This document shows, piece after piece, positions 1 through 64,000 of a stretch of DNA of 64,000 nucleotides (positions within the stretch are counted from its first letter, which is position 1; each line of letters starts with the position of its first letter). The notes under the pieces are model-generated. The model searched no databases, was not told the origin of the DNA, and saw only the letters and a list, made by a program, of their open reading frames with translations. This DNA comes from an uncultured Acidobacteriota bacterium. Its GTDB lineage: Bacteria > Acidobacteriota > Terriglobia > Terriglobales > Acidobacteriaceae. The translations under genes were made by a program, and so were the position numbers. The stretch is from assembly GCA_963800405.1 (NCBI GenBank), contig CAWDBW010000071.1:557-64556 (forward strand), in the 5' to 3' direction.

Positions 1-84
1 GCGGATGTTGTCGCGAAAAAGAATTTCGTCTTCGGTGAGCGTGGTTAGAGGAGCGGGCGGGGCGGCTTGCAAGGTCTCAGGCAT
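1..84 (-). CDS. 5' end (28 codons) of a gene continuing beyond the window. The N-terminus MPETLQAAPPAPLTTLTEDEILFRDNIR resembles acyl-CoA dehydrogenase N-termini (tentative)
   Basis: ATG at 84-82 with AAGGTG about 6 nt upstream. The frame is open to position 1. Confidence 0.35.
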   Translation of the reverse strand, partial: MPETLQAAPPAPLTTLTEDEILFRDNIR

Positions 85-242
85 GGAAACACCTTGAAAT
101 ACTGAGATGCCGAACCCGCAATTTTAGCACCGTGGAAGTCACAGGTTATCCGATGCGCGGCTCGTTTTGTCGAGATCCTTCCCTTCGCCTAGAAAGCGGC
201 TCCGGTCAGGATGACGTCGACCCATAAGAGGAAGCTTAGAGC

Positions 243-1131
243 TTAGCGCGGGCGGGAATGAACCAACTTCAGCCCATCCGCCTGCAGGATGCGCTTGATC
301 TGGCTGCGGGCGTGGACTGACCACGGTCCGGAAGTATCGAGCTTGACGTAGGACTGCCAGTGCTTGAGCGCCCGGCGAGGCTCGCGGACTTTCTCGTAGG
401 CCAGCGCCAGATTGTAGTGCGCGTCGGCGTAGGTGGGAGCCAACTGCAGCGCCGTCTTGTAAGTCTGGATCGCTTCCTGCACGCGTCCCGTCTCGTCGAG
501 TACGTTGCCAAGATCGAAATACGCGAGTGAGTAGCGCGGGTCGGCTTCAATCGCCTGCCGGTAATGTCGTTCGGCTAGCGTGAAATCCTGGCGGTTGTAG
601 TAGAGCGTGCCCAGATTGATGTGCGCCGCCGCGTGCATGGGTTGGATTTCGAGTACCTGATGGTACGCCGCGATGGCGTCGGGCTGCGTGTTGGGGTCTT
701 CTTCCAGCGCAATGCCCCGCGCGAACCACGACGTAACTTCGTTTTCGCGCGGACTGGGATCCGGCTTCGGCACTGGCGTGCTGGTCAGGACTTTTTCCCG
801 CGATGAGAAGTCCATCAGAAATTGACCGGCGATGGGCTCCAGCAGTTTGCCTTCGTGGCGAAACGCCACGCGGTGCTTGGCCGTCGACAGCGCACTGGCT
901 TCGAGCAGCGGATTCTCCACGCCTGACGACTGTTTGCGCATCGGCGTCGAGCGACTGGCGAATCACCGCAGGCCGTACGCTCATGGCGCACAGGTCGCGA
1001 ACTTTCTTGATTTCGAGGAGGTCCGAAAAAGAATAGGCTTCGGCAGACGTTACCAGGCCGTTGCGCTCCCAGTTGGCTAACTGGCGCGGCGTTACGTGCA
1101 GAATACGCAGTAAATCAGCTCGGCTGTACAC
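243..1131 (-). pseudogene. MerR-type HTH + TPR-repeat regulator with its frame broken by one extra nucleotide (true frameshift or assembly indel)
   Basis: 1131->943 encodes MYSRADLLRILHVTPRQLANWERNGLVTSAEAYSFSDLLEIKKVRDL...IRQSLDA (MerR HTH). 941->243 in the next frame continues MRKQSSGVENPLLEA... and ends in TPR units (AAHINLGTLYY, SLAYFDLGNVL, ADAHYNLALAY). The junction is GAC GCC g ATG CGC, with the extra base at 942. Confidence 0.7.
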
Positions 1132-1391
1132 AGGATTACAAACGCCTTACTACGAACGTTCGCGAACATTATCTTCAACTTGCGGCAGCAAACGCAACAG
1201 CAAACCGTGCAAAAGTCTGTGGAGAACCTGGTTAATTTACATGCAGCGAAAATGGTGCAAACGGCGCCCCAGGGGCTAAAGCCGCATCAGTTCTGCCTGC
1301 TTCACGCGGCGCTAAAGCGCCGCTCTTCCACAGGGACGTGGCGTTCACAGGACTGCAGCGTTTAAGGTCTGTCACCGATTGCCAAACCGAG

Positions 1392-3026
1392 CTACACCGT
1401 CGCGACGGCGGCCTGGTAGTCCTCGTAGGTGCCCTTGAAGTCGGTAATCTTGTGGTCGCTCTCGAAGTGCCAGATGCGGGTGGCAACTTCGTCGATCAAA
1501 TCATGATCGTGGGTGACCAGAAAAACCGTCCCGTGATAGCGCTGCAAAGCAATGTTCAGGGCGTTGATCGATTCCAGGTCGAGGTGGTTCGTGGGTTCGT
1601 CGAGCACGAGCACGTTTGGCTTCTGCAGCATGAGTTTGCAGAAGAGCAGGCGAGCGGCCTCGCCGCCGGAAAGAACGCTGGTCGACTTGGTCGCCTCTTC
1701 GCGCTGGAATAGCATCTGCCCAAGGATTCCGCGCAGCTCCTCCGTAACGGCCGCTTCGTCCCACTGATGCAGCCATTCGATTGCGGTCGTGCCGCCGGCG
1801 ATCAGGCTGCGGTGATCTTGCGCGAAGTAGCCGATCGAGGCTTCGTGTCCCCAGACCACTTTGCCGGAGTCGACGAACGGGCCGTCGTAACCGCTGGTCT
1901 TGCGCAATTCGGCTTCGGGCGTGGTCGGAGAATTCGCCAGCAGAGCGTTCAGCAGCGTGGTCTTGCCCGCACCGTTGCGTCCCATCAGCGCGATTCTTTC
2001 GCCGCGAATGATGCTCGCAGTGAAATCACGAATCACCTGCTTGTCGCCGTAGGCCTTGCTCAGATGTTCGATTTCGAGAATATGTTTACCCGACGGCCGC
2101 TTCTGTTCGAACTTGATGAAGGGGCGGGCGATGTTGGATCGGGCCAGTTCCGTGACTTGCAGGCGCTCGACCTCCTTGCGGCGCGACTGCACCTGGCTTG
2201 ACCGCGTGCCGGCGGCGAAGCGCGCAATGAATTCGTTCAACTGCGAAATCTTTTTCTCGCGCTGTGCATTCTGCGACTCGATCTGCGAGCGCACCTGCGT
2301 CTTCGCCACCACCATGTCGTCATAGCTGCCTGTGTAGGTAATGATAGTTTCGTAATCAATGTCGGCGATGTGGGTGCAAATACTATTCAGGAAATGGCGA
2401 TCGTGCGAGATGGCGATGACGACGCCGTCGTAAACATTCAGAAATCCCTGCAGCCAGTGGATTGAATCCAGGTCGAGGTGGTTCGTAGGTTCGTCGAGCA
2501 GCAGGGCTTGCGGATGCCCGAACAGAGCCTGGGCCAGCAGGACTCGGACCTTCTGTCCGCCCTGCAACTCGCTCATCTTGCGGGTGTGCAGCTCGTCGGC
2601 AATATCGAGGCCCTGGAGCAGGATCGCGGCATCGCTCTCGGCGGTGTAGCCGTCTTCTTCGCCCACAATGCCTTCGAGTTCGCCGAGCTTCATGCCGTCG
2701 GCGTCGGTAATCTCAGGCTTCTCGTAAATGGCGTCGCGTTCCTGCATGGCCGCCCACAGGCGCTTGTTGCCCATGATGACTGTGTCGATCGCGGAATAGG
2801 CATCGAAGGCAAACTGGTCCTGGCTCAGCACGCCGAGCTTGCGGGGGCGAACGACTGTCCCTTTTTGCGGCTCGAGTTCGCCGCTCAGCAGCTTCATGAA
2901 AGTGGATTTGCCCGCGCCGTTGGGCCCGGTCAGGCCATAGCGCTTGCCCGGCGTGAATGCCGTGGAGACTTCATCGAACAGTATTTTGGCGCCGTAGCGC
3001 ATGGACACATTGCTGACTGAAAGCAT
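1392..3026 (-). CDS. ybiT: ABC-F family ATPase (YbiT-like, two ABC cassettes, no TM domain)
   Basis: 544-aa ORF with two Walker A sites (GPNGAGKST, GRNGAGKTT), two LSGG signatures, and an N-terminus collinear with E. coli YbiT as I remember it. Confidence 0.85.
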   Translation of the reverse strand: MLSVSNVSMRYGAKILFDEVSTAFTPGKRYGLTGPNGAGKSTFMKLLSGELEPQKGTVVRPRKLGVLSQDQFAFDAYSAIDTVIMGNKRLWAAMQERDAIYEKPEITDADGMKLGELEGIVGEEDGYTAESDAAILLQGLDIADELHTRKMSELQGGQKVRVLLAQALFGHPQALLLDEPTNHLDLDSIHWLQGFLNVYDGVVIAISHDRHFLNSICTHIADIDYETIITYTGSYDDMVVAKTQVRSQIESQNAQREKKISQLNEFIARFAAGTRSSQVQSRRKEVERLQVTELARSNIARPFIKFEQKRPSGKHILEIEHLSKAYGDKQVIRDFTASIIRGERIALMGRNGAGKTTLLNALLANSPTTPEAELRKTSGYDGPFVDSGKVVWGHEASIGYFAQDHRSLIAGGTTAIEWLHQWDEAAVTEELRGILGQMLFQREEATKSTSVLSGGEAARLLFCKLMLQKPNVLVLDEPTNHLDLESINALNIALQRYHGTVFLVTHDHDLIDEVATRIWHFESDHKITDFKGTYEDYQAAVATV

Positions 3027-3373
3027 GGTTTCTTTGTGACTTCTTCAGGACCTGCGAGGAATTCCGCCAAGACGGTGCGCAGCTGGAGTTAATAGAATAC
3101 CATGCCACCCGTTCCGGGCTGCATTCAAGGCTGGGTAGTGGGTTGCTTTTGAAATCGCAGAATTACGGGGCGGTTTTAGGATTAAAATCCAGGCTGTGGA
3201 AACAACTGCACCCCTCCACAGGACACCGAACCTCGCCTCCCTTGGAAAGATCCTTCACGTCATAGGCAACCACCATGTGGGTATTAAACGGGTGTCCGCA
3301 CTGCCTACAATTGCCGTCGGCATCGTCTAAGCTCGGTTTTCTTGTCCGCTCATGCAGATTGTCAAATGTTACA

Positions 3374-5428
3374 TCAGTTGTGCGCGGGCGCTGCGCTGGC
3401 CTCCACTAGTTGCTGCACCGGCGCTACGACCATGAGCAGCATGTCCGCCTGGCGCGTCTTGGTCTGTGCGATCACAGCGAGTTGCTGCGTCTTCCACGCA
3501 TCCGGCGCAGGCTGGCCTTTATCGATAAAATCGAGCGCCTGCAGGCCGGCCGCTGCCAGCGCCGCGAGATTCTGCGACAAGGTCACATCTTCCTGCAGAA
3601 GATACGATTGCGTGAGCAGGGGATGCAGCCGGGCGTCGTTTTCCCGCCAGGTTGCGAGCCACATGCGAATCTGCGCTTCGTAGGCCTTATCTTTATACCC
3701 GCCTTGTGCGAAGGTCTGCACCAGATCGCCAAATTGCCGAGCCACGACGCTCTCCGGATACACCGCGTCGATCATGCGAGTCAACGGCGCGTGGAAGTCG
3801 ATGGGGCCTTGCGCGTCACTCCAACGGTCATAGTCCTTGACTGGCTCGACCACATCGGCGAGGACGCGCAGCGCCGTGATGTCAGCGGCTCCGGCCATGC
3901 GATGCAACATCTGCGGCCTTGCAGAACGATGCCTCAGACCCAGAAATTCAAGGTTGAGGCTCACGGCATTCATCCGAGCGTACATCGAGGCGACATCCGT
4001 GACCGATTGCGGCGACCACAGGCGCTCGGCGATCGCGGCATTGCGCGGCCAGATGTGTGAATCGATATTTTCCGGTGTGACCCACTCCGCCCACTGGCAG
4101 GATTCGCCGCCGAGGATGCGGCTCTTCTCTTCGGGAGTTAGCGTCGCCGCCGCGTCCGCCATGGGATCGACCGCATAATGCCGCGCTGCCGGCCACATCA
4201 GGTCGAGGTAGTATCCGAACGAAAGGAGGCCACTGTAGCCCTGTTTCGCCGCCGCGGCCAGCGACTCCTGCCCGCGCCACGACTGCACGATGATTGTCTT
4301 CGGCAAATCAGGATGCAGAATTTCATCCCAGCCCACCATGGTCTTGTGGTTCCTGGCGACGATCTTCTGCAGGCGCTGGTTGAAATAGGCTTGCAGGTCC
4401 TGATTGTTCTTCATGCCGTGAGCGTGAATGAACGCCTGAATTTTCGGATTGGCGTCCCACTGCTTGCCGTCAACCTCATCGCCGCCAATGTGAAAGTAGG
4501 GGTCGGGAAAGAGCTTGGCCATTTCAGCGACGAACTTTTCCAGGAACTTGTAGGTCGATTCCTGCGTGGGATCCATGATGGGGTAGATGTACGCGGGGCC
4601 GCCGCCCTCCAGGGTGTACGGGCCGGAACCGCTGGAAAGTTCGGGATATCCCAGAAACCACGAACGGCTGTGGCCGGGGATGTCGAACTCCGGCATCACT
4701 CGGATGCCGCGCTCATGCGCGTAGGCGATGAAGTCGCGAATCTCGTCCTGCGTATAAAACATTCCGTCCGATCCCATTCCGGCGAGTTTGGGAAATACTT
4801 TGCTCTCGACGCGGAATCCCTGGTCGTCGGAGAGATGCCAGTGCAGGACATTCATCTTCACCGCGGCCATTCCATCGATATTCCGCTTGAGCACGTCGAT
4901 GGGAATGAAATGACGGCTGACGTCGATGAGCATGCCGCGCCAGGGAAAGCGCGGCTGATCTTTGATGGCGACGGCGGGCGCGGCGAAGCCGTTGGGAGTG
5001 ATCTGCACCAGCTGAAGAAAAGTCTGCAGCCCGCGCAGAGCGCCGAGCGTGGTGGGCGCGGAGAGCCTCGCGCCGGAATCGACAACCGTCAATTCGTAAG
5101 ATTCATCCTCGCCGAGCTGCTGCACCGCCTGCAGGCCATGGTCGGCATGAATCTGGAGCGTCGGGGCTGCGCCCGGCTTGGGGCGAAATGGAATGCCGGT
5201 CTGCCGCGCGAGCTGAGTTTGGAATCTCTGGACCGCGCTGTCGAGGGAGGCGTCGTGACTTCCTGTGACCGCGACCGAGAAGGATGGCGTGATCGGCAAT
5301 TGCCCCGATCCCGGCTGAACACTGGCGGGCATGGGCATCAGATTGAGTTGAGATTGAGATTGGGCCCCGGCAGAAAAAGGAAGGAAAGAAATCAGGGCTA
5401 GAATGCCCCATCCTTGCAGAATTCTCAT
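3374..5428 (-). CDS. Secreted beta-N-acetylhexosaminidase, GH20
   Basis: Motifs HWHLSDDQGFRVES and FHIGGDEV. Signal peptide MRILQGWGILALISFLPFSAGAQS. Start set at ATG 5428 (GGAGGTG 5 nt upstream) rather than 5470, which would overlap the toxin gene. Confidence 0.88.
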   Translation of the reverse strand: MRILQGWGILALISFLPFSAGAQSQSQLNLMPMPASVQPGSGQLPITPSFSVAVTGSHDASLDSAVQRFQTQLARQTGIPFRPKPGAAPTLQIHADHGLQAVQQLGEDESYELTVVDSGARLSAPTTLGALRGLQTFLQLVQITPNGFAAPAVAIKDQPRFPWRGMLIDVSRHFIPIDVLKRNIDGMAAVKMNVLHWHLSDDQGFRVESKVFPKLAGMGSDGMFYTQDEIRDFIAYAHERGIRVMPEFDIPGHSRSWFLGYPELSSGSGPYTLEGGGPAYIYPIMDPTQESTYKFLEKFVAEMAKLFPDPYFHIGGDEVDGKQWDANPKIQAFIHAHGMKNNQDLQAYFNQRLQKIVARNHKTMVGWDEILHPDLPKTIIVQSWRGQESLAAAAKQGYSGLLSFGYYLDLMWPAARHYAVDPMADAAATLTPEEKSRILGGESCQWAEWVTPENIDSHIWPRNAAIAERLWSPQSVTDVASMYARMNAVSLNLEFLGLRHRSARPQMLHRMAGAADITALRVLADVVEPVKDYDRWSDAQGPIDFHAPLTRMIDAVYPESVVARQFGDLVQTFAQGGYKDKAYEAQIRMWLATWRENDARLHPLLTQSYLLQEDVTLSQNLAALAAAGLQALDFIDKGQPAPDAWKTQQLAVIAQTKTRQADMLLMVVAPVQQLVEASAAPAHN

Positions 5429-5450
5429 GAGTTCACCTCCGAATAATGTT

Positions 5451-5726
5451 TCACGGCCAGTCTTGCGCACTGTGGTAGATGCGCATTACTTCTACAGTCT
5501 GATCTTGAATCCTGTAAACCACGATGTAAGGAAGGCCGGCGAAAACCAGTTCGCGAGTACCGCCGATGCGCCCCTTGCGACCGAGATGCGGAAACCTTCG
5601 CAGGCTCTCGCAGCCATCGTACAGTGCTTCGGCCACTTCGGCGGCTGCATCCGGGTTCTCGCGTTGAATGTGACGTACGATGTTATAGAGATCGTCAGCG
5701 GCGGGAGTAGTCCAACGCACGCGCAT
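5451..5726 (-). CDS. Type II toxin, RelE/ParE superfamily
   Basis: 91 aa, MRVRWTTPAADDLYNIVRHIQ...GTRELVFAGLPYIVVYRIQDQTVEVMRIYHSAQ. Its ATG overlaps the antitoxin stop (ATGA at 5724-5728). Confidence 0.75.
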   Translation of the reverse strand: MRVRWTTPAADDLYNIVRHIQRENPDAAAEVAEALYDGCESLRRFPHLGRKGRIGGTRELVFAGLPYIVVYRIQDQTVEVMRIYHSAQDWP

Positions 5727-5950
5727 CAAGGCCGCAGGATTTGCTTCAGCTTTTTGCCTACTTCTTCGTGCTCTACGAAGTCCCCGCGCTCGGCGGCCGC
5801 CAGCCCAATGTTAACGGCCTGAATAAAACGGGAGTCGTCTTCCAGATAATGACTCAACACCTGCTGAGCCAGTTCGTCGGTCTTGAGGCCGCGCTGAGCT
5901 GCAATTTCGGCTAACTGCGCCTCTTTTTCGGGTTGAAGGCGGACTTCCAT
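5726..5950 (-). CDS. Cognate antitoxin (ParD/RHH-like addiction-module antidote)
   Basis: 74 aa, directly upstream of and overlapping the toxin. The typical C-terminal pattern ...AERGDFVEHEEVGKKLKQIL is present. Confidence 0.65.
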   Translation of the reverse strand: MEVRLQPEKEAQLAEIAAQRGLKTDELAQQVLSHYLEDDSRFIQAVNIGLAAAERGDFVEHEEVGKKLKQILRP

Positions 5951-6080
5951 AGAATCAGTCTAGGAAGGTTGATCGGGGCTGTCAAATGCTCTCGTGGTCA
6001 GCTCCCATTTCTCCCGAGAGAAACCTAACTTCGTAGTGAGTTGGGGATCGCACAAACAACTAACATGCCCTTCCGAAGCG

Positions 6081-7472
6081 CTAGTGGCCGCCGCCCAACT
6101 CGCGCACAATCCCGCCGACAAACTGTTTCGCATCGCCAAACAGCATCAGCGTGTTGTCGAGGTAATACAGCGGGTTGTCGATGCCGGCGAAGCCGGGATT
6201 CATACTGCGTTTGATGACCATGACGGTATGCGCCTTGTCCACATCGAGGATCGGCATGCCGAAGATTGGGCTCGATTGATCGGTGCGGGCGGCGGGGTTG
6301 GTCACGTCGTTGGCGCCGATGATCAGGGCAACGTCGGTCTGCGGGAAGTCGCCATTGATCTCATCCATTTCAATGAGACGGTCGTAGGGGATGTCGGCTT
6401 CGGCGAGCAGCACATTCATGTGCCCCGGCATGCGCCCCGCGACCGGATGGATAGCGAAGCGAACCTCGACTCCCTTCTTGGTGAGCAGGTCGTAAAGTTC
6501 GCGGACTTTATGTTGAGCCTGCGCTACCGCCATCCCGTAGCCGGGGACGATGACAACTTTATTCGCTGCCGACAGAATCGCAGCGGCTTCTTCGGGTGTG
6601 GCGCTGCGCACCGGCTTCACTTCCTGTCCGGCGGCGGCCGATGTCTGCACCTGGCCGAAGGCGCCGAACAGCACGTTGGTAAACGAACGGTTCATGGCCT
6701 TCGACATGATGATGGAGAGGATGAGGCCGGAAGATCCATCGAGCGCGCCGGCGATGATCAGCAGCTTCGAGTCGAGGACGAATCCCATGGCCGCGGCGGA
6801 AAGTCCGGCATAGGAGTTCAACAGCGAGATCACGGTCGGCATGTCGGCGCCGCCGATGGGAATCACCAGCAGCACTCCGAAGATCAGCGACACGCCCACA
6901 ATAATCGGGAAGAAGATTTTCGCTTCGGGATGCAGCACGAGATATACCGCGCTTCCAAGGGCCACCAGGAACAAAACTAAATTGACAAAGTTCTGTCCCC
7001 TATAAGTAATGGGCCGTTGCGGCAGAATTTCCTGCAGCTTTCCCGCCGCCATCAAACTGCCGGTGAATGTCAGGCCGCCGAGGATGACTTCCATCGACAA
7101 CACCGACATCATGAACTTCGGCACGTTGGGCGAGCGCAGATAGAATTCGGCGGTGCCGACCAGCGTTACGCAGAGTGCGCCGAAGGCGTGGCTGAGCGCG
7201 GTTCGCTGCGGCACGGCCGTCATCTGCACCATGCCCAGCGGGATGCCGATGCCCGAACCCAGCACCAGCGCGATGATGATCCACTTGTAGTCGATGATGC
7301 CGTGGCGCAGCAGCGTGCCGCCGATGGCCAGCACCATGCCGATTTCGCCCGCCAGAATGCCGTGGCGCGCAGTCGCGGGAGAACTCATCCACTTCAGCGA
7401 GAGAATGAATAGAGCGCTGGCGATGAGGTAGATGATTTCGATGAGGTACTGGCTTCCGGCAAATTCGGTCAT
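6081..7472 (-). CDS. pntB: NAD(P) transhydrogenase subunit beta
   Basis: 463 aa with a multi-TM N-terminal half and a C-terminal NADP(H) domain (VIVPGYGMAVAQAQH, IGANDVTNPAA). Confidence 0.95.
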   Translation of the reverse strand: MTEFAGSQYLIEIIYLIASALFILSLKWMSSPATARHGILAGEIGMVLAIGGTLLRHGIIDYKWIIIALVLGSGIGIPLGMVQMTAVPQRTALSHAFGALCVTLVGTAEFYLRSPNVPKFMMSVLSMEVILGGLTFTGSLMAAGKLQEILPQRPITYRGQNFVNLVLFLVALGSAVYLVLHPEAKIFFPIIVGVSLIFGVLLVIPIGGADMPTVISLLNSYAGLSAAAMGFVLDSKLLIIAGALDGSSGLILSIIMSKAMNRSFTNVLFGAFGQVQTSAAAGQEVKPVRSATPEEAAAILSAANKVVIVPGYGMAVAQAQHKVRELYDLLTKKGVEVRFAIHPVAGRMPGHMNVLLAEADIPYDRLIEMDEINGDFPQTDVALIIGANDVTNPAARTDQSSPIFGMPILDVDKAHTVMVIKRSMNPGFAGIDNPLYYLDNTLMLFGDAKQFVGGIVRELGGGH

Positions 7473-7484
7473 GATTGCGCTCAG

Positions 7485-7781
7485 TTACTTATTCGTCGGA
7501 CGGCTGGTCTTGAACATACGGAGCATGCGGTCGGTGATGATGAAACCGCCCACCACGTTGCTGGTGGCGGCGACGATGGCGATGACGCCCAACACCGTCG
7601 CGAACGTGCTCTTCTTCTCGCCCACCAGCACAATCGCGCCAACCACCGCGATGGCGTCGAGAGCATTGGTTAGCGACATGAGCGGCGTGTGCAGCAGCGG
7701 CGAGACGTGGCGGATAACTTCAAATCCAATGAAGGCCGCCAGCATGAATACGAAAAGCGCGTCAATCAGGTTGGAACCCAT
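7485..7781 (-). CDS. pntAB: NAD(P) transhydrogenase subunit alpha, part 2 (membrane part)
   Basis: 98-aa hydrophobic ORF 12 nt upstream of pntB. Split-alpha organisation. Confidence 0.9.
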   Translation of the reverse strand: MGSNLIDALFVFMLAAFIGFEVIRHVSPLLHTPLMSLTNALDAIAVVGAIVLVGEKKSTFATVLGVIAIVAATSNVVGGFIITDRMLRMFKTSRPTNK

Positions 7782-7803
7782 GTGCTCCCCCGTCCTCGTT
7801 ACA

Positions 7804-8040
7804 TTGTCATCCTGCGCTTGTCATCCTGAGCGCAGTGGCTGGTCCGCGAAGCTGAGCTGCCACGGAGTCGAAGGACCCCTTGCACTCCTGCGGCGCCCCA
7901 ATCACAGCAAGGCGTTCTCACCGCGACCAAGAGCACCTTGAGAACTCCCTGCTACTGGCGCGAATCCTTGACGTGCCGCAGGGGTCCTTCGACTGCGCAA
8001 GAGTTCGCTTTGCGAACTCTTGCTCCGCTCAGGATGACAG
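7804..8040. repeat. Nested palindromic repeat element (arms TTGTCATCCTGAGCG...GAAGGACCCCT / AGGGGTCCTTC...CGCTCAGGATGACA) inserted between pntAA and pntAB
   Basis: Left arm 7818-7880 with a partial duplication at 7804-7817. Right arm 7980-8040. The right arm contains a perfect 12-bp stem GCAAGAGTTCGC-ttt-GCGAACTCTTGC (7997-8023). Confidence 0.8.
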
Positions 8041-8119
8041 TTCTAGAAAAGAGCCGAGTGCGGCGCGGCTTGAAGCCGTGCCCTTTCAAAACAAATCCGT
8101 CCAGGCATCCTGAGCACAA

Positions 8120-9295
8120 CTATCCACCAGCCGGCGTCAGAGCCGGCATCTTAAAGAAATCGCGAACGCGAGCGTTGACCACTTCCCCGCCGTGGGTGAT
8201 CATGGTCTCGCGAATGATTTCATCCTGCAGGTTCAATTGCAGCTTGCCGTCCTTCACCATGTAGAGCAGAAACGTGGTGAGGTTGCGGGCGTACATCTGG
8301 CTGGCGTGGTAAGGGACGCTGGTGGCCAGATTGATGGCGCCGATAATCGTTACGCCATGCACCTTTACAGTTTCTCCGGTGCGCGTCAGTTCGCAGTTGC
8401 CGCCGCGTTCGGCCGCCAGGTCGACGATGACCGAACCGGGCGCCATGCCTTTCACCATATCCGCGGTGATCAGCACCGGCGATTTTTTGCCGGGGATGAC
8501 GGCGGCGGTAATCACGACGTCACTCTCCGCGACCACGCGGGTCAGCAGTTCGCGCTGGCGGGCATAGAAAGTTTCGTCCTGCGCGGTGCCATAGCCGCGG
8601 GCGTCCTGGGCATTCTGCGCTTCGATCGGAAGTTCGACGAACCGTCCGCCCAGGCTCTGCACCTGCTCTTTCGCGGCGGGCCGCATGTCGTAAGCCGAGG
8701 CCACGGCGCCCAAACGGCGGGCGGTTGAGATGGCTTGCAGTCCGGCCACGCCTGCGCCAATCACGAACACACGCGCGGGCGTGATGGTTCCGGCAGCGGT
8801 AGTCATCATGGGAAAAATTCGTGGCGAAGTTTCCGCCGCCAGCAGCGTCGCTTTGTAGCCGCAAATCGTGCCCATGGAAGAAAGCGCATCCATGCTCTGG
8901 GCGCGCGTCGTGCGCGGCATGAGTTCCACAGAAAATGCGGTCACGCCGGCCCGCGCGATCTGCCCGACCACTTCCGCTGAACCCAGCGGCCGCAGGAATC
9001 CGATCAGCGCCTGCCCGGGGCGCATCAGGGGAAGATCGGCTTTGCCGGTGATGTCATTGGAGCCGTAACACAGCACCTGCACTACAATGTCGGCGGTGCT
9101 GAATACGGCGGCGCGGTCGGGCACGATCCTGGCGCCCTTCTCTACATAGGCTGGGTCCGGATAGCCGGCTTCCTCGCCCGCACCGGCTTCCACAATGACC
9201 TCAAGCCCCGCCTTGACGAGGTTGGGAATGGCAACGGGAACGAGCGCGACGCGCCGTTCTCCAGGATAGCTTTCTTTCGGAACTCCAACGATCAC
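8120..9295 (-). CDS. pntAA: NAD(P) transhydrogenase subunit alpha, part 1 (NAD(H)-binding dI)
   Basis: 391 aa, MIVGVPKESYPGERRVALVP..., Rossmann motif VFVIGAGVAGLQAI. Confidence 0.95.
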   Translation of the reverse strand: MIVGVPKESYPGERRVALVPVAIPNLVKAGLEVIVEAGAGEEAGYPDPAYVEKGARIVPDRAAVFSTADIVVQVLCYGSNDITGKADLPLMRPGQALIGFLRPLGSAEVVGQIARAGVTAFSVELMPRTTRAQSMDALSSMGTICGYKATLLAAETSPRIFPMMTTAAGTITPARVFVIGAGVAGLQAISTARRLGAVASAYDMRPAAKEQVQSLGGRFVELPIEAQNAQDARGYGTAQDETFYARQRELLTRVVAESDVVITAAVIPGKKSPVLITADMVKGMAPGSVIVDLAAERGGNCELTRTGETVKVHGVTIIGAINLATSVPYHASQMYARNLTTFLLYMVKDGKLQLNLQDEIIRETMITHGGEVVNARVRDFFKMPALTPAGG

Positions 9296-9431
9296 GCGGA
9301 GTCGTCCTTTCGCTCAGGTCATCTGCAAAAGTGAACTGAAAACAGTAACAGATTGGAGGAGGAACTGGAAGACAGACCACGGAATTGATACTGTCTAGTG
9401 AGATTCGAGCCATGAGGGGAGTGCGGGACCT

Positions 9432-9818
9432 GTGCACACAAAAATATTAATGAGCCTGAGCGCATTTTTTCTGGCGGTTCTCGGGATTGGTATTTCGTTT
9501 ATGCCGCAGGAGATTTTGGCTCACTATGGCACGCAAACGACCGGCCCGGTTGTCTTGCTGATTCAGATCGCGGGCGCGCTGTACTTGGGCTTTGCAATTT
9601 TGAACTGGACTGCGCGGAGCATCCTGATCGGAGGCATCTACGCCCGCCCGGTCGCGCTGGGCAACTTCCTCCACTTCGCAGTTGTTACCGTCGCGGGCTC
9701 GAAGGCAATTGCTCACGGCGGAATCGGAGGAACCGAAATCATGGTTGTGGGTGCGATGTACTCGGCCTTCGCGGTGTGGTTTGGACTGGTCCTGTTCACC
9801 CACCCGTCGCAGAAATGA
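9432..9818 (+). CDS. Small integral membrane protein (4 predicted TM helices), function unknown
   Basis: 128-aa hydrophobic ORF. The start is ambiguous (GTG 9432 or ATG 9450). Confidence 0.55.
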   Translation: MHTKILMSLSAFFLAVLGIGISFMPQEILAHYGTQTTGPVVLLIQIAGALYLGFAILNWTARSILIGGIYARPVALGNFLHFAVVTVAGSKAIAHGGIGGTEIMVVGAMYSAFAVWFGLVLFTHPSQK

Positions 9819-9843
9819 AATCGGCTACTGTTTCTGGCACGAG

Positions 9844-10770
9844 TCAGGCTCTGGCTTGAAAACGATAGTGCCACACTCTGGCTGCGCCGATGAGGTTGGT
9901 ATCTTCTCCCAGAGAAGCGAGCATGAGTCGCGTCTTCTCGGCTGGGACGAAGCGGCAACCGCTGGCGATGACTTCTCGAATGCGGTCGAGAAAAAGCGGC
10001 GCGCTTTTCATGACGCTGCCGCTGAGCACGATCGCATCAGGCGTAAACAGGTTGATCAGATTGGCGAAGCCCAGGCCGAGGTAATACGCCTCATGTTCGA
10101 CCGCTTGCAGCGAGACTTCATCGCCCTGTTGCGCAAGTTCACAAATCCTCTTGGCGGTGATCCCTTCGCGATGCGGATAGCCCGCAGGCGCGTGGCTTTC
10201 GACCCATGCCACCATGGCTGGACCGGCGGCCAGGGATTCCCAGCAGCCATGGAACCCGCACGAGCACTGCGGGCCCGCCGGATCGAGGACCTGATGGCCG
10301 ACCTCGGGATGCGCGCCGTCGACGCCGCGATAAAGCTGGCCATCGATAATAATTCCGCCACCAATTCCGGTGCCGACGGTCACATAGATCAGGCGTGAGC
10401 GATTCCGCCCCGCGCCCCATCCCGCTTCGGCGAGCGCGGCGGCGTCGCCATCGTTTTCCAGCGCGACGCGCACATTGAAAATCTCGGCAAGATCCTTGAC
10501 TGGACTTTTCCCGCGCCATCCGGGCAGAAAATCCACGTCGCCAAACTCGCCGCTCATGGGATCGACCGGCCCCGTCGATCCGATGCCGATGCCGGTGAGT
10601 TCCTCGCCCGCCTTACTCGCGGTTTCAAGCAGCATGCCGGCAATCAGATTCAGGCTGTCCACGTAATTATTGGGATCGGTCGGCGCCTGCATCCGGGCAA
10701 GCACCTTGCCGGCGGCATCGACCATACCCACCGCGATCTTCGTTCCCCCGATGTCGACCGCGCCGATCAT
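9844..10770 (-). CDS. ROK-family sugar kinase
   Basis: N-terminal ATP motif GAVDIGGTKIAVGMVD and the ROK zinc motif CSCGFHGCWES. Confidence 0.85.
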   Translation of the reverse strand: MIGAVDIGGTKIAVGMVDAAGKVLARMQAPTDPNNYVDSLNLIAGMLLETASKAGEELTGIGIGSTGPVDPMSGEFGDVDFLPGWRGKSPVKDLAEIFNVRVALENDGDAAALAEAGWGAGRNRSRLIYVTVGTGIGGGIIIDGQLYRGVDGAHPEVGHQVLDPAGPQCSCGFHGCWESLAAGPAMVAWVESHAPAGYPHREGITAKRICELAQQGDEVSLQAVEHEAYYLGLGFANLINLFTPDAIVLSGSVMKSAPLFLDRIREVIASGCRFVPAEKTRLMLASLGEDTNLIGAARVWHYRFQARA

Positions 10771-10812
10771 CGGGCTTTCTCACGCGCCATCATTCGTTTC
10801 CCTAACCAATTC

Positions 10813-10904
10813 TTGTCATCCTGAGCGAAGCGAAGGACCTATGCAATGGCGGAAGCTCGGCGCCGGCAAGTTACATAGGTCCTTTGCTTCGCCCAGGATG
10901 ACAG
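10813..10904. repeat. Second copy of the TGTCATCCTGAGCG palindromic repeat family (compact 92-bp hairpin form)
   Basis: TTGTCATCCTGAGCGAAGCGAAGGACCTATG...CATAGGTCCTTTGCTTCGCCCAGGATGACAG, lying between the oxidoreductase and ROK genes. Confidence 0.85.
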
Positions 10905-10940
10905 ACCGTAGAATTTATTCCACCTACTCCCGATATCGCC

Positions 10941-12155
10941 CTAATACTCTGGCGTGATCGCCTTGGCTTCCTCCAGCGTGAGCCGCCGCTTGTTTTTGTA
11001 GGACAGGTTCGACATGTGCACCGCGATGGCCGACCGGTAGCCGATTTCCGGCGGAGCGTTCGGAACACCGCGGCTGCGGACGCAATCGATCCAGTTGGCC
11101 ATGTGATCCTGATCCTTGGTCTTGCCGCGTGTGGCGTCTCCGCTGGGACGGTTCGTCTTCTCGGGCCAGTATTGCAGCGGCTCTTCGAAGTGATGTTCGA
11201 ACGTTCCGTCGCTGCCCAGAATGCGGTCGCCCAGTTCGTAATGCTTGTTGCTGAAAGTGGACTGCCAAGTGACAACAATCTCGCCGGGAAAATCGAGCGT
11301 CACTGCGATCGTATCCGGCACTTCGCGGCCGTCCTTTTCTGAGAACACGCCGCCCGACATGTAGGCTGCCGAGGGCAGCGGCAAATCGAGCGCGCCCATG
11401 ATCCAGGCGATCTGGTGCACCATGTTCTCGGCGCAGTTGCCGCCGGCGAATTCCCAGAACAGCCGCCAGTTGATGAGCTTGTAGGGATCAAAAGGGATTT
11501 CCGGCCGGCCATTGAGAAACGCGCTCCAGTTCACATTCTGCGCGGTGCAGTCCGACGGAACCTGCCGCACCCACTGGCCCTTGCCGTGAGGAGTGTTGCG
11601 GCCCATCCAGGATTCGACCTGAGTGACTTTGCCGATCCATCCGTCTTTGATCATCTGTTTCGCGTCGACCAAGGCGCCGGAACTTTGATGCTGCAATCCG
11701 ATTTGAATGACGCGGTTGGAAGCCTTGGCCGCAGCCAGACATTTATCCGCTTCCGGAATCGACCAGGTCATGGTCTTCTCGGAATAGAGATCTTTGCCGG
11801 CGGCCAGCGTGTCCAGAAAATGCCGGCAGTGAATGTGCAGCGGACTGGCCACGATGACCGCGTCGATATCCTTCATGTCGAGCAGGCGGCGGTGATCGTC
11901 GAAGGTCTGAATGCCGGGCACTCGGCCTTTCGCCTGGTCGCGACGGCGGCTGTAGACGTCCGCCATCGCCACGACCTCCGTGCCGCGGACGTTGAGAATT
12001 TCTCCCAGCAAATCGTTGCCGCGATCGCCCACCCCGATCATGCCCACGCGTACTCGATCATTCGCGCCCAGCACTTTCGACGTTGGATAGGCCAGTACCG
12101 CTGCGGTGCCCAGCGCGGCCTGCTTCAGAAATGTACGCCTACTTTGATCGGTCAT
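10941..12155 (-). CDS. Tat-exported Gfo/Idh/MocA-family NAD(P)-dependent oxidoreductase
   Basis: Tat signal MTDQSRRTFLKQAALGTAAVLA. Rossmann motif VRVGMIGVGDRGN. 404 aa. Confidence 0.85.
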   Translation of the reverse strand: MTDQSRRTFLKQAALGTAAVLAYPTSKVLGANDRVRVGMIGVGDRGNDLLGEILNVRGTEVVAMADVYSRRRDQAKGRVPGIQTFDDHRRLLDMKDIDAVIVASPLHIHCRHFLDTLAAGKDLYSEKTMTWSIPEADKCLAAAKASNRVIQIGLQHQSSGALVDAKQMIKDGWIGKVTQVESWMGRNTPHGKGQWVRQVPSDCTAQNVNWSAFLNGRPEIPFDPYKLINWRLFWEFAGGNCAENMVHQIAWIMGALDLPLPSAAYMSGGVFSEKDGREVPDTIAVTLDFPGEIVVTWQSTFSNKHYELGDRILGSDGTFEHHFEEPLQYWPEKTNRPSGDATRGKTKDQDHMANWIDCVRSRGVPNAPPEIGYRSAIAVHMSNLSYKNKRRLTLEEAKAITPEY

Positions 12156-12253
12156 AATTTATTCGCTCGCCTCCAGTGCTCCAGGATAGAGTTCCCAGCC
12201 CGGGTGCCCCATTTCTCGCGCGCCCTTTGCGCAAGAAGTAGGTCTTACGTGTC

Positions 12254-13249
12254 TTACAAAGCGTCCGCGTCTTGCAGGAGTTTCTTCATGCCTGCCCAGC
12301 TCTTGCGCGAGCATTCCTCGGGCGTGCCGCCGCCGCTCCAGTGCGTCTCCAGGCTCACCGCATAGTGGTAGCCATCGCGCTTGAGCGCTTTATACTGGCC
12401 GGCCCAATCGATGAAGCCCCCGCCCATCGGCGCCCAATCAGTTCCCTTACCTTTCTTGACAGCATCTTTGCAGTGGCAATGGCCAATGCGTTCCTTAGGG
12501 AGAAGATTGTAGCCATCCGGATACGGCGTTTCGCCGGCAGCAGCGGCGTTGCCCGGATCCCAATTCAGCATGAGCGCAGGCGACTGCACCGCGCTCAAGA
12601 CTTTAACGGCTTCCGCAGCCGTTGCCGTATTGCACGCGGACTCGTTTTCGAGCACCAGGATGACGCCCTTCTTCTCCGCCTTGGCGGCCGCTTCCCGCAG
12701 TTTGTCGTTGATGGCAGCGCGATACGGTGCCTGGTCTTCGAGTCTCCAGAAATCGAAGCAGCGCACGCGATCGGTCTGGAAAGCTTTGGCCAGATCCATG
12801 GCGCGGTCGAGGACTTCATCCTGCTGCTGCAGCTTAAAGTCCGCCCCGAAGCTCTTGGCCTCGCTGAATTTCGATTTCGGCGCGCCCGGCCAGTCGACCT
12901 TGAACAGCGGGCTGGCGATGTCGGTAACTTTGAGCTGATATTTTTCGAGAATGCGGCGCGCCTCCGCCACCTCCTGGTCGTCGAGCTTGAGGATGTTCTT
13001 CTTCCACATGCCGCGCAGTTCGATCCAGCCCATGCCAAACTCCTTCGACGCGACTTCACAGGCGTGGCCGAAATCCTGGGAAATCTCATCGTTGATGACC
13101 GATACCCGGAACGGCGAGCCTGCATCGGCCGAGCCGAAGCGGGAGGTCCGGGAAAACGCGGAGGTCGAAGTAAGCGAAGATGCGGCCTTGGCGGCCGTTA
13201 AGGCGACCATTCCCGCGAGAAATTCGCGGCGGGCAAACTGGATGGGCAT
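12254..13249 (-). CDS. Tat-exported sugar phosphate isomerase/epimerase (xylose-isomerase-like TIM barrel)
   Basis: Tat signal MPIQFARREFLAGMVALTAAKA. Body pattern ...GWIELRG...VILVLENE...HCHCKD typical of AP-endonuclease-2/XylA-like TIM barrels. Confidence 0.78.
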   Translation of the reverse strand: MPIQFARREFLAGMVALTAAKAASSLTSTSAFSRTSRFGSADAGSPFRVSVINDEISQDFGHACEVASKEFGMGWIELRGMWKKNILKLDDQEVAEARRILEKYQLKVTDIASPLFKVDWPGAPKSKFSEAKSFGADFKLQQQDEVLDRAMDLAKAFQTDRVRCFDFWRLEDQAPYRAAINDKLREAAAKAEKKGVILVLENESACNTATAAEAVKVLSAVQSPALMLNWDPGNAAAAGETPYPDGYNLLPKERIGHCHCKDAVKKGKGTDWAPMGGGFIDWAGQYKALKRDGYHYAVSLETHWSGGGTPEECSRKSWAGMKKLLQDADAL

Positions 13250-13409
13250 GACCTGCTCCTTGGGAGACGTCGGTTACGGCCGCGAAAACGGCGGAAGGGA
13301 CAATCTACCACCATCGAAACTCAAGCGGTAGAAGAGCAAGGAGAAAGTTATGCGGAGCCTGCGGCAGGATAGGAAGTGAAGAGCCCCTGAGACAGGAAAG
13401 CTGAGCGCA

Positions 13410-13445
13410 AAACAAAACGCCCCAGACTCGATTTGAGTCCTGGGA
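13410..13445 (-). terminator. Intrinsic terminator of RNA unit 1
   Basis: Minus strand: UCCCAGGACUC-AAAUC-GAGUCUGGGG followed by CGUUUUGUUUU. Confidence 0.7.
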
Positions 13446-13544
13446 CGTCTGTTGATCAGCCCTCCCCCAAGTGCTGCTCAAGAACACTCTAACTCTACCC
13501 TTGAACCCGGTAAATGGCTCGGTCGTGCTATAGGTGGCACGAAC
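13410..13544 (-). ncRNA. Unit 1 of a tandemly duplicated ~135-nt structured-RNA candidate ending in an intrinsic terminator (family not recognised; sRNA or cis-acting conditional terminator)
   Basis: Near-identical to unit 2 at a 165-nt offset. Contains a 5' hairpin CGUGC-N8-GCACG. Internal blocks are conserved between copies. Ends with a terminator stem plus CGUUUUGUUUU. Confidence 0.45.
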
Positions 13545-13573
13545 GGCGCATGCCAGGGGAAATTCTTGCCCAC

Positions 13574-13610
13574 AAAACAAAACGCCCCAGACTCGATTAG
13601 AGTCTCGGGA
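13574..13610 (-). terminator. Intrinsic terminator of RNA unit 2
   Basis: Minus strand: CCCGAGACUC-UAAUC-GAGUCUGGGG followed by CGUUUUGUUUUG. Confidence 0.65.
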
Positions 13611-13709
13611 CGTCTGTTGATCAGCCCTCCCCCAAGTGCTGCTCAAGAACACTCTAACTCTACCCCTGAACCCGGTAAATGGCTCCCCCGTGCCATATGT
13701 AGCACGAAG
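13574..13709 (-). ncRNA. Unit 2 (upstream copy) of the tandem structured-RNA candidate
   Basis: Same architecture as unit 1. Differences are confined to the 5' hairpin, the 3 nt after it, one G/A further downstream and two terminator positions. Confidence 0.45.
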
Positions 13710-13822
13710 GTGTGACCCGCCATAATCCATTGATAATACAGGTCCTTAATCAAGTTTCGCGACGAGTCCCATTGGCCAGAAAGGCCTGCAAACCCCAGTG
13801 CGCCCTCTGCGCCCCGGTTCCC

Positions 13823-15265
13823 TTAGCTGATACCCACCTTATAACGTGGCCACTGCGAACGGATCGCGTTGTGGTCGATCACTGGCTCGCCTTCGCACTC
13901 CACTTCGAAGACGGTTGTGGGACGGTCCGGCGCCTGCGTGGGCAATCCCGTCAGACGCAGCGAAAACTCGTCCTGCGCAAACGTTACGCTCTGGCCGGTC
14001 TTCAACAGACGCACGGATTTCACTTTGGTTTTCAGACCGCCAATGGCAACCACGGTGGGCGGTTGAAAAAACGGCAGCCACTCCGCCGCCGGAGAATTCC
14101 CCGGCCAGTACTGCTGGTGGATATACAGCGTGTTCCCGCGGCGAGTGTAGTTGGCATTCGAGTTCCAGCTATATGATCCGCGTTCTGTGCCGTAGATCGA
14201 CTTGCCGTTGCCGTCGAGCCACTGGCCAACCGTTTCCAGAATCTCCACCGATTCGGCGGGTACCGATCCGTCGGGTTTGGGACCAATATTGAGCAGATAA
14301 TTTCCGCCGCCCTGCGCACAAGTGGCCAAGTTACTCACGATAGTCTTGGCGGTTTTCCATCCATCGTCGCCGCGATTAAAACCCCAGCTGTCGTTCATGG
14401 TCATACAAGTTTCCCAGGCGCGTCCCTTTTCGGCCGCCGAGATCTCCTGTTCGGGCGTGGAGAAATCTCCGTCCAGACCATTGCGGTTGTTCACGATGAT
14501 CTCGGGCTGGAGTTCGAAGACCATCTTGTTCATGCGCTCCGACTCCCACTGTTCCGCGGTCAGCGGCCAGTCGACGTCATACCAGAGCACATCGATTTTT
14601 CCGTAGTTGGTCATCAACTCGCGGATCAATCCATGCGTGTAGGCCACAAAACGCTGGCGCGCCGCTTCGTCTGTCTTGCAGCGCATGCCATCGGGATGGT
14701 GCCAGTCCATCAGCGAATAGTAGAAGCCCACGCGCAGCCCCTCGGCCCGCGCCGCGTCCACAAATTCGCGAACCAGATCCCGGCCCGGCCCCTGGCGCGG
14801 AGCACAGTAATCGGTGAGCTTAGTGTCGAAATGACAGAAGCCCTCGTGATGCTTGGTGGTCATCACCATATATTTCTGGCCGGCGCGGCGCGCCAGCCGG
14901 GCCCACTCCCGCGCCGCGTTCGGCTTCGGCTGAAAATGTTTTGCCAGCAACTCGTACTGCGGAATCGGAATTCCCTCCACCTCCATCGCCCATTCATGCT
15001 GGCCGACCACGCTGTAGAGTCCCCAGTGGATGAACATGCCGAATTTGGCTTCATGCCACCAAGCCATGCGTTGCTCGCGCGTGGCCGCTTCCTTGGTCGC
15101 TTCCGCAGAAGGGCGTGCAGTCGGGCTCTGCTGTTCGGCGCCGGCGATGCTCGCGGCATTCGCAGCGTGCGCCGAAGCTGCCATCGCGCCGGCACCAGCT
15201 ATTCCTGCGCCGGCAATTCCAAGATTCTTCAGAAACAACCGCCGGGAAACCGTATCCGTTCTCAT
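13823..15265 (-). CDS. Tat-exported alpha-L-fucosidase, GH29
   Basis: Tat signal RRLFLKNLGIAGAG. GH29 N-terminal block EAKFGMFIHWGLYSVVGQHEWAM...KYMVMTTKHHEGFCHFDT. Confidence 0.9.
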   Translation of the reverse strand: MRTDTVSRRLFLKNLGIAGAGIAGAGAMAASAHAANAASIAGAEQQSPTARPSAEATKEAATREQRMAWWHEAKFGMFIHWGLYSVVGQHEWAMEVEGIPIPQYELLAKHFQPKPNAAREWARLARRAGQKYMVMTTKHHEGFCHFDTKLTDYCAPRQGPGRDLVREFVDAARAEGLRVGFYYSLMDWHHPDGMRCKTDEAARQRFVAYTHGLIRELMTNYGKIDVLWYDVDWPLTAEQWESERMNKMVFELQPEIIVNNRNGLDGDFSTPEQEISAAEKGRAWETCMTMNDSWGFNRGDDGWKTAKTIVSNLATCAQGGGNYLLNIGPKPDGSVPAESVEILETVGQWLDGNGKSIYGTERGSYSWNSNANYTRRGNTLYIHQQYWPGNSPAAEWLPFFQPPTVVAIGGLKTKVKSVRLLKTGQSVTFAQDEFSLRLTGLPTQAPDRPTTVFEVECEGEPVIDHNAIRSQWPRYKVGIS

Positions 15266-15493
15266 GGACGGTATTCGCTCCTCCCTGGAACTTTCAACTC
15301 GTAGAGTATCCCTCGGAAAGTGCGGAGCAGCAACTGCATTGTCACCAGCGGTGCGATTGTGACAACCAACCGAGGTGCGGTGAAGAATTGAGCAAGATTC
15401 CTAGCCGTCTCTCAAGGAAGCGATGGCAGTCCGCTCTCAGCAGACTCAATTGGGCGAACGCAAATTCGATCCCAAGCCGATGATCTAGCATCG

Positions 15494-18400
15494 CTAAAAT
15501 AAGAGTTTCAACGCCACCTGGATCACCCGAGGACCCACATCCGACTGGACTTGCCCGAAGGTCGGCGATTCAATGTCGCTAACCGGCAAGCGGAAATTGG
15601 TGTGGTTCAGCAGATTGAACAGTTCACCACGGAATTGAATCTCTTTCGATTCCGTCAGCCGAATATTCTTGAAGGCCGAGGCATCCCAGTTCATGTATCC
15701 CGGACCCTGAACTACGTTGCGGCCTTCGTCGCCGAACACTTCGAACCGGCCCAGAGGGTCCGGTTGGAGTTGCTGGAAGGCGCTAACGTTGAACCATTCC
15801 TGCGGCGTGCGCGGACCAGAGTTTGGATTGCCAATCACGTTTGGACGGTTCGCGGAAAATCCCGTGATCTCCGGCGCCTGCCCTTGCAGCGAAGGATCGC
15901 CTGAGTCGTATACCGTGAACGGGCCGCCACTCATCGCAGTCACAATTCCGTTCAACTGCCAGTTGCCGAGAATGTGCCCATACCATGTACTTGAGTGCTG
16001 CAAGAATGGAAGGCTCCACTGGTAACTCAACACGAAGCGTTGGTGGGAATCGAACATGGACCGGCCGCGCTCGGCCGCAAGATCAAATGGATTCTGCGCC
16101 AGATCATTTTCTCCTGCTACGTCCTGTGCTGCCGACCCAGTAATGTTGAAGGAAGAAACGTCATCGATGGAGTGTGACCAGGTGTAAGACGCAAGGAAGG
16201 ATAACCCGTGGCCAAAACGTTTGCGCAGGCTCGCTTGCAGGGCGTTGTAGCTCGAGTTTGCGATACTCGCGATCTCGCCGACCGAACTGTAGATGCAATT
16301 TCCCGCAGGCTCCGCCAGCGTACATCCAGAATAGAGACGACGGTAATTCACATTGTTTTCGGTGGAATTCAGACACGGGTTTGCTACAGAACAGCCCGAG
16401 CCAGTCGTGGTAAACCCGGGGACAAAAACGGGCGGGTCGCCTTCAATGAATCGCGGCAGCCGCACACCAGTCGTGCCCACGTACCCGATCTGCAAGAGCC
16501 AGTCTTGGCCAAGAGACCGTTGGATGTTTAGATTCCAATCCTGCGCGTAGGGCAGATGCAGATTGCGCGCGACCACCAGCAGCGTCATCGGTTCGGGGAA
16601 AGCCTGACTGAAAGGATTCGGAGTATAAAACGGATTGGCGAATGAGTTGACGGGAAAACTTATCTGCTGAGTCTTCAGGTAAGGAGGCGCGCTAACAGGA
16701 TCTTGCAGCGGCCCACCTTCTCCGGTGTAGTAAGGCTCGTAGAAAATACCGTAGGCCGCACTTACCACCGTTTTGGAATCTCCACGCGGGTCCCACGCAA
16801 CGCCAAAGCGTGGAGCGAACGCGGTCTTCTGGGTTGGAATCAAACCCGCGGGCACGCCGGGATCACCGGGATAGAGAAGTCCCACCGGAGCATCGGGAAG
16901 CACTTGGGATTGTGCTCCCGGAACGAAGAGATTCACCTCGTTGTTGTTCTCAGTGGAGGGGAAGGGCACCTCGTAACGAAGTCCCAGGTTCAGCGTCAGG
17001 CGAGAATTGACCTTGTAGGTATCCTGGCCGTAAGCATCTAGAGCTCGGTCGCGGATTTCACGAGCGAAGTTACCGCCGCCTTGCAGGAAGACCACTGGAT
17101 TGCCGGACAGGAAGCTGGCAAATCCGTCGCTGTAGGGAAAGTTGGCGAACACAAAAAAGCCGTTGCTGGCGATACCCTGCAACGCGTTGATCTGATCCCG
17201 CCGATAGCCTCCGCCAAATTCCAGCTCGTGGCGGCCGTGGATCCAGCTCAGAGAACCGGAGACATCAAATGTATTCTGAAATGTGTTGCGGGGGCCCGTG
17301 ATGGGGTCGCCCACCGAAGCGTATCCGCCGACCTGAACGAACGGCGGTCCGGCAGCCGAAGGCAGCGTCGGCGCGTACTGAAAGCCGAAGTCCGCCGGCG
17401 ACTCGTGGTTCAGGTGCTCGTCCAGCAGAAAAGTATTGCGCAGGAAGGAAAAGCGCGCGACGCCAATGGTGGTAGGCGAAAAAATGTGGGTCTCTTGCGT
17501 GACGAAGTTCTGCGCGCGGTCATACTCGCCCACGGGAAAGCCGGGAACATTGGCGCCCACTGGCGACAGAGGATCCGTCGTCGGTCCGCTGCTGTACATG
17601 TAGCGGAAATTCAACGTGTCGGCACTGGAAAGGTACTGATCCAGGCGCAGTCCGAACTGGTCGTTATTCTCGCTCAGGGTCTGCGTGGCGATGAACCCGT
17701 TTTCTCCAACATTGGGCAACGGGAAAAGCGGCAAGACATTCGTCGCCGTCGGATCGATGGGCGTGAACAGCGTCATCTGGTTGAACGGCACCGGGGTTCC
17801 AAAAAACGTAAGTTGCCCATTCGGGTTACTGCACAGACCGGTGGTCTGGTCAAACGTGGCGTTGAGGTCGGTACACTCTTCCCCGAAGTTGCCCGTCCGT
17901 TCCGCCGCGGAAGGCACGGTTGCCGGCACGGTCTCCCCCTGCCGGTTGCGAAAGCCTTCGTAATATCCGAAAAAGAAAGTCTTGTCCCTGACAATCGGCC
18001 CGCCGAACGTGGCGCCGAATTGATTCTGCTTCAAGGGCTGCACGCTCTGCGTGAAGTAATCGGACGAATCCATGGCATCGTTGCGTAGAAATTCCCAGAC
18101 CGCCCCGTGAAATGAATTGGACCCTGACCGGGTCACGATATTCGTCGTGGAGCCGGTGTTACGTCCGAACTCCGCATTCGCGTTGTGGCTAAGAATTTTG
18201 AACTCGGCAATCGCATCGATCGGTGGCTTGAGCACAAATCCGCCGTCCACGGAGCTCACATTGTCGGCACCATCGATCAGGAAATTATTCGATTCCGGCC
18301 GCTGGCCGTCCACGGCGTAGCCCTGATTCTGCCGCGCCGGACCGCCAGCTTCGAGTAGACCAGGAGTCAGGGGCACGACGCCGGGCTGAAGCAGCCCAAG

Positions 18401-18889
18401 CTGAGAAAAGTTTCGGCCATCCAGCGGGAGGTCGAGAATCTCGCGCTCCATTACCGTCTGCCCCAAACTGCTGACTGTGCTCTGCACTAAGGCGGCATCC
18501 GCGCTTACGTCAACTTGCTGCGTCTCCGCTCCCAGCTTGAGGTGAATGCCGATCGTCGCCGTTTGGTTTACATCCAGCGAGATCCCCTGCTGCACATACT
18601 TCTGGAAGCCCTTCGCCTGGACCTCCAGCTGGTAATGTCCGATGGGCAGTTCGACCAGCAAGTACTCTCCCTGCCGGCCTGTGACTGCTGCGCGTGTCAG
18701 TCCGGTTTCGATCTGCCGGGCGGTGACTGTAGCGGCTTGGACGATGGCCCCGCTGGGATCCAAAACGCTTCCGCGGATGTTCGCTGTGATCTGCTGTCCG
18801 GCAACATTCAGAGCTGCGACGTTCAGCCCGGCAACGACAGAGACCAGCGCCAGGGCCAGCCTTCTCAATTTGCTCATACGTCTCCCCAT
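15494..18889 (-). CDS. TonB-dependent receptor-like outer-membrane protein with an N-terminal carboxypeptidase-regulatory-like domain
   Basis: 1131 aa. Signal peptide, then ITANIRGSVLDPSGAIVQAATVTARQIETGLT...GEYLLVELPIGHYQLEV. C-terminal beta-barrel ends ...RVIQVALKLLF. ATG 18877 (GGAGA upstream) is an alternative start. Confidence 0.85.
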   Translation of the reverse strand: MGRRMSKLRRLALALVSVVAGLNVAALNVAGQQITANIRGSVLDPSGAIVQAATVTARQIETGLTRAAVTGRQGEYLLVELPIGHYQLEVQAKGFQKYVQQGISLDVNQTATIGIHLKLGAETQQVDVSADAALVQSTVSSLGQTVMEREILDLPLDGRNFSQLGLLQPGVVPLTPGLLEAGGPARQNQGYAVDGQRPESNNFLIDGADNVSSVDGGFVLKPPIDAIAEFKILSHNANAEFGRNTGSTTNIVTRSGSNSFHGAVWEFLRNDAMDSSDYFTQSVQPLKQNQFGATFGGPIVRDKTFFFGYYEGFRNRQGETVPATVPSAAERTGNFGEECTDLNATFDQTTGLCSNPNGQLTFFGTPVPFNQMTLFTPIDPTATNVLPLFPLPNVGENGFIATQTLSENNDQFGLRLDQYLSSADTLNFRYMYSSGPTTDPLSPVGANVPGFPVGEYDRAQNFVTQETHIFSPTTIGVARFSFLRNTFLLDEHLNHESPADFGFQYAPTLPSAAGPPFVQVGGYASVGDPITGPRNTFQNTFDVSGSLSWIHGRHELEFGGGYRRDQINALQGIASNGFFVFANFPYSDGFASFLSGNPVVFLQGGGNFAREIRDRALDAYGQDTYKVNSRLTLNLGLRYEVPFPSTENNNEVNLFVPGAQSQVLPDAPVGLLYPGDPGVPAGLIPTQKTAFAPRFGVAWDPRGDSKTVVSAAYGIFYEPYYTGEGGPLQDPVSAPPYLKTQQISFPVNSFANPFYTPNPFSQAFPEPMTLLVVARNLHLPYAQDWNLNIQRSLGQDWLLQIGYVGTTGVRLPRFIEGDPPVFVPGFTTTGSGCSVANPCLNSTENNVNYRRLYSGCTLAEPAGNCIYSSVGEIASIANSSYNALQASLRKRFGHGLSFLASYTWSHSIDDVSSFNITGSAAQDVAGENDLAQNPFDLAAERGRSMFDSHQRFVLSYQWSLPFLQHSSTWYGHILGNWQLNGIVTAMSGGPFTVYDSGDPSLQGQAPEITGFSANRPNVIGNPNSGPRTPQEWFNVSAFQQLQPDPLGRFEVFGDEGRNVVQGPGYMNWDASAFKNIRLTESKEIQFRGELFNLLNHTNFRLPVSDIESPTFGQVQSDVGPRVIQVALKLLF

Positions 18890-19249
18890 TTGTCTTCAGT
18901 AGCTACAACTGTTGAGTTGAAGACATCCCCGCGAGCGAACCTGGAGTGCGCCCGAGAATTTTTCCCACAGAGTGCGGCGATTATAGGGAAGCACAACGGC
19001 GGGTCAATAATCTGAAAAGAGTATGATTCGAACTTACAAACGAACTTGCAACGAGATAAAAGAAAAGGCGGCGAGGAAGACCGCAACAAACGGTGCGAAG
19101 TTTCGCTGTTGACTTCTACTGCTTTTGCATTATTGCGCCCGATCATCCTCTCGTTTAGATTCCTCGAACTCGTACAGTCGTTCGCAGCAGCCCTGCTCCG
19201 GCCTATTGTTGATGGAGCATTCGACTTTATAACCAATGCCCAATAACCA

Positions 19250-20651
19250 ATGGCCAACGCCGCAACCGTAGCTCCTGCTGCTTCTGGGAAAAATGCGTTA
19301 CGGAGGGAACTGGGTCTCGCCTCAGCGACTGCGGCTGTTGCCGGCGAGTCCATCGCCGTCGGCATTTTTCTTACTCCGGCCAGCATGGCTAAGTCGCTGG
19401 GGTCTCCCTTCTGGCTTCTTGTCGTCTGGCTCATCGTGGGGGCCATGACCTTGAGTGGCGCTCTGTGTTACGGCGAACTCGCGGGACGGTTTCCGCGCTC
19501 CGGAGGTCTCTACATTTATCTGCAGGAGATCTACGGCCGAAGAATCGCGTTTCTTTACGGCTGGATGTGCCTTCTCGTTCTCGATCCCGGACTGACTGCC
19601 GCTCTGGCCACGGGAATCGCAGGATATGCAGCATACATTTTTCACTGGTCTGCTCTCACCATCAAGCTTGCGGCTGCGGCCATGATCTGGACGCTCTGCT
19701 TCACTAACATCCTGAGCATTCGCGTGAGCGCCGGATTCCTGCGGTGGATCACCGGGCTGAAACTCGCCGTCCTCGCCCTGCTGACCATTTGGGCGGTAGT
19801 CTTTCGTCTGGGGGCATGGTCGAATTTCGTTCCCTTTATCGATCGCCGCCCGGGATCCTTGCCCATTGCTTCCAGCCCTGGCGGCAGCTATGGTGGGAGC
19901 TTTTTTTTCCTTCGGCGGTTGGTGGGATGTCAGCAAAATTGCCGGAGAAGTGCGGGATCCCGGCCGTGTGTTGCCGCGCGCCCTGCTCTATGGTGTGTTG
20001 ACGGTCACTGGAGTCTACATTCTGGTAAGTATGGTTTTCTGGTACGTGGTCCCGCTCGACCAGGTCACGTCGGATGTTACTTTTGTGGCTCAGGCCGGCG
20101 ATAAATTGTTTGGCCCGGCGGGCGGAATCATCTTCGCCGCTATTGTGATGCTGTGCGTACTCGGCGGCCTGGCCGCGTTCATGATGTCCGCTCCCCGGGT
20201 TTATTACGCCATGGCACAAGATGGCTTGTTTCTTCGTTCCGTGGCAAAACTGCATCGCCAATTCAACACGCCTGCGAATGCGATTCTGATTCAGGGCATC
20301 ATCGCCTGCGTTCTGGTCGGTGTAGGCACTTTCCAGCAGATCATTTCCTATATCATCTTCGCCGCGGTTGGTTTTATTGGATTGGCAGCGGCTGGACTAT
20401 TTGTACTGCGGCGTGGTGACCGCGCGAGCGGCAGTTCCGTCGTCATAGCTTCGGAGGCCATGGCTCCGGAGGTCCTGGCTCCGGTCATCCTGGCTCCGGG
20501 CTATCCCTTTACGCCCCTGGCGTTCTTGTTGCTGATTGTCATCCTTCTGGTGTTGATCGGCGTAAAGAGCCCGCGGGAAGCGGCGTTCGGCGCTCTGGTA
20601 ATCGCCACGGGCTTGCCCGTGTATGAACTTTTCCGCCGCAGATCGGCTTGA
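19250..20651 (+). pseudogene. APC-superfamily amino-acid permease split over two frames (frameshift near 19860-19866)
   Basis: Frame 1 (19250->) reads ...GESIAVGIFLTP...LCYGELAGRFPRSGGLYIYL...NFVPFIDRRPGSLP. Frame +1 (from 19866) continues LLPALAAAMVGAFFSFGGWWDVSKIAGEVRDPGRVLPRAL... to 20651. Dropping the A at 19865 joins them. Confidence 0.8.
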
Positions 20652-20669
20652 CGAAATGGAAGATTCAGC

Positions 20670-21337
20670 ATGACGACAAAAAATAACGATGACGAGAACA
20701 CCAGGTCCAGAACACCCAGGTCCAGAACACCCAGGTCCCGAACGCCCAGCCTCCGGCGCCCAAGCCCGCTACAAAAATCCGAATCACCGAAGATGCCGAA
20801 GCCACCGGCGCGACCCTTGCCGCCTACGATTACTGGCGCGCCGACTCCGGCAGGCAACAAGTCCCCGGCATCATGAAGTGCTTCGGTGCGCGTCCTGACT
20901 TCCTGCGCCAGGTAGTGGACTTCTCGAACACCATCCATTTCTCCGAAGGACATCTCACCCGCCGCCATAAAGAGATGATCGCTAGCTACGTCTCTTACCT
21001 GAATCGCTGTCCTTATTGACTGGACAGCCATGCTTACTTCCTGCGTGTTCAGGGAGCCACCGATCAATGCGTAAGCGCAATTCTCGAAGGCAAGTTGGAC
21101 GAGGCCGGCCTGACAGTGGCGGAGCGCGGGTTGCTGGATTACGTCAAAATGATTACCGAAGCCGCCTATCGCTCCACCGCTGAGGACGTTCAGAGGCTGC
21201 GAGACGCCGGCTGGAAAGAAGATCAGATCGCGGAAGCTGTGTACATTACCGCCATGTTCGCATTCTTCAACCGCGTAGCAGACGCCTTTGGCGTTCCCGC
21301 ACAGAACTATCTTGAAAAGGGAAAAATGACGCCCTAA
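20670..21337 (+). CDS. AhpD/carboxymuconolactone-decarboxylase-family peroxidase-related protein. It has an in-frame TGA at the CxxC motif (candidate Sec) and a 1-nt deletion in its N-terminal repeat
   Basis: Frame 20693-21337 reads ...KIRITEDAEATGATLAAYDYW...HLTRRHKEMIASYVSYLNRCPY*LDSHAYFLRV...AEAVYITAMFAFFNRVADAFG. The only ATG with an RBS (20670, GGAAGA) is in the -1 frame. Confidence 0.7.
20697..20755 (+). repeat. 15-nt tandem repeat (AACACCCAGGTCCAG) x3-4 in the 5' end of the CMD-family gene. The first unit is 14 nt
   Basis: Units are aacaccaggtccag / aacacccaggtccag / aacacccaggtcccg / aacgcccagcctccg. Confidence 0.9.
21037..21056 (+). promoter_or_regulatory. Candidate bacterial SECIS hairpin
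   Basis: CUUCCUG-CGUGUU-CAGGGAG: a 7-bp stem (one G-U pair) and a 6-nt loop containing GU. The stem starts 17 nt after UGA 21017-21019. Confidence 0.4.
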
Positions 21338-21482
21338 GCGCCCTCGCAGTGGTCCGAAAAGGATCGCGTCATGGGAAATCTCTCGCTGACCATCGCTGAG
21401 ATTCTTCCCGAGTGAAAGACAATAAGAACTCCTTGCGACCTCTGATATAACATCGTGCAGCAGAAGTGTCTGGGAGGGCCAA

Positions 21483-22793
21483 TTGGCCAAGAAAACGATC
21501 CCCCAACGAGAATCCGCGGCTGCCGCAGAAGCCACCGTACCCAGCCGGGTGTTGGGCATTGTGCTCGCTGGAGGGAAAGGAACCCGGCTGTTTCCCCTCA
21601 CCCGCGAACGCGCCAAGCCTGCGGTTCCCTTCGGCGGCAAATACCGGATCATCGATTTCGTCCTCAGCAATTTCATCAATTCCGGAATCTACTCGATTTA
21701 CGTGCTCACTCAGTTCCGCAGCCAATCGCTGCTGCAGCATCTGAGTGAGGGATGGCAGTTCGGCGGGATGCTGAAGAGCCACTTCATCATCAACGTGCCC
21801 GCCCAGATGCGCATGGAGAACGAAGTCTGGTATCAGGGAACGGCCGACGCCATCTTCCAGAACATGAACCTGATCGAGCAGTCCGATCCGCACCTTGTGG
21901 CCATCTTTGGCGGCGACCATATCTATCGCATGAACGTCGCCAGCATGGTCGACTTCCATAAGGCGAAGCACGCGGAAGTCACGGTTGCCGCCATCCCGGT
22001 TCCCAAGGTTCATGCCGCCGAACTCGGTGTGATTGAGGCCAACGATGAAGGACGCATCATGGGTTTTCACGAAAAGAAGCCAGATGCGCCCACCATGCCG
22101 GGCGATTCCAGCCGCGTCTATGCTTCCATGGGCAACTACATCTTCTCCACGGACAGGCTGCTGCAACTGCTCAAGGCCGACGCGAAGAACCCCAACAGCC
22201 ATCACGATTTCGGCATGGACATCCTGCCCAAGCTCGCGGGCAACGCCCCCATCTACGCCTACAATTTCGAGGCGAACCGCATCCCCGGCGAGGCCGATGA
22301 CGCCATCCCTTACTGGCGCGATGTCGGCACCATCGAGGCCTTCTACGAAGCCAACATGGACTTGAACCATGTGAAGCCCGAACTCAATCTCTACAATCGC
22401 GAATGGCCGGTGCGCAGCACCAGCTATCCCGATCCTCCCGCGAAATTCGTATTCGACGATGAAGGCCGCCGCGGCGAAGCCCTCGACAGCATCATCTCCG
22501 GGGGATGCATTCTTTCCGGCGGACTGGTGCGCAAGTCCGTTCTCGGACGCGGGGTCCGTGTGCACACCGGCGCGCATGTCGAAGGCTGCGTCATTATGGA
22601 CAACTGCGACATCGGGCGCCGCGCCAAACTGCGCCGCGCCATCCTCGATAAGAACGTGCGCATTCCGCAGGACACCACCGTCGGCTACGATCACGACGCC
22701 GACCGCGCTCGCGGATGGCACGTTACCGAGTCCGGCATCGTCGTCATTGGACGGGAACACAGCTCCGTGCCCGTGGCGGCGCTGTTCACATGA
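21483..22793 (+). CDS. glgC: Glucose-1-phosphate adenylyltransferase
   Basis: VLGIVLAGGKGTRLFPLTRERAKPAVPFGGKYRIIDFVLSNFINSGI... followed by a C-terminal left-handed beta-helix region. 436 aa. Confidence 0.95.
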   Translation: MAKKTIPQRESAAAAEATVPSRVLGIVLAGGKGTRLFPLTRERAKPAVPFGGKYRIIDFVLSNFINSGIYSIYVLTQFRSQSLLQHLSEGWQFGGMLKSHFIINVPAQMRMENEVWYQGTADAIFQNMNLIEQSDPHLVAIFGGDHIYRMNVASMVDFHKAKHAEVTVAAIPVPKVHAAELGVIEANDEGRIMGFHEKKPDAPTMPGDSSRVYASMGNYIFSTDRLLQLLKADAKNPNSHHDFGMDILPKLAGNAPIYAYNFEANRIPGEADDAIPYWRDVGTIEAFYEANMDLNHVKPELNLYNREWPVRSTSYPDPPAKFVFDDEGRRGEALDSIISGGCILSGGLVRKSVLGRGVRVHTGAHVEGCVIMDNCDIGRRAKLRRAILDKNVRIPQDTTVGYDHDADRARGWHVTESGIVVIGREHSSVPVAALFT

Positions 22794-22985
22794 GCGGTTG
22801 TCCCCCTTGCGCAATTTGGATGGGGTAACTGTTGCCGGAGTGACCGTTCGTAATTTGAAAATGTGCTGTGCCAGATTCAGAATCATTTTGCCCACCACTT
22901 CGTAGTTCGGCCCGCCGTAGCTTCCTGCCGGGAAGCGAGGCCGCTGAACGAATCCACTCTGGCCTGATTGGAACTGTGAACAGTC

Positions 22986-23411
22986 ATGTCTCGCGCCAAG
23001 GCAACGATTCTCTGCATTGACGATCACTGGAACGGGCTCATTGGGCGGAAGATGTTGCTCGAACAGAACGGCTATAAGGTTCTGGAGGCCAGCGGCGGGG
23101 ACGAAGGGCTGAAGCTGTTTCTCTCGCGCAACGTCGATGCTGTGGTCCTCGATTATCAGATGCCGGGGATGAACGGAGACGTGGTCGCGGAGAGGATGAA
23201 GCGAATCAACTCCCATGTCCCGATCATGCTTTTATCTGCCTATGGACCGCTGCCGAAGAGCAAGCTGCGCGCAGTGGACTCGTTCTTGACGAAGTCGCAA
23301 CCGCCGAACATTCTCTTGTCCACGCTGCAAGGCCTGCTGGGCAGCCAACACAAACCATTTTTCTCCCGTTGGCTCGATCAATGGAAGAACCGGAATCAGG
23401 TGAGCTCGTGA
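22986..23411 (+). CDS. Stand-alone response-regulator receiver domain (CheY-like)
   Basis: ILCIDDHWNG...VDAVVLDYQMPGMNG...PIMLLSAYG. No output domain. Confidence 0.85.
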   Translation: MSRAKATILCIDDHWNGLIGRKMLLEQNGYKVLEASGGDEGLKLFLSRNVDAVVLDYQMPGMNGDVVAERMKRINSHVPIMLLSAYGPLPKSKLRAVDSFLTKSQPPNILLSTLQGLLGSQHKPFFSRWLDQWKNRNQVSS

Positions 23412-23599
23412 GATTCTTGAAGTTGCTGCTTCGGCGAGGTTGCGCGCACCGCTTCTCGTGGCCTCGCATCGACGACCACGGGCGTCATTACCAGATCTGC
23501 CTGGCTTGCGGAACGGCTTACGAATATGACTGGAGAATGATGCGCCGGACGACCCGCCTGCTGGTGGCAGCCGTCCAACACCAATTTGCGCAGCGGTAG
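23408..23599 (+). CDS. Small Cys/His-rich (zinc-ribbon-like) protein translationally coupled to the receiver gene
   Basis: GTG 23408 overlaps the TGA 23409-23411 (GTGA). Sequence ...GCAHRFSWPRIDDHGRHYQICLACGTAYEYDW... TTG 23369 and ATG 23381 are alternative starts. Confidence 0.4.
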   Translation: MRFLKLLLRRGCAHRFSWPRIDDHGRHYQICLACGTAYEYDWRMMRRTTRLLVAAVQHQFAQR

Positions 23600-23923
23600 T
23601 CTCGCCCCCTAATACTGGGCGAGCAGTCGCGCGGTGCGCCAACTGAAACACGGAAATGTCCAGTGACTCATTTACTCATTTTCTTCAACGTCGGCATCCC
23701 CGACGGGCCCCGCGCGCGAGTCTTCGCGGGAGCATCTCGGACGACAAACGACCAAACCGAATAAGGCAGCCACAGTCCGCAGGTCATGCTTGGAGCCGCT
23801 AGGCAGAGTCCTGCAGGTCCTCAGGGGTGGAAAGCGTGTGGTACCTTAAGGCGCAGTGGAGTGGCACTTTGTTGGTCCGAAAATCGGGCCAGAACTTCTG
23901 CAGAAAATAAGGAGTACGCCGCA

Positions 23924-25789
23924 ATGAGATCGGTTGCGCTGAAACGATTTCTATCGAATGCCGCTGGCACAGGGTTGCGTGCCAGATGCGTTTGTTTGGG
24001 TACCCTTCTTGCCCTGGCCTCGGCTGGTGCGGCACAAGATTTGGCCTATCGCTCGCCGTTTCTTCGGGTAGAGATGGCGGCCGAGCAAGTGAACTTCCGG
24101 ACCCTTGCGCTTGACTCGCTGGGCAAGAACAAGCTGGATGTGAACGTCATGCTTCCGCTGGTGGCTGGGGGATCACGCTACCAAGCGTTTCGTCAAGGGC
24201 AGACCATTGAATATCGGGTATCCGGGGAGAGCACTGCGGCGTGGAGTTTCACCTTCAGCGAGCAAAGCTTCGTGATGCACTCGCATTATTCAGAGAAGCT
24301 CCCACCCCAGGATCTGGTTCTTAGTTTTGATCCCAAAGGCAGCCACGCCACTCTGCTGGGGTTGTTGAGCGACGAGGGACAAGTTCGTCTGCCCGCCTTG
24401 CTGCATTTTCCGGATCGCGGGACCTTTCGCATCACGACCACGGCGAAGGAGGTTAGTCTGGGCTATGATGCATTGCGTTTCCGCGACAACTTCATACGTG
24501 TGTCGTTTCCGGCTGCCGACCGGCATCAGCGAGACCTCGAATACCGGTTCGAAGTAACGGCGATTTATCCGCACGTTCCAAGATTGGAAGGCGACTCACG
24601 CTTTGACGGATTCCGCCGCGACTTCCTCAATATCCTGCAGCTCAATCCCCGGCGCAGAGTTCTTGCCAACAACGCCGCCAGTGATGCCGTAGCGTTCACG
24701 CTATTCGAATACTCGATGATGGCGCGTCAAATGCCGCCGCTGGCCGATGGCTTGACTGCGCTCGACATCCTCGGCCAAAGCCTGAACCGCTACGTGGGAG
24801 GGATGAAGGGCTATGGCATGCAGGGTTACGACAATATCGCGGGAACGAAATACGACTTCCTCGATACCTATCCCTCGCTGGTAATGGCCTCCTCCGACTA
24901 CGTGCAGGCCAGCCACGATCAGGCGTGGCTCCAGCGGAACTATTCGGTAATCAAGACTTGGGCCAACAAGATGATCGAATTCGACCGCGACGACGACGGC
25001 CTGATGGAATACCCGCTCAGTGGCAATTCCGGCTCTTGGCCGGAGCAAGTGAGCATACGTCCGTCTAATTGGTGGGACACGATTGGCTTTGGCCACAAAG
25101 ACGCCTATTCGAATGCTCTGGCGTATGCAGCCTTCAATGACATGGCAGAGCTTTCCAACCAGGCCGGTTATAAGACCGATGCCAAGATGTACAAGCGGCG
25201 TGCGGAAAAGCTAAAAGCGGTCTACTACAAAACATTCTACGATCCCGCGACCGGCGTGCTGGCCGGATGGAAAAGTGCTGATGGGAAGCTGCACGATTAC
25301 TACTTCTTGTTTATCAATGGAATGGCTGTGACTTATGGCTTGGTAACGCCCCAGCAGGGCAATGCGATTTGGGACAGGCTGATGGCCAAAATGAAGGAAG
25401 TCGGCTATACCCGATTCGATTTGGGGCTTCCTGGGAATCTAATTCCGGTTCGAAGAGAAGACTATGTTGATTTGCAACATGAGTTTGGCGGTCCGCAGAA
25501 GGAGGACGGTTCCGACGGATTTCAAATCTACGAAAACGGCGGCGCGACCGCCTGCTATGCCTATTTCACCATTCAAGCATTGCGCGACCTGGGCCGTGAC
25601 AAAGAGGCGGATACGATTCTCTTCCCCATGCTGAAGGCATTTGAAGACGGCGGATTCCAGGGCAGCAACGCCAACGGCGACACCTATGACTGGAAGGGAT
25701 GGGACGGGTCTCCGCATGGCTACGAGGGCTTGCTGGTGGATGGTTATCTGACACTGCTCGCGGCCATCCCAACCGAAGCGAGAAAGTAA
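23924..25789 (+). CDS. Secreted protein with an (alpha/alpha)6-barrel glycosidase-like C-terminal half (family unresolved)
   Basis: ATG 23924 with AAGGAG upstream. Signal peptide ...CLGTLLALASAGAAQ. C-terminal half ...DDDGLMEYPL...NWWDTIGFGHKDAYSNALAY...FQIYENGGATACYAYF... resembles six-hairpin glycosidases. Confidence 0.55.
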   Translation: MRSVALKRFLSNAAGTGLRARCVCLGTLLALASAGAAQDLAYRSPFLRVEMAAEQVNFRTLALDSLGKNKLDVNVMLPLVAGGSRYQAFRQGQTIEYRVSGESTAAWSFTFSEQSFVMHSHYSEKLPPQDLVLSFDPKGSHATLLGLLSDEGQVRLPALLHFPDRGTFRITTTAKEVSLGYDALRFRDNFIRVSFPAADRHQRDLEYRFEVTAIYPHVPRLEGDSRFDGFRRDFLNILQLNPRRRVLANNAASDAVAFTLFEYSMMARQMPPLADGLTALDILGQSLNRYVGGMKGYGMQGYDNIAGTKYDFLDTYPSLVMASSDYVQASHDQAWLQRNYSVIKTWANKMIEFDRDDDGLMEYPLSGNSGSWPEQVSIRPSNWWDTIGFGHKDAYSNALAYAAFNDMAELSNQAGYKTDAKMYKRRAEKLKAVYYKTFYDPATGVLAGWKSADGKLHDYYFLFINGMAVTYGLVTPQQGNAIWDRLMAKMKEVGYTRFDLGLPGNLIPVRREDYVDLQHEFGGPQKEDGSDGFQIYENGGATACYAYFTIQALRDLGRDKEADTILFPMLKAFEDGGFQGSNANGDTYDWKGWDGSPHGYEGLLVDGYLTLLAAIPTEARK

Positions 25790-25848
25790 TCGGCGCGCTC
25801 CACAGGAAACCTAAATGACGGCTCTAGTTTCTCCGCAATCTCATCTTG

Positions 25849-26916
25849 CTAAGGGGAAGCTAATCGGGTCCTCACGTCGCCCAGCAGGGCCAGCGATTCC
25901 GGGCTTAATTTTCCGGACCGGTCGATATCGACGTTGAACGTGACCGGAACCCGGCTCTGGTTACAGCTGCGCACGTAGTCCAAAACCTGGTCTGTCCTGT
26001 ACCGCGGACTTGCCAGCGGAGTCATCACCTGGTCGTGCACCCACTGTGTATTATCGAGGCAGACCCAACGGTGACCTTGCAAATGGTCAATCGTGAACTG
26101 GCTCGACGGTACCGCCACCAAGTCATTTGCTTCTCCGGATTCGTAGTCCTGGTGGGTGGAGAACAGAAAATGAGCCAGCATGCCAGCGCTCAGAGTGACC
26201 AGGCGCCCGGAGTACCCGGTTTTAGCAGCTTCGGTCCACTGCTCCCAGGGAAACTGGAAGCCATGCATATTGGTCGTCACGCTATCGTAGAAAGTGCGCG
26301 GATCGAGCGCGAACCGGGGATCAAGCGCGAAGCAACTGTCGAACCACCAGCCTTCCACCCGCGAGCCGTAACGTGCCCCCATCTCGCGAAGAATTCCGAG
26401 CAGATTGCTCACCAGTCGAGACTTGTCTGCCGCGTGATACCCAACGGCGTACTCCCAGTCTGGGTCGTTACCGTGGTTGCAGGAGTGGTTGTAGTAAAGG
26501 ACAAAATGCAGCCCCCGCGCCCGGCAAGCATCGGCCAACTCTCCGATGAGATCCCGTGCAGTTGTGCGCCGAGGGGCGATACGATCGATGGCCGCGCTCG
26601 GTGCGGCCAGCATGTGCAAAGCGTGAGTTGCCGTGAAGATGACGTACTGCGCTCCGGCCCGGGCGATCTGGTTCGCAAAGTTCGCGGGACTAAAGCGTGC
26701 CACGGCCTCCTCGAAGGGCACCCAGTCGTCCTCGCCGACGGACTGGGATTGTGCGGTCCAATGGGTGGAAATACCGAAGGAGCAAGCCGCCAGCCAACTT
26801 GCGTCCGCGCGCTGATAATCTGCCGCTCGCGCTGCCCGGCTTGCCCCCACCCCGAGAGCACTCGCTCCCAGCAACCTCAGCAGTTCGCGCCGCGTCAGTG
26901 TTTGGGCAGTTCTCAT
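25849..26916 (-). CDS. Tat-exported GH29-like (alpha-L-fucosidase superfamily) protein, divergent
   Basis: Tat signal TRRELLRLLGASALGVGASRAARA. The block FGISTHW...AGAQYVIFTATHALHM...ARDLIGELADACRARGLHFVLYYNHS parallels the GH29 layout. Confidence 0.55.
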   Translation of the reverse strand: MRTAQTLTRRELLRLLGASALGVGASRAARAADYQRADASWLAACSFGISTHWTAQSQSVGEDDWVPFEEAVARFSPANFANQIARAGAQYVIFTATHALHMLAAPSAAIDRIAPRRTTARDLIGELADACRARGLHFVLYYNHSCNHGNDPDWEYAVGYHAADKSRLVSNLLGILREMGARYGSRVEGWWFDSCFALDPRFALDPRTFYDSVTTNMHGFQFPWEQWTEAAKTGYSGRLVTLSAGMLAHFLFSTHQDYESGEANDLVAVPSSQFTIDHLQGHRWVCLDNTQWVHDQVMTPLASPRYRTDQVLDYVRSCNQSRVPVTFNVDIDRSGKLSPESLALLGDVRTRLASP

Positions 26917-27065
26917 CGATTCCTGGTTTAGCCAATAGTAGCATCATGATTTCGTTTATAGGGCGATAGCCTCTCCGACATTTCGTTCCTTGCAGCAGAT
27001 TGGCGTGCTGCACCGACCTGACGCTGGGCAGCGCGTAAACCTGTCGATGCGCGCAAGAGCTGAAG

Positions 27066-27103
27066 AGTGAAAACGCCCAGGCTCATCTCGTGAGTCTGGG
27101 CGT
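27066..27103 (-). terminator. Intrinsic terminator downstream of the GloVer-repeat gene
   Basis: Minus strand: ACGCCCAGACUCA-CGAGA-UGAGCCUGGGCGU followed by UUUUCAC. Confidence 0.7.
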
Positions 27104-27138
27104 CTCTTTAATTAAGCTTCCCGTTCCAGCCGGAGCTT

Positions 27139-28785
27139 CTAATTGACGGTGAAGTTGGTGGAACTGCTGACGCCGCCACCTTTTGTGGTCACGACGATTT
27201 TGCCGGTCGCGGCTCCGGCGGGAACGGTGGCGGTGATTTCGGAATCGGAGACCACCGTGAACGGCGCCGCTATTTTGTCGATCGTCACCTTCGTGGTTTG
27301 AGTCAGGCCGGTGCCGTTGAAGGTCACTACGGTTCCGACTGGGCCACTCGGGGGCGTGAAGCTTTTGTAGGTCGGCGTGATCTTGTAGATGGCGGGGGTC
27401 GACAACACCGTGGATCCAGTGGTCACGGTGACGTGGCCGGTTAGTGCGCCCGTTGGGACCGTAGCTAGAATGTAGGTGGTGCCGGTGAGTTGTGTGGCGG
27501 TCGCTGGTGTGCCTCCGAACTCAACCACAGACTCCGAGCTGAAACCCTGGCCCAGAATGCCGACCTGTGCTCCTACTCCGCCGGACGTCACATTCACCAG
27601 GGAGATGAAGGGCTTATAGCCATTGCTCAGGCTGTAGAACGAGCCAACGCCCTTCCCGCCCTGCTCGGTCGTGCTGTAAAACGTGCCGTTGGTGGAAAGC
27701 AAGAGCGGAGCCTCGGGCTGGCCGCAGTTCGAGCAAACGAGCGGGTAGAGATAAAGATTCTCGTACGCGCCCTTGGTGGTGATGTCGAAGAGTCCGGCTT
27801 GCGCGCAGCCCCCGCCCGCGCAATCCGTTGCGGCGCCAAACAACAGGCCATCCGGCCCCTGCGTCAACGGCAACGTAGGATAGGCGCCGTCCGTCTGATT
27901 GGGGAAGCTGTAGAGCACCGTCTCTTTGCCCCCCGCGGTGATCTCGAAAATGGTTCCTTCCCCCGCACTGCCGCCCTCATAGGTGGTTCCATAGAAGTCG
28001 CCATTGGAGCCCTGAATCAGATTGGCATTCGGGTACGCGCCATTCGGGAATTCGCCATCCGCGTTGGCCTGGAACGTGTATACCAGCGACTCCTTGCCCG
28101 CGAGCGTGATTTTGAATATTCCGCCATGGCTGATGATCCAGCCGTTTCCCACCCCCCATAAGACGCCGTCAGTGCCTTCGATCAAGCCGTAGGGCAACAC
28201 CGTGTCGTTCGGCGGACCCTGGAAGTTGTACAGCACGCTGTACGCTCCGGCCAGCGTAAGCTTGTACACCGTTCCGGAATTATTTGCCCCGCATAAAGCT
28301 GTGGTTCCGTAAAAGTCTCCGTTACTGGCCTGGATCGGGGGCGCGTAGGGCTCGCATCCGTCGGTGGTCGATCCATAGGCTGCGAAGTTGTGCAACACGG
28401 TCAAGTTGCCAGCGGGCGTCACTTTGAAAAGCGTGCCGTAACTGTTGGCTCCCCCATTCTGACAGGCGCCGTAGAAATTGCCATCGGTGCCCAGAGTCAG
28501 GCCGCTGCATGTCGTTCCGTCCGATTGCGCCATCGGGTGCAAGCTGGTGAGCGCTCCCTCGGAGCTGATTTTGTAAATCGCGCCCTGGTTCGCGGGACCT
28601 CCGCCGGACAGGGTAATTCCGTAGAAGTTTCCGTCTTGTCCCTGCGCCATCACGCCCGCAGGAAGATTTGGGTTCGTCCCGCTGCTGAACTCGTAAATCG
28701 TGCTCACCGTTTGCGCCGGCGCAGCGATCGATATCGCCACCAGGAATATGCCCGCGAGAAGCTTTGCCTTGAGAACTGTAGTCAT
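27139..28785 (-). CDS. Secreted GloVer (Gloeo_Verruco) tandem-repeat protein with C-terminal IPT/TIG domains
   Basis: Repeated ~45-aa units of the form L(Y/H)xF...DG..P...LIQ..DGNFYGTT..GG..G.GT(I/V)FK(I/L)T. Two IPT-like modules at the C-terminus (...GPVGTVVTFNGTGL...TATVPAGAATGKIVVTT). Confidence 0.8.
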   Translation of the reverse strand: MTTVLKAKLLAGIFLVAISIAAPAQTVSTIYEFSSGTNPNLPAGVMAQGQDGNFYGITLSGGGPANQGAIYKISSEGALTSLHPMAQSDGTTCSGLTLGTDGNFYGACQNGGANSYGTLFKVTPAGNLTVLHNFAAYGSTTDGCEPYAPPIQASNGDFYGTTALCGANNSGTVYKLTLAGAYSVLYNFQGPPNDTVLPYGLIEGTDGVLWGVGNGWIISHGGIFKITLAGKESLVYTFQANADGEFPNGAYPNANLIQGSNGDFYGTTYEGGSAGEGTIFEITAGGKETVLYSFPNQTDGAYPTLPLTQGPDGLLFGAATDCAGGGCAQAGLFDITTKGAYENLYLYPLVCSNCGQPEAPLLLSTNGTFYSTTEQGGKGVGSFYSLSNGYKPFISLVNVTSGGVGAQVGILGQGFSSESVVEFGGTPATATQLTGTTYILATVPTGALTGHVTVTTGSTVLSTPAIYKITPTYKSFTPPSGPVGTVVTFNGTGLTQTTKVTIDKIAAPFTVVSDSEITATVPAGAATGKIVVTTKGGGVSSSTNFTVN

Positions 28786-29079
28786 TAGTTTTCTCCTGAA
28801 ATTTGATTCGAAGTTCTGCCGCTATGGCTTAAGGGTCGCCCGTCAGTGTTTCTGTTTTCCGGCGCGGGCCGCTCGCCCACTGGCACGCCGACTATCACCT
28901 GAATCTGGGCCTGGGGTAAAGCGACCGCTCGGCTACGTCCAAGCGACGAGATATTTCATTTACCTACAATGGGTTGCAAAAAGTTCTTGTCTGGAGGAGT
29001 ACCCCGAAAGTGCTAGTCCAGCGGGGCTTTCCTCGGTGATAGACTTGGGAACCGTCCTCCCCTGGGAACGTCGACGCTT

Positions 29080-30672
29080 ATGGCTGAGTCCAGCGAACCC
29101 CAGACCGTTGTACGCTTCGGTGTATTTGAGGCGGACTTGCGCGCGGGGGATCTGCGGAAGAAAGGAATCAGGGTCAAGATTCAGGACCTACCCTTTCGTG
29201 CGCTCGGAGTCCTGCTCAGCCGGCCCAATGAAGTCGTGACGCGCGAAGAATTCCGGCAGGCACTCTGGCCGCAGGATGTTTTTGTCGATTTTGACCGTGC
29301 CATCAGCAGCGCCATCAAGCGCCTGCGCGATGCCCTGGGCGACCCCGCTCAGAATCCGATCTTTATCGAAACCGTCGAGCGCCGCGGATACCGGTGGATC
29401 GCTCCGACCTCTGGAGTGCCGGCTTCGAGCCCAGTCACGCCGCATGCGTCCGATGCGCGTAAGGCGGAGTTAGCGCCGGCCGTAAGTTCGGCAGCCGTTA
29501 CCGATCGTCTGATTTCGCCACCGGTGATTTCGCCACCGAGGTTTTCGTTTCCATCGCGAAAGTTTGAGTATGCGGCGCTTGTCTTGGCGCCACTGTTGGT
29601 GGCGGGGATCATGCTCTTCGGGTTTCACGGAATCAAGGCCGCCGGCCATTCGCCGCATGCGGCTGCGAATGCCAGGTTGCATCCGGCGAATCAGGAAGCC
29701 AAGGATCTTTATCTGCAGGGCCGCTACTACTGGAACAAGCGCACGCCCGACGATCTGCAAAAGGCGGTGGACGATTTCACCCAGGCGATTGTGCACGATC
29801 CGGGATACTCGGACGCCTATGTTGGACTGGCGGACTGCTACAACCTGCTGCGCGAATACAGCACGATGAAGAGTAGCGAAGCCTATCCGCGGGCGCTGGC
29901 GGCGGCGCGCAAAGCGGTTGAGCTCGATGACAATTCATCGCAGGCGCACGCTTCGTTGGCATATGTTTCGTTTTGGGGAATGTGGGACGCTGCGACCGCT
30001 GATCGCGAATTTCGCCGTGCCATTGAGCTCGACCCGAACAACGCCAATGCCCACCATTGGTATTCTCCGGTGCTGGGAACGATGGGCCGCTACCCGGAGG
30101 CCCTGACGGAAATTGAGCGCGCGCAGGCCCTCGACCCCACCTCCAAGTCGGTGCTGGCGGACAAGGGGATCATCTTGTATGGGATGGGGCGGCGACAGGA
30201 GGCGCTTGACCTGCTGCGGCAAATGGAAAAGGCCGAACCGGGGTTCGTATCCCCACCCCGCTACCTGGAGAGAATTTATCTGGGCATGGGCGACTATCCG
30301 AACTATCTGGTGGAGTTGAAAAAGAGGGCGGTACTAAGCCATGACAGCGCGGCGCTGGCTGTGGCCTCGGCCGCCGAGAAGGGATATGCAGCTGGCGGAG
30401 CGCACGCCATGTTCGAGAACATACGCAATGAACAGCAAAAGCTCTACGATCTGGGAAAATTTTCGCCCCTGGCCCTGTCCGAGACCTGCGCCCTCGAAGG
30501 CAATAAGCGGGACGCCTTGAAGTACCTGAAAATCGCTTACGATCAGCACGAGGATGACGTTGTCGGCCTCGCGGGGAACCGCTTGTTCGACAGCCTGCAC
30601 GACGATCCGGAAATGCAGCGAATTCTGGCCGAAGTTAAGATCCAGCGCGCCCCGGGGGCTGGACAGAACTGA
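29080..30672 (+). CDS. CadC/OmpR-type winged-helix DNA-binding domain + TM segment + TPR-repeat sensor-like regulator
   Basis: N-terminus VRFGVFEADLRAGDLRKKGIRVKIQDLPFRALGVLLSRPNEVVTREEF...IETVERRGYRWIAP. One TM helix (YAALVLAPLLVAGIMLFGF). TPR units follow. Confidence 0.85.
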   Translation: MAESSEPQTVVRFGVFEADLRAGDLRKKGIRVKIQDLPFRALGVLLSRPNEVVTREEFRQALWPQDVFVDFDRAISSAIKRLRDALGDPAQNPIFIETVERRGYRWIAPTSGVPASSPVTPHASDARKAELAPAVSSAAVTDRLISPPVISPPRFSFPSRKFEYAALVLAPLLVAGIMLFGFHGIKAAGHSPHAAANARLHPANQEAKDLYLQGRYYWNKRTPDDLQKAVDDFTQAIVHDPGYSDAYVGLADCYNLLREYSTMKSSEAYPRALAAARKAVELDDNSSQAHASLAYVSFWGMWDAATADREFRRAIELDPNNANAHHWYSPVLGTMGRYPEALTEIERAQALDPTSKSVLADKGIILYGMGRRQEALDLLRQMEKAEPGFVSPPRYLERIYLGMGDYPNYLVELKKRAVLSHDSAALAVASAAEKGYAAGGAHAMFENIRNEQQKLYDLGKFSPLALSETCALEGNKRDALKYLKIAYDQHEDDVVGLAGNRLFDSLHDDPEMQRILAEVKIQRAPGAGQN

Positions 30673-30842
30673 GTTGCGCAGGCGTTGACCCTTGCACCAG
30701 AGATGTCAGCACGACGCAGAGAAGCTACATCAGGACGGTGCCCAAGCTGTGACCGACGCCATGAATCAGTTGGAGGCAAGAATAGCTCGTGCAGCAGTTA
30801 TGCAGCAGGCCGCGGTGAACTGATCGCAAGTGCTTGAAAGAA

Positions 30843-30887
30843 TGGAGCCGACGAGCGGACTTGAACCGCTGACCTGCCGATTACGAA
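30843..30887. repeat. attL: 45-bp copy of the 3' part of tRNA-Thr (anticodon loop to CCA)
   Basis: tggagccgacgagcggacttgaaccgctgacctgccgattacgaa, identical to 47297-47341. Flanking bases differ. Confidence 0.9.
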
Positions 30888-31009
30888 GTTAGCAGCCACT
30901 ACCCCGCCCCATTAAGATTCATACAGATACGACCCGCCCAGCCGCGTTGAATGGGGACGTTCGGCGTTGGTCGGGGTGGTTTTGTGGGCCACAATGTGGG
31001 CCAGTCTTT

Positions 31010-31222
31010 TTATTTCGGGCTCGCCCAGCGCGGGGTTGTCCTCAACGCCTCAAGTTGAGCATACGTCACGGGCGGCGACGAGAAGGACATGAAATCCTCG
31101 GTCGTGGTCACGACCGCGCGCTCGACCTGCTGAAACAAAGTGACGGCAGCCGTCAGCGTGACGAGCACACTGCCAACCTTCTTCCACAAAGAGGCTTTGC
31201 GACGTTTACGCTGGGGCGTCAT
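31010..31222 (-). CDS. Small protein with one predicted TM helix (island cargo)
   Basis: 70 aa, basic N-terminus MTPQRKRRKASLWKK followed by VGSVLVTLTAAVTLF. Confidence 0.4.
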   Translation of the reverse strand: MTPQRKRRKASLWKKVGSVLVTLTAAVTLFQQVERAVVTTTEDFMSFSSPPVTYAQLEALRTTPRWASPK

Positions 31223-31241
31223 CCCCCGATTCTACACCCGG

Positions 31242-31532
31242 TCACTTCCCCGCGCTGGCGGATTTGCTCTTCTTCTTTCCCTTCGGCGGCACGATAACGG
31301 CCTGCTCGATAAGGACAGTGGAAAGGTCCCCGAAGTCACCAACCCCGATGTGCATTTGTAGGTTATCCAGCGCGCGCACTAAGTCGCCGAGTTGCTCGCC
31401 CAATACACCGCCCTCGTCGTACTCGGGGCGGTCGGTGCCGTACAGCGTCCGCAACAACTCTTCGAGCACTTGGCACGCACGACCAACCTCACGCGCAGCC
31501 ATGTCCTGAACACTCAACTTCTTCTTCGCCAT
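31242..31532 (-). CDS. Hypothetical protein (island cargo), Lys-rich C-terminus
   Basis: 96-aa ORF with an ATG start, 20 nt upstream of the TM-protein gene. Confidence 0.45.
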   Translation of the reverse strand: MAKKKLSVQDMAAREVGRACQVLEELLRTLYGTDRPEYDEGGVLGEQLGDLVRALDNLQMHIGVGDFGDLSTVLIEQAVIVPPKGKKKSKSASAGK

Positions 31533-31614
31533 CGGTGTTCCCTCCAGTTTGTGACGTTAAAAGAGGCGGGCGCGGAGCGGCAAGTTACCGTAGTGTGCAG
31601 AATGGATAAAGTTG

Positions 31615-31670
31615 GGGCCACGGGTGACTTCAGGCGCGTGAGGAAGGCTGGGGTGGGCCGCCGATACCAC
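31615..31670. repeat. 56-bp direct repeat, copy A (partner at 33573-33628, 2 mismatches)
   Basis: gggccacgGgtgacttcaggcgcgtgaggaAggctggggtgggccgccgataccac. Lies 20 nt downstream of the nuclease-like gene stop. Confidence 0.85.
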
Positions 31671-31690
31671 TTCGAAACCGAGCTGATGAC

Positions 31691-32581
31691 TCAGGAGGAT
31701 TGCAGGACCAGAAGTTTCACGTTCACGGTACCGTCCTTTGTCTTTCTCTCGCCCTCCAGGTCCTTCTTCAATCCCTCGGCGTTTCTTATGAGGTGTTGGG
31801 GGTCGTAGACGACGCACCACAGGGCATCGCACTCCGGGTGCTTTCGATAGTGCTCAATGTCGATAATTAGCTCGTTGCCAATCTTCGTGGCGTGGTTCGC
31901 ATCACGCACGAACTTCAGCTCAATCACGAGCCTGTGTGCGGGAAGAAGGAAATCCATCCGCGTGCTGGAGCCAGCCAAGCTGGGTGTGAACTCCTCGGGC
32001 CTGATGTCAGCGACCCACGGGCGCAACAGCGCGTGCAGCAAATCCTGAACGTCATACTCCGTGGAGAAGGTCAGGGCGACCGCGCCTTTCCGCCTTTGCG
32101 TCAACGGATGCATCGCTCTCCGAAGGTTCTTCAAGAGAACCAGCAGCAGCTCGTCGATGTCGCCGGGCTTCCTCGGGCCGCGCGCGCTGGCCGATGCAGG
32201 GTACGCCTCCTCTGGCGGTTGGCCGCTCGGCAACACGCGACCGCCACGGTAGTAGCGAAAGCCGTTCTCCTCTAACACCTTGACCACGCGCGCCCGGTCC
32301 TTCTTCCAGTCGCTGACTGAGTAGTCGTCGTTCGGGTCATCATCGTCCGGTTCGACGTCCATGAACTCTTCGAGGATGTTGCCCAGAACCGTGAGGCTGT
32401 CGACTGCGGGGTCGCTCCCCGCACGAAAAAGCCAATCTTTCCATTTGGTCGCGTGAGAAAGATTCGAGGGTTCGCCGGGTGCGCCCGACGAAACGAACAG
32501 AGCTTCGAGATTTGCGTGGGACCCACGCAGGACGGAGGCGACGGCGGCGCATACACCTCTCGACAATCGAACGTTCGTCAT
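31691..32581 (-). CDS. PD-(D/E)xK nuclease-fold protein with an uncharacterised N-terminal domain (candidate defence/Abi effector)
   Basis: C-terminal domain TEYDVQDLLHALLRPWVADIRPEEFTPSLAGSSTRMDFLLPAHRLVIELKFVRD has the E...D...ExK layout. Start taken at ATG 32581 (MTNVRLSRG...); the ORF is open to 32665. Confidence 0.6.
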   Translation of the reverse strand: MTNVRLSRGVCAAVASVLRGSHANLEALFVSSGAPGEPSNLSHATKWKDWLFRAGSDPAVDSLTVLGNILEEFMDVEPDDDDPNDDYSVSDWKKDRARVVKVLEENGFRYYRGGRVLPSGQPPEEAYPASASARGPRKPGDIDELLLVLLKNLRRAMHPLTQRRKGAVALTFSTEYDVQDLLHALLRPWVADIRPEEFTPSLAGSSTRMDFLLPAHRLVIELKFVRDANHATKIGNELIIDIEHYRKHPECDALWCVVYDPQHLIRNAEGLKKDLEGERKTKDGTVNVKLLVLQSS

Positions 32582-32714
32582 GCTCAGGAGTGATGCTACC
32601 AAACCAGTAGGCTTTACGCCCGGCATTGTGCCCTTAGTAAGTGTGTCTTTCGGTGCCCCGCACACTTACACACGGCACTTGCTTGGGTTTTGGGGCGGAG
32701 TGAACATCCGTCCC

Positions 32715-32999
32715 ATGATGAAAACCAAACAGCAAGCGGGCCGGGTCGGAGGGCAGGCGGTGACGCCTCGCAAATCCGAAGCGGCGCGGGAGAACGGGCA
32801 CCTCGGCGGACGCCCTTGCAAGGCCGCCATTACGTACAGCGAGGCCCGCACGCGGGTACTTGCGCTGGTCACGGACCTGAACACGATGCTGATGGAGCAC
32901 GCGGCCCGGCAGGAAAAGGACCCGACGAATTACGGGTACGCAGGCGACATGAATCACTACGCCGAGTTGCTCGAAGAACTTCTCGGTCGCCGCAAGTAA
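32715..32999 (+). CDS. Small basic protein with a GRVGG...AARENGHLGGRP motif (common in phage/plasmid accessory genes)
   Basis: ATG 32715 (MMKTKQQAGRVGGQAVTPRKSEAARENGHLGGRPCK...). Divergent from the nuclease-like gene. Confidence 0.5.
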   Translation: MMKTKQQAGRVGGQAVTPRKSEAARENGHLGGRPCKAAITYSEARTRVLALVTDLNTMLMEHAARQEKDPTNYGYAGDMNHYAELLEELLGRRK

Positions 33000-33069
33000 C
33001 GCGGGCCACGGGGCTGTTGAAGCAGCACCGTGACCCTTAACCAAGTACCGGGCGCGGAGGCCCGACAAA

Positions 33070-33363
33070 ATGGCTGTCACCAAGCATACCGCACGTCCAA
33101 TTTTCCACTACGTCCTGAAGAACCGCATCGTCGGCGGCGAGGTCTCGCTGCCAATCACGCGCGAAGAGGCGAGGCGGATAATCCGCAAGTGGTCGGTAGC
33201 GTTGCGGCACAGGCAGCGCGGTCACCGTACCCTTTTCCTGCTGGAAGTTCACCGGGGGCGGAAGTGGGACCGCCTGACTCTGGAAACACATCATCACAGA
33301 ACGCGGAAAAGGGTCATGGCGGAGGATTCCGCATGTGCTTCGAAGAAGTGGGTGACGGAATGA
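33070..33363 (+). CDS. Hypothetical basic protein
   Basis: 97-aa ORF. Its stop overlaps the start of the next ORF (ATGA at 33360-33363). Confidence 0.4.
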   Translation: MAVTKHTARPIFHYVLKNRIVGGEVSLPITREEARRIIRKWSVALRHRQRGHRTLFLLEVHRGRKWDRLTLETHHHRTRKRVMAEDSACASKKWVTE

Positions 33364-33509
33364 CCACGCGCGAAACCGTTAACGGAAGGCTGGCGACCGT
33401 CTCTCACCTGACGGAGGCGTGGGTGCCTTGCGCGCCGAAGGACGCTTCCATCGTGAAAGTGGTATTCGATGACGGGGAGGTACTCTTCGGCTTCGTAAAG
33501 GAGCACTGA
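33360..33509 (+). CDS. Hypothetical 49-aa protein, translationally coupled to 33070-33363
   Basis: MTTRETVNGRLATVSHLTEAWVPCAPKDASIVKVVFDDGEVLFGFVKEH. Confidence 0.35.
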   Translation: MTTRETVNGRLATVSHLTEAWVPCAPKDASIVKVVFDDGEVLFGFVKEH

Positions 33510-33572
33510 CGGGTCAGGCAAGCCCCACGGCCTCCGGTTCGCGCCGGGGGCCTTTCCCGTTTTGCGAACGCC

Positions 33573-33628
33573 GGGCCACGTGTGACTTCAGGCGCGTGAG
33601 GATGGCTGGGGTGGGCCGCCGATACCAC
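33573..33628. repeat. 56-bp direct repeat, copy B
   Basis: gggccacgTgtgacttcaggcgcgtgaggaTggctggggtgggccgccgataccac. Ends 3 nt before the stop codon of 33632-34717. Confidence 0.85.
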
Positions 33629-33631
33629 CGC

Positions 33632-34717
33632 TTACGACTTGGTCACCAGCAACGCTTCCTTGTCACCAATCCCGCTCGTGCGGGTCAGCAGAAACAACAC
33701 GGTGTCGCCGTTGCGTGCGGAGTAGGTTCGGTTCGCCTCGCTGACGCGCACGAGGGTGGTTTCGTCCGTGTGATTCCGAAGGTCCAGCGTCGGCGTGATA
33801 ATTCCCTCGCCGTTGCCGTTCGCTTCCAAGCCGGAGATGACTCCCGCGTACACGATGCCGTCGAATACGTGACCGAGGTCCCTGCTGGTGGGGAACAGCG
33901 TGGCCATCTGAGGCGCGGTCAACTGGTCGCCTGCGGAGTTCGCGGACAAGTCAGTCCCGTTAAAGCTTCCACCTCCTCCACCGCCCACGCCGATTGCGGT
34001 CGTGAGGTAGAAGGCTTGCCACAGCAGCGCGCCAACGCCGATGTTGTCACCCGTGGGTCCGCCGAAGTTCGTTTGCAGCGACGAGCTGGTCTCCACCAAC
34101 TGCGACTGCGCACCAATCGTGGCGGTCTTCGCGTTCAGGGTTGCGGTCGCCGCGCCGTCGAGCGTGTAACCAGATGACGTGTTTCCCGTCAGGAGCGCGG
34201 TGTCGGTCGTGAAGAGCGCGCCGACGCCCACGATGAATCCACCGTTGCCTTCCAGATACACGCCGGGGATGATGCTCGCGCCCGATAGCGGCTCGGTGAT
34301 TCCCGTCGCGGGCAGGCTGTAGTTTGCGGTCGATGCCGTGCTCAGCCCGTTCACCTCATAGCACGCGATGCCGACCTGACAGTTGCCTGCGGCTGAAATC
34401 GGCGCGAAGGTGAACGTCACCGATTCCGCTCCCGAGCTGGGCGTGATGGTAAAGACGCCGAGGAGGATGGTTTCATTGTCAGAAGCCGTTGGGTAGATTT
34501 CAACGATGGTCGGCGTCGAGCTGTTGCTTTGCGAATCCGTCACCGTGGCGAAGCCAGAGCCGTTCCCACCAAGGGACGCGCCGATACTGGCTGAGTAATC
34601 CACGGCCTGCACTGCGACGACGATTTTGTTCCCCGCTGTGATGTGCGAGGGGAAGGTTGCGGTAACCGTCGCTGCACCTGTGGCAAACGCGGTCACTTTC
34701 TGAACGATGCTGGACAT
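33632..34717 (-). CDS. Hypothetical Gly/Ser/Thr/Ala-rich protein (possible fibre/receptor-binding-like)
   Basis: 361 aa, beta-rich low-complexity composition with a GGGGGG tract. No recognisable motif. Confidence 0.55.
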   Translation of the reverse strand: MSSIVQKVTAFATGAATVTATFPSHITAGNKIVVAVQAVDYSASIGASLGGNGSGFATVTDSQSNSSTPTIVEIYPTASDNETILLGVFTITPSSGAESVTFTFAPISAAGNCQVGIACYEVNGLSTASTANYSLPATGITEPLSGASIIPGVYLEGNGGFIVGVGALFTTDTALLTGNTSSGYTLDGAATATLNAKTATIGAQSQLVETSSSLQTNFGGPTGDNIGVGALLWQAFYLTTAIGVGGGGGGSFNGTDLSANSAGDQLTAPQMATLFPTSRDLGHVFDGIVYAGVISGLEANGNGEGIITPTLDLRNHTDETTLVRVSEANRTYSARNGDTVLFLLTRTSGIGDKEALLVTKS

Positions 34718-34833
34718 GGTAAGGAAGCCCTCAGTGTCCCCGAAAGGTGTTAACCCCTTGCCGGGGAAAAAGCAGGCAGAGAAGGTCCTGACGAACCCCG
34801 ACGTGGTGGTCGTCTCCGTCCTGCGTTACGAAC

Positions 34834-35802
34834 TCAAGAAGCCTGCGCCTGCGAAGCCCCCGCGCCTGCGGTAGCTGGCCAGCCGTGCTCGGCGCGATAC
34901 CGGGCGATGAAGTCCTCGCGCTCCTTGCGGCGGTGGTAATACCTCCGCTTCTTCTCTGCATCAGCGGCGAGACGGGCACTGACGACGTCGTTCACGCCGG
35001 GCCGCATCACAATAATCTCCATCGTCGCCGGGTCCTGCTGCGGCGTCATCTGCTTGTAGGTCTTGTTGAGGCGGTGAAGAATCGCACGCACGTGCGGCGG
35101 TTTGAATCCGAACATTGCTCCGACGCCGACCGAATCCTGACCAACGTTGTAGGCTTGATAAAGCATCCCAAGGATGACGGCGGGCGCGTTCTCCTGCGTC
35201 AACCGAAGGTCGGTGTCGAGCGTTTCTATTGACCGCCTGAGCACACGCTGGCGGTCACCATCCACGTTCTTCGAAGCCACGAGTTCGTTGCAGAGTTCGT
35301 CCATCACCTTCAGCTTCGCGGGCAGCTTGGCACGCAGATGGTCACACGCGGTCTTCAACCGTTCGGCCTCTGTTCCCGTTGTCGACAGCCGCTGCTTTTT
35401 ACTGAAAGCGCGGGCTTCGAAGTACGCGACCAACACGGCGCGCACGGTCGATTGGTTTCGCGTCCATTCGGGAATGCCACGGCAGAGAGAACGTCTTCCG
35501 TGCCGGGCGGTGGACGTCTGCATGCGGGTGTAGTCCTCGAACGCAATTCCGTTCGAGACGATTTCACCGTCAGCCTCGACGTGAGCAGAGATGGGAACTT
35601 CGTGGCGGCCAAAAAACTGATGTGCTTCCGGTTCCGAACCGTGAGCGGCTGCGGGTGGGCAAAAAGTTATTGGGGTCATCAGAACACTGAGAAACTGTGA
35701 GGGGGTCTCCGCCAGCGCGCGGACAGTTTCTTCACGCGCGCCAACGGAAGGTTGAGAAATTGTTGGGGGCTTTCGGTCGCCCCCGGACCAACTCTTCTGC
35801 AT
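34834..35802 (-). CDS. Hypothetical protein with a possible HTH near residue 230 (GMLYQAYNVGQDSVGVGAMFGFKPPHVRAILHRLNK)
   Basis: 322-aa ORF. ATG 35679 is an alternative start. Confidence 0.5.
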   Translation of the reverse strand: MQKSWSGGDRKPPTISQPSVGAREETVRALAETPSQFLSVLMTPITFCPPAAAHGSEPEAHQFFGRHEVPISAHVEADGEIVSNGIAFEDYTRMQTSTARHGRRSLCRGIPEWTRNQSTVRAVLVAYFEARAFSKKQRLSTTGTEAERLKTACDHLRAKLPAKLKVMDELCNELVASKNVDGDRQRVLRRSIETLDTDLRLTQENAPAVILGMLYQAYNVGQDSVGVGAMFGFKPPHVRAILHRLNKTYKQMTPQQDPATMEIIVMRPGVNDVVSARLAADAEKKRRYYHRRKEREDFIARYRAEHGWPATAGAGASQAQAS

Positions 35803-35923
35803 TCCATCCGCAAGAGTCCCAGAGATGGTCGAGGCACGACCCGCACCGCGTTACCGCGTATGCTGGGTCCCCGCTCGACAACGGGCACGCCCCCAGCTCT
35901 CGCCGGGGGAACGTCGTAAAAAC

Positions 35924-36049
35924 TTATTTGCGGTTCGGGTTCGCGGGCGTCGGCGCGGGCGACTTGAACGGCAAGGGCGGCGCGGGTCGCACGCCGGAGT
36001 TCGGTTGCTGATATCCGTTGTCGGGATTCGGTTCGTTATTGATTTCCAT
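35924..36049 (-). CDS. 41-aa proline-rich micro-protein (paralog of 36192-36317)
   Basis: ATG 36049 preceded by AAGGAGA. MEINNEPNPDNGYQQPNSGVRPAPPLPFKSPAPTPANPNRK. Confidence 0.45.
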   Translation of the reverse strand: MEINNEPNPDNGYQQPNSGVRPAPPLPFKSPAPTPANPNRK

Positions 36050-36191
36050 GACGGAGTCTCCTTTTAATTTTGGGTCCGCAACCAGCCAGCCTCTCGACTT
36101 TGCTGGTTGCGGAGTTATCGCGCGGGGGCTCAGGAGAAAGCGGCCTCCGACTGCCCACGCTTCTTTTTGTCTCAGTCGGTAGACAAGCTTT

Positions 36192-36317
36192 TTATTTCTT
36201 CGGCTGCGGGCGCGCGGGCGCTGGTACGGTCGGCTGCGATTGCGGCCTGCCCCACGGCGGAACCGTCGACGGGTGAACGTTGGGGGTGAGAATGTTGGGG
36301 CGGTTGTCGTCGCTCAT
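36192..36317 (-). CDS. 41-aa proline-rich micro-protein
   Basis: ATG 36317 preceded by GAGGAG. MSDDNRPNILTPNVHPSTVPPWGRPQSQPTVPAPARPQPKK. Confidence 0.45.
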   Translation of the reverse strand: MSDDNRPNILTPNVHPSTVPPWGRPQSQPTVPAPARPQPKK

Positions 36318-36321
36318 GTTG

Positions 36322-36770
36322 TTAGCTCCTCTTGCTCTGAATTCTTTTCGTTGCGGCGGCGTGATGCTCGGCGCGGTAAACTTCGCCCAGCCTCTTCGCT
36401 TCCAGATACTTTCCGAACTCTGCATTGAGCGGGGTGACGATAGCGCGCAACTCGGCCAGCTCTTTTCGAACCTGCTCCAACAGCGCGGCGGAGTCAGGAC
36501 CAGCCGGGCCACGGTCGCCACGGTCGCCCTTGATGCTTTCGCCCGGTCGCCCTTGCGGGCCGGGTGTGGTTGACGGCTCCCCGCGTTCGCCGCGTTCACC
36601 ACGCTCACCGCGCGCCCCTGTGATGCTCGCGCCATCTTTGCCCGGCTTGCCTTCCTTCAGCTCGATGGTCTTGATTTCGCGCTGGAGTTCGCCGACCAGA
36701 CTCTCAAGCTGGTTGAGACGCCGATGCACGGAGAATTTGTTGACATCGAGTTTTGTCAGCGTCGCGGTCA
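36322..36770 (-). CDS. Coiled-coil protein with collagen-like G-x-y repeats
   Basis: GKPGKDGASITGARGERGERGERGEPSTTPGPQGRPGESIKGDRGDRGPAGP. GTG 36770 lies 1 nt after the upstream stop; the ORF is open to 36894. Confidence 0.6.
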
Positions 36771-36772
36771 CG

Positions 36773-37186
36773 TTAGTTCCTGATTTCCCACGGGAAAAGT
36801 TCTGCCGTGACAATGGCAGCGTTGTGCGCGGCCTGTTCGTTTTCCGCAGCCAGCGCGCGGCGGTCGACTTCGACTTGACGCCCGAGGTTCGCAAGCTTCA
36901 TCCGCAAGTCTTGGTCACTGACGTACACGCGTCCTGTCTGCTGGCGATATCTCTCTTCGAGAGAAATCTGCTTCACGCGCGCGGGCGCGGCAGAGCGAAT
37001 TTCAACACCCACGGGCGCGCCGGGGATTGCGCTGTCGAACGTCCAGACGTTTTTATTCGTCCTGAGATTGGCGGCGCGCAGCTCGGCGATTTTTGCCGCG
37101 AAGATTGGGGGACAAGAATCGGGGACGGCTGCCCACCCTCGGGCTTCGTTGCGCTCGTTCATGTTTCTGATTTCAGTTGCGGTCAT
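36773..37186 (-). CDS. Hypothetical protein
   Basis: ATG 37186 preceded by AGGAGA. The upstream 171 codons of the 308-aa ORF are an R/S/P-rich shadow frame overlapping 37242-37724. Confidence 0.55.
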   Translation of the reverse strand: MTATEIRNMNERNEARGWAAVPDSCPPIFAAKIAELRAANLRTNKNVWTFDSAIPGAPVGVEIRSAAPARVKQISLEERYRQQTGRVYVSDQDLRMKLANLGRQVEVDRRALAAENEQAAHNAAIVTAELFPWEIRN

Positions 37187-37241
37187 AAAATTTCTCCTGC
37201 TCCAGCTCTCCCCACTGTTACTCGAAAAGTGTTCCGCCCTT

Positions 37242-37724
37242 TTACAGAGGCTTGCTTCCGAAAACCGCCGACATGACGGTGCGATGTCCCGCCCACTTGT
37301 CCTTGCGCTCTTGCTCCTCCTGAGACTTCTTCGCGGCAGCGATTGCGACAGCGTTCGCTTCAGGCGAGAGAGACGCGGCGTCCAAAAATTGCTGCGTGAT
37401 ACTGCGCGGACAGTCGGCTGGCGGTGTATCGAAGAAGAAAGTGTCAGAGCCGACGCGCTTGATGACGGCGACCACTTTCCCGCTCTGGTGGATGCCCCAC
37501 TCGACGCCCGAGACACCTGCGACGGTGTCGTGAGCGTCAGGAACGGTCGCGGTCGCGGCCTGCTCGTTACGCGCGGCCAGCCATTCCTTCGAACCACGCG
37601 CAGGCATGGGCACGGCTTTCGCGGAGCCCTGCGCGATGAGAACCTGAGCAACGTGAGCTGGTAGGTTGGTGATGGTATTGCGGAGAGATGGGTCGGCAAC
37701 GAATTCGGTGTACTGGATTTTCAT
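37242..37724 (-). CDS. Hypothetical protein
   Basis: ATG 37724 (MKIQYTEF...) preceded by GAGGA. Confidence 0.55.
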   Translation of the reverse strand: MKIQYTEFVADPSLRNTITNLPAHVAQVLIAQGSAKAVPMPARGSKEWLAARNEQAATATVPDAHDTVAGVSGVEWGIHQSGKVVAVIKRVGSDTFFFDTPPADCPRSITQQFLDAASLSPEANAVAIAAAKKSQEEQERKDKWAGHRTVMSAVFGSKPL

Positions 37725-37799
37725 ACTGTCCTCATTGAAAAAGGATTTATCGTTCAAGGCTGTATTCCGCCTCAGTCTTACAACCGCGTGTGACGGCAT

Positions 37800-38024
37800 C
37801 TACTGGACGAACCGTGACGCAGACTTCGCCACTTGCAACGGATACTTTTTCATCGCCTCAACGAAGGCGGCAGAGTGTTCGAGGATGGTCTTCGCCGCGT
37901 CCATAGGAACAAGCGGCTCCAGACCCAGCTCGTTGCACGCGTCGTTGACGGCGCAGATTGCCGCGATGAGTTTTTCCTCTTTTGTGACCGACCACTTCGG
38001 CTTCTTCTCTTTCGGTTTCCTCAT
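37800..38024 (-). CDS. Hypothetical protein
   Basis: 74 aa, 4-nt overlap with the terS stop. Confidence 0.5.
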   Translation of the reverse strand: MRKPKEKKPKWSVTKEEKLIAAICAVNDACNELGLEPLVPMDAAKTILEHSAAFVEAMKKYPLQVAKSASRFVQ

Positions 38025-38575
38025 TGGATTCCTTCCGCTGTGACCAGCAGCCTGTCAAAGTCTTCTTCGGGGTCCTCGGCGGGCGGCTTGACCGCTTCGG
38101 GTTCGCGCGAAAGCAAAGCAGCATCCTCGGTCGACAGTGCGGGCTGTTCATTTTTCGGGGGCTTCGTCAGCTTGCGGCTGACCGGGGTCGCACTCAACTG
38201 CACGAGGTACGCGCGCATCTGGGACTCCAGCCTTGCGGCAATTTTCGACGCTGGGGATTCCTCAACTTTTATGTGCTCGTTGTTGTTCTTGTCCAGCCAC
38301 GAAGTTTCACTCAGCGGGTTCGCGGCGGCCATCGCTTCGACCTTGCGCCAGCGGGCGTAGATGCGAACGTAGATTTCCAGCGTCGATGCGTCGGCCTTCG
38401 TCAGTTGCCTGCGCTTGCAGAGCTTCGGCACGAGACGTCGCCACTCAGCCTCGGCGACAGGGCACAAATCCGCGGGCATTTTCGGTCGGCCACTGGCGAA
38501 CTCGGGTTCGGGTGACCACGCGGGCTTGGTGCCGTTCAAAACGTGCGTCGCTATGTCCTTGCGGTCGGTCGGCAT
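38021..38575 (-). CDS. Phage terminase small subunit, P27 family
   Basis: ...GRPKMPADLCPVAEAEWRRLVPKLCKRRQLTKADASTLEIYVRIYARWRKVE...LESQMRAYLVQLSATPVSR matches the P27 TerS pattern as I recall it. Confidence 0.75.
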   Translation of the reverse strand: MPTDRKDIATHVLNGTKPAWSPEPEFASGRPKMPADLCPVAEAEWRRLVPKLCKRRQLTKADASTLEIYVRIYARWRKVEAMAAANPLSETSWLDKNNNEHIKVEESPASKIAARLESQMRAYLVQLSATPVSRKLTKPPKNEQPALSTEDAALLSREPEAVKPPAEDPEEDFDRLLVTAEGIQ

Positions 38576-38790
38576 CAGCGCGTCTCCTGATTGGGCGCGA
38601 ACAGGACAGGCTGGCGGGTCACCACGACCTTGCGCTGGTCCGGGGTCAGCGTGTCCATGAACGCATTGTGGCGAAGGGCACGCCTGATAACTTCAGCTAC
38701 GGGCGCACCGCTTTCGGCAGCGATGCCCTTGATGCGCGCGGCGAGGGCGTCCTCGGCGTGAAAAACAAATCTGGTTTTCGTGGTAGCCAC
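38575..38790 (-). CDS. Ribbon-helix-helix (CopG/Arc-like) protein
   Basis: 71 aa. TRFVFHAEDALAARIKGIAAESGAPVAEVIRRAL. Overlaps the terS start by 1 nt. Confidence 0.55.
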   Translation of the reverse strand: MATTKTRFVFHAEDALAARIKGIAAESGAPVAEVIRRALRHNAFMDTLTPDQRKVVVTRQPVLFAPNQETR

Positions 38791-39331
38791 TGGTGGGCCT
38801 CCTGTCTCTGTTGCCCACAGGTGTGACGGCCTCCATAAGCTGCTTATCGGGTCATCAGGCGCGCCCCAGCAAAGGGGCCGGATGTCAGGCCGATGTCACC
38901 CTGAAGGCGCAGGGCTGGGCGGGCAAGGGCCAAGGAAGCGGTCCTAAAGGGACCGGGGGGTCTCGCTATTCATGCGGGCGTGTCTCTCTAAGAGCGGCGC
39001 GCGCGGTATTGCGCGAGGGCGTGGGAAAAACATCCCGCCTACCCCCTACATAACACGGGGGTTAGCTCGGTCGGGGGCATCCAAGGCGCAACACGTAACT
39101 TGCTGAGTCGTTGGGAGTTAGGTCAGGTGATGAAGCAAAGGCGAAGGGTCGCTTGGGCGCGCCGGGGATTATGTCAACTGACAAAATGAGGCTGGATTAT
39201 GCTCGGTTCGCTGCGGAATACGACCAACGAAAGGGCCGACGCCGGGCCACGTTTGACGACACGTGGGCTCCTCACGCACGCGCCGGGGCGAAGGGTCACG
39301 TTGGTTTGCTTATCGCCCACGCGGTCACTGT

Positions 39332-39341
39332 GGGGGGGGGG
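39332..39341. repeat. G10 homopolymer tract inside the 630-bp non-coding gap between the HNH and RHH/terS genes
   Basis: ctgtGGGGGGGGGGttcac. Confidence 0.9.
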
Positions 39342-39422
39342 TTCACTGGTTATCGTGTGATTGGGTGTTGCTGGGTCTCTCTGCTCTACTTTCGTTTTTT
39401 TGACCTTACGCGGGCGCGCGGG

Positions 39423-39878
39423 TCACAGGTCTGGGATGCCTGACAGCAGCGCTGCGATGTCATCAGCGTTTTGTGGAATTAATTCGTTCAGTTTGCGAAC
39501 GTCAATGGTGGATGACTTGTACTGCTGTCCATCCTCACCTGTGACAGCAATGTGGTCTTCTTTTCCTGCCTTCGGTGCGTTGCCAAATCCTCGGTCATAA
39601 GTAGCGGTCGCCGTGTTGTGGCATGGGGCGCACAATCCCCTCAAATTTTCGGGCGACGAAAAAAGCACCCAACTCACCGTGCCGTCAGGCGCGATGAAAG
39701 GCTTGATGTGGTCGACGACCGCGCTCGCTCGCTTTTGACAAATTCTGCAAATGGGGTCGCGTTGAAGAATGAAGACACGTAATTGCTTCCGCCAGAAGGC
39801 TCGGTTCTCCCACGGATGTTTGCACGTCCGGGGAACCATCGGGCCGCCTTCGTACTCTTGCCAAGTGTCGTTGCTCAC
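39423..39878 (-). CDS. HNH endonuclease
   Basis: CRICQKRASAVVDHIKPF...NLRGLCAPCHN. Confidence 0.8.
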   Translation of the reverse strand: MSNDTWQEYEGGPMVPRTCKHPWENRAFWRKQLRVFILQRDPICRICQKRASAVVDHIKPFIAPDGTVSWVLFSSPENLRGLCAPCHNTATATYDRGFGNAPKAGKEDHIAVTGEDGQQYKSSTIDVRKLNELIPQNADDIAALLSGIPDL

Positions 39879-40183
39879 TGCGGTCTCTTCCTGCCGTCAG
39901 GTGTCTCCATGAGAAGCTTGCCGTGGCGGTCGTAAAAATCGTACTCGCCGGGCAGCGTCGGCGGGATGCCGCGTTCGGCTGCGTGATGGTTGCAGACGAC
40001 TTTTACTCCCAGCGCATCGGCCAACTCGGGCGATTGTGGGACATCGTTGATAACGCCCGCGCATTCGAAGCACACGGCATACTCTGTCCCCTCACTGCTA
40101 CCCACGAGAACGTCGGGTGGTGACCCAGCCATGACGTGGGCGCAAAGAAGGATTGCTGCTCGGCAATCGGGACTGTGACTCAT
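39875..40183 (-). CDS. Hypothetical Cys/His-containing protein
   Basis: 102 aa, 4-nt overlap with the HNH gene start. Confidence 0.5.
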   Translation of the reverse strand: MSHSPDCRAAILLCAHVMAGSPPDVLVGSSEGTEYAVCFECAGVINDVPQSPELADALGVKVVCNHHAAERGIPPTLPGEYDFYDRHGKLLMETPDGRKRPQ

Positions 40184-40242
40184 TGGCTTTTTCGCCTCCG
40201 GGGTCGTGTACTATACCGTCCTTCACTTCGGAAAGTGAAGTT

Positions 40243-40470
40243 CTATTTCCTCGGCCAAGGCAGACTTTCGATTTCGCTCTCGCCGCGAAGCATGGCAGCA
40301 ACGACTCGATGCGCGCCATCGATGAGCAATAAGTGACCAACATCCTCAACGTAAATCGGCGGGCATGTTGACGCGGGAAGTTCGGCGTACTTTTTGCAAA
40401 CGTCCGGGTCACGCATTAAGGCTTCGAGGATGTGGATGGAATTTCGCGCGACCAGCTCTGCGATTTTCAT
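40243..40470 (-). CDS. Small ParB-N-terminal-domain-like protein (tentative)
   Basis: ...PPIYVEDVGHLLLIDGAHRVVAAMLRG resembles the ParB/Srx DGxHR core. Confidence 0.4.
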   Translation of the reverse strand: MKIAELVARNSIHILEALMRDPDVCKKYAELPASTCPPIYVEDVGHLLLIDGAHRVVAAMLRGESEIESLPWPRK

Positions 40471-40733
40471 TGGAACCGAGTTCTCTGCGTTCCGCGTCCA
40501 AGCATGTACTCCTCGGCGCGGGTCATTGGGGGAACGGTGGATGCGTGTTGGGGGCGTCGAGAGGAGGCGAGTTCGTCGATGGTTTCCTCCACCGCGCTTT
40601 CCTTGCGACCGTACTCGTCGTAATACACTGCTCTGATTGTCATGGGATTTTTTGAAAGGCTGGGCTGGAGGTCATCGCCGCACTCCCACGGTGGTAAGAG
40701 TGTTCTCGGCTCTCTCCAGCCCACGTCACACAA
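40467..40733 (-). CDS. Hypothetical protein (start uncertain; ATG 40643 is an alternative)
   Basis: 4-nt overlap with the downstream gene. Confidence 0.35.
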   Translation of the reverse strand: MCDVGWREPRTLLPPWECGDDLQPSLSKNPMTIRAVYYDEYGRKESAVEETIDELASSRRPQHASTVPPMTRAEEYMLGRGTQRTRFQ

Positions 40734-40797
40734 CAGCTTTCCACTGACTTGCGTCTCGCTTTATAGCTGTCAATGTATCCGTGAGGTGTGACCGGGG

Positions 40798-41130
40798 TTA
40801 TCTCTGCCGTTTCGGTCGGTTGGTGCTGCTGCGGACAACGCTGACGGCCTCACCGTCCAACTTCACTGGCTCCAAAATCCAGTTCAGGATTTCGACCAAA
40901 ATGTCCTCCGTGACGGAGAAGATGGCGCAGGCGTGAAAGTCATATGTCCGAACGCTTATCAGGCTCGGCGGAATGTTCAGACCGGACTGCTGGTAAAGGT
41001 CTGCGCTCAGGCTTTCGGCGGTGGTTCCCTTTGGAAGATGACGGATGGTTAACCACGTGCCGAGTGGCAGGGTTTGCTTCGCGTTCGGTACGGCTGCGTT
41101 CATTTCTGGGCTCCCAGTCGATTTCCTCAT
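40798..41130 (-). CDS. Hypothetical protein (ATG 41103 is an alternative start with GGGAG upstream)
   Basis: 110-aa ORF in the island chain. Confidence 0.45.
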   Translation of the reverse strand: MRKSTGSPEMNAAVPNAKQTLPLGTWLTIRHLPKGTTAESLSADLYQQSGLNIPPSLISVRTYDFHACAIFSVTEDILVEILNWILEPVKLDGEAVSVVRSSTNRPKRQR

Positions 41131-41166
41131 CCACGTACAACGTGACGCACGGCGGTATTCGCGGCC

Positions 41167-41340
41167 TTAGCACGCGCCCCCGCTCTTCAGCGTTCTCTGC
41201 CACTTCGGTACGGATTCGAGGAGGGCCTTCGTCTCGATAAACGAATCGATGACTTCGGGAGCGACTCCCAACTCGGTAAGGCGGTCTTCGAGTTCTTCGG
41301 GGTCGGAGGGCAGTAACTCTGTCGTCTTTTCCTTAAGCAT
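41167..41340 (-). CDS. Hypothetical acidic 57-aa protein
   Basis: MLKEKTTELLPSDPEELEDRLTELGVAPEVIDSF... The ATG overlaps the end of the upstream ORF. Confidence 0.35.
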   Translation of the reverse strand: MLKEKTTELLPSDPEELEDRLTELGVAPEVIDSFIETKALLESVPKWQRTLKSGGAC

Positions 41341-41614
41341 TTTGTTCTCTGCTTTCTCGCCTCGCGCGGAGGCGTTCCTCGTAGCGGTCTTCCGCTGTTT
41401 CCCTGATGTTGGGCAATGGCGTAGGAAACAGGCGCTCGACCGTGTGTTTGTATGAGCAGCCCTTGCCGCACGGACCCTGCGATACATCTCTGACGAATTC
41501 CTCGCTCCCAAGTTCGATGTGAGTCGTGGCGTGACAACGGCTGACACTTCCGTAGTCACCGCTCCCGTGGATTTCTGCGGTCGGATATAACTTACGGGCG
41601 TGCGTGTAGCTCAC
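41333..41614 (-). CDS. Hypothetical Cys-containing protein
   Basis: 93 aa with a GTG start. Confidence 0.4.
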   Translation of the reverse strand: MSYTHARKLYPTAEIHGSGDYGSVSRCHATTHIELGSEEFVRDVSQGPCGKGCSYKHTVERLFPTPLPNIRETAEDRYEERLRARRESREQNA

Positions 41615-41765
41615 GGGTTTCCTCTTCCTGCATTTTCCGAACTGCGCGGCGGATGACCGCGCCGACCGATTCGTGACCGCGCGCGGCGGCCTGCTCCAGC
41701 CAGACGGTCAGGTCGGCGGGCATGTACGTCACGACGGGCTTGTTCGGTGTCGACACGGTGTTCAT
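41592..41765 (-). CDS. 57-aa ribbon-helix-helix protein (below the ORF-track length cutoff)
   Basis: MNTVSTPNKPVVTYMPADLTVWLEQAAARGHESVGAVIRRAVRKMQEEETRELHARP. It is the first gene after a ~190-bp gap. Confidence 0.45.
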   Translation of the reverse strand: MNTVSTPNKPVVTYMPADLTVWLEQAAARGHESVGAVIRRAVRKMQEEETRELHARP

Positions 41766-41959
41766 ACTGGCAGGGAGGTGTTACGAGGGCCGGGCTGCGG
41801 AAAATGAAACGGCACCGTTCTCACGCACGGGGTTCGGTGCCATTTCGGAAGGACTCAAGGGGTCTCAGAATCGGCTTGTGCCGTTTTGTGCCAGTACGTT
41901 TTCAGGTGATACAAAACACGCCGTTTAAAATTCGTCGGTCCTCTCATAAGGAAAAAGTG

Positions 41960-42247
41960 TCACTTCGTTTGGTCGTCAGAGTCATGTTGGCACCCCGTGA
42001 CACCGGGGCTTGCTCCCGCGCGGCGGGTGAACCGCGCGGGCAGAACAAACGCCTGAACCCACAGTCCTTCGGGGCCTTGGGACCAGCCAGCTTCACTCAG
42101 TATGCGGCGGACAACAGTCACCCATAAACCGATTCCTCGTTCCCTGCACAAAACCGTCGCATCTATCCTTGGGTTCTTGTGGATGATTCTTTCCATCCTT
42201 TTCAAGTAAAACTTGTCCGCCTTTGCTCTCGCCCTTTTGTGCTTCAT
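41960..42247 (-). CDS. Small HTH-like protein
   Basis: MKHKRARAKADKFYLKRMERIIHKNPRIDATVLCRERGIGLWVTVVRRILSEAGW. Confidence 0.4.
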   Translation of the reverse strand: MKHKRARAKADKFYLKRMERIIHKNPRIDATVLCRERGIGLWVTVVRRILSEAGWSQGPEGLWVQAFVLPARFTRRAGASPGVTGCQHDSDDQTK

Positions 42248-44256
42248 CAGCGCTTCACCTTTCTTACAACTTTTACGCGCCCGTTCTTGCTGAGTTCGAT
42301 GTCACCGCAAACCTCCAGAGAAGCCAGCGCCCGGTTGACGATGGACGGACCCCAGTCGATGACTACGTGCGTTGAGCGGAACATGTCGCGCTGGGAAATC
42401 CAGCCATCACTGTCGCCTTGATGGTCGGCCAAGTAGTCAGTCACCTTGCAGGCAACAATCGCCTCGGGGTTCTTGCCGGGGTTCGGCTTGAACCTTTTCC
42501 GCACATTTATCTGGTAGGCAATGAAAGCCTTCATCGGCCCGAGGTCCGCGCCGTGAAGCGTGCGGCGACCGTCCATCGAAGCCGCGATGAGGGCGGCGCG
42601 CAGGCCCAGCTCAAGCAGGCGACTGTCAGCCGCTGTCAACTTCAACTCCTCCGCGATGCGGTCACGGGCATCCCAGACATCGTTGTCGATTTCCACGGGG
42701 ACCGGGCGTTCGGTTCCGAACACCTCCTCCGGCTCGGCGAGGTCGGGCGTCCTCAGCGCGGGCTCTCCAGTAAACGCGCGGTATTTGTAGGCGTACCCTG
42801 ACGGCGCAACTCCGAAGATGAACCTGTCGTAGAAACCACCCGTGGTTGCCGCGCCGAAGAGGTCGTTGAACATCTCGTCAACCACGCCTCCCGCAACTGA
42901 GAGACGGCAGTTGAAATTGACCTTCGCGTTCTTCGCCAGAATGAGGTCCTGCTGGTCCTCGTAGAAGATGGTGTTCAGAATCGTTGCGAACGCAGAGCCT
43001 TGAATCGTCAGCTTGAGAAGCAGGTGGGCCAGCTCATCCGTGAAGTAAAGCCGTGACGCCCCACCGACGTCGCCTATCTCTTTCGTCAGGCCCTCACCCG
43101 AACCCGCTTTCAGTTTGAGGAGTGCGGGGACCTTAAGGTCGAGCAGCCGAATAGCGTAGTCGAACGCGCTGGTCTTGCCCGTGCCCTTCCCACCGACGAG
43201 CGCGACGAAAAGATTGGTGCGATTGCTCGGGGTCGGGCTGTGCGGAACCAAAACGCTGGCTACCGAGAGGAGCGCGGGCCACGAGAATGCAATCGGAAAC
43301 GCGCCCATGCGCTCTTTGCAAAGCCGTCCCAGCCAGCCGTCAAGAACCTCCTCGGGCATGTCTTCGATGCCGACCTTCTGCTCGGCGATAAGAAGCTTCA
43401 CGGCGTCGTGTACTTTATCGAGTGACCACACGCCGTTCTTGTCCGGCTCGATGGTCACCACCTGAGTGCAGCACCGTTGAAGCCGCGCTTCGACGTCCGA
43501 GTCTCTGAACGTCAGCACGACAGGCTTCCATGACAGCGGCCCGGTCACGTCCTCGGGTCCTTTCAAGCCGAGAACCGCCTTGCGCGCCCGAGGGTCCATG
43601 ACGTACACGCAGTTGTAGGCGTACCAGCGGGTGATTTCTCCTCGGCGCAGGCGGTCGCTTATTTGCATGTCGAGGTACAACTGGCGCGCGTCGCCGTTGT
43701 CCATGACAACGAAGACGGGTTCGTTCGCATCGTCCGGGACGTTGCTTCCGTCAATCCAAGTCGTCGTGGAAGTTTTCGCGGCGGCGTCACGCAGTCGCTC
43801 GATGAGACTGCCGACGCCCACAGGCCCGAGGTTACGGGTCAGCGATTCCCAGCCCGGCTCCGTTGTGGGTGGAGGCGTTGGGAACATCTGAGTGCATCCT
43901 GCCTTCGGCTCACAGTAGCACTTGCGACCGCATTCTCCGTGGTCGGGGCAGAGAGTACCGTCGTCAACGTGCGTGTACACATCAGTGGCGGTGAAGGAAC
44001 AGCCGGGCAGCAGGTCTTGAATACGCCGAGCAGCTTCCTCCTGAAGAGCCAGCGGAACACACGGCTCGCCTGTGGGGAACTTGCTGTTTGTCAGGAGCCA
44101 GCGAAGGCCCACCTTCCCACGGTCGCCGGGCGTTCCCAGCCATAGGTGGTGATAAGGGCAAAAGTCTGCTGGTTGCTTGCGGGTGAGTTCGAGCTGTGCC
44201 TCTTGGTAGAGTGCTTCGATGGTCGGGCTGGTTTTGAAGAGTTCGTCTAACGTCAT
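42247..44256 (-). CDS. P-loop NTPase, putative replication initiator/helicase (DUF3987 or D5-like, tentative) with an N-terminal Cys cluster
   Basis: 669 aa. Walker A LVGGKGTGKTS. Walker-B-like RLYFTDELAHL. CPDHGECGRKCYC near the N-terminus. Confidence 0.6.
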   Translation of the reverse strand: MTLDELFKTSPTIEALYQEAQLELTRKQPADFCPYHHLWLGTPGDRGKVGLRWLLTNSKFPTGEPCVPLALQEEAARRIQDLLPGCSFTATDVYTHVDDGTLCPDHGECGRKCYCEPKAGCTQMFPTPPPTTEPGWESLTRNLGPVGVGSLIERLRDAAAKTSTTTWIDGSNVPDDANEPVFVVMDNGDARQLYLDMQISDRLRRGEITRWYAYNCVYVMDPRARKAVLGLKGPEDVTGPLSWKPVVLTFRDSDVEARLQRCCTQVVTIEPDKNGVWSLDKVHDAVKLLIAEQKVGIEDMPEEVLDGWLGRLCKERMGAFPIAFSWPALLSVASVLVPHSPTPSNRTNLFVALVGGKGTGKTSAFDYAIRLLDLKVPALLKLKAGSGEGLTKEIGDVGGASRLYFTDELAHLLLKLTIQGSAFATILNTIFYEDQQDLILAKNAKVNFNCRLSVAGGVVDEMFNDLFGAATTGGFYDRFIFGVAPSGYAYKYRAFTGEPALRTPDLAEPEEVFGTERPVPVEIDNDVWDARDRIAEELKLTAADSRLLELGLRAALIAASMDGRRTLHGADLGPMKAFIAYQINVRKRFKPNPGKNPEAIVACKVTDYLADHQGDSDGWISQRDMFRSTHVVIDWGPSIVNRALASLEVCGDIELSKNGRVKVVRKVKR

Positions 44257-44546
44257 TGATTCTCCTTTTTGCTGCGAAGTTTTTGTTTCTCACTCCACGC
44301 GATGAACTCCTCGCGTGTCATCTCTGGGAACACCGCAACAACACGCGGCGCATCGCCCGGCTTCTGGTCGAGGATGGCGTCGATGAACACCTTCGGCATC
44401 GATTCCATCCGCGCGTTCACGAGAACCTCGGCCTGCGCCAGCAGTCGTTCGGCCCTGCGAAGCAGAATCCCGCGCACGACGTTGTTCGCCGTCAGCGAGT
44501 GTTCCAATACGCTTCGGGCCTCCGTGGTTAACGCGCGAGCGCTCAT
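44253..44546 (-). CDS. Hypothetical protein
   Basis: ATG 44546 overlaps the upstream stop (ATGA); 4-nt overlap with the helicase-like gene. Confidence 0.5.
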   Translation of the reverse strand: MSARALTTEARSVLEHSLTANNVVRGILLRRAERLLAQAEVLVNARMESMPKVFIDAILDQKPGDAPRVVAVFPEMTREEFIAWSEKQKLRSKKENQ

Positions 44547-44890
44547 GCGTTCCCTGCCGAGTTCAGTATCTGAATGTGCTCGTCGCACAAATAGACGACC
44601 GTGCCCTCAAACTTTCCCCACAAAGCCTGCTGACGAATTGCGGGCCTGCCGCATGGAAACATCGCGACCTTCGGGTCACCGTCAATCTCTCCGCAGCGAT
44701 GACGGAACCTGTGCGGCCAAGGTGCGAGTACTGACTGCATGATGCGCCGTGGCGATTCCTCGCCGTCGAACCTCACAAGGTACGGCGCGCCGTCCTCTTC
44801 GAACGGGCCGCCCTCGATAGTGCCCGGCATGTTGTACGGTTCGTATCCGTCGTCGAGCAAGCCGACGCGGTCACCAGTTTTGTATGCCAT
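44543..44890 (-). CDS. Hypothetical protein
   Basis: 115 aa, MAYKTGDRVGLLDDGYEPYNMPGTIEGG... Confidence 0.5.
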   Translation of the reverse strand: MAYKTGDRVGLLDDGYEPYNMPGTIEGGPFEEDGAPYLVRFDGEESPRRIMQSVLAPWPHRFRHRCGEIDGDPKVAMFPCGRPAIRQQALWGKFEGTVVYLCDEHIQILNSAGNA

Positions 44891-44910
44891 CTTTTTAGTT
44901 CTCCTTTTTG

Positions 44911-45261
44911 TCAGTTCGTGAAAGCAAGGTGGAGTTGGCTGTCGGCGGGGACCCAGCCGGGTTGGTCGTCAGCCCAAGCGAGAAACTTTCCGTCGTGAAA
45001 GAGCGGCCAGCCTCCGTCACCCGGAAAGTCGCCGTAGCCCTCTGTGAGTGGCGTGGGCTGCCCACCTTTGGCAATCCACTCCTCGGCTTCTTTGCGTGAG
45101 TGGAACCGCTCGTTGTACACGTATTCGTCAATCGCTGACGCGATTCCGAACAGGCCGTTGGCGTACGCGAATACCTTCAGCTTGTCGTGGCCCTCGTGCA
45201 CCACCGTTATCTCTTCCGGCTGTTCTGGAAGACCATCGATAATGCGGTCGACGCAGCTCAT
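44911..45261 (-). CDS. Hypothetical protein
   Basis: 116 aa. The start overlaps the upstream stop. Confidence 0.5.
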   Translation of the reverse strand: MSCVDRIIDGLPEQPEEITVVHEGHDKLKVFAYANGLFGIASAIDEYVYNERFHSRKEAEEWIAKGGQPTPLTEGYGDFPGDGGWPLFHDGKFLAWADDQPGWVPADSQLHLAFTN

Positions 45262-45413
45262 CGGGCACCTGCCTTGCTGGTTGGCTTGCTGAACGTGGGA
45301 CTCACGGGCCGGAACTGGAGCAGTATCGCTTCCGGGTTTTCGCTGAGTTCGGCAGCGCGCACGAAACCTTCTTCCACGCCCTGAGCGAACGCGACCTTCT
45401 CTTTCTTCGTCAT
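45258..45413 (-). CDS. 51-aa hypothetical protein (below the ORF-track cutoff)
   Basis: MTKKEKVAFAQGVEEGFVRAAELSENPEAILLQFRPVSPTFSKPTSKAGAR. Both ends are coupled to neighbours by ATGA overlaps. Confidence 0.35.
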   Translation of the reverse strand: MTKKEKVAFAQGVEEGFVRAAELSENPEAILLQFRPVSPTFSKPTSKAGAR

Positions 45414-45634
45414 CACCTTCCTCCTTTTGTCAGCCGTTTGGCTGTGTTGTTACCGCGACTCAAAAACCATTCGAGCAACGTGTTCTTCTCAAAGCGGACG
45501 TAGCGCCCGATGCGGAAGTGCGGAATCTGGTCGTGGTCACGGGTCCTGCACTTTTCGGTCACCCAGCCGGGCTTTACCCGCAGTAGCTTCGCGGCCTCAG
45601 CCGCTGTGAGAATTTCGGTAGCGGGAGTGTTCAT
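45413..45634 (-). CDS. Excisionase/AlpA-type helix-turn-helix DNA-binding protein
   Basis: ILTAAEAAKLLRVKPGWVTEKCRTRDHDQIPHFRIGRYVRFEKNTLLEWF. Confidence 0.7.
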   Translation of the reverse strand: MNTPATEILTAAEAAKLLRVKPGWVTEKCRTRDHDQIPHFRIGRYVRFEKNTLLEWFLSRGNNTAKRLTKGGR

Positions 45635-45885
45635 AGTCCAACCCCGACCGCAAGCAGAGACTTACCTTCGAGAACGAGACTTCGGTGACCACGCGCGAAC
45701 GGGCGTCTGATGGACGGCTTAATGACGAGTCCACATCCGCAGGCACAGCGTGTGTGAATAGTCAGACCTTCGGCTGCCGCCATGCGCTCCATACGGTGCT
45801 GGCGGAAATTGAACTGACGCGCGGCGGCGTAGCGACGGGCGCGTGCGTTACTATTCTTCGGGTTAAGCGGGCACACGGGTATCAC
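45631..45885 (-). CDS. Hypothetical Cys-rich protein, first gene of the minus-strand chain
   Basis: 84 aa, 4-nt overlap with the excisionase-like gene. Confidence 0.4.
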   Translation of the reverse strand: MIPVCPLNPKNSNARARRYAAARQFNFRQHRMERMAAAEGLTIHTRCACGCGLVIKPSIRRPFARGHRSLVLEGKSLLAVGVGL

Positions 45886-46135
45886 CTCTCAAAATGACGC
45901 GAACCGTGTTACCCGTCACGGCCTATTAAATCGTTACATTGGCTTTTCGTTCGCGGGGTTTTCTTGGGTGTATCTCCGTGAGTTGCCGAGTTTGAGGTCT
46001 TTATCGGGGGGACCTTCGCCTGTTCTTTCCGAGAGTTGTCTTTGGGCGTCTGCAACCCGATGATTCGACGGCAAAAATAATTCTTGAGACGTGCCCACCT
46101 ACCCTTCGCTTTTCCACGGTAAACTTGCGGGCGCG

Positions 46136-47248
46136 ATGCAGCGAGGCTCAATAAGGAAGAGGCGCGGGTCGTGGACCCTACGGTACTGGACGGTCGAGGT
46201 CGGCCCGAACGGAACCCTGCGGCGACGTCAGGTTTCAACCACGCTGGCCAAGGTCAGTGCGGAGTATCCCACGGAGCGTTCGGTCCAAACGAAAGCCGAC
46301 AAGATTCTGGCTCCGTACAACGCGAACGAGGTCGCCGCTGAGGGCGCGATGACCGTCCAGCAGTTCGCCGAGCAATATTTCCTGCCTTGGGTGAAGGAGC
46401 GAAAGCGAGCCAGCACACATCGCTTCTACTCGAACACCCATCAGGTCCACGTCACATCGACGGTCGGCAACATCAGGCTCCGTGACTTCCGCACGGTGGA
46501 CGCGCAGCGCGTTCTCGACGGCATCCAACTCTCACACGGGACGTTGCAGCGAATCAAAACCTGCATGAGCGCGCTCTTCAGTTATGCCGTTCGGCTCGGC
46601 TTCGTTGAATTCAATCCGATACGCGAGACGAAGGTGGAGGGCAGGCGGTCCACGTTTGACGGTCACGCCTACTCGCTCGATGATGTGCTCTGGATGCTGG
46701 AGAAGCTTCCCGAACCGTCGAAGACCGTCGTCGGGGTCGCCGCGTTCGCGGGCCTGCGGGAGGCGGAAATTCGCGGCCTTCGCTGGGAAGACTACGACGG
46801 GCGGCTTATTCACGTTCGCCGCTCTCTCTGGCGCACCCACGTCGCCGAAACCAAGACTGTGGCGTCAGAGGATAGTGTGCCCGTCATTCGCCCGCTGAAG
46901 AAGTTGCTCGACGCTCACAAGCGGCGGGATGGACGCGGGCCTTGGATTTTCGCCGGGCCGAAGAAGGGGTTCTCGCTCAGCCTCGACAACCTGTCACGCC
47001 GGGAAATCAAGCCTGCCATCGGCGACCGCTGGCGGGGTTGGCACTCTTTCAGGCGCGGCCTCGGCACCATCCTTTACGGCCTCGGGGTTCCAGCCGAGAC
47101 TGCGAAGGTGATTCTCCGGCACAGTGCGGTTGCGGTCACGCAGAAGCATTACATCAAGCTGAAGTCCGCCAAGGAGGGCCGCGCGGCCATGAACAAGCTG
47201 GAAAAAGCGATTGCGAAAAGTGGGCCTGTGGTGGGCCGCAAAAAGTAG
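46136..47248 (+). CDS. int: Tyrosine recombinase (phage integrase family)
   Basis: N-terminus MQRGSIRKRRGSWTLRYW (arm-binding type). C-terminus ...LREAEIRGLRWEDY...GWHSFRRGLGTILY...ILRHSAVAVTQKHY (R..HxxR..Y). The ORF is open from 46091. Confidence 0.9.
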   Translation: MQRGSIRKRRGSWTLRYWTVEVGPNGTLRRRQVSTTLAKVSAEYPTERSVQTKADKILAPYNANEVAAEGAMTVQQFAEQYFLPWVKERKRASTHRFYSNTHQVHVTSTVGNIRLRDFRTVDAQRVLDGIQLSHGTLQRIKTCMSALFSYAVRLGFVEFNPIRETKVEGRRSTFDGHAYSLDDVLWMLEKLPEPSKTVVGVAAFAGLREAEIRGLRWEDYDGRLIHVRRSLWRTHVAETKTVASEDSVPVIRPLKKLLDAHKRRDGRGPWIFAGPKKGFSLSLDNLSRREIKPAIGDRWRGWHSFRRGLGTILYGLGVPAETAKVILRHSAVAVTQKHYIKLKSAKEGRAAMNKLEKAIAKSGPVVGRKK

Positions 47249-47296
47249 CGGGCCTGCACGAGACTCGCGCAAACCCGCATGGATACAAGCGATTTC

Positions 47297-47341
47297 TGGA
47301 GCCGACGAGCGGACTTGAACCGCTGACCTGCCGATTACGAA
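47297..47341. repeat. attR core (within tRNA-Thr)
   Basis: Identical to 30843-30887. Confidence 0.9.
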
Positions 47342-47372
47342 TCGGCTGCTCTACCAACTGAGCTACGTCGGC
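47297..47372 (-). tRNA. tRNA-Thr (anticodon CGU), CCA encoded
   Basis: GCCGACG-TA-GCTC-AGTTGGTA-GAGC-A-GCCGA-TTCGTAA-TCGGC-AGGTC-AGCGG-TTCAAGT-CCGCT-CGTCGGC-T-CCA. All four stems are fully paired. Confidence 0.95.
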
Positions 47373-47388
47373 TTCTGGTTTGCTTTCT

Positions 47389-47650
47389 TTAGTTTACCAA
47401 ATCGCTTAGTGGTTCTTGCTGTACAACTGCTGTACCAGCGATCTGGGCTTCAAGCTGTTTCATGGCTGCGGTAACTTCTCGCGGCACTGTCTTGTAGCCC
47501 CGCTGAGTCGTTCGGATGTCCTCGTGCCTGAGTATCGCTTGAATCACAATATCAGGAACACCGAGTTCATGAAGGTTCGTGGCTAGACCGCGACGATAAG
47601 CGTGCCAGCCTTTCCACTTCAAACCGGTTCCCTCTGCATCGCCCCGATCA
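47389..47650 (-). pseudogene. C-terminal remnant of a second tyrosine integrase
   Basis: ...LKWKGWHAYRRGLATNLHELGVPDIVIQAILRHEDIRTTQRGY... Only the last ~85 residues (HxxR...Y) are present. The upstream part is absent and the next gene ends at 47781. Confidence 0.7.
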
Positions 47651-47780
47651 GGCAGCCGGCGATTGCCATCTTGGCGTAGCAACGGAGAAAAGCATCTGAG
47701 CCTTCCTTTCCCGGCAATCGCCCAGAAAACAAAGAGCAAAACCTCGTCGCCTGTTTATGAGAGCGGTTCTAATCCCGTGA

Positions 47781-50255
47781 TCAGTGCTCCAAAACGAGCA
47801 CCCAATCGTGCGTGATAGGCACATTGGGGGCGCGCCAAAAGTTCTCGATGACAAGGTTAGGGTTGGCATCTGGAGGAATGGCATCGATCTTGTAAGCCGC
47901 AGCATCAGAAAATGCCTGGTGATTCGGCGCAGGTACGTTGAGCATAGTTCGACACCCTCCCCAACCGCCGAAATCATCGCAGGATAAACTCTCACTCCAT
48001 AAGCCTGCGCTCCCCGCGCGATTGTTTTGGACTTGAACCGGCGTTGTTCGATAAGTATGTTCACCGTCGGTGATAGTAAAACTGACGTTGGTTCCATGGG
48101 CCTCTGCAGTCATGCGCATCTTTGGACCAATCTCCGCAACGTCCGTATACCCAAGCCGCAGACCATACTGGCCTTTTTGTCGGTCTTGAATCCAAATCCC
48201 TTTCATGCTGGGTGAGTACACCGCAACAATCGAGTTGTCGCGATCGTGAAATCTAATAAGAATACCCGCCTCCGCATCACTTTGTGCATCTACACTGACC
48301 AGAACATCAGACTCATTCATATCTTTCAGAACGGTCCAAGTGGATCCGCGGGCCAGAAGTTTGCCGTTCTGAACCGACGTTTGATCTCCACTGTCCAGCC
48401 AAGCAAGCTTCTTTGGGTCGTTGAAAGAGTCCTCGGCCACATGGGTCAGCTCAGGGCGGAAGAGTCTTCCCAGGAGATACTGCTCACCCGTTACAGGATC
48501 GTAATAAGAAGCGTGATAGTCCACATCCGTTTCCAACCCCTTTACCAAGGGTCCCCATGCATCATAAGTTCGCGGAGGAATGTAAATGAATCGAATCTCC
48601 TTAGGAATTCCGGAGGCATAAGGAAGAAGGTAGTCACCTTTTTCTTCCTCCCACCGTTTATTCACATCGAACCACTCCTCATGTGGTTTCTGAAACGTGG
48701 TACCGCCTTGCTCGACCCATTCAGGGTGAGGCTGGAAGCGCCACCAAGGGTACTTCATCAGAATGCTCTTGCCGATCCCGACCTGCTTAGATCCTGGCAT
48801 CTGCATCGCCTCGTCCCACGGCGTATTTTCGTACGTGACACCCCAAGGCGAAGGCCCGTGCGGAATAGCTTTGGTATTCATCTGCCAGATTCCACCAGCT
48901 CCGTAGGTATGACCAGCCGCTCCATTCATCATGCACACCCAGAACGCGAACCGTTCAGTGTCCTGCCAGTTTGTTTGCTGGGTTCCCTCATAAACCGTCT
49001 CACCTACGAGGACGGGCATCGGAGGTGTTTTTGAATAGTGCGCCGAGATCCATGAGACCGTATTTGCTGCTTTCGACCAGCTTTCATGACCTGTCTGGAG
49101 CATGTCGAAATCGAGAGCTGTGTCGTCGAGCAATTCTTCTCGACCGGAATGTTGGGGATGAATGGTGATCAAATGATGGTATGGATCAATGCTCCTCACG
49201 TATTTTGCGAGGGCGGTGAATGCCTTAACTTGTAGTTCGCTGTCTTCTTTCGGGTGTGGGGACAGGTAATAAGGCATGCTGACCTCACCCGCCATGATCC
49301 ACACCACCGGGTAAGCCCCATAGCGGGCAACCAGATTGCGCCAGTGCTTCTTCATCTTGTCCATGCCCATCAGAGGAAAGTAGTAACCCCAACTGCCGAC
49401 AATTGCGGGCGCGAGTTGGGCATCGACGATGGCTCGAATCCGGGGATCAGCAGCGTCAAAATAAGCGGGATTGATCCTTGTAAATTGCGGCTCCCACACG
49501 AATCCGCCCTCATTCTTGGCGCGATCATCGAAAGGTGGCTGATCTGAGTAGAGGCCCGCCACAACTTGGACGACGCTGAAGCCCTTCGCCTGCCGATCCG
49601 CAGCCAAGGTCTTGATGTCCTCCAATGATATCCGGCGGCACAGCCCTTCCCACCAGGTGTCGGCGAGCCAGAAAAAGGGTGTTCCATCCGCATACTGAAA
49701 ATAACGGCGATTATCACTCACACCCAGCGGACCATGCACCAGGAGAGAATTAGGAACTCGGTACGGTGCCACTCGTAGAGATTGTTCGCGTCCACCCAGT
49801 TCCACGTCACTCTTATCGCTGCTCTCCCAGTGCAACCTGTAGTCGCCTGGCTCCGGGGCTGAAAAACGCGCTTTCCAGAGGTTGCCGCCGTCCCAAAACG
49901 CCGGAACTCTCCATTGTTGCCCATCACTTCTGATGAAAACCAAATCGAGTTCGACTTCGTTAAACGGGTCCTGATAATGCTTCGTCGGTTGATAGACGAA
50001 TTCGATCGGCTCGTATTGCTCTCCCTCGCGTACTGTATTCGGGCTCAAAGTGGACTGCGCATCCGAGTGGCCACTTCGCGCTGGTGATCTCCTGGTTTCA
50101 ACCTCAACTTGAAGGGCAGAATACCTGGCGATCTCCGAATCGTTAACACCATTGGGAGTGCTGACCGCAACGCCACCCGCTACCGGATGGCTCAAAACAA
50201 AAACTGCACAACTAGCGACCCAAATCGATAGATTTCTGCAGATAGGCGACAACAC
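47781..50255 (-). CDS. Secreted glycoside hydrolase, DUF5060 + DUF4038 (GH140-like) with an extra C-terminal beta-rich domain
   Basis: YEPIEFVYQPTKHYQDPFNEVELDLVFIRSDGQQWRVPAFWDGGNLWKARF (DUF5060-like) followed by GTPFFWLADTWWEG... (DUF4038/GH140-like). Confidence 0.7.
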   Translation of the reverse strand: MLSPICRNLSIWVASCAVFVLSHPVAGGVAVSTPNGVNDSEIARYSALQVEVETRRSPARSGHSDAQSTLSPNTVREGEQYEPIEFVYQPTKHYQDPFNEVELDLVFIRSDGQQWRVPAFWDGGNLWKARFSAPEPGDYRLHWESSDKSDVELGGREQSLRVAPYRVPNSLLVHGPLGVSDNRRYFQYADGTPFFWLADTWWEGLCRRISLEDIKTLAADRQAKGFSVVQVVAGLYSDQPPFDDRAKNEGGFVWEPQFTRINPAYFDAADPRIRAIVDAQLAPAIVGSWGYYFPLMGMDKMKKHWRNLVARYGAYPVVWIMAGEVSMPYYLSPHPKEDSELQVKAFTALAKYVRSIDPYHHLITIHPQHSGREELLDDTALDFDMLQTGHESWSKAANTVSWISAHYSKTPPMPVLVGETVYEGTQQTNWQDTERFAFWVCMMNGAAGHTYGAGGIWQMNTKAIPHGPSPWGVTYENTPWDEAMQMPGSKQVGIGKSILMKYPWWRFQPHPEWVEQGGTTFQKPHEEWFDVNKRWEEEKGDYLLPYASGIPKEIRFIYIPPRTYDAWGPLVKGLETDVDYHASYYDPVTGEQYLLGRLFRPELTHVAEDSFNDPKKLAWLDSGDQTSVQNGKLLARGSTWTVLKDMNESDVLVSVDAQSDAEAGILIRFHDRDNSIVAVYSPSMKGIWIQDRQKGQYGLRLGYTDVAEIGPKMRMTAEAHGTNVSFTITDGEHTYRTTPVQVQNNRAGSAGLWSESLSCDDFGGWGGCRTMLNVPAPNHQAFSDAAAYKIDAIPPDANPNLVIENFWRAPNVPITHDWVLVLEH

Positions 50256-50404
50256 TCTTAAGCCCTCTCAATCATCAGATGAATCTGGCTGCAATCAGTG
50301 GCCGTCGTAGTTAACGCGGACAGAGACAATTTCGTACAGGTGAACCGAAACGACAAATTGTATCGATTCCCTTGATAGCTCGAGAGAAAACGACCACGGG
50401 TTGC

Positions 50405-52813
50405 CTATCTGGGTTGCATACGAACTTGAACGACCGGCGCTGGAGGCAATGAATCCTCACCCCGGACCGACTGCCAGATGACCCGGTTCAATTCGGCTGT
50501 AGGCGCGCGATCTGGATGGGTAAAGTCCCAGCGCGACGATTCCTTAGCGCCGGGCGCGTCTGGACGATTCATCTCGGTAAGCGAGATGCCGGGTTGAAGC
50601 GCTGTGTACGGCGCAAGTCCAGGCTGAGAATCAAAATCCACGAGAAGGCTGGGCGCGCGATCGTCGAAGAATGTAAGGCTCCCCATGCCCAGGATTTGCT
50701 CCATGGTTTTAAGAGCAGAGGCCGTTTGAAAATGCTGGTGCTCCACCATGTGGCGGCGGGTGAAAGGAGAAATTACCAGCAGGATGGAACGGTGTGCATC
50801 CACGTGGTCGGGACCGTCCTGGGCATCGTCTTCCAAAACAAAGATCACGCTGTGGGGCCAGAAGCGGCTGTGTGAAATGGTTTCGACAATCCGCCCCAGG
50901 GCAAGATCATTGTCGGCGACCATGGCCCGAGGAGTGGGATAGCCTGGCCGAGTGCCGCAGGTATGGTCGTTCGGCAGGTGAATAATGTTCAGCTGCGGAA
51001 GATTTCCGTCTGTTTCGAAGGCGTGGAATTCCTTTTGCCATTCAGCAACGCGTTCCTGATCGGTCACGTCGCCGATTTCGTCGCGGTAGTACGGGTCAAA
51101 ATGATTTTTGAGTCCGGCTAGATACACCACATCCTTCACTTGGTCTTTCGTGTCGTGGATACCCCACTCCCCGTAGTCGCGATAAGTAATCCCGAGTTTC
51201 TGAGCGCGGTCCCAGAGGAAACCTGATCCCGGAACTGCAATGGGATGTTCGTGCTCCTCATCTCCGTCGTATGGTGCGTCGAATGCCGCTTCGGCATGGC
51301 CGGAGTAAGTAGTGGTCCAAAGCCTCGCCACGTAATCGGTGGCCGTGGCCGCCATGGACCAGAAGTGGCCATCGGCGCTTACGTCGCCATCGACGAAGAA
51401 ATTGTCATAGAGAATAAAGTCCCGTGCCAACGCATGATGATTCGGAGTATAGGCTTCCCCAAACAGAACCAGCCGCGGGTCTCCATTGCCCTCCGGAATA
51501 TCGCCCAACACCTGGTCGTAAGTGCGATTCTCTTTCAAGATGTAAAAGACGTGCTGAATCGGACCCGGTTTTGCTCCGGCCGCGGAGAAATAAGCGATCC
51601 GTTCCCTGGCGATTGCCGATTCGGCTGGTGCAGCATCATAGACTTGATGACGGAGAGTAGTGGTTTTCACTTCGTCGCGAAGCTGCGCGGCAGAATACGC
51701 TTCGATCGCTCCACCCAGAATGGTTCCAATTTTGGGGTATCTCGTCGCAGTGGCGTTCGGCGGCGCATTCGAACCGGTGACCAAATTTCTTCCATCCGCA
51801 ATCAACAGCGTTCTCGATCGGCCGGAAAAGAACAACGCTGTAGGATACGCCCCCACACTGAAGAGACTGCGGAATGAATACTCGATCTGTCTTCCAGATT
51901 TGATTTGAAACACCACCACGGAATTGACGGCGGCCAGGGCAACATAGATGTTTCCGCTCGCAGCATCCGCTGCCAAAGCGATGGGCTGAGCACCACCCAC
52001 CGGCACGTCCGGCACATCCAGGTGAAAACGCCGGGCTTCCACCTGTTTGGCGACGTCGATCACGGAAACGTCGTCGGAATCAGAACATGCGACTAGCAAG
52101 TGCTTCGCCTGGGGCAGGTAGAGCATGTCGGTGGGATGACTGCCCACCGGAATCAGCGCCACCGGTGCAAGAGTTGCGCCATCGATAATCGCAACCGTAC
52201 TCTGGCCCCACAAGCTGATCGCAAGTTTGCCAAGAGGAAGCCTAGTGACGGCATAAGGGAATGATCCGACCCTGGCCGAGTGCAAAACTCTGCCCTGCAC
52301 GTAGTCGATTCGCATCAGGGTTTCATTCTGGTTGCAGGCGACCCATGCCGTACCGTCGGCTGCAAGTGCCAGTCCGGCCGGCAAGCGGCATTGGTCTACC
52401 GCAATCTCCCGCTGGCTTCCGAATTTTCCTTCCTCGAGCGGAATCACATAGACCGCAGAGTCTGGAGATGAAGCGAGCACGAGTTTTCGTTTGGCATCGT
52501 AGGCGAGACCATACCAGGCGCTGGGGAGATCCAGACGGGCCGAGACTTTGTGCAGCTGTTCGTCGTAGACTTGGAGATAGGAGTTATGCCAGCCGGAGTT
52601 CGTGCTGATCACCCACCGCCCGTCCACTTCCAGCAGATTGAGAGGCATATCGCCCCCGGCAATCCGATTCGCAAAGACCGCCGGTTGAACATCGTGGTCT
52701 CGAGATTCTGCCAGCGCAAACGGGGCGTGAAACATCCAGAACGCAAGAACCAGCAACGCGGGAATCGTTTTCTTAGGTCGCGGCGTGTCCGTTGGTAAAA
52801 CAGCTTTAGACAA
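50405..52813 (-). CDS. Secreted fusion of a YncE/YVTN-type beta-propeller and a phosphoesterase (phospholipase C/acid phosphatase family) domain
   Basis: N-terminal half has propeller-like repeats. C-terminal half reads HVFYILKENRTYDQVLGD...YTPNHHALARDFILYDNFFVDGDVSADGH...NIIHLPNDHT. Confidence 0.75.
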   Translation of the reverse strand: MSKAVLPTDTPRPKKTIPALLVLAFWMFHAPFALAESRDHDVQPAVFANRIAGGDMPLNLLEVDGRWVISTNSGWHNSYLQVYDEQLHKVSARLDLPSAWYGLAYDAKRKLVLASSPDSAVYVIPLEEGKFGSQREIAVDQCRLPAGLALAADGTAWVACNQNETLMRIDYVQGRVLHSARVGSFPYAVTRLPLGKLAISLWGQSTVAIIDGATLAPVALIPVGSHPTDMLYLPQAKHLLVACSDSDDVSVIDVAKQVEARRFHLDVPDVPVGGAQPIALAADAASGNIYVALAAVNSVVVFQIKSGRQIEYSFRSLFSVGAYPTALFFSGRSRTLLIADGRNLVTGSNAPPNATATRYPKIGTILGGAIEAYSAAQLRDEVKTTTLRHQVYDAAPAESAIARERIAYFSAAGAKPGPIQHVFYILKENRTYDQVLGDIPEGNGDPRLVLFGEAYTPNHHALARDFILYDNFFVDGDVSADGHFWSMAATATDYVARLWTTTYSGHAEAAFDAPYDGDEEHEHPIAVPGSGFLWDRAQKLGITYRDYGEWGIHDTKDQVKDVVYLAGLKNHFDPYYRDEIGDVTDQERVAEWQKEFHAFETDGNLPQLNIIHLPNDHTCGTRPGYPTPRAMVADNDLALGRIVETISHSRFWPHSVIFVLEDDAQDGPDHVDAHRSILLVISPFTRRHMVEHQHFQTASALKTMEQILGMGSLTFFDDRAPSLLVDFDSQPGLAPYTALQPGISLTEMNRPDAPGAKESSRWDFTHPDRAPTAELNRVIWQSVRGEDSLPPAPVVQVRMQPR

Positions 52814-52960
52814 AGGCCCTGCCTTTCCTTCTTCTCACGCCCTCGGTTACGCCGTCAGGCACGAAGGAGAAAACGGAAACGCATATCCTCACCGAACCAC
52901 ATGATGTAGTTGGTTCCCCAGGCATTGTTGAAGAGGTTGCAATGAACCCCGGCGGAAAGA

Positions 52961-54955
52961 TCAGGCTGGCGGTTCGGAAAAATACAAGGGCGACTTGACG
53001 CCCAGCGTGACCAGCGGCGCATCCAGAGTCTCTACCAGAAAGTCCCCGCTCTCATCCTTATAGCCGAAGCCCTTCGAGACTACATGCATATGGCGATTGC
53101 CGGATTCGACCACATCCAGGGGAGAAACCGGTTGGCCTGATTTTTCAAGCATCCAGCCTGCCGGATTGGCTGCCATCGGATGAAAGCTCAGCCAGAGAGC
53201 TTCGGGAAGGCGCGTTGCCGGCTTCTGAAACCAGGAAAACTTCAAGTCGATCACGGGTTCCGCGTTCGGCAGCAGCGCTTCCAGATACATCTTCTGGGGG
53301 AACGCTGCCCGCCCGCTGTGCAGAGCCTCCGGATCGCGCACCTCAAGATGCGCCAAGATGCGATGGCCTTCGTGGTCTTCCTCCGTTTGCAAATCCACAA
53401 CCGATGGCAGCCACTCCCGGCTTTCCGCTCCAAAACGCTCAATGTTGGGCTTACCGAAGTCCTTCTTGGCCCAATCTTCATCGCTGATAATGTAACTATC
53501 AAAGAATCGCGAATAGTCTGGTTGCGAGAGCGTCTGATAGGAAAAGAGAGCCAGCAGGTTTTCGCTCGAGGCCCACTCCCGCTTCAACTTCTTATTACGC
53601 AACCGCACGATGGCGCCGGTTTTGGCGTCGATCCCCACAATAAAATGCGGCGTCTCGATCTCGCCTCCAGCCGGTAGAGGTTTGGGGTGCGGCAGCTTGG
53701 GCGGGATGGCCGCCAGATTACGCACGGCGGTCTCTGCCTGCTGGCGCAACGGCGAGGGAAGCGTAGCGATCCCATCAAACAGGTCCTGGCGCTTCTCCTC
53801 CCAGCTAAACTGGACGACTTTATAGTTCTTGGTGTCGAGCATCGCGCTCAGATCGCGCGGCGTGTAGTGATCGAAATCGAGCCAGGTTTTGGTGTCGGTG
53901 CCCCAGGTGTGCTCAACCTCCAAAAGTAGATGGCGGAGCAAGGCGAGATCGGTCGCGTCCCCAACCGAAAACTCTCCCTGCGCCAGCCAGCCCTGTCGCA
54001 GCCGGGCGACTTCGCGATAGCGCGCGAGCTTCAGAGGGTCGCTGGCGACACCGTAGATCCAAGTGTCCCCGATTTCGCCGGTGACTACCGGCAGGGAGGC
54101 GCGGTAGGGCTCGACCTCATTGGCAATCTCGGTCAGGTTGGTGGCGATAATCTGAGCGTTGGGGAACTGGGCGCTGAGGGTGGAATAGGTCGCGCTGATC
54201 TCTTCCAGGGTGTGGGGGCCGCTGTTGTCGTCGCGCACCACAACGGCGATGGCCAGATCGGAGTCCGGTACACGCACCACGCCTCCGTAGCCGTGGTGGT
54301 ACATCACCACCAGCGTCGCGCCGCCCGGATCCTTCCAGAGAAACAAGGGGGGAACGACGGGCGTGGTGCTCGCATCGTTCACGCCAATATTCAGAAACTT
54401 CACGCCGTGCGCGGCCAATGGAGCGATCAGGCCGCGGGTGTGGCCGGGTACGTCGGTCATCTTGGCGCCGGTCGTGGTCCGGCCAAAACGCCGGTCTAGC
54501 GTTCGCGACAGGCCCAGGCTGCCGGAGATCATCGACCCGTCCATCATCTCGGTCTGCGAGTTGAATGGAAGGGCATGCCATGCAATGTCGCCCGCGGAGA
54601 TCGCCTTCTCCATCCGCGAGCGCTGCTCAGGCGTGGCCTGCTCCAGGTATTCGTAAAGCAACCATGATCCTGTGGTCCACACATAGCGCTGGCTGCCCGA
54701 CTGGCGCAGTTGGCTGGCGAGATCCATGGCTTGTGGAAAGTATTCCGTGAAATAGCGGTGAACCACGGCTGTCTGAGTGTCGATAAAGCCGGCGTCGAAA
54801 TGACACTTGAACATCACCAGGACGCGCTTCACCCCAGGATCTGGCGCCGGCGTGGAAGCGACTTGGGGCGTGAACCAGGCAGGCGCCTTCCACAACAACG
54901 CACTGCCCATGACGGATTTTATGAATTCGCGACGCTGCATGATCCGGCGGTCCAC
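52961..54955 (-). CDS. Tat-exported GH38-N-terminal-like protein (DUF5054-type putative glycosidase)
   Basis: Tat signal MQRREFIKSVMGSALLW. RVLVMFKCHFDAGFIDTQTAVVHRYFTEYFPQAMDLA...YVWTTGSWLLYEYLE. Confidence 0.6.
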   Translation of the reverse strand: MDRRIMQRREFIKSVMGSALLWKAPAWFTPQVASTPAPDPGVKRVLVMFKCHFDAGFIDTQTAVVHRYFTEYFPQAMDLASQLRQSGSQRYVWTTGSWLLYEYLEQATPEQRSRMEKAISAGDIAWHALPFNSQTEMMDGSMISGSLGLSRTLDRRFGRTTTGAKMTDVPGHTRGLIAPLAAHGVKFLNIGVNDASTTPVVPPLFLWKDPGGATLVVMYHHGYGGVVRVPDSDLAIAVVVRDDNSGPHTLEEISATYSTLSAQFPNAQIIATNLTEIANEVEPYRASLPVVTGEIGDTWIYGVASDPLKLARYREVARLRQGWLAQGEFSVGDATDLALLRHLLLEVEHTWGTDTKTWLDFDHYTPRDLSAMLDTKNYKVVQFSWEEKRQDLFDGIATLPSPLRQQAETAVRNLAAIPPKLPHPKPLPAGGEIETPHFIVGIDAKTGAIVRLRNKKLKREWASSENLLALFSYQTLSQPDYSRFFDSYIISDEDWAKKDFGKPNIERFGAESREWLPSVVDLQTEEDHEGHRILAHLEVRDPEALHSGRAAFPQKMYLEALLPNAEPVIDLKFSWFQKPATRLPEALWLSFHPMAANPAGWMLEKSGQPVSPLDVVESGNRHMHVVSKGFGYKDESGDFLVETLDAPLVTLGVKSPLYFSEPPA

Positions 54956-54969
54956 GCCTCAGAAGCTCG

Positions 54970-57900
54970 CTAGAACTGAAACTTAAGTCCGAACTGTATG
55001 ATGCGCGGCGGATTGGCCCCGGTCACCAGCCCGAAGGTCGAATCGGTAATGTCGCCATCGGGTAGCCCAAACTGCGCGTGGTTGAAGGCGTTGAAGAATT
55101 CCGCTCGGAATGCCACGTTCATACTTTCGGTGATCTTCGTAATTTTCTGCAAATTGATGTCCCAGTTGTTAAGTCCAGGTCCATGGAAGAAGAAGCGAGG
55201 GGAATTCCCCAGCTGACCCAGGGCTTCGTCAGAAAACAGGGAGGTGTTGAAGTACGGCTGCCTGGAGCGAGGATTGGTGAACCGCAGAGGACCCGGTGTG
55301 TAGTTTGGGGTGTCAATGGGAAGCTGGATCGGGCCCGATCCTGAGGTGCCCAATAGGGAATTGTCGTCGTTCTCCAGCATGAATACAGGTAGGCCGGTGG
55401 AGAAGTGAGTGACTCCGCTTACCGTCCAGCCATTCGTCAGCCGGTTCGACTTGAGCTTGTAAATCGGCAACTGGTAGTTATAGCTAATCACGAAATTGTG
55501 GGTCACATCAAAAGAGGAAAGCGCCCTCTGATTCGGGTCTTCGAAATTGATTCCCTCTCCGTAACCCGATGCATTGTCCATTGACTTGCTGTAGGTATAG
55601 CCAGCCAGAAACTCCATGTCATGCACCGAGTGGCGGAGGCTGATTTGCAGAGAGTTGTAGTCGGAATTCCCGATGGTCTTGAAATAAGCATCACTGGTGA
55701 AGGCGGGGCCGAATGGGGCACGCGTACCATTGATGGTGCCTCCTGTAATCGGGGAGTAAACTCCATTCTCCCCGTTTTGTCTGCAAACCACGCCATTCGT
55801 GACCTGACTTGGCTGGCTCACGCTCAAACATAGCGCCGGATTCCCCGGGTTGGCCTCCTCCGCTGAGAGTAGGTGGTGACCCTCAGTTCCCACGTAAGCT
55901 AATTTCAACAGGGTGGCGCGGCCAAACTGCCGGTCGAGGGCAAACTCGAACTCCTCGGCGTAGGGGTTAACATTCTTGTAATAGAAGCCGGGTGAGCTGC
56001 CGATGGGCTCTTCATTCGCCCAATTCACGGAAGTGTCTGGATTGCTGGCGGAAACATTGAAAGGCGGCGGCGGAGCTGGGAATCGCTGGCCCTCGTTGAA
56101 TCCGGTGCCCCGGTCGATGAAGGGATTGGCGAACTCCGGCGGCACAGGACTACCGTAGTAAAATCCGAAGGGTGCGTCCCCGATTTCGTTGTAATCGGTT
56201 CCTCCTTCAAAGGTAGTGTAGAACTTTCCAAAGCTGGCACGGACGCTGCTGTTCCCTGGACCACCGGTCAGCTTGCGCAGCAAGCCGCTCTCAAAACTCG
56301 GCGAATAGGCGATTCCGATTCGGGGCGCGAAATTGTCATACCGGATGGGTGCCAGTGTTTTCGGAATGCCGGGATCCCCGGGAAACACCCAGCCCGTGGG
56401 TGAGCCAGGGAAGACTTGCGACTGCAACCCCGGCACCAAGGTTTGGATCTCATTATGCTGCTCCCACCAGGGAGTGGCGATTTCATAACGCAAACCATAG
56501 TTAAGGGTAAGGTTCGGACGCACGCGCCAACTGTCCTGCCCGTATCCACCAAGGTAGAAATTGCGGCCATTCGATGGATAACCTTGCCCTTGTTGATACG
56601 AGGTGGGAGCACCGATGAGATAATCGGCAAAATCAATGCCGGTTTCGCTCCCAGAAAAAGTATAACTTCCGTTGGATCCTAAGTTCTTCCAGATCTGTTG
56701 GGTGTAACGAACATCTCCACCAAATTTCATGGTGTGTGTGCCCATCACCTTGCTGAAGTTATCCAATCCCTGGTATGTGTTCTGAAAAATGGGGGAGGGA
56801 GCGCCTGAGTTGCCCGTGCTGAAGTTATTGAAGTTAATTCCGGGCACGCCGGCATACGCCGGCTGCACTGGGACAATGCCGGTAAAACCCAGCCCTTCTA
56901 GGACGCTAGGACCGAGGTCGCCGCCCGTCGAAAAGTTCACCGTGTGGAGGCGGGTATAGGCGATGCGCGCCTCGTTCACTGCCGTGTTGCCCAGAGTCTT
57001 GGTAACACCGAAGTTGGCCACCTGCACTCGGCCGGTATTCTCGCCGGTGAAGGCGGGGGTAACGGGATTGCCAGCATCCGAAACATATTTATCGTAAAAG
57101 TAGTAAGCGGAAAGCAGGCCGATGCGGGTATTGCTGTCCACGCGAATGCTGAACTTGTTGTCCCGCAGATACAGGTTCGTATTCGAGGTTTGGAACTCTG
57201 GGACACCATTGATTGAAGTATTGGGCGCCGGAATGTACGGGAGGACGTTTATCGACGGCGTCGAAAACGCCGCACTGGGTATCACGGCATTGGGGAAGAC
57301 GCAGTTCGCCGAAGAGGTGCACCCGGCGGTGTAGTACGGTTCAAGAGGGCTCACCGGATACCCCAATGCGGTCGCAAGTTGTTGCGCCCAGTACGGGCCC
57401 TGGACCGTCCCTGTCATCTGGGAACTCAAAGCAGAGAAGTCGCCGGTACGCTCCGCGATGCTGGGAACCGCTATATCGCCGCCAGCTTGCCCGACTTGCC
57501 CGATCACCTTGCGGTTTCCCTGATAGTCTCCAAAGAAAAACAGCTTGTTATGCAGGATCGGGCCACCTAAGGTTCCACCGAACTGGTTTTGCTGAAAAGC
57601 GCCGAGTTTGCTACCCGGCAGATCGAAATAGTTGTGCGCATCCAAAACCGTATTGCGCAGGAATTCGAAGGCGTTACCGTGAAACTGATTCGTCCCCGCC
57701 TTGGTGATCACATTGATCTGACCGCCAGCGTAGTTACCGTACTCGGCGTCAAAGTTGTTGGTTATGATGCGGAACTCATCGATCGAGTCGAGGTTAGGAA
57801 TCACCGCGGTGCCATGGACGGCCGTTTCCTCGACGGTTGCTCCGTTCAACAGGAAGCCGTTCGAAGCTTCCCGCATGCCGTTGACGGAAAGATTGCCCGC

Positions 57901-58521
57901 GTTAAGATCGCCTGAGACCAGGTTGATGGCGAACCCAAGCGAGACGAACTGTCCGTTCGTACCTCCCGAGAGTCCGGAGGCTACCGGCGTGACTCCCGGC
58001 TGCAACGCCAGGAGGTCTGTGTAACTGCGGGTCACCAAAGGCACTTCGGTCATCTTCTGGCTGTCAATCACCTCCCCCATCTGAGTGCTGGTCGTTTCCA
58101 CGTGCACGGCGTTGCTGGTAACGGTGACATTCTCTACCACTTTTCCCACTTGCAGCGCGACGTCCACCCTTAGAGCAGCGTTCACGGTTAGGACGAGGCC
58201 AGCCTGGCGGTACGCCTTAAACCCGTTCTTATTGGCCTCGACGTCATACGTTCCCGCCGGGAGCGCCTGGAATGAATAGAATCCCTGCGTGTCGGTGGTG
58301 GTGGTCCACTGGATACCGGTCAGGGTGTTGTGGGCAACCAACTGCACTGCGGGGACGGTAGCTCCGCTGGAGTCGCGGACCACGCCGGAAATACTTCCGG
58401 TAACACCGCCCCATGCGAGTTGGCTGCCAATGAGGAACACAATAACGGCGAAAATGGTTGCCCACAACCAGTTGGCGGAAGAATTGCGAACGCGGCTGAC
58501 GCCCAGGGTAGCTGAATTCAT
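54970..58521 (-). CDS. TonB-dependent receptor-like outer-membrane protein with a CarboxypepD_reg-like N-terminal domain (paralog of 15494-18889)
   Basis: 1183 aa. GSISGVVRDSSGATVPAVQLVAHNTLTGIQWTTTTDTQGFYSFQALPAGTYDVEA. C-terminus ...RIIQFGLKFQF. Confidence 0.85.
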   Translation of the reverse strand: MNSATLGVSRVRNSSANWLWATIFAVIVFLIGSQLAWGGVTGSISGVVRDSSGATVPAVQLVAHNTLTGIQWTTTTDTQGFYSFQALPAGTYDVEANKNGFKAYRQAGLVLTVNAALRVDVALQVGKVVENVTVTSNAVHVETTSTQMGEVIDSQKMTEVPLVTRSYTDLLALQPGVTPVASGLSGGTNGQFVSLGFAINLVSGDLNAGNLSVNGMREASNGFLLNGATVEETAVHGTAVIPNLDSIDEFRIITNNFDAEYGNYAGGQINVITKAGTNQFHGNAFEFLRNTVLDAHNYFDLPGSKLGAFQQNQFGGTLGGPILHNKLFFFGDYQGNRKVIGQVGQAGGDIAVPSIAERTGDFSALSSQMTGTVQGPYWAQQLATALGYPVSPLEPYYTAGCTSSANCVFPNAVIPSAAFSTPSINVLPYIPAPNTSINGVPEFQTSNTNLYLRDNKFSIRVDSNTRIGLLSAYYFYDKYVSDAGNPVTPAFTGENTGRVQVANFGVTKTLGNTAVNEARIAYTRLHTVNFSTGGDLGPSVLEGLGFTGIVPVQPAYAGVPGINFNNFSTGNSGAPSPIFQNTYQGLDNFSKVMGTHTMKFGGDVRYTQQIWKNLGSNGSYTFSGSETGIDFADYLIGAPTSYQQGQGYPSNGRNFYLGGYGQDSWRVRPNLTLNYGLRYEIATPWWEQHNEIQTLVPGLQSQVFPGSPTGWVFPGDPGIPKTLAPIRYDNFAPRIGIAYSPSFESGLLRKLTGGPGNSSVRASFGKFYTTFEGGTDYNEIGDAPFGFYYGSPVPPEFANPFIDRGTGFNEGQRFPAPPPPFNVSASNPDTSVNWANEEPIGSSPGFYYKNVNPYAEEFEFALDRQFGRATLLKLAYVGTEGHHLLSAEEANPGNPALCLSVSQPSQVTNGVVCRQNGENGVYSPITGGTINGTRAPFGPAFTSDAYFKTIGNSDYNSLQISLRHSVHDMEFLAGYTYSKSMDNASGYGEGINFEDPNQRALSSFDVTHNFVISYNYQLPIYKLKSNRLTNGWTVSGVTHFSTGLPVFMLENDDNSLLGTSGSGPIQLPIDTPNYTPGPLRFTNPRSRQPYFNTSLFSDEALGQLGNSPRFFFHGPGLNNWDINLQKITKITESMNVAFRAEFFNAFNHAQFGLPDGDITDSTFGLVTGANPPRIIQFGLKFQF

Positions 58522-58600
58522 ACATCCTCCTCAGCGTTCGCGGAAACTCCTCCGTCGCGGACCCGCTTGAGATGACTGCCAATTTCTCAGATTTAGGTTC

Positions 58601-58674
58601 ATTTGTCAAAGCGTTTATATCCCCTCATTCTTGCTCAGAAATCAATATTTCGTTAATTTGTCAAAGCGTTTATA
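58601..58674. promoter_or_regulatory. Two copies of a 19-bp direct repeat ATTTGTCAAAGCGTTTATA spaced 55 bp apart, upstream of the second TonB receptor gene
   Basis: 58601-58619 and 58656-58674 are identical. They lie 80-150 nt upstream of ATG 58521. Confidence 0.35.
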
Positions 58675-58961
58675 CACTGCGCCCGTTTGCTGAAAATCAC
58701 TGTGCAGCAACGTTGGTTTTGTTGAAAATCGCTTTCATTGGGTACTGGTTCGAGCGCCGTGCAGCGGCGGGGTGAGATTCCCGGACCACAACTTGGGTGG
58801 CAGCGCTGGAAGCCCTCCGAGCGGGCGAAGCGATCACACCAGTGAGACGCCCCGTGCATAGATGGCTCTCACTTCTGGCACGAAACTCAGCCCCCATCAA
58901 ATTCACCCGGTGCGGTCGGCATGGGCGAGCGGCACGGCCGCCAGCGGCATCGCCGGCGCAG

Positions 58962-60431
58962 TTAGTCTTTCAGTGTTGCCACCGAAACCGAGAATGGCCG
59001 CAAGCGGATTCGCAACTCTCTCACATCCTGGTTCACCACATCGGGCGACTCGCCACCAATGGTCTGCAGCATCGCCCCTGCACACTCCTTCGGCAGCTCC
59101 ACCACGATTTCGCGATTCCGCTGGTTGATCAATAGCAGTTTTCGCTGGCCGCCGGGCTGGCTGCTGGTCTGATTGGTGATGAAAGCCTGCGCTGCAATGG
59201 CCTCGGCGTCGGCCGGAAAATCATTGTTCTTCATCTCGGTCTCGGCTAGCTCGTCGCCGGGCCCAAAATTGTTTTTCAGCAACTCGAGAACGGTCAGCCG
59301 CGCGTTGGGTTTGCCAGTAGTCCAATTCAGCATGCTCACACTCGGAAACTGGCTAGGATAGCCCACCAGCTGCGATTCGCCCACCGCATCCACGCCCAGC
59401 TGGGCCAACTGGATGTAGTCGTAGGCGTACAACGCCCCGCTCAGGTTCCAGTACGCCGGCGGAATCGGCTTCTCCACGTGATTGGGCTCGCCTTGAAACA
59501 TGTCGCCGTTAAGGATCGAGCCGGCTTCGTTAATCATCACCTTGGTCGAGGGCGACAACCGGTCTCGTATACGCAAGATGTACCGGGTCGCGGCCAGAAA
59601 CTCGTTCGCCCGGTCAAAAAACGTGTACTGCCATTGATCCATGGTCTGGTCGGCGCTGGGCGTCGCGTACACATGGAAAGAAATGTAATCCAGCGGGATC
59701 CCCGGCTTGTGGTTCTTGGGATCCAGAAAATATTCAAACATGTGATCCCCGCCCTCGGGATACGACAAAGCCAGCGCCACAAACTTCATCTGCGGAGCGA
59801 CCTTGCGCACGGCCTCGACAATCGCGTCGTAACGTTCCACATACTGCGCCGGGGTCGGTTCGTGCTCGCCGTCGACTTCGTTGAAGAATTCCGCATAACG
59901 CATGTCGTAGTGGTGCCCCGACGCATGAAACTTTCCCAGCTCGTCGGTGAAGCCGCCTTGCGTGTACCAGCTCACCAGGCGCGCGTAGTAGTCGGCCAGC
60001 GCCTGCACATCGTGCAGTTCCTTGCCCTGCGAATAGTTCCACATGACCTGGTTAGGATCGTCGGGATACACCACCGGCTGCGGCGTGGTGAACATCCACT
60101 GCGGAGCCGTGCTGAAGCTCCACACGATCGGATGTCCGTTGCTGGCCGCCTGAAAATCCTCGACCAGCGGGTCCATATATTGGAAGTCCCAGTAGGTCTG
60201 GTTCTGATCAGGAGGCCGCAACTCGGCCACCGCCAGCTTAGGATAAGGGTACCAGAAGGCATAGCGCACATAGTCGCACCCCAGCCCGCGCAGCGCCGCA
60301 AACGCCGCATCGTGGATCGGCGACCCCCGCCGCAGCATCGGATTCACCACCGCCTGCAGCGTCGGCGTCGTGTGATTCGGATTTTTCTTGCTCCAGTTCA
60401 CTACCACCGACAGGCGGCGCGCCCTGCGCAA
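58962..60431 (-). CDS. Clan GH-A (GH39-like) glycoside hydrolase, catalytic part. The signal peptide lies in another frame upstream (60425-60564)
   Basis: ...DYVRYAFWYPYPK...YAEFFNEVDGEHEP (NE acid/base-like)...VMINEAGS. See the frameshift finding. Confidence 0.55.
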   Translation of the reverse strand: MRRARRLSVVVNWSKKNPNHTTPTLQAVVNPMLRRGSPIHDAAFAALRGLGCDYVRYAFWYPYPKLAVAELRPPDQNQTYWDFQYMDPLVEDFQAASNGHPIVWSFSTAPQWMFTTPQPVVYPDDPNQVMWNYSQGKELHDVQALADYYARLVSWYTQGGFTDELGKFHASGHHYDMRYAEFFNEVDGEHEPTPAQYVERYDAIVEAVRKVAPQMKFVALALSYPEGGDHMFEYFLDPKNHKPGIPLDYISFHVYATPSADQTMDQWQYTFFDRANEFLAATRYILRIRDRLSPSTKVMINEAGSILNGDMFQGEPNHVEKPIPPAYWNLSGALYAYDYIQLAQLGVDAVGESQLVGYPSQFPSVSMLNWTTGKPNARLTVLELLKNNFGPGDELAETEMKNNDFPADAEAIAAQAFITNQTSSQPGGQRKLLLINQRNREIVVELPKECAGAMLQTIGGESPDVVNQDVRELRIRLRPFSVSVATLKD

Positions 60432-61176
60432 GAAGACGGCCGCCGCACATCGCCAGCAGCGCGAGCATCAGCATAAGCAAGGCTCGAAGGCTTCGATTGA
60501 TCCCTGCCGGCTTGCAGATTACTTTCACGGTCTTCACGACCGCCATGTTAGGGATCGAGCTCATAAGAGTCAATCACGGGATGGGTATATATGTATACGA
60601 TGTACAGATGTACACACCCCTGATTGACCGTGTCCCGTATCGCTGCTCGGGCTCATCTCTGGCATAGCTCAAGCACTCTCAACAGCTCAGCTTACGTCTG
60701 TCCGAATCAGGTACTAGCGGGCGGATCTTGTTTTGCTTGTCGCGGACGTGCGGGTTTCCTGCGTCGCGTTCCTCGCTGATATTCCTCGTATGAGCGTCCC
60801 GTTCCGAAACTGTAACAAGGCGTGGGACGCGAGATCGTTGAACCAAACATTGCTGTTGCTTAAACCAGAGAACTCATCGCTATTGCACAAGTGGAACACT
60901 TTCATTGCCTTGCAGGCGTTCTGATATCGACCAGAGCGTACCGCCATTTCCGGGTTTCGTAACGAATCGTCGGTAGAGCTAGTCCGGCTGCTATTGGTGT
61001 GTTACAACCTTCGGTCGTTTTTGTGGGAAGAATGCACTGCACCGTTCTCGCCTCCATCACTTGCCCTTTGGTAGATGCTCCGTCATCGATTGGGTCCTGG
61101 CCAACTGGTCCTGGCAAAATCGGAAGTACTGGACTCGGATTGAACTGTTCGCAACGAAGAGGTTAGAGGAGACTGT

Positions 61177-64000
61177 ATGGACCGCCTATTCGGGATACCC
61201 CGCGTACGCCTTTCGTGTATAGCCTTTTTGGGTCTACTGGCGGCTTCCGCCGCACAGGCACAAATCATAAGCCTCGACGACACAACCTCGCCCCCGATCC
61301 CAGGTGTGGGCCACGACTACATCAGGACATTATCCGATACGGTCAATCCAGCCAACGGATCCGTAAGCGTCAATATCAGACTGCCGTTGCCGAACGGACG
61401 CGGAATTTCGCTTCCGTTCTCGATTATCTATAACTCGAATCCTGTTTATCACGTCATAGCCAACCCAGGGAACGGTTTCGGTGAGGTCGTGGATAACCTC
61501 GGCTATGCAGCCGGAGGTGGCTGGGCATATTCAGTGCCAACGATGAACTATTCTTCCTGGTCGGTCAACGATCCCACCCACAAGTTGATTTGTTCCTATG
61601 CAACGAATTACATGTTTCAGGACCCTGGCGGAGGACAGCACCAACTTGGCTTAGGAAGCATGCAATCACTCGCAGGACCCGGCTGCAAGTTCTCGGGACT
61701 CGAATACCCTAATGGCGGGGACAGTCAAGTTCTGTCAACGCTCACGGATGGTCTCGTCGTCACTGACATCCATGGAACAACCTACGATTTTTTCCATTCG
61801 CCCAGCACGCTCCCTCTGCCCAGTCTCATCACAGACCGCAACGGAAATCAGATCAGCCTTACCAACTCGGGAAGCGGCCAATTTACGGTCAAAGATACTT
61901 TGGGGCGAACCCTGGTCTCATCCACAGGTTTTGGACCAGCCGGACAAACCAAGACGATTTCGACACCCCAAGGGAACTATCAAATTACATGGGAAAGTGT
62001 TGCCTCGAACTTCAATCTCCCGAACTCGAAGGTCACGAGTCTCAGCGATAGCACCTGCGTCTTCCCGACCCCACAGAGGTCGGTTACTGTCATTTCGAGC
62101 ATTACGCTTCCAAACCTAAAGCAGTATCAATTTCATTACGATCCGACCTACGGTTTGCTCGATGAGATAGACTACCCGACCGGTGGTTGGGTTAAGTATT
62201 CGTACACAACCAATGTTCCACTGTTCGAGCTGGCTGTATTCACGGCGCCGAACGGTGGCGGCTGTGTGTACCAATATGCGATACCAGTGGTGGCGACGCG
62301 ACAGGTCAGCTTCACCGGAAGTGCGACAAACCTGACCCAAGCTTTCAGTTTAACGAACACCTGGTCTTCTGATGATGAAACGTGGACAGCCCGGACCGCA
62401 ACTGTCACAACGACCGATCCGATTTTGGGTAGTGCACAGACCTCTTACAGCTACGCACCACACAGAGAACCAAACCAGCCATATTCGCCGGCCTGGCCCA
62501 ACAATATTCCTGTGGAATCAGAGATTCAATACTATGATTGGAACAACAACTCGACTCCCCTCGAGACCGTCACGAAGGGATGGTACGACCAGTACCTCTT
62601 GGAGTGCCAATTCGAAACACTCAACGATGGTTCGGCCTCGGGAGGCTTTTACAATTATTCGTATGGCCAGGTGTCAGATCATCTGGAGTTTGACTTCGGT
62701 CAGATTACGTCTCCTTCAAGCGTTTGTTACAACAATGCTGCGTGGCCTACGTCTCCAAGAGCCGCCCGTGAGACCGTTACGACGTTCCAGAGCTTCGCTG
62801 GTCCATTCTATGTCACTCTCGGACTGGGATTCGGGAGGCCTTCGTCGGTCGTCGTAAAGGATAGCAGTGGGAACCCAGCGGCGGAGACAGACTATTCTTA
62901 CGATGGCAGTTCAGTATCGCAGGTTACCGCCGTGCAGCACGACGATACTGACTACGGCACGAGCTTCAACTTCCGAGGTAATCGCACAAACGTCACTCGG
63001 AAATGTACGGGATGCACTAACGCTCTCACGACTTACACCTACGACATGACGGGGCAAGTCCTAAGTAAGACGGACCCTTGTGGCAACACAACCTGTGGCG
63101 ATATTACGAATGGCACAAGCTTTACTACCTCTTACTCGTACACCGACAGCTATTCTATTGGTACGCCGCCAGGCAGCACGAACGCATATGTGACTACTGT
63201 CACGCTGCCGACTGTCAATGGCGTAACCGCACATGAATACTACAAATATCGCTACGACGACGGTCAACTCACCTTTTCTCAAGATCAAAACCAGCACAAT
63301 GCCGGTGGAACCGTCGGCACGAGCTATACTTTCAATGATTCTCTCCACCGCTTAACTCAGGCGAACTACCCGGATGGAGGTCAGACATCATATGCGTACA
63401 ATGATTCGGCTTACAATCCATCCACACCATCACCGAGCGTAACCACCACAACGGAAATCACTTCGACGCTCAACGAACAAACCGTTGGTGCCCCGGATGG
63501 GCTTGGGCATCTAGTGGAGACAATTCTCAGTACCGATCCTGACGGCGCGACTTACACAAACACTCTGTACTACGGCACTGGAAAGGTCTACAAGCAGTAC
63601 AATCCGTATCGTAGCAGCAGTGATCCGACCTACGGGGTCACCAGCTACGTATACGACGGCCTCGGGCGCTTGTGTCTGGTCGTTCCGCCTGATGTCGGTT
63701 CTGTTCCGACCAGTTGCCCAGCATCACATCCAGCAGGAGCCAAGTGGACGACATATTCCGGTCCCTGTACTTCGGTCACTGACGAAGCAGGCAACTCGCG
63801 GAAGTCCTGCGTCGACGGATTGGGACGCTTGACAGGAGTCTGGGAAGATCCATCAGGTCGGAACTACGAGACTGACTATACATACGATGCCCTCGGTAAC
63901 CTTCTCAACGTGACCCAGAAGGGGGGAGCATCTTCTGGAAGTTGGCGGATTCGGTCGTTCCAATACGATTCACTGTCGCGACTGACAAGTGCAACCAATC
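61177..64000 (+). CDS. RHS/YD-repeat protein, N-terminal ~940 aa (continues beyond the window)
   Basis: ATG 61177 with GAGGAG upstream. Signal peptide MDRLFGIPRVRLSCIAFLGLLAASAAQAQ. The frame is open to 64000. YD repeats YTYDMTGQVLSKTD, YVYDGLGRLCLV, YTYDALGNLLNV, FQYDSLSRLTSATN. Confidence 0.85.
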   Translation, partial: MDRLFGIPRVRLSCIAFLGLLAASAAQAQIISLDDTTSPPIPGVGHDYIRTLSDTVNPANGSVSVNIRLPLPNGRGISLPFSIIYNSNPVYHVIANPGNGFGEVVDNLGYAAGGGWAYSVPTMNYSSWSVNDPTHKLICSYATNYMFQDPGGGQHQLGLGSMQSLAGPGCKFSGLEYPNGGDSQVLSTLTDGLVVTDIHGTTYDFFHSPSTLPLPSLITDRNGNQISLTNSGSGQFTVKDTLGRTLVSSTGFGPAGQTKTISTPQGNYQITWESVASNFNLPNSKVTSLSDSTCVFPTPQRSVTVISSITLPNLKQYQFHYDPTYGLLDEIDYPTGGWVKYSYTTNVPLFELAVFTAPNGGGCVYQYAIPVVATRQVSFTGSATNLTQAFSLTNTWSSDDETWTARTATVTTTDPILGSAQTSYSYAPHREPNQPYSPAWPNNIPVESEIQYYDWNNNSTPLETVTKGWYDQYLLECQFETLNDGSASGGFYNYSYGQVSDHLEFDFGQITSPSSVCYNNAAWPTSPRAARETVTTFQSFAGPFYVTLGLGFGRPSSVVVKDSSGNPAAETDYSYDGSSVSQVTAVQHDDTDYGTSFNFRGNRTNVTRKCTGCTNALTTYTYDMTGQVLSKTDPCGNTTCGDITNGTSFTTSYSYTDSYSIGTPPGSTNAYVTTVTLPTVNGVTAHEYYKYRYDDGQLTFSQDQNQHNAGGTVGTSYTFNDSLHRLTQANYPDGGQTSYAYNDSAYNPSTPSPSVTTTTEITSTLNEQTVGAPDGLGHLVETILSTDPDGATYTNTLYYGTGKVYKQYNPYRSSSDPTYGVTSYVYDGLGRLCLVVPPDVGSVPTSCPASHPAGAKWTTYSGPCTSVTDEAGNSRKSCVDGLGRLTGVWEDPSGRNYETDYTYDALGNLLNVTQKGGASSGSWRIRSFQYDSLSRLTSATN

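Follow-up and report, generated by a model that had tools for sequence, protein, structure and literature searches.

Tandem sibling small RNAs (sRNAs) have been described in several bacteria: PrrF1/PrrF2 in Pseudomonas aeruginosa, OmrA/OmrB in E. coli and LhrC1-4 in Listeria (PMC4211561; for LhrC, PMC5880928). In Rhodobacter sphaeroides, up to four homologous sRNAs of the 'cuckoo' RNA family, CcsR1-4, lie in tandem (PMC8034643). For Acidobacteria, a 2022 survey gave four annotated sRNA families (PMC9029176). We analyzed a tandem repeat in acidobacterial DNA; in what follows, the window is the whole stretch of 64,000 nt that was analyzed. Each ~140-nt unit of this repeat is probably a self-contained gene for a trans-acting sRNA of ~71 nt, and the window would hold a tandem pair of such genes. 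The units most likely represent a new multi-copy ("sibling") sRNA family, as predicted from their sequence and distribution.

The repeat search found two direct copies of 136 nt, copy B at 13408-13543 and copy A at 13573-13708 (93% identity; start-to-start distance 165 nt), and TRF described the array by a period of 165, a copy number of 1.8, 92% matches and 0 indels. A tandem repeat with a 165-nt period, as reported in the earlier sequence-only reading, was thus confirmed. The sense strand of both copies was the minus strand. On this strand each copy carried a GC-rich hairpin at its 3′ end, followed by CGTTTTGTTTT; in both copies CGUUUUGUUUU lay directly 3′ of this terminal hairpin. For the conserved blocks listed in the sequence-only reading, exactly two occurrences were counted in the 64-kb window, compared with none in 100 dinucleotide-preserving shuffles. 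Copy A was nearest to copy 1 of the related locus L002 (95%), and copy B was nearest to copy 2 of the same locus (92.6%). This pairing indicates that the duplication in the window is old and has been maintained.

The array occupied most of the 573-nt gap between two genes of the minus strand. The upstream neighbor was a GH29 alpha-L-fucosidase gene (13823-15265; Pfam PF01120, E = 3.2e-88), and the downstream neighbor, which served as syntenic anchor of the array, was a xylose-isomerase-like TIM-barrel gene (12254-13249; Pfam PF01261, E = 4.6e-31). The TIM-barrel product begins with MPIQFARREFLAGMVA, a Tat-like signal as judged by eye, and its gene was followed by a GFO/IDH/MocA oxidoreductase gene (10941-12155, minus strand). 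The flanking genes were therefore as first described. Two further genes, both on the minus strand, were a ROK protein gene downstream and, upstream of the fucosidase gene, one for a large beta-barrel protein of the outer membrane that weakly matched TonB-dependent receptors. The 141-aa ORF that spans the array (13305-13730) had no match in the Pfam search; the 1-nt indels that distinguish homologous units leave it unsupported as a coding gene, in agreement with the earlier opinion that it only mirrors the DNA repeat. Coding of a small peptide by the sRNA was rejected as well: there was no plausible start codon with an ORF, and unit lengths vary by 1 nt.

Conservation outside this locus, searched as had been proposed, was found. 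The search for orthologues of the TIM-barrel gene yielded 80 loci in MAGs of Ca. Sulfotelmatobacter and Acidobacteriaceae (the source genome was not among the GTDB species representatives searched), and a unit lay upstream of the orthologue in 55 of them. The arrays at these 55 loci contained one copy (33 loci), two copies (9), three copies (10) or four copies (3). We aligned 94 homologous units, which had not been selected for the 26-nt block, and built an nhmmer profile from them. The 26-nt block GAGCAGCACTTGGGGGAGGGCTGATC was invariant in all 94 units. In CGTTTTGTTTT, 10 of 11 positions were invariant and the remaining one was at least 90% conserved, and GCCATT and most of GCAC were likewise almost fully invariant. 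From GCCATTTACC to the invariant block, the sequence varied freely and the length hardly at all. The profile recovered 240 units across the window and 173 related loci, and 199 distinct units from this set were anchored on the invariant block for position counts.

Beyond these loci, a scan of genome contigs for exact 26-mer matches added at least 119 stretches. Among the matches listed, nearly all were labeled Acidobacteriaceae, Acidobacteriota or Ca. Sulfotelmatobacter. A few of those listed were labeled Ca. Aquilonibacter, Eisenbacteria or Dormiibacterota. Carriers of the family include complete genomes, such as chromosome OY970205.1. At least 17 assemblies carried two or more separate unit loci, and one of the assemblies (CAWFUU) carried at least six units at four loci. 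The 19-mer GAGCCATTTACCGGGTTCA from the 5′ half of the unit had a sole match in the genome contigs, an unrelated gammaproteobacterial ORF that was judged to be a chance match. The 26-mer had 0 matches in 2.9 million viral contigs, and a phage origin of the unit was rejected. A full-text literature search found no description of this unit. The predicted ~71-nt RNA is most likely undescribed, shared in identical form by many peat-soil Acidobacteria and encoded in several places per genome.

The TIM-barrel gene of the window has an extended -10 promoter of its own, TGGTAGATT (13302-13310, minus strand). This promoter lies downstream of the array and outside the repeat, 52 nt before the ATG (13249), and it is decisive for how the repeat is to be read. 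Of 57 distinct orthologous leaders, 47 carried an extended -10 of this TGnTAGATT type, always downstream of the array, and the distance from the motif to the end of the start codon was mostly 42-55 nt. At one locus (L035, MAG SbA1) the unit was inverted and divergent from the TIM-barrel gene, and the promoter motif of the gene was intact. By their arrangement across these loci, the units are independent of the TIM-barrel gene (INDEPENDENCE from the downstream gene).

The neighborhoods of the units differed widely, both upstream of the TIM-barrel orthologues and elsewhere. The fucosidase gene of the window was not kept in other genomes; the genes upstream of the array encoded, for example, a fucosidase, a large TonB-dependent-receptor-like outer-membrane beta-barrel or a GH42-like protein, or, in 17 loci on a divergent gene, a stand-alone receiver domain. 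At other syntenic loci the unit was usually present as a single copy. The order NAPRTase, unit, FG-GAP/ASPIC was found in at least 13 loci and the order sugar MFS, unit, SH3/YfiO-like in at least 12 (no weight was given to counts of contexts that include ORFs shorter than 200 aa, because the GC3-based gene caller mis-calls some short ORFs). Units were also found downstream of a Ser/Thr kinase-like gene (identified by eye; in one case the unit was on the opposite strand); 13-16 nt behind a cupin gene, where dnaK, recognized by eye, lay farther downstream; and convergent to an SRAP gene, approximately 30 nt apart, in three loci. Many units began 8-56 nt past the stop codon of a co-directional gene, so the upstream mRNAs probably end at the unit terminator also. 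Such read-through would make it likely that longer 3′-UTR forms carrying the whole unit coexist with the sRNA. Given the heterogeneity of these neighbors, a regulon for a single ligand was ruled out. The same heterogeneity, together with synteny across species and the lack of an inverted-repeat pair of at least 12 nt around the array, argues against a mobile repeat.

The conserved positions upstream of the invariant block had the geometry of a promoter. The motif TAnnnT preceded the block by 6-7 nt in 197 of the 199 units, compared with an average of 1.5 of 199 when other offsets were counted; commonly seen variants of this -10 hexamer were TAGAGT, TAGTCT, TAGATT, TATGCT, TAATCT and TACATT. 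The -35 hexamer was TTTACC in 104 and TTTACG in 33 of the 199 units, located 16-18 nt upstream of the -10, and the relaxed form TTnACn occurred at this distance in 153. Information content peaked at T-13, A-12 and T-8 and in GCCATTTACC (-40 to -31) and was close to zero between these two regions; the spacer between the hexamers was near-random in sequence and constant in length (16-18 nt). All 48 non-first copies of arrays had the -10, though each follows the terminator of the preceding copy, and the -35 was kept too. With hexamers 16-18 nt apart and the invariant block 6-7 nt after the -10, within the 6-9 nt expected for a transcript start, the arrangement is that of a sigma-70-type promoter, and the invariant block begins at the expected +1. 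The unit hexamers match the E. coli sigma-70 consensus in 8 of 12 positions, a promoter consensus for Acidobacteria not being established. A generic promoter scan made no call at the unit promoters because 8 of 12 matches fall below its threshold, and a generic terminator scan made no call at the unit terminators because the stem is bulged.

A sigma-54 promoter, suggested by TGGCAC and expected to have an invariant GG and the spacing TGGCAC-N5-TTGC, was also considered and rejected. The GCC lies one position early (G23 to G33 is 10, not 11), the first G of the GG is an A in about half of the units, and this assignment would leave the conserved TAnnnT unexplained.

Upstream of the hexamers, the right half-site GCAC was present in 185 of the 199 units. 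The right half AT[G/A]GCAC and a third half-site, GnGCCA, which abuts the -35, were present in all genomic contexts. The palindrome's left arm was kept in some contexts only and was often lost, and the -35 and -10 were retained there. The sequence-only reading had taken this palindrome (CGUGC..GCACG) as a structured 5′ RNA hairpin. This did not hold: CGTGCCA-N4-TGGCACG is better read as a DNA palindrome because, in the 94 units, changes in the core of its left arm were never compensated. The palindrome is a candidate transcription-factor operator. With half-sites TAGCAC/GTGCTA, and with one context near dnaK, the units show some likeness to the CIRCE/HrcA operator. The half-site spacing appears not to fit CIRCE, and this candidate was set aside.

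The covariation analysis that had been proposed gave a divided answer, supporting the terminator helix and no other. The terminator helix was 97% paired, with compensatory CG to UA and AU to GC exchanges in both directions, and its inner stem covaried (for example, GACTC/GAGTC to GGTCC/GGACT). By sequence, the GC-rich hairpin, the U-tract and the compensated pairing are those of a Rho-independent terminator, and the earlier claim of a terminator-like hairpin in each copy was borne out. When the minimum-free-energy structure of the whole unit was counted on the 94 units, the spacer helix was 66% paired and its changes were uncompensated. The outer pairs of the spacer and 5′ helices showed a few two-sided changes beside many unpaired cells. 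Overall covariation across the unit was not above that of shuffles (reached by 82 of 500), and the region from GCCAUUU to the invariant block, folded singly in 70 distinct units, had no shared hairpin. The 5′ half of the unit, including GAGCCAUUUACC and the variable stretch, is best read as promoter/operator DNA and not as structured RNA.

These observations can be assembled into four parts. Unit A (13574-13713, minus strand; nhmmer match 13572-13713) and unit B (13405-13546, minus strand; nhmmer match 13405-13546), which lies 165 nt downstream of A, would each be a complete candidate sRNA gene, with operator, promoter, sRNA and terminator. The first part is an array of half-sites, GTGCCA / TGGCAC / GnGCCA, with a period of ~10 nt, as the candidate operator through which a transcription factor may control the unit. 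In unit A it includes the palindrome CGTGCTA-CATA-TGGCACG (13689-13706, centered at about -54), and in unit B the palindrome CGTGCCA-CCTA-TAGCACG (13524-13541), whose position within the unit matches that in A. The second part is a putative sigma-70-type promoter, with -35 TTTACC, a 17-nt spacer and -10 TAGAGT. In unit A the third half-site GAGCCA and the -35 together span 13674-13685 (-35 at 13679-13674), as indicated by hexamer counts and information peaks, and the -10 is at 13651-13656; in unit B the -35 is at 13509-13514 and the -10 is at 13486-13491.

The third part is the predicted transcript, which would start at or beside the G of GAGCAGCAC (13644 in A and 13479 in B). From the predicted +1 to the U-tract, its length was 71 nt in both copies: 13644 to 13574 for sRNA A, with the 5′ end inferred from promoter geometry, and 13479 to 13409 for sRNA B (both on the minus strand). 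Its 5′ end would fold as the invariant 26-nt stem-loop (13644-13619 in A and 13479-13454 in B), exposing the G-rich, Shine-Dalgarno (SD)-like loop region GGGGGAGG. The fourth part consists of a short A-rich linker (AACAGA at 13618-13613 in A) and a strong predicted Rho-independent terminator, with the hairpin at 13612-13583 and the U-tract UUUUGUUUU at 13582-13574 in A, and at 13447-13418 and 13417-13409, respectively, in B. The linker was AACAGA, AACATA, AACAAA or GACATA among the units. Differences between predicted sRNAs A and B were confined to the stem and loop of the terminator.

The -35/-10 geometry, the invariant block and the covarying terminator together make a ~71-nt sRNA gene the best reading of the unit. 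In the sequence-only reading, two sRNA genes had been one of the options. This part stands, and the length then given (~135 nt) does not: the RNA is probably ~71 nt long, and the 5′ half of the unit is promoter-like. Copies occur as one to four in tandem by the TIM-barrel gene and, usually singly, at other conserved loci. A sibling family is expected to have two or more homologous sRNA genes per genome, each with promoter and terminator; two or more separate loci were present in at least 17 assemblies, and every copy had promoter-like and terminator elements. In such a family, the tandem pair most likely raises the dosage of the sRNA or diversifies its regulation, in the manner of known sibling sRNAs.

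The predicted RNAs folded into two hairpins each, with -32.7 kcal/mol (z = -4.2) for sRNA A and -32.8 kcal/mol (z = -5.1) for sRNA B. The first hairpin was the invariant stem-loop (GA-G-CAGC-A-CUU-GGGG-GAG-G-GCUG-A-UC) and the second was the terminator. The entire units also folded better than shuffles (z = -3.0 and -4.3). In positions 12500-14700 of the window, cmscan against Rfam 15 with permissive filters gave 0 matches at E ≤ 10, and a scan of the whole window at the gathering thresholds had a tRNA (47300-47372) as its sole match. The Rfam comparison suggested earlier, with a library that presumably includes the Acido-1 and Acido-Lenti-1 motifs, thus assigned the locus to no family, in line with the earlier remark that the units could not be matched to a familiar riboswitch consensus.

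Three other explanations were weighed against a self-contained sRNA gene. In the first, the whole ~135-140-nt unit is transcribed from farther upstream, as a longer sRNA or as a processed 3′-UTR element, and the promoter-like positions are nucleotides of the RNA or a processing site. sRNAs derived from 3′-UTRs are a known class. The many units that begin shortly past a co-directional stop leave no room for a separate terminator, so those mRNAs must run into the unit, and in RNA the palindrome at the 5′ end could pair as a hairpin. Arrays and loci with a divergent upstream gene have no co-directional gene upstream, however, and the later copies of arrays keep TTTACC-N17-TAnnnT even though they follow a terminator. 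Moreover, the spacer is fixed in length and free in sequence, without conserved pairing, and many units that retain the -35 and -10 have lost the far 5′ arm. We consider this explanation unlikely.

In the second, the unit makes no RNA of its own and has spread and been amplified, either as a non-autonomous repeat of the dispersed MITE/REP type or as a terminator/insulator cassette that is portable. Several loci per genome, a tandem copy number of 1-4 and the frequent location of units right after genes, where a terminator would be useful, are consistent with this. Taken literally, the proviso of the sequence-only reading that the unit might be simply a dispersed repeat does apply, as the unit is multi-locus; its loci are syntenic, however, and its anatomy is gene-like. 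The conservation of locus order across many species points to vertical inheritance and not to mobility. No inverted-repeat pair of at least 12 nt was found in positions 12800-14300 of the window, which thus contain no long terminal inverted repeats of the MITE/REP kind, and the viral contigs had no match. A plain terminator needs no invariant 26-nt block with promoter-like hexamers at fixed spacing, and copies A and B are orthologous to copies 1 and 2 of L002, respectively. Spread as a repeat is very unlikely on these grounds.

The third and least probable explanation, which the sequence-only reading had offered as tandem conditional terminators gating read-through, is that the ~135-nt units are tandem riboswitches or protein- or tRNA-dependent attenuators (sensor plus expression platform) acting between the fucosidase and the TIM-barrel and oxidoreductase genes: riboswitches and T-box leaders are known to occur in tandem, the units of the window lie between co-directional genes, end in strong terminators and outfold shuffles, and the array is directly upstream of the TIM-barrel gene in most orthologous loci, but this explanation is largely refuted by the context, with no Rfam match, no covariation outside the terminator that would mark a conserved sensor, upstream conservation that fits -35/-10 geometry, a TIM-barrel promoter that follows the array, a unit that is inverted in L035, neighbors that form no coherent regulon (TIM-barrel, FG-GAP/ASPIC, SH3/YfiO-like, SRAP, NAPRTase, MFS and cupin genes, with kinase-like and DnaK genes by eye) and units that sometimes face convergent genes.

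For the sRNA-gene reading, the action of the RNA was approached through its possible partners. The 26-nt absolutely invariant block exceeds the typical length of an sRNA seed. Our best guess is that the invariant G-rich stem-loop acts by base-pairing or by protein binding; its invariance and its exposed G-rich, SD-like loop suggest pyrimidine-rich targets or a conserved protein. The 5′ UTR of the adjacent TIM-barrel gene was rejected as a target, as it was no better a partner than for shuffled sRNAs (mean duplex energy -21.4 vs. -20.3 ± 1.4; 45 of 200 shuffles as good). The count of k-mer complementarity across all loci was strand-symmetric and so carried no information on targets. Pairing with the 3′ tail of the 16S rRNA reached -16.2 kcal/mol, compared with -10.7 ± 2.9 kcal/mol for shuffles (42 of 1000 as good), and opening of the hairpin costs 8.9 kcal/mol. 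With this cost counted, the computed complementarity was marginally above chance and is suggestive at best. A more specific proposal, to which we attach a very small probability, is that the invariant stem-loop UUGGGGGAGGGCUGAUC, instead of being an ordinary mRNA seed, is an SD mimic that pairs with the likewise invariant 3′ end of the 16S rRNA (GAUCACCUCC) or that it sequesters a global GGA-binding translational regulator. If so, the 26 nt would never vary because the partner cannot change, and the multi-copy sRNA would act in slow-growing peat Acidobacteria as a global brake on translation initiation that can be tuned by dosage.

Acidobacteria rank with the most abundant bacteria of soil, and to our knowledge almost no regulatory RNAs have been described in them. 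The candidate family is clade-wide, multi-copy and delimited by a predicted promoter, +1 and terminator and by an invariant 26-nt core. It can be tested directly, either in metatranscriptomes of peat or in a relative grown in culture, and the shared operator-like motif should point to its regulator. The analysis also corrects the riboswitch reading, and it illustrates how a repeat that looks 'structured' can in large part be promoter DNA.

Among known systems, tandem riboswitches and T-box leaders resemble the array in that a metabolic gene is preceded by repeated units, each closed by an intrinsic terminator. They differ from the units described here, which have no conserved or compensated helix outside the terminator, vary in orientation and neighbors, and precede a gene with a promoter of its own. 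The CcsR1-4 RNAs are closer, with up to four tandem sRNAs beside a protein-coding gene and stem-loops with a conserved loop motif. They are co-transcribed with the upstream ccaF1, processed from a single precursor and carry C-rich anti-SD loops, whereas every unit here comes with promoter-like and terminator elements of its own and a G-rich loop.

Like Qrr1-5 of Vibrio, whose conserved core is about 32 nt long, the units are multi-copy, with a long, absolutely conserved core and redundancy of the dosage type, and their TGGCAC bears a superficial likeness to the qrr promoters, which are of the sigma-54 type. The qrr genes are dispersed and not tandem, however, and the units depart from sigma-54 geometry (GG-to-GC distance 1 nt short; first G in ~50%), their hexamers fitting sigma-70. 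No relationship in sequence or in Rfam model was found between the units and Qrr or CcsR.

The closest likeness is to PrrF, Omr and LhrC: near-identical short genes follow one another head-to-tail, every one apparently equipped with a promoter and a Rho-independent terminator (here predicted), extra copies occur elsewhere in the genome, and an operator-like motif common to the upstream regions suggests that a single transcription factor co-regulates them. The units have no sequence or Rfam relationship to these families and belong to a different phylum, Acidobacteriota. LhrC carries C-rich, anti-SD-like motifs, whereas the exposed motif of the units is G-rich and SD-like. Finally, compared with these sibling sRNAs, the units occur in arrays of up to four, and their 26-nt block is absolutely invariant.

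In MAG SbA1 (L035:2537-2681), the ~140-nt unit, read as a candidate sRNA gene, is inverted with respect to the TIM-barrel gene. This natural experiment shows that co-directionality with the TIM-barrel gene is dispensable for the unit. Orientation also varied relative to a second neighbor, a conserved gene that encodes a kinase-like protein of ~900 aa (by eye, a Ser/Thr kinase plus a long membrane region): the unit lay downstream of this gene and in the same direction at six loci (L083, L085, L118, L135, L148, and L150), and downstream of it on the opposite strand, in a convergent arrangement, at one locus (L142).

In many genomes, a divergent gene for a stand-alone response-regulator receiver domain (PF00072, ~143 aa) was present upstream of the sRNA array, at a distance of 190-365 nt. 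This neighbor (cluster C2) was found at 17 loci, including L025, L030, L034, L042, L047, L051, and L053, and was absent from the neighborhood of the array in the window. A sub-family of units was located beside an MFS-transporter gene (e.g., L084, L092, L098, L099, and L160). These units carried a perfect GCAC-N4-GTGC inverted repeat directly against the -35. Their promoter spacer was rich in pyrimidines (…CCTTCTCC…) and complements the predicted sRNA at its G-rich loop. Read-through transcripts from the upstream gene, if they contain this spacer, could sequester the sRNA loop.

Six acidobacterial loci (L009, L021, L024, L039, L041, and L058) were on contigs of MAGs labeled Binatus, Eisenbacteria, Dormiibacterota, Binatia, Verrucomicrobiia, or Aquilonibacter. 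The TIM-barrel proteins on these oddly labeled contigs were 73-85% identical to that of the window, and the contigs are probably mis-binned or come from mislabeled bins of the SMAG set. The only Rfam match at gathering level in the 64-kb window was a tRNA gene (47300-47372, minus strand; RF00005, 72.7 bits).

In many orthologous TIM-barrel leaders, a short hairpin was seen by eye immediately 5′ of the Shine-Dalgarno sequence (window, about 13262-13290, minus strand; other examples, L007, L020, L026, L029, and L056). Its arms, again by eye only, seem to covary (CCGTC/GACGG, CCAT/ATGG, CCTT/AAGG, and CGTG/CACG), and the hairpin may be a small conserved 5′-UTR structure of this gene. The extended -10 promoter of the TIM-barrel gene, TGnTAGATT (window 13302-13310, minus strand), was strongly conserved, being present in 47 of 57 orthologous leaders (range L002-L197), mostly 42-55 nt from the end of the start codon and usually with GCTACC ~20 nt upstream. 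Its hexamer (TAGATT) is similar to the -10 of the sRNA units; because of this likeness, the two kinds of promoter may have a common sigma factor or a common origin.

Follow-up and report, generated by a model that had tools for sequence, protein, structure and literature searches.

Selenoproteins of the AhpD-like family (COG2128/YciW, TIGR01926), which carry selenocysteine (Sec) in a CxxU motif, were first described by the Sargasso Sea and GOS selenoproteome surveys (PMC1088965, PMC2398784), and "AhpD-like 1, COG2128, CxxU" is among the most abundant selenoprotein families of the GOS survey (PMC2398784). The family appears as "AhpD-like (COG2128)" in a 2006 bacterial list (PMC1794560) and as "AhpD-like protein, TIGR01926, CxxU" in the table of a 2026 review (PMC13188914). 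Selenoproteins are present in Acidobacteria (PMC1794560). Among the Terriglobia, the cultured bacterium Occallatibacter riparius is classed as Sec-utilizing by a criterion that requires SelB, or SelA together with SelD (PMC12013277), and its AhpD-like protein, which contains the stretch ...SYLNRCPYULDSHAYFLRVQGA..., is a known selenoprotein (PMC12013277 Data S1).

Here we describe a gene from an uncultured Terriglobia bacterium, found in a 64-kb stretch of DNA that was analysed as a whole and is referred to below as the window. From sequence comparisons, we put the probability at about 0.9 that this gene is the ortholog of the catalogued AhpD-like selenoprotein (CMD, TIGR01926/COG2128, CxxU) and that its UGA is read as Sec. 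The family has been catalogued since 2005, and the finding, although correct, is not new. The window gene shares with the family a TIGR01926 match above cut-off, a predicted Sec in C-x-x-U followed by x-x-x-H, a SECIS directly after the UGA, and an abundance of Cys homologs. The reference protein MCB9421940.1 is a distant sequence with CHYU, whereas the window gene belongs to a Terriglobia clade with CPYU; nothing about it is different in kind. It is 67% identical over 186 residues to the ortholog from O. riparius, a member of the same class, and the stretch around Sec is the same in both. The O. riparius gene, however, is complete and comes from a cultured isolate, while the window copy has a low-complexity N-terminal extension, a 15-bp repeat, and a frameshift (Table 1).

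The frame at positions 20693-21337 of the plus strand contains a single internal stop, the TGA at 21017-21019, and terminates at a TAA. In translation, SYLNRCPY directly precedes the TGA and LDSHAYFLRV directly follows it (KEMIASYVSYLNRCPY and LDSHAYFLRVQGAT, respectively). The redox motif comprises C (21008-21010), P, Y, U (21017-21019), L, D, S, and H (21029-21031), which reproduces the C-x-x-C-x-x-x-H arrangement of AhpD proteins. C106, Y108, L110, D111, S112, and H113 are invariant in an alignment of 21 protein sequences. When Cys is put in place of the stop, the product matches the Pfam CMD profile PF02627 (E=5e-17; 62 bits against a cut-off of 23) and the NCBIfam profile TIGR01926, "peroxidase-related enzyme" (96.7 bits, above the cut-off of 81.8). 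Because the TIGR01926/CMD match runs over residues 30-204 of 214, and for TIGR01926 from profile position 4 to 176 of 178, with aligned sequence on both sides of the TGA, the CMD/AhpD domain spans the stop. An earlier note on this DNA had proposed one AhpD/CMD frame broken only by a TGA, with that TGA at the family's redox Cys and the C-x-x-[C/U]-x-x-x-H spacing kept. The translation and the two profile matches bear out the first proposal, and the Cys found at this position in paralogs and homologs bears out the second. As the note also anticipated, standard gene calling yields fragments only: it splits the gene in two, and the next in-frame start after the TGA is at 21095. A 392-residue antisense ORF (20501-21679, minus strand) covers the entire selenoprotein gene and is very likely a spurious open frame, as is common in DNA of 58% GC.

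Table 1 Features of the AhpD-like selenoprotein locus and its upstream neighbours (positions in the window).
Feature	Position	Strand	Remarks
TonB-dependent-receptor-like outer-membrane protein	15494-18889	-	Pfam OMP_b-brl_4 and CarboxypepD_reg
APC-family amino-acid permease	19250-20651	+	Upstream of the AhpD-like gene; frameshift at ~19858-19872
True start ATG (20670) and first 11 codons (MTTKNNDDENT)	20670-20702	+	Different frame from the gene body; start is 18 nt past the permease stop
N-terminal half of the AhpD-like/CMD domain	20693-21016	+	Conserved TKIRITEDAEATG... to ...YLNRCPY; first motif Cys is TGT at 21008-21010; dN/dS ~0.06
15-bp tandem repeat, AGAACACCCAGGTCC	20695-20749	+	3.7 copies encoding QVQNT repeats; TRF period 15, 2% indels
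Candidate 5' arm of a lower helix, UAUUGA	21014-21019	+	Invariant TAT plus UGA; in the MFE fold
UGA, predicted Sec codon	21017-21019	+	Second position of the redox motif C-P-Y-U-L-D-S-H; TGA in orthologs, Cys in paralogs
C-terminal half of the AhpD-like protein	21020-21337	+	LDSH... to ...GKMTP, TAA at 21335-21337; translation depends on decoding of the UGA
Upper stem-loop of the bacterial SECIS	21037-21056	+	Synonymous freezing; pairs conserved in 81/81
Candidate 3' arm of a lower helix, UCAAUG	21064-21069	+	Codon bias at +15/+16 in Sec forms

The window protein is not a true AhpD, since it scores 20.2 bits against the TIGR00777 cut-off of 191.95. No gene for an AhpC/peroxiredoxin partner was found among the window genes scanned. 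It also scores 68.5 bits where 175 are required by NF041238 (AhpD_rel_CFYUT (seleno)protein), which describes a separate, though related, family of AhpD-type selenoproteins. Among solved structures, the nearest are AhpD-like and "uncharacterized peroxidase-related proteins" (2OYO, 2PRR, and 6K40), whose CxxC aligns to CPY[U]; 2OYO aligns to residues 23-181 (E=3.5e-16) and places its CLYC opposite CPY[U]. Mycobacterium tuberculosis AhpD (TIGR00777) and the structures 2OYO, 2PRR, 6K40, 3C1L, and 2PFX share with the window protein the CMD/AhpD fold and the C-x-x-C-x-x-x-H motif, but all of them are Cys proteins, whereas the window protein would carry Sec. In M. tuberculosis AhpD, we take the second-Cys position to be the attacking nucleophile, activated via the conserved His.

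A scan with one genome per species recovered 80 orthologs, 80-89% identical and all from Terriglobia/Acidobacteriota MAGs, and a metagenome scan added 76 further TGA-containing copies, giving 157 orthologous DNA sequences with the window. The codon at the Sec column is TGA in 81/81 species sequences (the window and the 80 orthologs) and in 76/76 metagenome copies, loci L081 and L166 also having TGA there. At the same column, 21 paralogs have Cys (TGC or TGT), as do the more distant homologs P0045-P0118. The earlier note had asked whether homologs have Cys or Sec at this position, and the answer is Cys in paralogs and distant homologs and TGA throughout the orthologs, which is the Sec/Cys pairing expected of a bacterial selenoprotein gene. 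An in-frame ATG, GTG, or TTG lies ~100-110 codons upstream of the TGA in 80/80 orthologs, and the frame extends a further 105 codons past the TGA in 79 of these and 102 codons in the remaining one. Over 400 random ortholog pairs, dN/dS is 0.063 before the TGA and 0.083 after it. Protein conservation in the same frame thus continues past the UGA, as expected of a selenoprotein, and the value of 0.083 indicates that the downstream half is translated.

In L081 and 17 metagenome loci, a Cys paralog lies immediately upstream of the Sec form. These tandem pairs (L081:3001-4229; L086, L087, L090-L097, L099-L103, L105, and L163) combine a Cys form with CxYC and a Sec form with CPYU, ~620-650 nt apart, and belong to another Terriglobia lineage. 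The stop codon of the Cys paralog in L081 overlaps the start of the Sec form. In L106 and L107, the upstream paralog has TAT (Tyr) where the CxxC motif has its second Cys and would therefore be a redox-inactive or differently functioning copy beside the Sec form.

While the frame proposed in the earlier note holds for the domain and the TGA, the note overlooked that this frame has no start codon. It contains no ATG, GTG, or TTG before 20873, a position already inside the domain, and the true ATG, at 20670, belongs to another frame. An identical ATGACGACAAAAAATAAC, matching this ATG, opens the metagenome ortholog L166/P0008, and insertion of one C after 20702 produces a clean ORF of 222 codons (MTTKNNDDENTQVQNTQVQNTQVPNAQ...TKIRITEDAE...). 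The frameshift site is the first copy of the 15-bp repeat, which is 1 nt short (ACACC-AGG versus ACACCCAGG in the other copies). The repeat belongs to the low-complexity N-terminal extension; L166 lacks it, and no QVQNT repeat was found in any ortholog N-terminus. A programmed -1 frameshift was considered for the missing start and rejected: the one A-run that looks slippery, at 20678-20684, leads straight into TAA/TGA in the target frame, and no ortholog needs a frameshift. As assembled, the window copy cannot make the full protein because it has no in-frame start, and it is either mis-assembled or (very) recently inactivated.

The permease gene directly upstream, which probably forms one operon with the AhpD-like gene, is also interrupted. 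It consists of two overlapping ORFs split at a short C-run, which cover AA_permease_2 profile positions 1-173 and 191-405, and a tblastn search with the intact permease of L081 (455 aa) switches frame near 19858-19872. The two lesions could both be real, a 1-nt deletion at ~20700-20703 and a permease frameshift in a decaying operon, in which case the window copy would be a recent pseudogene of a genuine selenoprotein family. We judge this unlikely, though well worth weighing. The window is alone among 81 sequences in having no in-frame start upstream of the conserved N-terminal region, and with the permease frameshifted ~850 nt upstream, two indels cluster in one 2.1-kb operon. Neither of them falls in a long homopolymer (the runs are CC/CCC), and at least 10 other large window genes match Pfam profiles end to end. 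However, the gene has acquired no further stops, and its TGA, TAT, and SECIS are perfectly kept. It remains up to 89% identical to its orthologs, with a dN/dS of 0.04-0.10 against its closest relatives. Long-read MAGs, which many of the related genomes are, moreover commonly carry assembly and polishing errors at tandem repeats and short homopolymers.

The selenoprotein interpretation of the gene family is also supported at the RNA level. The earlier note had described a 7-bp stem with a 6-nt loop starting 17 nt after the UGA, and folding bears this out: CUUCCUG (21037-21043) pairs with CAGGGAG (21050-21056) around the loop CGUGUU (21044-21049). The criteria of bSECISearch reportedly place the apical loop ~16-37 nt from the UGA, with a G within the first two loop bases. 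In the window, the loop begins 24 nt after the UGA, its second base is G, and the arms of the stem are frozen in Sec forms only. The note's further suggestion to fold the region after the UGA gave a divided result. The isolated hairpin (26-nt core) has a free energy of -8.6 kcal/mol and stands out from shuffled sequences (z=-2.0), but the MFE of the wider 57-64-nt stretch is not better than that of shuffles. Thermodynamics alone would therefore not single out the hairpin; the comparative data do. Rfam searches returned no relevant match, either over the whole window at gathering thresholds or over 20950-21150 at E values up to 10.

To follow selection on the RNA, we computed synonymous-codon entropy over 140 degenerate codons whose amino acid is conserved throughout the 81 sequences, with the Cys paralogs as control. 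Synonymous variation is zero or near zero in only 6 of the 140 codons (-1, +6, +7, +8, +11, and +12, counted from the UGA). Five of these, TAC(+6), TTC(+7), CTG(+8), CAG(+11), and GGA(+12), lie in the arms of the hairpin, and the remaining one is TAT(-1). In the loop, the third positions of codons +9 (CGT/CGG) and +10 (GTT/GTC/GTA) are variable. The 76 metagenome Sec forms have the same codons frozen. In contrast, the equivalent codons are free among the 21 Cys paralogs: Phe is TTT or TTC at 10:11, all six Leu codons occur, CAA and CAG are at 14:7, and all four Gly codons are used. The constraint is thus a property of the Sec forms and operates at the RNA level. All seven stem pairs are kept in 81/81 sequences, the single change being a U-A to U-G replacement in L044. 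Since the stem is invariant, neither RNAalifold nor pair counting detected covariation in it, and the RNA-level support accordingly comes from synonymous-site freezing and not from compensatory changes.

In the fdhF-type SECIS of E. coli, as in the window, a hairpin with a G/U apical loop at a fixed distance lies in the coding sequence immediately 3' of the UGA, and the UGA itself may sit in a lower helix. The window element differs in having an unrelated sequence, a 7-bp stem with no evident bulged U, and no matching Rfam model. A candidate lower helix (21014-21019/21064-21069) would include the UGA. Its positions are paired in 92% of cells, with no compensatory changes and with up to 20% of sequences breaking a given pair. 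At codon -1, TAT is used by 156/156 Sec-form sequences that have Tyr there (81 + 75), whereas the Cys paralogs have TAC and TAT at 15:6; Tyr codons elsewhere, like those of the Cys paralogs, favour TAC over TAT. Further downstream, the Sec forms are biased toward GAT at +15 (65:12 in the species set and 62:2 in the metagenome set) and toward CAA at +16 (63:2 and 49:1), while the Cys forms are at ~1:1. A lower helix would explain both the invariant TAT and the GAT/CAA bias, and we treat it as a lead; the TAT before the UGA may reflect either its pairing in the lower helix or an influence of codon context on Sec insertion.

A co-oriented permease lies directly upstream of the AhpD-like gene in 40/74 orthologous loci, and a homolog of the TonB-receptor-like protein is nearby in 27/71 loci and also in L081. 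This neighbourhood is suggestive of a link with the AhpD-like gene, although it is not universal. A broader proposal would combine these leads: the Terriglobia gene would have a lineage-specific extended SECIS, with the UGA and the preceding UAU in the lower helix, and would form a module with the co-oriented permease and the TonB-dependent receptor for substrate uptake and redox processing. We consider this combination improbable.

Farther along, the window carries a probable integrated mobile element or prophage remnant (31691-47372). It includes a DpnII/MboI-type restriction endonuclease (31691-32665, minus strand) and small phage-like genes at 37.7-42.2 kb, among them a terminase-small-subunit-like ORF (38021-38575) and an HNH-like ORF (39423-39878), both identified by eye. 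A 669-residue protein without a Pfam hit (42247-44256) follows, and a tyrosine integrase (46091-47248) abuts a tRNA-Thr(CGT) gene (47297-47372). Frameshifts were considered as the reason for the lack of long ORFs at 37.7-42.2 kb and rejected, given the small phage-like genes there.

Two other readings of the TGA itself have to be weighed against decoding as Sec. If it were a true stop, arising from a nonsense mutation or a sequencing error or marking the end of a genuine short gene, the downstream sequence would be untranslated or a separate gene. Standard gene calling, with its two fragments, fits such a reading, and termination at UGA always competes to some extent with Sec insertion. Nevertheless, the TGA is kept in 157/157 orthologous sequences from independent assemblies, and the 105 downstream codons stay in the same frame under a dN/dS of ~0.08. 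The next in-frame start in the window comes only at 21095, the match to the family profile extends across the TGA, and the paralogs have an unbroken frame with Cys in its place. The possibility, raised in the earlier note, that close homologs genuinely end here is contradicted by the 80/80 orthologs that continue for another 102-105 codons. TGA conservation together with downstream selection effectively refutes this reading, and we regard a true stop as very improbable.

Decoding of TGA as Trp or Gly under genetic code 4 or 25, which JGI calls with W imply and which the W at the Sec column of the closest database proteins (P0001-P0044) would fit, can be dismissed almost entirely, because TGA is the stop of 9/24 Pfam-supported window genes and the code is therefore not reassigned, the homologous residue is Cys and neither Trp nor Gly, and a dedicated hairpin would be needless. 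The W is instead a gene-calling artefact. Some of the calls with W also run beyond the true TGA stop: the DNA of L166 (149-811) has TGA twice, as Sec codon and as natural stop, and its JGI call read through each, adding ...TPWVWQVI after its own stop. Reading TGA as Trp on short contigs has in this way placed false sequences in protein databases.

Decoding of the UGA as Sec would require that the genome encode SelA, SelB, SelD, and tRNA-Sec. None of selA, selB, selD, or tRNA-Sec was found within the 64-kb window, where the only tRNA is the tRNA-Thr. ARAGORN detected no tRNA-Sec in the window and 81 loci, and tblastn with E. coli SelA and SelB as queries detected no selA or selB in the window or in the loci (1.6 Mb of ortholog flanks). 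By tblastn and profile search, selD is present on the ortholog's contig in 11 of 80 related loci, ~9-10 kb away. In L072, the SelD gene (19265-20335) lies ~9 kb from the ortholog, and its product scores 368.6 bits against the TIGR00476 cut-off of 125. The selD loci (L072, L031, L036, L038, L043, L047, L048, L051, L054, L059, and L067; also L082 and L084) have the gene in an origin-proximal cluster, gidB-parA-parB-bactofilin-selD...yidC-rpmH, in Candidatus Acidiferrales/Terriglobia genomes. In flanks from two related genomes, no selA or selB lies beside selD, and gidB, parAB, yidC, and rpmH are found instead.

Taken together, the conserved TGA, the Cys/Sec pairing, protein-level selection past this codon, selection acting on the hairpin RNA, and the selD genes of relatives strongly support the selenoprotein interpretation. 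In the mechanism we envisage, the mRNA would be translated from the ATG at 20670, and SelB with Sec-tRNA(Sec) would be recruited at the UGA by the downstream SECIS hairpin, possibly together with the lower helix that includes the UGA. Sec would then be inserted, and 105 more codons would be read to the TAA at 21337. The predicted product is a selenol/thiol oxidoreductase of ~220 residues, with Sec in place of the second Cys of C-x-x-C-x-x-x-H. Its mechanism would be a selenol/thiol redox couple, with peroxidase/reductase chemistry as the presumed activity.

The value of the finding lies mostly in annotation, and it poses no new biological question, since the family, its CxxU motif, and its occurrence in Acidobacteriota have already been published. 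Standard gene callers split the gene, public protein databases hold versions in which a false W stands at the catalytic position and the C-terminus is wrongly extended, and this assembly has a frameshift. Smaller leads come from the U that invariably precedes the UGA, from the possible lower helix, and from the Cys and Sec paralogs; lineages that carry both paralogs in tandem offer a natural comparison of the two chemistries. For the organisms themselves, an AhpD-like selenoprotein kept in at least 80 species of soil Terriglobia shows that an abundant group of soil bacteria commonly uses selenium.

Follow-up and report, generated by a model that had tools for sequence, protein, structure and literature searches.

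A candidate PICI-like phage satellite integrated at tRNA-Thr in a soil acidobacterium

What is an integrated element that carries its own small terminase (TerS) and no recognisable large terminase (TerL), portal or capsid gene? The question is raised by a 16.45-kb island in a soil Acidobacteriota genome, which lies inside a tRNA-Thr gene between a pair of 45-nt repeats. We analysed it within a 64,000-nt stretch of one contig (the window). The original prediction, made from the sequence, had read the island as having PICI/phage-satellite architecture, and our analysis supports this reading: structural genes are absent and the same layout recurs in about seven lineages. We put a probability of roughly 0.6 on it being a PICI-like phage satellite and, within a lineage of integrative elements from Terriglobia (Acidobacteriota), the member that is reduced furthest. 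Of the PICIs detected by SatelliteFinder, >99.9% come from Proteobacteria or Firmicutes (PMC10085698). The prediction had considered such elements undescribed in Acidobacteriota, and a literature search found no paper linking PICIs or phage satellites to Acidobacteria.

The boundaries of the island are given by the repeats (Table 1). The two copies are identical at 45 of 45 positions, and chance is excluded for a perfect 45-mer pair within 64 kb. On the reverse complement, the repeat runs from the anticodon loop (TTCGTAA) to the CCA of tRNA-Thr(CGU), as predicted and as ARAGORN, Rfam and the repeat search agree. The distal copy is under no tRNA selection and is still 100% identical. Between the copies we counted 27 minus-strand genes, the integrase and two plus-strand ORFs; a minus-strand chain of about 30 genes with ATGA/GTGA overlaps had been expected. 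Nine junctions overlap, seven by four nucleotides (ATGA/GTGA) and two by one (TGATG), making the operon compact. The neighbour-gene search for an empty tRNA-Thr site in related genomes yielded no syntenic genome and no empty attB, and no circular junction came to light.

Table 1. Positions and supporting evidence of features of the island, from the tRNA gene to the distal end
Feature	Position	Strand	Evidence or remark
tRNA-Thr(CGU)	47297-47372	-	sole tRNA in window (ARAGORN, Rfam)
Integrase-proximal att core	47297-47341	-	3' 45 nt of tRNA-Thr(CGU)
Tyrosine integrase	46091-47248	+	PF00589 1e-8; convergent with tRNA
84-aa protein, first gene of minus-strand operon	45631-45885	-	no assigned function
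HTH_17 protein, Xis/AlpA-like (excisionase or activator)	45413-45634	-	PF12728 7e-8; phrog_66 and phrog_1840 excisionase
116-aa conserved protein	44911-45261	-	68% identical to L082 9651-10004
Rep, 669-aa P-loop DUF3987-type helicase-like putative replication initiator	42247-44256	-	Walker A; DUF3987 0.01 (weak)
Second RHH candidate	41592-41765	- (chain)	RHH_1 E=0.012, sub-threshold
HNH endonuclease, packaging type	39423-39878	-	phrog_2323 2e-13; PF01844 6e-4
HNH to RHH-TerS spacer, candidate cos/pac, operator and promoter	38791-39422		632 bp non-coding
Ribbon-helix-helix (RHH) protein	38575-38790	-	RHH_1 2.6e-4; 1-nt overlap with TerS start
TerS, P27/Terminase_4 family	38021-38575	-	Pfam 1e-15; phrog_83 1e-21
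74-aa conserved protein following TerS	37800-38024	-	95% identical to L091, 88% to L176
p160, ~160-aa conserved protein, no assigned function	37242-37724	-	alignment with relatives
Peptidase_S78 prohead-protease relic, 137 aa	36773-37186	-	C-terminal ~90 aa retained
Coiled-coil/collagen-repeat/coiled-coil protein, 149 aa	36322-36771	-	Collagen 1e-3
HTH322, conserved helical 322-aa protein, C-terminal HTH-like motif	34834-35802	-	AF2 model and homologues
361-aa strand-rich orphan, two shuffling modules	33632-34717	-	cargo, possibly fibre/receptor-binding protein
DpnII/MboI-type restriction-endonuclease-domain protein	31691-32665	-	PF18742 7e-44
56-nt direct repeat	31615-31670 (copy 1); 33573-33628 (copy 2)		repeat search
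Distal att core	30843-30887	-	perfect 45-nt copy of tRNA 3' part

The predicted tyrosine integrase adjoining the tRNA has its R..HxxR..Y residues readable in translation, and is 51-58% identical to those of L082, L086, L088, L089 and L092 (L-numbers denote the relatives' loci, from Terriglobia metagenomes). The 84-aa protein that opens the operon shares 54% identity over 48 aa with an ORF of L087 and overlaps by ATGA with the next gene, which encodes the HTH_17 protein. Here the expected excisionase/AlpA-like HTH was recovered, and the gene is kept in all relatives. Rep has a Walker A motif (GGKGTGKTS), in line with the P-loop replication protein first proposed. All 57 Rep homologues come from Acidobacteriota-type metagenomes; several have a precomputed PF13148 match, or Prim-Pol/primase or DnaB_N domains fused to the shared C-terminal half. 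These fusions, together with the weak DUF3987 match, suggest a role in replication. No primase domain was found in Rep and no ori in the island. Of the two RHH proteins predicted, the one ahead of TerS was retained and the other is a sub-threshold candidate. A ParB-like protein did not hold up: ORF 40243-40470 has only a motif-level resemblance, and Pfam gave no match even at E<=5.

The putative packaging module consists of the HNH endonuclease, a spacer, the RHH protein and TerS. Profile searches recovered both the HNH endonuclease and the P27-type small terminase that had been predicted (Table 1); against TIGR01558, TerS scores 40.4 bits (2.4e-10), under the curated cut-off of 45.6 bits. TerS is 94% identical to that of L176, 85% to that of L178 and 28-37% to those of L082, L087 and L089, and the HNH is 53% identical to its L082 counterpart. 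The RHH gene also precedes TerS in L082 and L178. Two conserved blocks in the spacer (38835-38989 and 39241-39306) share 83% and 88% identity with L176, compared with 78% for the adjacent coding DNA. The spacer is partly conserved in L082, and L082 and L087 have one of about 600 bp at the same place. It also contains an 11-nt tandem, TGACATC(C)GGCC, at 38876-38898. In the canonical order of phage phi644-2, a P27 TerS is directly followed by TerL, then portal, protease and MCP, and phage homologues of the HNH are located at genome ends, beside cos. Because TerL follows P27 TerS and the HNH lies at the other end of phage genomes, the HNH-spacer-TerS arrangement would correspond to a cos junction, with the spacer as a candidate cos site.

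Other phage functions appear to be missing. Pfam and PHROGs returned no TerL, portal, MCP, tail or lysis family among the island ORFs, and when the TerL, portal, protease and MCP sequences of phi644-2 and the relatives were used as tblastn queries, no hit in the island fell below E=0.1. The predicted lack of TerL, portal, capsid and tail genes is thus borne out by these searches and one structure model, and the profile-HMM annotation proposed as a check uncovered no structural or lysis genes. Three hypothetical ORFs had been singled out as places where capsid, portal or TerL folds might hide. For HTH322, the AF2 model has an all-helical core (residues 110-255, pLDDT about 90) with no capsid-like and no significant match in PDB or BFVD, the weak ones being KorA and sigma-70 region 4. 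This protein, which has ten homologues and is present in L082, L084, L086, L087, L091, L092 and L176, is probably a regulator. For p160, family and PDB searches, Pfam and PHROGs included, gave no match. Alignment with L082, L091, L101, L176 and L178 places its start at M26 of a longer ORF (37242-37799), and its place is invariably after TerS (or TerL/HNH) and before the S78 protease. The third, the 361-aa orphan, is strand-rich and a capsid fold in it is unlikely; its single-sequence model (pLDDT 36) is unusable.

The original gene list overlooked the protease relic. Its sequence shares 50-55% identity with the C-terminal portion of the L091 and L176 S78 proteins, and alignment with relatives reveals a deletion, in the window only, that removed the catalytic His and Ser regions. 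The relic has no S78 Pfam match; it forms an intact ORF that starts at its own ATG, preceded by an AGGAGA motif. The claim that the island has no protease therefore holds for function, as the catalytic core is gone, and not for the gene, which is a Peptidase_S78 relic. The collagen-like ORF, with its bounds now corrected, encodes a protein 69% identical to that of L091 and found in capsid-less and capsid-forming relatives; its tail-fibre PHROG matches (1e-7) cover the G-X-Y repeats only. Between this gene and HTH322, L091 and L082 have a 74-aa gene and an HNH_3-like gene; in the island the corresponding 520 bp (35803-36321) are almost empty. No ORF matched a Ccm/Cpm-type capsid-morphogenesis gene for size redirection in Pfam or PHROGs; p160, the S78 relic and the collagen-like gene are purely speculative candidates for this role.

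About ten diverged relatives share the backbone of the island, at least four of them at the same tRNA-Thr site: an identical tRNA-Thr stands beside L082, L088, L089 and L090, and a tRNA fragment lies at the start of L086. The compact layout without TerL, portal and MCP is found in about seven lineages (L082/L100, L084, L086, L087, L091, L176/L177 and L178/L179), with intact ORFs and 28-94% amino-acid identity to the island, and its recurrence argues against the one-off decay of a prophage. The relatives' gene order is TerS, a protein of about 160 aa and an HK97-type prohead protease (Peptidase_S78), and the close packaging-module relatives L176, L178 and L091 all keep an S78 protease of 249-250 aa. 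Most capsid-less members retain a prohead protease. Among more distant relatives with the same Rep and TerS, L088 and L089 have MCP and portal, L092 has MCP, S78 and a head-tail adaptor, and L101 has TerL. As far as sequences go, the relatives show a lineage that descends from capsid-forming ancestors. On gene content, the island is a member of a previously undescribed acidobacterial family, in which other members keep the capsid protease or a full capsid module.

How does this family compare with known satellites? SatelliteFinder defines PICIs by a core of five components and a list of forbidden ones (PMC10085698). The island has four of the five, counting Rep with its weak DUF3987 match (E=0.01): an integrase at the end with att repeats (PF00589; 45-nt repeats 16.45 kb apart), the HTH_17 protein as alpA/merR/stl homologue, whose match fits a regulatory and an excisionase role alike, the 669-aa P-loop protein as putative primase-replicase, and a small terminase (Terminase_4 1e-15). 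None of the forbidden components (tail, holin, portal, head-tail connector/adaptor) was found with Pfam, PHROGs or tblastn. Four core components make a 'Type B' PICI in this scheme, and some PICIs carry an HNH and a serine protease (PMC10085698). Like Gram-negative AlpA-type PICIs and cos-type SaPIs (SaPIbov5), which span 10-18 kb, the island has a site-specific integrase with att repeats, divergent from a single long operon, an AlpA/Xis-type HTH, a putative replication helicase and a TerS of its own, lacks structural and lysis genes, and carries accessory or defence cargo distally. The HNH/cos packaging pathway is known for SaPIbov5 and HK97-type helpers (Kala 2014, as cited in PMC10085698), and the island's genes suggest the same reliance. 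Unlike PICIs, it resides in Acidobacteriota, encodes its own HNH, has no recognised Ccm, CpmAB, Ppi or Rpp homologue, and shows no detectable sequence relationship to them beyond generic domains; p160, S78 or its relic, the collagen-like protein and HTH322 of its lineage are not among described PICI genes.

The relatives L088, L089, L092 and L101 resemble cf-PICIs, combining int, xis, Rep and TerS with hallmark genes (MCP, portal, protease, head-tail adaptor, TerL). The island's int, xis, Rep and TerS belong to the same families as theirs, and it carries the protease relic, but Pfam, PHROGs and tblastn detected neither MCP nor portal, TerL or head-tail adaptor, so that it lacks the features that define cf-PICIs. 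It has the look of a cf-PICI-like element that has undergone reduction. P4-like satellites are integrative and similar in size, with a defence hotspot, an AlpA-like regulator and a large replication protein of primase/helicase type, but belong to a different host clade, and no island ORF matched Sid, Psu, Delta, Epsilon or the alpha primase in PHROGs or Pfam. P4 itself is not known to encode a TerS or an HNH. Mycobacterial phiRv1/phiRv2-like elements are classed as PICI-like by SatelliteFinder (PMC10085698). Like the island, they are small, integrated, outside the classic PICI hosts and detected by gene set only. They differ in their unrelated sequences, their capsid and protease genes and their recombinase type, that of phiRv1 being a serine recombinase.

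As a satellite, the island would be used by the following route. A tailed helper phage, HK97-like and of cos type, would trigger the operon; Int and the HTH_17 protein would excise the element, and Rep would replicate it. Its own TerS would recognise a cos/pac site in the spacer and recruit the helper's TerL, the HNH would help cos cleavage by analogy with HK97-type phages and cos-type SaPIs, and the 16.5-kb genome would be packaged in capsids and tails made by the helper. Helper dependence, excision and packaging are what we infer from the genes. No helper phage was found, and the closest TerS proteins from phages in IMG/VR and INPHARED reach only 27-33% identity.

The copy in the window might instead be a recently disabled, decaying satellite that lost an essential function with the S78 core and adjacent genes, can no longer be mobilised and survives as an island of defence genes or cargo, which we consider unlikely but take seriously. 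Without the S78 core that all close relatives keep, it may be disabled, and with the 74-aa and HNH_3-like genes missing as well, it may be degenerating; IS insertions in L084 and L178 reveal decay among relatives too. However, the island has intact copies of int, xis, Rep, HNH, RHH, TerS, p160, the collagen-like gene and HTH322, its relic is not a frameshifted pseudogene, and the unselected distal att core has not diverged. To our knowledge, PICIs generally need no protease.

Decay of a complete temperate tailed phage through deletion of its structural arm is quite improbable. It would account for the protease relic, for TerL, portal and MCP in distant relatives and for the tail-fibre matches, but these are confined to the collagen repeats, and the S78 relic is the only prophage remnant in the 16.45 kb. 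About 12 relatives with context, several on contigs of only 12-18 kb and none with determinable element boundaries, have no tail-tube, tape-measure, baseplate or lysis genes; their sole tail-category match is phrog_778 'tail assembly protein', beside the head-tail adaptor in L092. The layout without TerL, portal and MCP, recurring in about seven lineages at 30-60% amino-acid identity with intact ORFs, points to selection and not random deletion. Very improbable, finally, is an integrative mobilisable defence island that co-opted TerS and HNH for regulation or defence, with no phage packaging. A distal nuclease matching a PADLOC model, the lack of a known helper and the low TIGR01558 score would suit it, but the HNH-spacer-RHH-TerS order mirrors phage cos junctions, in the relatives TerS is inherited together with protease, MCP, portal and TerL, and Pfam and PHROGs found no relaxase or T4SS domain in the island.

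Judged by its identities and repeats, the distal end of the PICI-like island is a cargo hotspot, where the nuclease and the 361-aa protein appear to have been swapped recently between elements. The DpnII/MboI-type protein, 88% identical in amino acids to that of L082 compared with about 55% for the backbone, matches PADLOC Aga_Helical-REase (4e-26, REase domain only) and is probably anti-phage defence cargo. The 361-aa orphan has only 23 relatives among 1.84 billion representatives, with its N-module fused to CarboxypepD_reg, CHB_HEX_C and Ig domains, and a 98% identical copy in L091; it is cargo, or possibly a fibre or receptor-binding protein. The 56-nt repeat has no stable fold, and between its two copies lie the DpnII cassette and the two plus-strand ORFs (32580-32999 and 33070-33363). 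A third copy is found in L091, after the 361-aa gene.

The segment of 16.45 kb that lies between two copies of a direct repeat in this acidobacterial contig is best read as a satellite resembling the phage-inducible chromosomal islands (PICIs) and representing a new acidobacterial lineage, with a probability of about 0.6. Four of the five PICI core components used by SatelliteFinder are present and none of the forbidden ones, in agreement with the phage-satellite reading proposed in the original prediction. Such an element would be excised by Int/Xis, replicated by its own Rep protein and packaged into helper capsids by the helper's large terminase (TerL), directed by its small terminase (TerS), HNH nuclease and cos site. 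Phage satellites are drivers of gene transfer and carriers of anti-phage defences, and their catalogue so far covers almost only Proteobacteria, Firmicutes and some Actinobacteria. In the SatelliteFinder study, Proteobacteria or Firmicutes account for more than 99.9% of PICIs, and some PICIs carry HNH and a serine protease (PMC10085698). No paper linking PICIs or satellites with Acidobacteria was found in a literature search; if Terriglobia harbour a satellite family, the range of these elements would reach a dominant soil phylum whose phages are hardly known.

The island sits in a tRNA gene. The perfect 45-nt direct repeat claimed at its ends was recovered by a repeat finder, and on the tRNA strand it corresponds, as proposed, to the stretch from the anticodon loop (TTCGTAA) to the CCA end of the only tRNA in the window; an Rfam scan returned nothing but this tRNA. 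The island recurs at 100% identity in Logan ERR10755936, from the source sample. The G+C content is ~0.60 in the island versus 0.53-0.59 in the flanks, which consist of ordinary Acidobacteriota genes (a Trans_reg_C-TPR regulator, CarboxypepD_reg/OMP_b-brl_4 receptors and glycoside hydrolases), and domain searches found no phage genes in the remainder of the window. An empty tRNA-Thr site was sought by comparing the neighbouring apiosidase-like gene with genome contigs; the best match (71%, contig L002, an uncultured Acidobacteriaceae MAG) has no tRNA nearby; no syntenic empty attB was obtained, and no excision junction was seen. The flank at 47781-58521 resembles a glycan-utilisation cluster, with an apiosidase-like GH bearing DUF5060, a phosphoesterase/SGL protein, a DUF5054 protein and a CarboxypepD_reg-OMP_b-brl_4 receptor. 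The stretch separating the integrase stop from the tRNA 3' end holds an island-supplied hairpin with a 14-bp stem and then a T-run, probably a terminator for both the tRNA and int.

Features of the island and its edges (coordinates in the window)
Feature	Position	Strand	Match or method
45-nt direct repeat, two copies	30843-30887; 47297-47341		repeat finder
56-nt direct repeat, two copies	31615-31670; 33573-33628		96% identical
DpnII/MboI-type REase-domain protein	31691-32665	-	PF18742 7e-44; PADLOC Aga_Helical-REase 4e-26
First plus-strand ORF	32580-32999	+	
Second plus-strand ORF	33070-33363	+	
361-aa protein	33632-34717	-	
HTH322 (322 aa)	34834-35802	-	
Collagen-repeat protein	36322-36771	-	Collagen 1e-3
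Protease relic (137-aa ORF)	36773-37186	-	
p160 (~160 aa)	37242-37724	-	
P27/Terminase_4 small terminase (TerS)	38021-38575	-	Pfam 1e-15; phrog_83 1e-21
RHH_1 protein	38575-38790	-	2.6e-4
Non-coding spacer	38791-39422		
11-nt tandem TGACATC(C)GGCC	38876-38898	-	
HNH nuclease	39423-39878	-	PHROG 2e-13
669-aa P-loop protein (Rep)	42247-44256	-	weak DUF3987
Xis/AlpA-type protein	45413-45634	-	HTH_17
Tyrosine integrase	46091-47248	+	PF00589
Hairpin	47248-47278		
tRNA-Thr(CGT)	47297-47372	-	ARAGORN; Rfam

Pfam, PHROGs, NCBIfam and PADLOC were applied to all plausible ORFs. The integrase, excisionase/AlpA-like HTH, P-loop protein, HNH nuclease and P27-type TerS named from the sequence were all matched by these searches, the P-loop protein weakly, and its assignment as Rep is likewise weak. 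The long overlapping minus-strand chain, put at about 30 genes, holds 27, with seven ATGA/GTGA and two TGATG junctions; one of the two claimed RHH proteins was recovered, the other stayed below threshold, and the supposed ParB-like ORF has no Pfam match. ORF 41167-41559 was dropped in favour of 41333-41614 because of homology to L082, one of the loci with related elements (L-numbers below, among them about ten from Terriglobia metagenomes). Nothing convincing was found in the way of iterons or an ori near Rep, a PDB sequence search with Rep, HTH322 and p160 profiles gave nothing meaningful, and a scan for sigma-70 promoters and terminators returned sites no more numerous than in shuffled sequence.

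The claimed lack of structural genes is borne out at several levels. None of the island ORFs matches TerL, portal, major capsid protein (MCP), tail or lysis families in the four databases, and tblastn of TerL, portal, protease and MCP of phage phi644-2 and of relatives against the island gave nothing below E=0.1. Three hypothetical proteins had been singled out as possible carriers of a capsid, portal or TerL fold, and no such fold is indicated for any of them (for the 361-aa protein by homology only). HTH322 has ten homologues, and AlphaFold models it with a core made entirely of helices (residues 110-255, pLDDT about 90) and an HTH-like motif at the end of that core. Foldseek against PDB and BFVD returned no capsid and no significant match (best not below E=0.07), with KorA and sigma-70 region 4 as weak fold matches; these searches reject a capsid fold and assign no function. 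p160 is conserved, and alignment and profile searches gave it no family or PDB assignment. The 361-aa protein, an orphan, is rare (23 relatives out of 1.84 billion representatives) and composed of two modules that are found separately, the N-terminal one fused in relatives to CarboxypepD_reg, CHB_HEX_C or Ig domains. Its model, built from a single sequence as no more than one homologue was returned, is unusable (pLDDT 36), and its homologies give no hint of a capsid, portal or TerL fold.

Relatives of the island place it in a wider family. All 57 Rep homologues come from Acidobacteriota-type genomes or metagenomes, named where a source is given as Ca. Acidoferrum or Terriglobales, and genomic contexts were read for the most informative of them. 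Single-protein scans of IMG/VR with Rep and TerS found no close relatives, whereas alignment-based scans did retrieve relatives. Capsid-less relatives are L082/L083/L100 (Ca. Acidoferrum, at the same tRNA-Thr site as in the window), L084 (Terriglobales), L086, L087, L091, L176/L177 and L178/L179. Their shared layout runs from int, HTH_17, Rep or another replication module, HNH, a spacer of ~600 bp, RHH and TerS to a small ORF, p160, a Peptidase_S78 (HK97-type prohead) protease of 236-341 aa, a collagen-like protein, an HTH322 homologue and cargo; TerL, portal and MCP are absent in every one listed. Among relatives more distant by Rep and TerS, L088 and L089 have both Phage_capsid and Phage_portal; L092 (an IMG/VR UViG of 15.8 kb) has MCP, S78, a head-tail adaptor (phrog_40) and phrog_778, and L101 has TerL (phrog_9, 5e-120). 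The lineage thus spans forms like capsid-forming PICIs (cf-PICIs) to capsid-less ones, and the canonical order in phi644-2 (TerS, TerL, portal, protease, MCP) identifies the pieces lost from the latter. Capsid-plus-portal, protease-only and no-capsid-gene forms within a single Rep/TerS lineage offer a natural series for conversion between capsid-forming and capsid-stealing, and for asking which head genes persist longest. An identical tRNA-Thr(CGU) adjoins L082, L088, L089 and L090, a fragment of it stands at the start of L086, and this tRNA is marked as an integration hotspot. The att repeats of the relatives lie beyond the loci analysed, so the sizes of the relatives are lower bounds.

Individual relatives show further variation. 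The complete tRNA-Thr(CGT) of the capsid-forming relatives L088 (386-461), L089 (49-124) and L090 (32-107) is oriented to the integrase oppositely to that of the window and L082, and these contigs tend to stop just past it, which suggests att identity over the full tRNA and assembly breaks caused by repeats. L086 has its own tRNA-Leu(TAA) at 9333-9416, with the collagen-like gene on one side and the HTH322 homologue on the other. Insertions of IS110-family and IS1595-family transposases separate the replication region from the RHH-TerS operon in L084 (13187-14254) and L178 (3417-4373), indicating that some family members are decaying. In L176 (915-2910), whose TerS is the closest (94%), proteins of 220 and 310 aa replace the 669-aa Rep; replication and packaging modules are shuffled independently of each other. 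A 166-nt repeat in L082 (14382-14547 and 17976-18141, 81% identical) represents two paralogous Zn-ribbon/HNH_3-like genes, upstream of TerS and of the HTH322 homologue.

These family-level data fit poorly with two other explanations. Descent from a full prophage by decay is improbable, and a defence island of non-phage origin is more improbable still. The main rival, unlikely yet stronger than either, holds that the window copy belongs to the satellite lineage but was recently disabled. At the protease position it has an ORF that over its last ~90 aa shares 50-55% identity with the C-terminal part of the L091 and L176 S78 proteins; this relic has no Pfam S78 match and, by alignment, no segments bearing the catalytic His and Ser. 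The nearest packaging modules, L176, L178 (TerS 85% identical) and L091, all keep a protease of 249-250 aa, so the loss is recent and specific to the window copy. L091 and L082 further have a 74-aa and an HNH_3-like gene upstream of HTH322 that are absent from the window. A rather doubtful alternative makes the conserved post-TerS block (p160, S78 with a variable C-terminal extension, a collagen-like trimeric protein and HTH322) a new module for hijacking helper capsids. A satellite-supplied protease-scaffold would enter and re-programme the helper's HK97-type procapsid, for example so as to yield small capsids suited to a genome of 16 kb; the collagen-like protein would serve as a particle-decorating fibre, and the putatively capsid-targeting protease remnant of the window might act as a non-catalytic scaffold or decoy. 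If so, the lineage would be a stepwise record of the passage from capsid-forming to capsid-stealing within one Rep/TerS family.

For the satellite itself, a packaging site can be proposed. In phages, HNH genes of the island's type and P27 TerS occupy opposite genome ends, so the HNH-spacer-TerS arrangement corresponds to a circularised cos junction. The 632-bp spacer is the island's largest non-coding stretch, and L082 and L087 have one of about 600 bp at the equivalent place. Identity to L176 is 83% and 88% in two blocks of the window spacer (38835-38989 and 39241-39306), versus 78% in the adjoining genes. The 11-nt tandem, ~90 bp upstream of RHH-TerS within one of these conserved blocks, is a possible operator for the RHH protein or binding site for TerS, and the spacer is a candidate cos/pac site plus operator. 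A helper was sought with TerS and HNH among INPHARED phages and with a TerS alignment in IMG/VR; relatives were at most 33-43% identical and no candidate helper emerged.

As in known satellites, the distal end of the island behaves as a hotspot of exchangeable cargo, and its swapped cassettes are a place to seek acidobacterial defence genes. The DpnII/MboI-domain protein is 88% identical in amino acids to L082 20537-21418, versus ~55% for the backbone. The 361-aa gene matches L091 at 95% (DNA) and 98% (protein) versus 61-70% for neighbouring genes, within an exchanged stretch (window 33455-34793, L091 4675-5987) of 95% identity against 70-78% for backbone DNA. This gap indicates that co-occurring elements have recently exchanged cassettes. 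The 56-nt repeat flanks a 1.9-kb cassette in which the DpnII/MboI-domain gene is accompanied by two plus-strand ORFs, and L091 has a third copy (5814-5869) after its 361-aa gene. As the repeat has no stable fold, a role as terminator was rejected, and it may serve as a joint at which cargo cassettes recombine. These two small ORFs run antisense to the main operon and have no Pfam, NCBIfam or PADLOC family match; the one at 33070-33363 is 47% identical to an L082 ORF, and the two could form a toxin-antitoxin-like pair.

Follow-up and report, generated by a model that had tools for sequence, protein, structure and literature searches.

The 296-aa nuclease gene in this 64-kb window (the whole stretch of DNA that was analyzed) is, in our moderately confident reading, a self-contained, one-protein anti-phage system of the abortive-infection type, a moron occupying the att-proximal slot of a satellite-like element integrated at a tRNA-Thr gene (Table 1). 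A defense role had been proposed for this region in an earlier note, and it remains the best reading of the nuclease gene and, as judged from sequence, of its family, given the shuffling of its N-terminal domain among toxic effectors and the mobile-element contexts in which it occurs. The protein comprises a helical N-terminal module of ~118 aa (N-module), a flexible linker and a putative C-terminal PD-(D/E)xK DNase of the PF18742 type.

Table 1. Positions of the nuclease gene, its parts, its neighbors and its carrier element in the window.
Feature	Position	Strand	Basis
Att repeat, 45-nt perfect copy of tRNA-Thr 3' end	30843-30887		Direct repeat D2
Integrated satellite-like element, 16.4 kb	30888-47296		Att repeats, gene content
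g70, 70-aa ORF	31010-31222	minus	ORF list, native-contig gene call
g96, 96-aa ORF	31242-31532	minus	ORF list
56-nt direct repeat, copy 1	31615-31670		54/56 identical to copy 2
296-aa nuclease gene	31691-32581	minus	ORF list and gene caller on native contig
PD-(D/E)xK catalytic domain (PF18742), residues 142-296	31694-32158	minus	Pfam, PADLOC, PDB, AF2
Pro/Gly/Ser-rich linker, residues 119-141	32159-32227	minus	pLDDT, alignment
N-terminal module, residues 1-118	32228-32581	minus	AF2 fold, profile search
GGTTTGGTAGCATC motif, candidate promoter (-10-like TAGCAT) or operator	32592-32605	minus	Conservation
g94, 94-aa ORF, divergent from nuclease	32715-32999	plus	ORF list, native-contig gene call
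g97, 97-aa basic ORF	33070-33363	plus	ORF list
g49, 49-aa ORF	33360-33509	plus	ORF list; overlaps g97 by ATGA
56-nt direct repeat, copy 2	33573-33628		54/56 identical to copy 1

Translation of the nuclease starts at the ATG at 32581, and the same start is used by 36 homologs. The nuclease call of the earlier note was borne out: a Pfam search matched the C-terminal domain to PF18742 (REase_DpnII-MboI) with E = 7e-44, far beyond chance, the motifs that it had quoted were found, and the catalytic residues E175, D210, E221 and K223 were invariant in an alignment of 37 homologs with 65-91% identity. The same domain matched the PADLOC model Aga_Helical-REase (E = 4e-26) and, in the PDB, EcbAgaN (E = 4.5e-8), whose residues D298, E309 and K311 align with the D...ExK residues of the 296-aa protein; the order of secondary-structure elements predicted by AF2 is also consistent with a PD-(D/E)xK core. 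The protein did not turn out to have a housekeeping or resolvase identity, which the note had named as the outcome that would contradict its reading, and no PADLOC system spans its full length, the match being confined to the C-terminal domain, in line with the note, which could not assign the gene set to a named system. In the linker, residues 124-135 have pLDDT values below 50 in the AF2 model, and variable columns and indels in the homolog alignment show that this segment differs in both sequence and length. Upstream of the gene, GGTTTGGTAGCATC sits 10 nt from the ATG and is kept in the window and in loci L001, L005 and L007, the rest of the upstream DNA being unalignable; it is a candidate promoter or operator.

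The N-module is predicted to be a discrete, confidently folded unit of ~118 aa, with five helices and a beta-hairpin when modeled alone (AF2; pLDDT 93, pTM 0.86). It had been described as unrecognized, and indeed none of the Pfam, NCBIfam, PADLOC and PHROG libraries identifies it, nor was a fold neighbor found in the PDB or BFVD. Mean column identity in the homolog alignment is 68% for the module versus 71% for the whole protein, suggesting that its conservation almost equals that of the catalytic domain. A profile of residues 1-122 recovered the module in 418 representative clusters, where it is fused to PF18742 REase, Abi_C/AbiJ HEPN, TIR_2, CAP12/Pycsar-type TIR, SpbK-like TIR or protein kinase domains; the module thus shuffles among toxic effectors (DNase, HEPN, TIR and kinase). 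AbiJ-type HEPN is the commonest partner, with at least 34 representatives among the matches listed; these 34 share one C-terminal family, and each sampled member matches Abi_C (PF14355; for example, E = 8e-21). The PADLOC AbiJ model matches the C-terminal half of P0221 (E = 2e-17) and likewise that of P0205, and in some proteins AbiJ_NTD3 precedes the module. The TIR fusion P0131 carries a module very like that of the 296-aa protein (E = 3.2e-42, N-domain profile), and the HEPN fusions occur on 190 plasmids under the annotation 'abortive infection family protein'. We propose that the module is a sensor or an autoinhibitory domain. The nuclease family is 55-65% identical across phyla, making the module unusually conserved for a phage sensor, and this level of identity suits a conserved ligand or enzymatic role better than that of an arms-race receptor.

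As far as domain order can tell, the pairing of such an N-terminal domain with a toxic C-terminal domain is the architecture of single-protein abortive-infection systems. For AbiJ-type proteins, a logic of sensor or antitoxin NTD and toxin CTD has been proposed (Anantharaman et al. 2013; PMC3710099), and AbiJ-NTD1 and AbiJ-NTD2 are described as about 100-140 aa long, mostly helical, and fused to AbiJ, REase, TIR or kinase domains (PMC3710099). The 296-aa protein shares with this type (Lactococcus AbiJ; PMC3710099) a layout of non-catalytic NTD, linker and toxic C-terminal enzyme in a stand-alone gene on mobile elements, and the very N-module found in the window is fused elsewhere to AbiJ-family HEPN itself, as well as, like the published AbiJ-NTDs, to TIR, kinase and REase domains. 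However, the effector here is a PD-(D/E)xK DNase (PF18742) with no Abi_C match rather than a HEPN RNase, and phage resistance has been demonstrated for AbiJ, whereas for the nuclease family it is a prediction. The N-module gave no match to Pfam AbiJ_NTD3/4/5 or to the N-terminal half of the PADLOC AbiJ model; it agrees with published descriptions of AbiJ-NTD1 and AbiJ-NTD2, for which there is no public model and the comparison is by description only. By analogy, the 296-aa protein would resemble the AbiJ type in its working, but it is not an AbiJ.

The catalytic domain points to two further systems. EcbAgaN, the bAgaN of the long-B pAgo system BPAN, has been shown experimentally to be a collateral DNase causing abortive infection (PMC10620215; PDB 23wq), and bAgaN is a non-specific DNase that is inactive until the sensor fires and then degrades genomic DNA (PMC10620215). 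Its catalytic domain is homologous to that of the 296-aa protein by the PADLOC and PDB matches given above, and the triggered activity proposed here would be alike, but bAgaN depends on a neighboring Argonaute for its activation in trans, whereas neither an Argonaute nor another partner accompanies the nuclease in the window or in 79 loci: Piwi is not among the families listed for the nearest neighbors, and on either side of it in the window lie small ORFs without Pfam matches. The N-terminal halves are also unrelated, the match being restricted to the C-terminal domain. In Detocs, PF18742 is an alternative effector domain (bioRxiv 10.1101/2023.01.24.525353), and both systems would use this nuclease domain as the interchangeable terminal effector of a phage-sensing system; Detocs, however, is a three-gene phosphorelay with a receiver-domain effector, whereas here there is one gene with another N-module, no receiver domain in the protein according to Pfam, and no conserved kinase or buffer partner across the 79 loci.

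For the 296-aa protein, we infer DNase activity, autoinhibition, a trigger and a phenotype as follows. In the uninfected cell the N-module would hold the nuclease inactive, until some cue of infection, such as a phage protein, nucleic acid or small molecule, bound or altered the module. The nuclease, probably once oligomerized, would then degrade DNA with little sequence specificity, and with the genome of the phage, of the host or of both destroyed, the infection would stop, to the benefit of the clonal population and the resident element. If this one-gene reading is true, it would add a compact (~890 bp), widespread defense system, with relatives in about 500 of 185,579 species-representative genomes, on Enterobacter and Pantoea plasmids and in prophage tail clusters, and would attach a function to an N-module that has no entry in Pfam, NCBIfam, PADLOC or the PDB. 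Since toxic effectors of four classes carry the module, identifying its trigger would account at once for an entire group of AbiJ-like proteins, among them the 'abortive infection family proteins' of the 190 plasmids.

The earlier placement of the gene in an accessory slot beside the att end of a phage-like element was upheld by the element borders. The att end near the cassette is a perfect 45-nt direct repeat that copies the 3' end of tRNA-Thr(CGU) and is 100% identical to 47297-47341; the tRNA gene itself (47297-47372) is the integration target, and the same 54 nt lie beside the sister element in L007. A tyrosine integrase (46091-47248), a 669-aa replication-type protein, an HNH protein, a small terminase and a collagen-like protein are encoded in the element, while no large terminase or capsid protein was recognized within its 16.4 kb.

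Beyond the window, the ~290-aa family is tightly conserved and spans many phyla, with 502 relatives in the scan of 185,579 species-representative genomes. No conserved neighbor gene was found across the 79 loci, where neighbor families are common only to a few closely related loci, and the 108 nearest neighbors match 78 different Pfam families, each at most twice, many of them housekeeping genes. DNA similarity between loci covers only the ORF and 25-42 bp upstream, and stops at the stop codon. About 5 of the 108 nearest neighbors are known defense genes, which makes the link of the family to such genes modest. Gabija GajA adjoins two family loci, one plasmid copy lies beside Dsr1, and another lies beside KAP/P-loop NTPases and HNH. 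Full-length and C-domain homologs are present on Enterobacterales plasmids (Enterobacter and Pantoea for relatives), Pectobacterium copies lie within P2-like tail clusters (phage tail modules), five IMG/VR viral contigs carry family members, and sister satellite-like or prophage-like elements carry copies of the nuclease. Our analysis also corrects the database labels 'transposase', 'malate dehydrogenase' and 'DpnII restriction endonuclease' for this family. The first of these, a PGAP label on full-length plasmid homologs that would imply a transposase or insertion sequence, was rejected on the absence of inverted repeats, the restriction of homology to the ORF and 25-42 bp, and the finding that the sole multi-copy case is a 9.2-kb triplication.

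An unlikely alternative is that the gene encodes a solitary restriction endonuclease, constitutively active on incoming DNA, either as a GATC cutter with a Dam-type host methylase elsewhere or as a methylation-dependent (type IV-like) enzyme that would not need a methylase. Its catalytic domain belongs to a Pfam family named after DpnII/MboI, and the protein shares with DpnII, MboI and LlaDCHI a length of ~290 aa (285-304 aa in DpnII-family enzymes) and a helical N-terminal part ahead of a PD-(D/E)xK core. The carrier element contains 0 GATC versus ~55 expected, and the GATC-free zone (30822-47440) matches its borders exactly; sister elements whose nuclease copies are at least 78% identical are likewise poor in GATC, with 0-1 GATC in the copies themselves. 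Homologs are moreover found on plasmids of Enterobacterales, which methylate GATC with Dam. However, authentic DpnII-family REases (LlaDCHI, S. aureus, Psychrobacter; annotated plasmids) show no detectable similarity to the 296-aa protein by BLASTP (E = 4.3) or hhalign (probability 0.6%), the N- and C-domain HMMs gave E > 0.1 against them, and the protein lacks a PF04556 match. Real DpnII-family operons include one or two Dam-type methylases, but none is adjacent here, none was found among the neighbors in the 79 loci, and the window contains no ORF of at least 200 aa with a (D/N/S)PP(Y/F/W) motif. GATC counts are normal in most homolog genes, in their flanks and in the phage contigs encoding them, and the element avoids 6-mer palindromes in general (observed/expected 0.60 versus 0.88-0.90 in the host flanks), so that its loss of GATC fits broad anti-restriction selection. 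The presence of the family in Dam-positive Enterobacterales and in many phyla at 55-65% identity would be hard to reconcile with a fixed methylation-dependent specificity, and a DNA-cleavage specificity domain would leave the fusions of the N-module to RNase, NADase-type and kinase effectors unexplained.

It is more doubtful still that the nuclease serves the element, as a weapon deployed on induction against helper-phage or host DNA to favor satellite packaging, or as a selfish, free-standing homing-type endonuclease gene. The PLE nuclease NixI cuts helper-phage DNA and thereby favors its satellite, and the GATC-free carrier, with a small terminase and HNH and no recognizable large terminase or capsid gene, would be consistent with such a role, as would the retention of the nuclease in the same slot of sister elements, the confinement of DNA homology to the ORF, and the many unrelated settings of inserted copies, phage tail modules among them. 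Yet most family members lie outside satellites and adjoin ordinary chromosomal genes, and no inverted repeats or target duplications were found flanking the nuclease gene. Each of the three Pectobacterium copies sits in a 9.2-kb segment, and these segments are 100% identical to one another, indicating duplication, not homing; the exchange of partner domains (HEPN, TIR, kinase) seen for the N-module is characteristic of immune effectors and not of homing enzymes.

Since the element lacks GATC and the domain takes its name from enzymes that cut GATC, it is nevertheless conceivable that the nuclease of this lineage acts in a sequence-specific way. There is a slim chance that the nuclease of the acidobacterial satellite lineage cuts GATC and its element has been purged of the site, the N-module being a cross-phyla sensor of a universal cue. 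Purging of GATC from the whole 16.4 kb would make a methylase unnecessary, and on induction or superinfection the nuclease could shred host, helper-phage and rival DNA, the element itself being spared because it lacks the site. In a wider view, the N-module could be a new sensor domain that recognizes one universal infection cue and signals to DNase, RNase, NADase or kinase outputs.

The self-contained reading preferred here departs from the earlier note in treating the nuclease apart from its small neighbors. All six ORFs that the note had described are present, and gene calling on the native contig returned the same genes, the last of them (g49) beginning further upstream and encoding 58 aa. 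With g70, which has a basic N-terminus and a hydrophobic run of ~15 residues (VGSVLVTLTAAVTLF), the best 19-residue Kyte-Doolittle mean is 1.39; the single-TM call is therefore marginal, and the theme of a nuclease paired with a TM protein, which depends on that call, is weakened accordingly. Neither g70 nor g94 has a family match, and neither has a homolog in any fetched locus; g49 also lacks homologs in the fetched loci, although its 3' end occurs in the metagenome contig L088. The g96 gene lies between the nuclease and g70 on the same strand, with 158 nt separating it from the nuclease stop codon and 19 nt from g70; it has no family match (Pfam, NCBIfam, PADLOC, PHROG), and its only homolog in the fetched loci, at 36% identity, is in the sister element L001/L002. 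The basic g97 (23 K+R versus 9 D+E) has homologs of 29-47% identity at the equivalent position in L001/2, L005/6 and L007, and is a backbone gene of the carrier-element lineage. Weak homologs were thus found for two of the five small genes, g96 and g97, in sister satellite-like elements only.

It is most improbable that these genes form a multi-gene defense or superinfection-exclusion cassette, the nuclease acting with g96 and g70, with the three divergent genes, or with both, perhaps acquired as a unit bounded by 56-nt repeats. In favor of a cassette are the close packing of the genes near the att end, the occurrence in four sister elements of a g97-like gene divergent from the nuclease, the g96-like gene downstream of the nuclease in L001, and the two repeat copies, which flank the nuclease plus the three divergent genes exactly. 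Against it, outside sister elements the nuclease is accompanied by none of the five small genes (79 loci), an outcome that the earlier note had itself set against its proposal; within those elements their identity is 29-47% versus 78-90% for the nuclease, nucleotide similarity ends at the nuclease ORF, and g96 and g70 fall outside the interval between the repeat copies. The five small genes are backbone or cargo of the carrier element and not partners of the nuclease; the note had rightly recognized the att-proximal cargo slot, but sharing it does not prove membership of a module. The 56-nt repeat has sharp borders and no stable fold, occurs just twice in the window against an expectation of 0, and is absent from all other loci except the near-identical contig L088. 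Copy 1 lies just downstream of the nuclease stop codon and copy 2 has its border 4 nt after the stop codon of a 361-aa gene (33632-34717); in L088, copy 2 likewise follows a 98%-identical 361-aa gene.

Our analysis of the nuclease gene, whose start codon is the ATG at 32581 as in 36 homologs, placed residues 147-287 of the encoded 296-aa protein in Pfam PF18742 (REase_DpnII-MboI; E=7e-44), with further matches to the PADLOC model 'Aga_Helical-REase' (E=4e-26) and to phrog_29450. The E...D...ExK layout described in an earlier note was recovered as E175, D210, E221 and K223, all four invariant in the homolog alignment. Among solved structures, the family profile had a single match, EcbAgaN (E=4.5e-8), with the catalytic D and ExK aligned; a Foldseek search of the PDB with the whole two-domain model (pTM 0.47) gave no match below E=0.04. 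EcbAgaN serves the long-B Argonaute BPAN system as its effector: after Argonaute recognises an invader, this non-specific, Mn-dependent DNase breaks down genomic DNA, and mutation of D298 or of E309/K311 inactivates it (PMC10620215). PF18742 is also listed among the alternative effector domains of the Detocs phosphorelay (bioRxiv 10.1101/2023.01.24.525353), and in both studied settings it is therefore a triggered toxic output module. Residues 187-208 (RPWVADIRPEEFTPSxAGSSTR) are mostly invariant or nearly invariant family-wide, although the model confidence for residues 191-206 is low (pLDDT <50); this segment may become ordered only upon DNA binding or oligomerisation.

The N-terminal module (residues 1-118) folds confidently alone in the predicted model (pLDDT 93, pTM 0.86), as five helices and then a C-terminal beta-hairpin, and leads into a Pro/Gly-rich, disordered and variable linker. 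The module had no matches in Pfam, NCBIfam, PADLOC or PHROGs, its profile matched no PDB sequence with E <0.2, and Foldseek found no fold neighbour with E <0.2 in the PDB or BFVD. The profile did identify 418 clusters among 1.84 billion representative proteins. Among the listed representatives of at least 200 aa from these clusters, the commonest partner was one C-terminal domain family, to which most of its 34 members belong by this size limit and which matches Abi_C (AbiJ-family HEPN) in every sampled member; the REase domain was fused to the module in 8, TIR domains (TIR_2, Pycsar-type, SpbK-like) in 5 and a Ser/Thr kinase in 1, and AbiJ_NTD3, with or without HTH, preceded it in 2. The C-terminal half of one matched protein, P0221, fits the PADLOC AbiJ model (E=2e-17), and another, P0131, joins a TIR domain to a closely similar module (E=3.2e-42 to the N-domain profile). 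The HEPN versions are named 'abortive infection family proteins' by PGAP and occur on 190 plasmids. The REase domain in turn (E=1e-45, 50-54% identical) is found in a 263-aa protein whose N-terminal domain is unrelated. This protein is frequent on conjugative plasmids of enterobacteria, and it or a close relative is present on most of 302 matching plasmid records, mainly enterobacterial. Since the N-terminal module occurs on other effectors and the REase domain on other N-termini, the two halves behave as exchangeable modules. The same modular pattern was described for AbiJ-NTD1-5 by Anantharaman et al., in whose proposal the C-terminal toxin is held in check by the NTD unless this binds a viral component (PMC3710099); compared by description only, our module fits the published AbiJ-NTD1 and AbiJ-NTD2 (PMC3710099). 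The module is absent from current domain libraries; the overall design is already known and no conceptual surprise.

The nuclease family is very uniform (~290 aa), with 1,432 matches at E<=0.001, the best 120 of which are 65-100% identical along the whole length. A scan of one genome per species found 502 relatives; 80 loci were kept for analysis, with full-length members mostly 55-90% identical and distributed among Acidobacteriota, many Proteobacteria, Planctomycetota, Verrucomicrobiota, Cyanobacteria, Chloroflexota, Myxococcota and a few archaeal MAGs. When every ORF lying up to 5 kb from the nuclease homolog was clustered across 79 loci, no conserved neighbour emerged beyond near-identical or sister locus sets; the one larger cluster (10 loci) was made up of antisense ORFs over the conserved 3' end of the nuclease gene and is probably an artefact. 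The 108 nearest neighbours matched 78 Pfam families, each at most twice; DNA methyltransferase and Argonaute were absent from the families listed for them, and known defence proteins were few (2 GajA and 3 mad3). Full-length homologs adjoin Dsr1 on a Pantoea plasmid and KAP/P-loop NTPases and HNH on an Enterobacter plasmid, full-length copies are also present on five IMG/VR viral contigs, and the Pectobacterium colocasium homolog lies within a P2-like tail cluster, between spike and baseplate J. The lack of conserved neighbours, together with these plasmid, prophage and viral contexts, identifies the gene as a solitary, horizontally mobile unit, often carried on mobile elements. Full-length plasmid homologs are labelled 'transposase' by PGAP, and the 263-aa protein, which adjoins an 'Abi family protein' on an IncX1 plasmid, is called 'malate dehydrogenase' in some records; both labels are probable misannotations.

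In the window, the carrier is an integrated 16.4-kb element whose termini are a perfect 45-nt direct repeat. No large terminase, portal or capsid gene was recognised between 33632 and 45885, a region that encodes conserved 322-aa and 361-aa proteins with no assigned function. Lacking a recognised large terminase or capsid, the element is read as a phage satellite or strongly reduced prophage, probably of an acidobacterium; Candidatus Acidoferrum and Acidobacteriaceae MAGs rank as the closest relatives. Sister elements at homolog loci have the small terminase and the 74-, 185-, 190- and 322-aa genes in common with it; that at L007 uses the same tRNA-Thr att, and that at L001, unlike the carrier, has TerL and an S78 prohead protease. 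Neither the 322-aa protein nor the small terminase retrieved further sister elements from IMG/VR.

The earlier note had proposed that six genes (31010-33628) might form an att-proximal defence or superinfection-exclusion cassette, pairing the nuclease with a TM protein. All of its ORFs are present at the coordinates it gives and agree with an independent gene caller on the native contig, the ATGA overlap of g97 and g49 is real, and the set lies at the element end most distant from the integrase. The five small genes had no matches in domain and family libraries (Pfam, NCBIfam, PADLOC, PHROGs), and the DNA similarity to the sister elements, 78-87% over the nuclease ORF, ends on one side at its stop codon and on the other 25-42 bp before its start. 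With neighbour homologs this sparse and similarity limited to the ORF, the six genes do not constitute a conserved cassette, and in the supposed TM partner, g70, the hydrophobic run spans 15 residues and its hydropathy score stays below threshold. Because the sister elements have core genes in common and also a g97-like gene, g97 is a backbone gene of the element lineage. The accessory slot lies between this gene and att, and its contents besides the nuclease vary. The start of g94 encodes a basic Gly-rich stretch, GRVGGQAVTPRKSEAARENGHLGGRP, a candidate DNA-binding tail.

Features of the carrier element and of related loci (g-numbers, small ORFs named by aa length; L-numbers, homolog loci; other positions refer to the window)
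Feature	Position	Remark
att repeats	30843-30887 and 47297-47341	copies of tRNA-Thr(CGU) 3' end
tRNA-Thr(CGU)	47297-47372	
Tyrosine integrase	46091-47248	
HNH endonuclease	39423-39878	
Small terminase	38021-38575	
Carrier ORF	36773-37699	no Pfam match
669-aa protein of element		weak helicase-type match
Collagen-repeat protein		encoded by element
g97		homologs 29-47% identical, divergent from nuclease in L001/2, L005/6, L007
g96		single homolog, 36% identity, L001/2
g70, g94, g49		no homologs among fetched loci
g94 start	32715-32800	
Nuclease residues 187-208	31958-32023	
Motif upstream of nuclease	32592-32605 (-)	
56-nt direct repeat	31615-31670 and 33573-33628	54/56 identical, sharp borders
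GATC-free interval	30822-47440	16.6 kb, coincides with element
L005 segment		GATC 1 observed / 18.5 expected
L001 segment		GATC 2 observed / 25.4 expected
L007 segment		GATC 5 observed / 42.7 expected
263-aa protein, Klebsiella IncF plasmid	L089 3608-4399	
263-aa protein, E. coli IncX1 plasmid	L090 3608-4399	
9.2-kb segment, P. colocasium CSR2 chromosome	L045, L046, L047; 4556-13740 each	three 100% identical copies, differing flanks; tape measure, GpU, GpD, spike V, baseplate J (P2-like tail); nuclease homolog 58% identical

With its domain identities, catalytic invariants, modular shuffling, lack of partners and mobile-element context, the nuclease probably has a defence role, although as a single gene and not as the six-gene cassette first suggested. 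We infer its DNase activity, autoinhibition, trigger and phenotype as those of a one-polypeptide abortive-infection or defence system, in which the N-terminal module would act as sensor and brake, the linker as a hinge, and the PF18742 domain as a DNase set free upon infection. Such a protein would have the same sensor-NTD and effector layout as AbiJ-type proteins, the effector here being swapped for a bAgaN/Detocs-type DNase. The N-terminal module comes close to the active site in conservation (68% mean column identity, against 71% for the whole protein) and 55-65% identical across phyla; this strong conservation is awkward for the phage-sensor proposal and argues for a conserved cue over a fast-evolving phage protein. 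The nuclease is a compact candidate well suited to experimental testing. In the window element it could possibly serve as a weapon of the satellite against its helper, but this would leave the mostly non-satellite distribution of the family unexplained.

The Pfam name of the catalytic domain refers to GATC cutters and the carrier is GATC-free (0 sites where about 55 were expected; elsewhere in the window the longest gap measures 1,060 bp, and counts in the host flanks match expectation), as might be expected if the nuclease were a GATC-specific restriction enzyme. This interpretation is weakened by comparison with three genuine DpnII-family enzymes encoded on annotated plasmids, LlaDCHI of pSRQ700 and one enzyme each of S. 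aureus and Psychrobacter, all in operons with Dam-type methylases: no similarity to the nuclease is detectable (BLASTP E=4.3, hhalign probability 0.6%, HMM E>0.1), and no methylase accompanies it. Furthermore, most homolog genes and their flanks have normal GATC counts, and viral contigs encoding full-length homologs retain 30-101 sites. The sister segments are also depleted, next to host DNA with normal counts, but avoidance in the element extends to 6-mer palindromes generally (obs/exp 0.60 vs 0.88-0.90 in host), with nine 6-mers at zero where 4.5-8.5 were expected, including CAGCTG, CCCGGG, CGGCCG, CTCGAG, CTGCAG, GCCGGC, GGCGCC and GGGCCC, and the sister elements L001, L005 and L007 have the same pattern. 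Palindrome avoidance, the lack of DpnII similarity and the normal GATC content of the family thus lead us to read the GATC loss as mainly anti-restriction selection on the element lineage; this reading holds less firmly for the acidobacterial subclade, in which GATC loss and the nuclease coincide. Spread of the gene by homing or transposition is unlikely, as no inverted repeats lie beside it and the three Pectobacterium copies are one 100%-identical 9.2-kb triplication. The housekeeping or recombination nuclease considered in the earlier note finds support neither in any match nor in gene position.

The motif GGTTTGGTAGCATC precedes the nuclease ATG by 10 nt, inside a conserved short upstream stretch, and is kept in four sister elements although the rest of the upstream DNA is unalignable. 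A -10-like promoter with a very short leader is one possible role for it, an operator another. The two copies of a 56-nt direct repeat flank the nuclease together with the three divergent small genes, and both follow closely on the 3' end of a minus-strand gene. No additional copy was found in the window or in 87 loci, and a role as terminator, structured RNA or cassette border was rejected, there being no stable fold (z about +1) and no other copies. A metagenome search with the repeat gave one match, a near-identical element, and copy 2 is kept in the near-identical metagenome contig L088.
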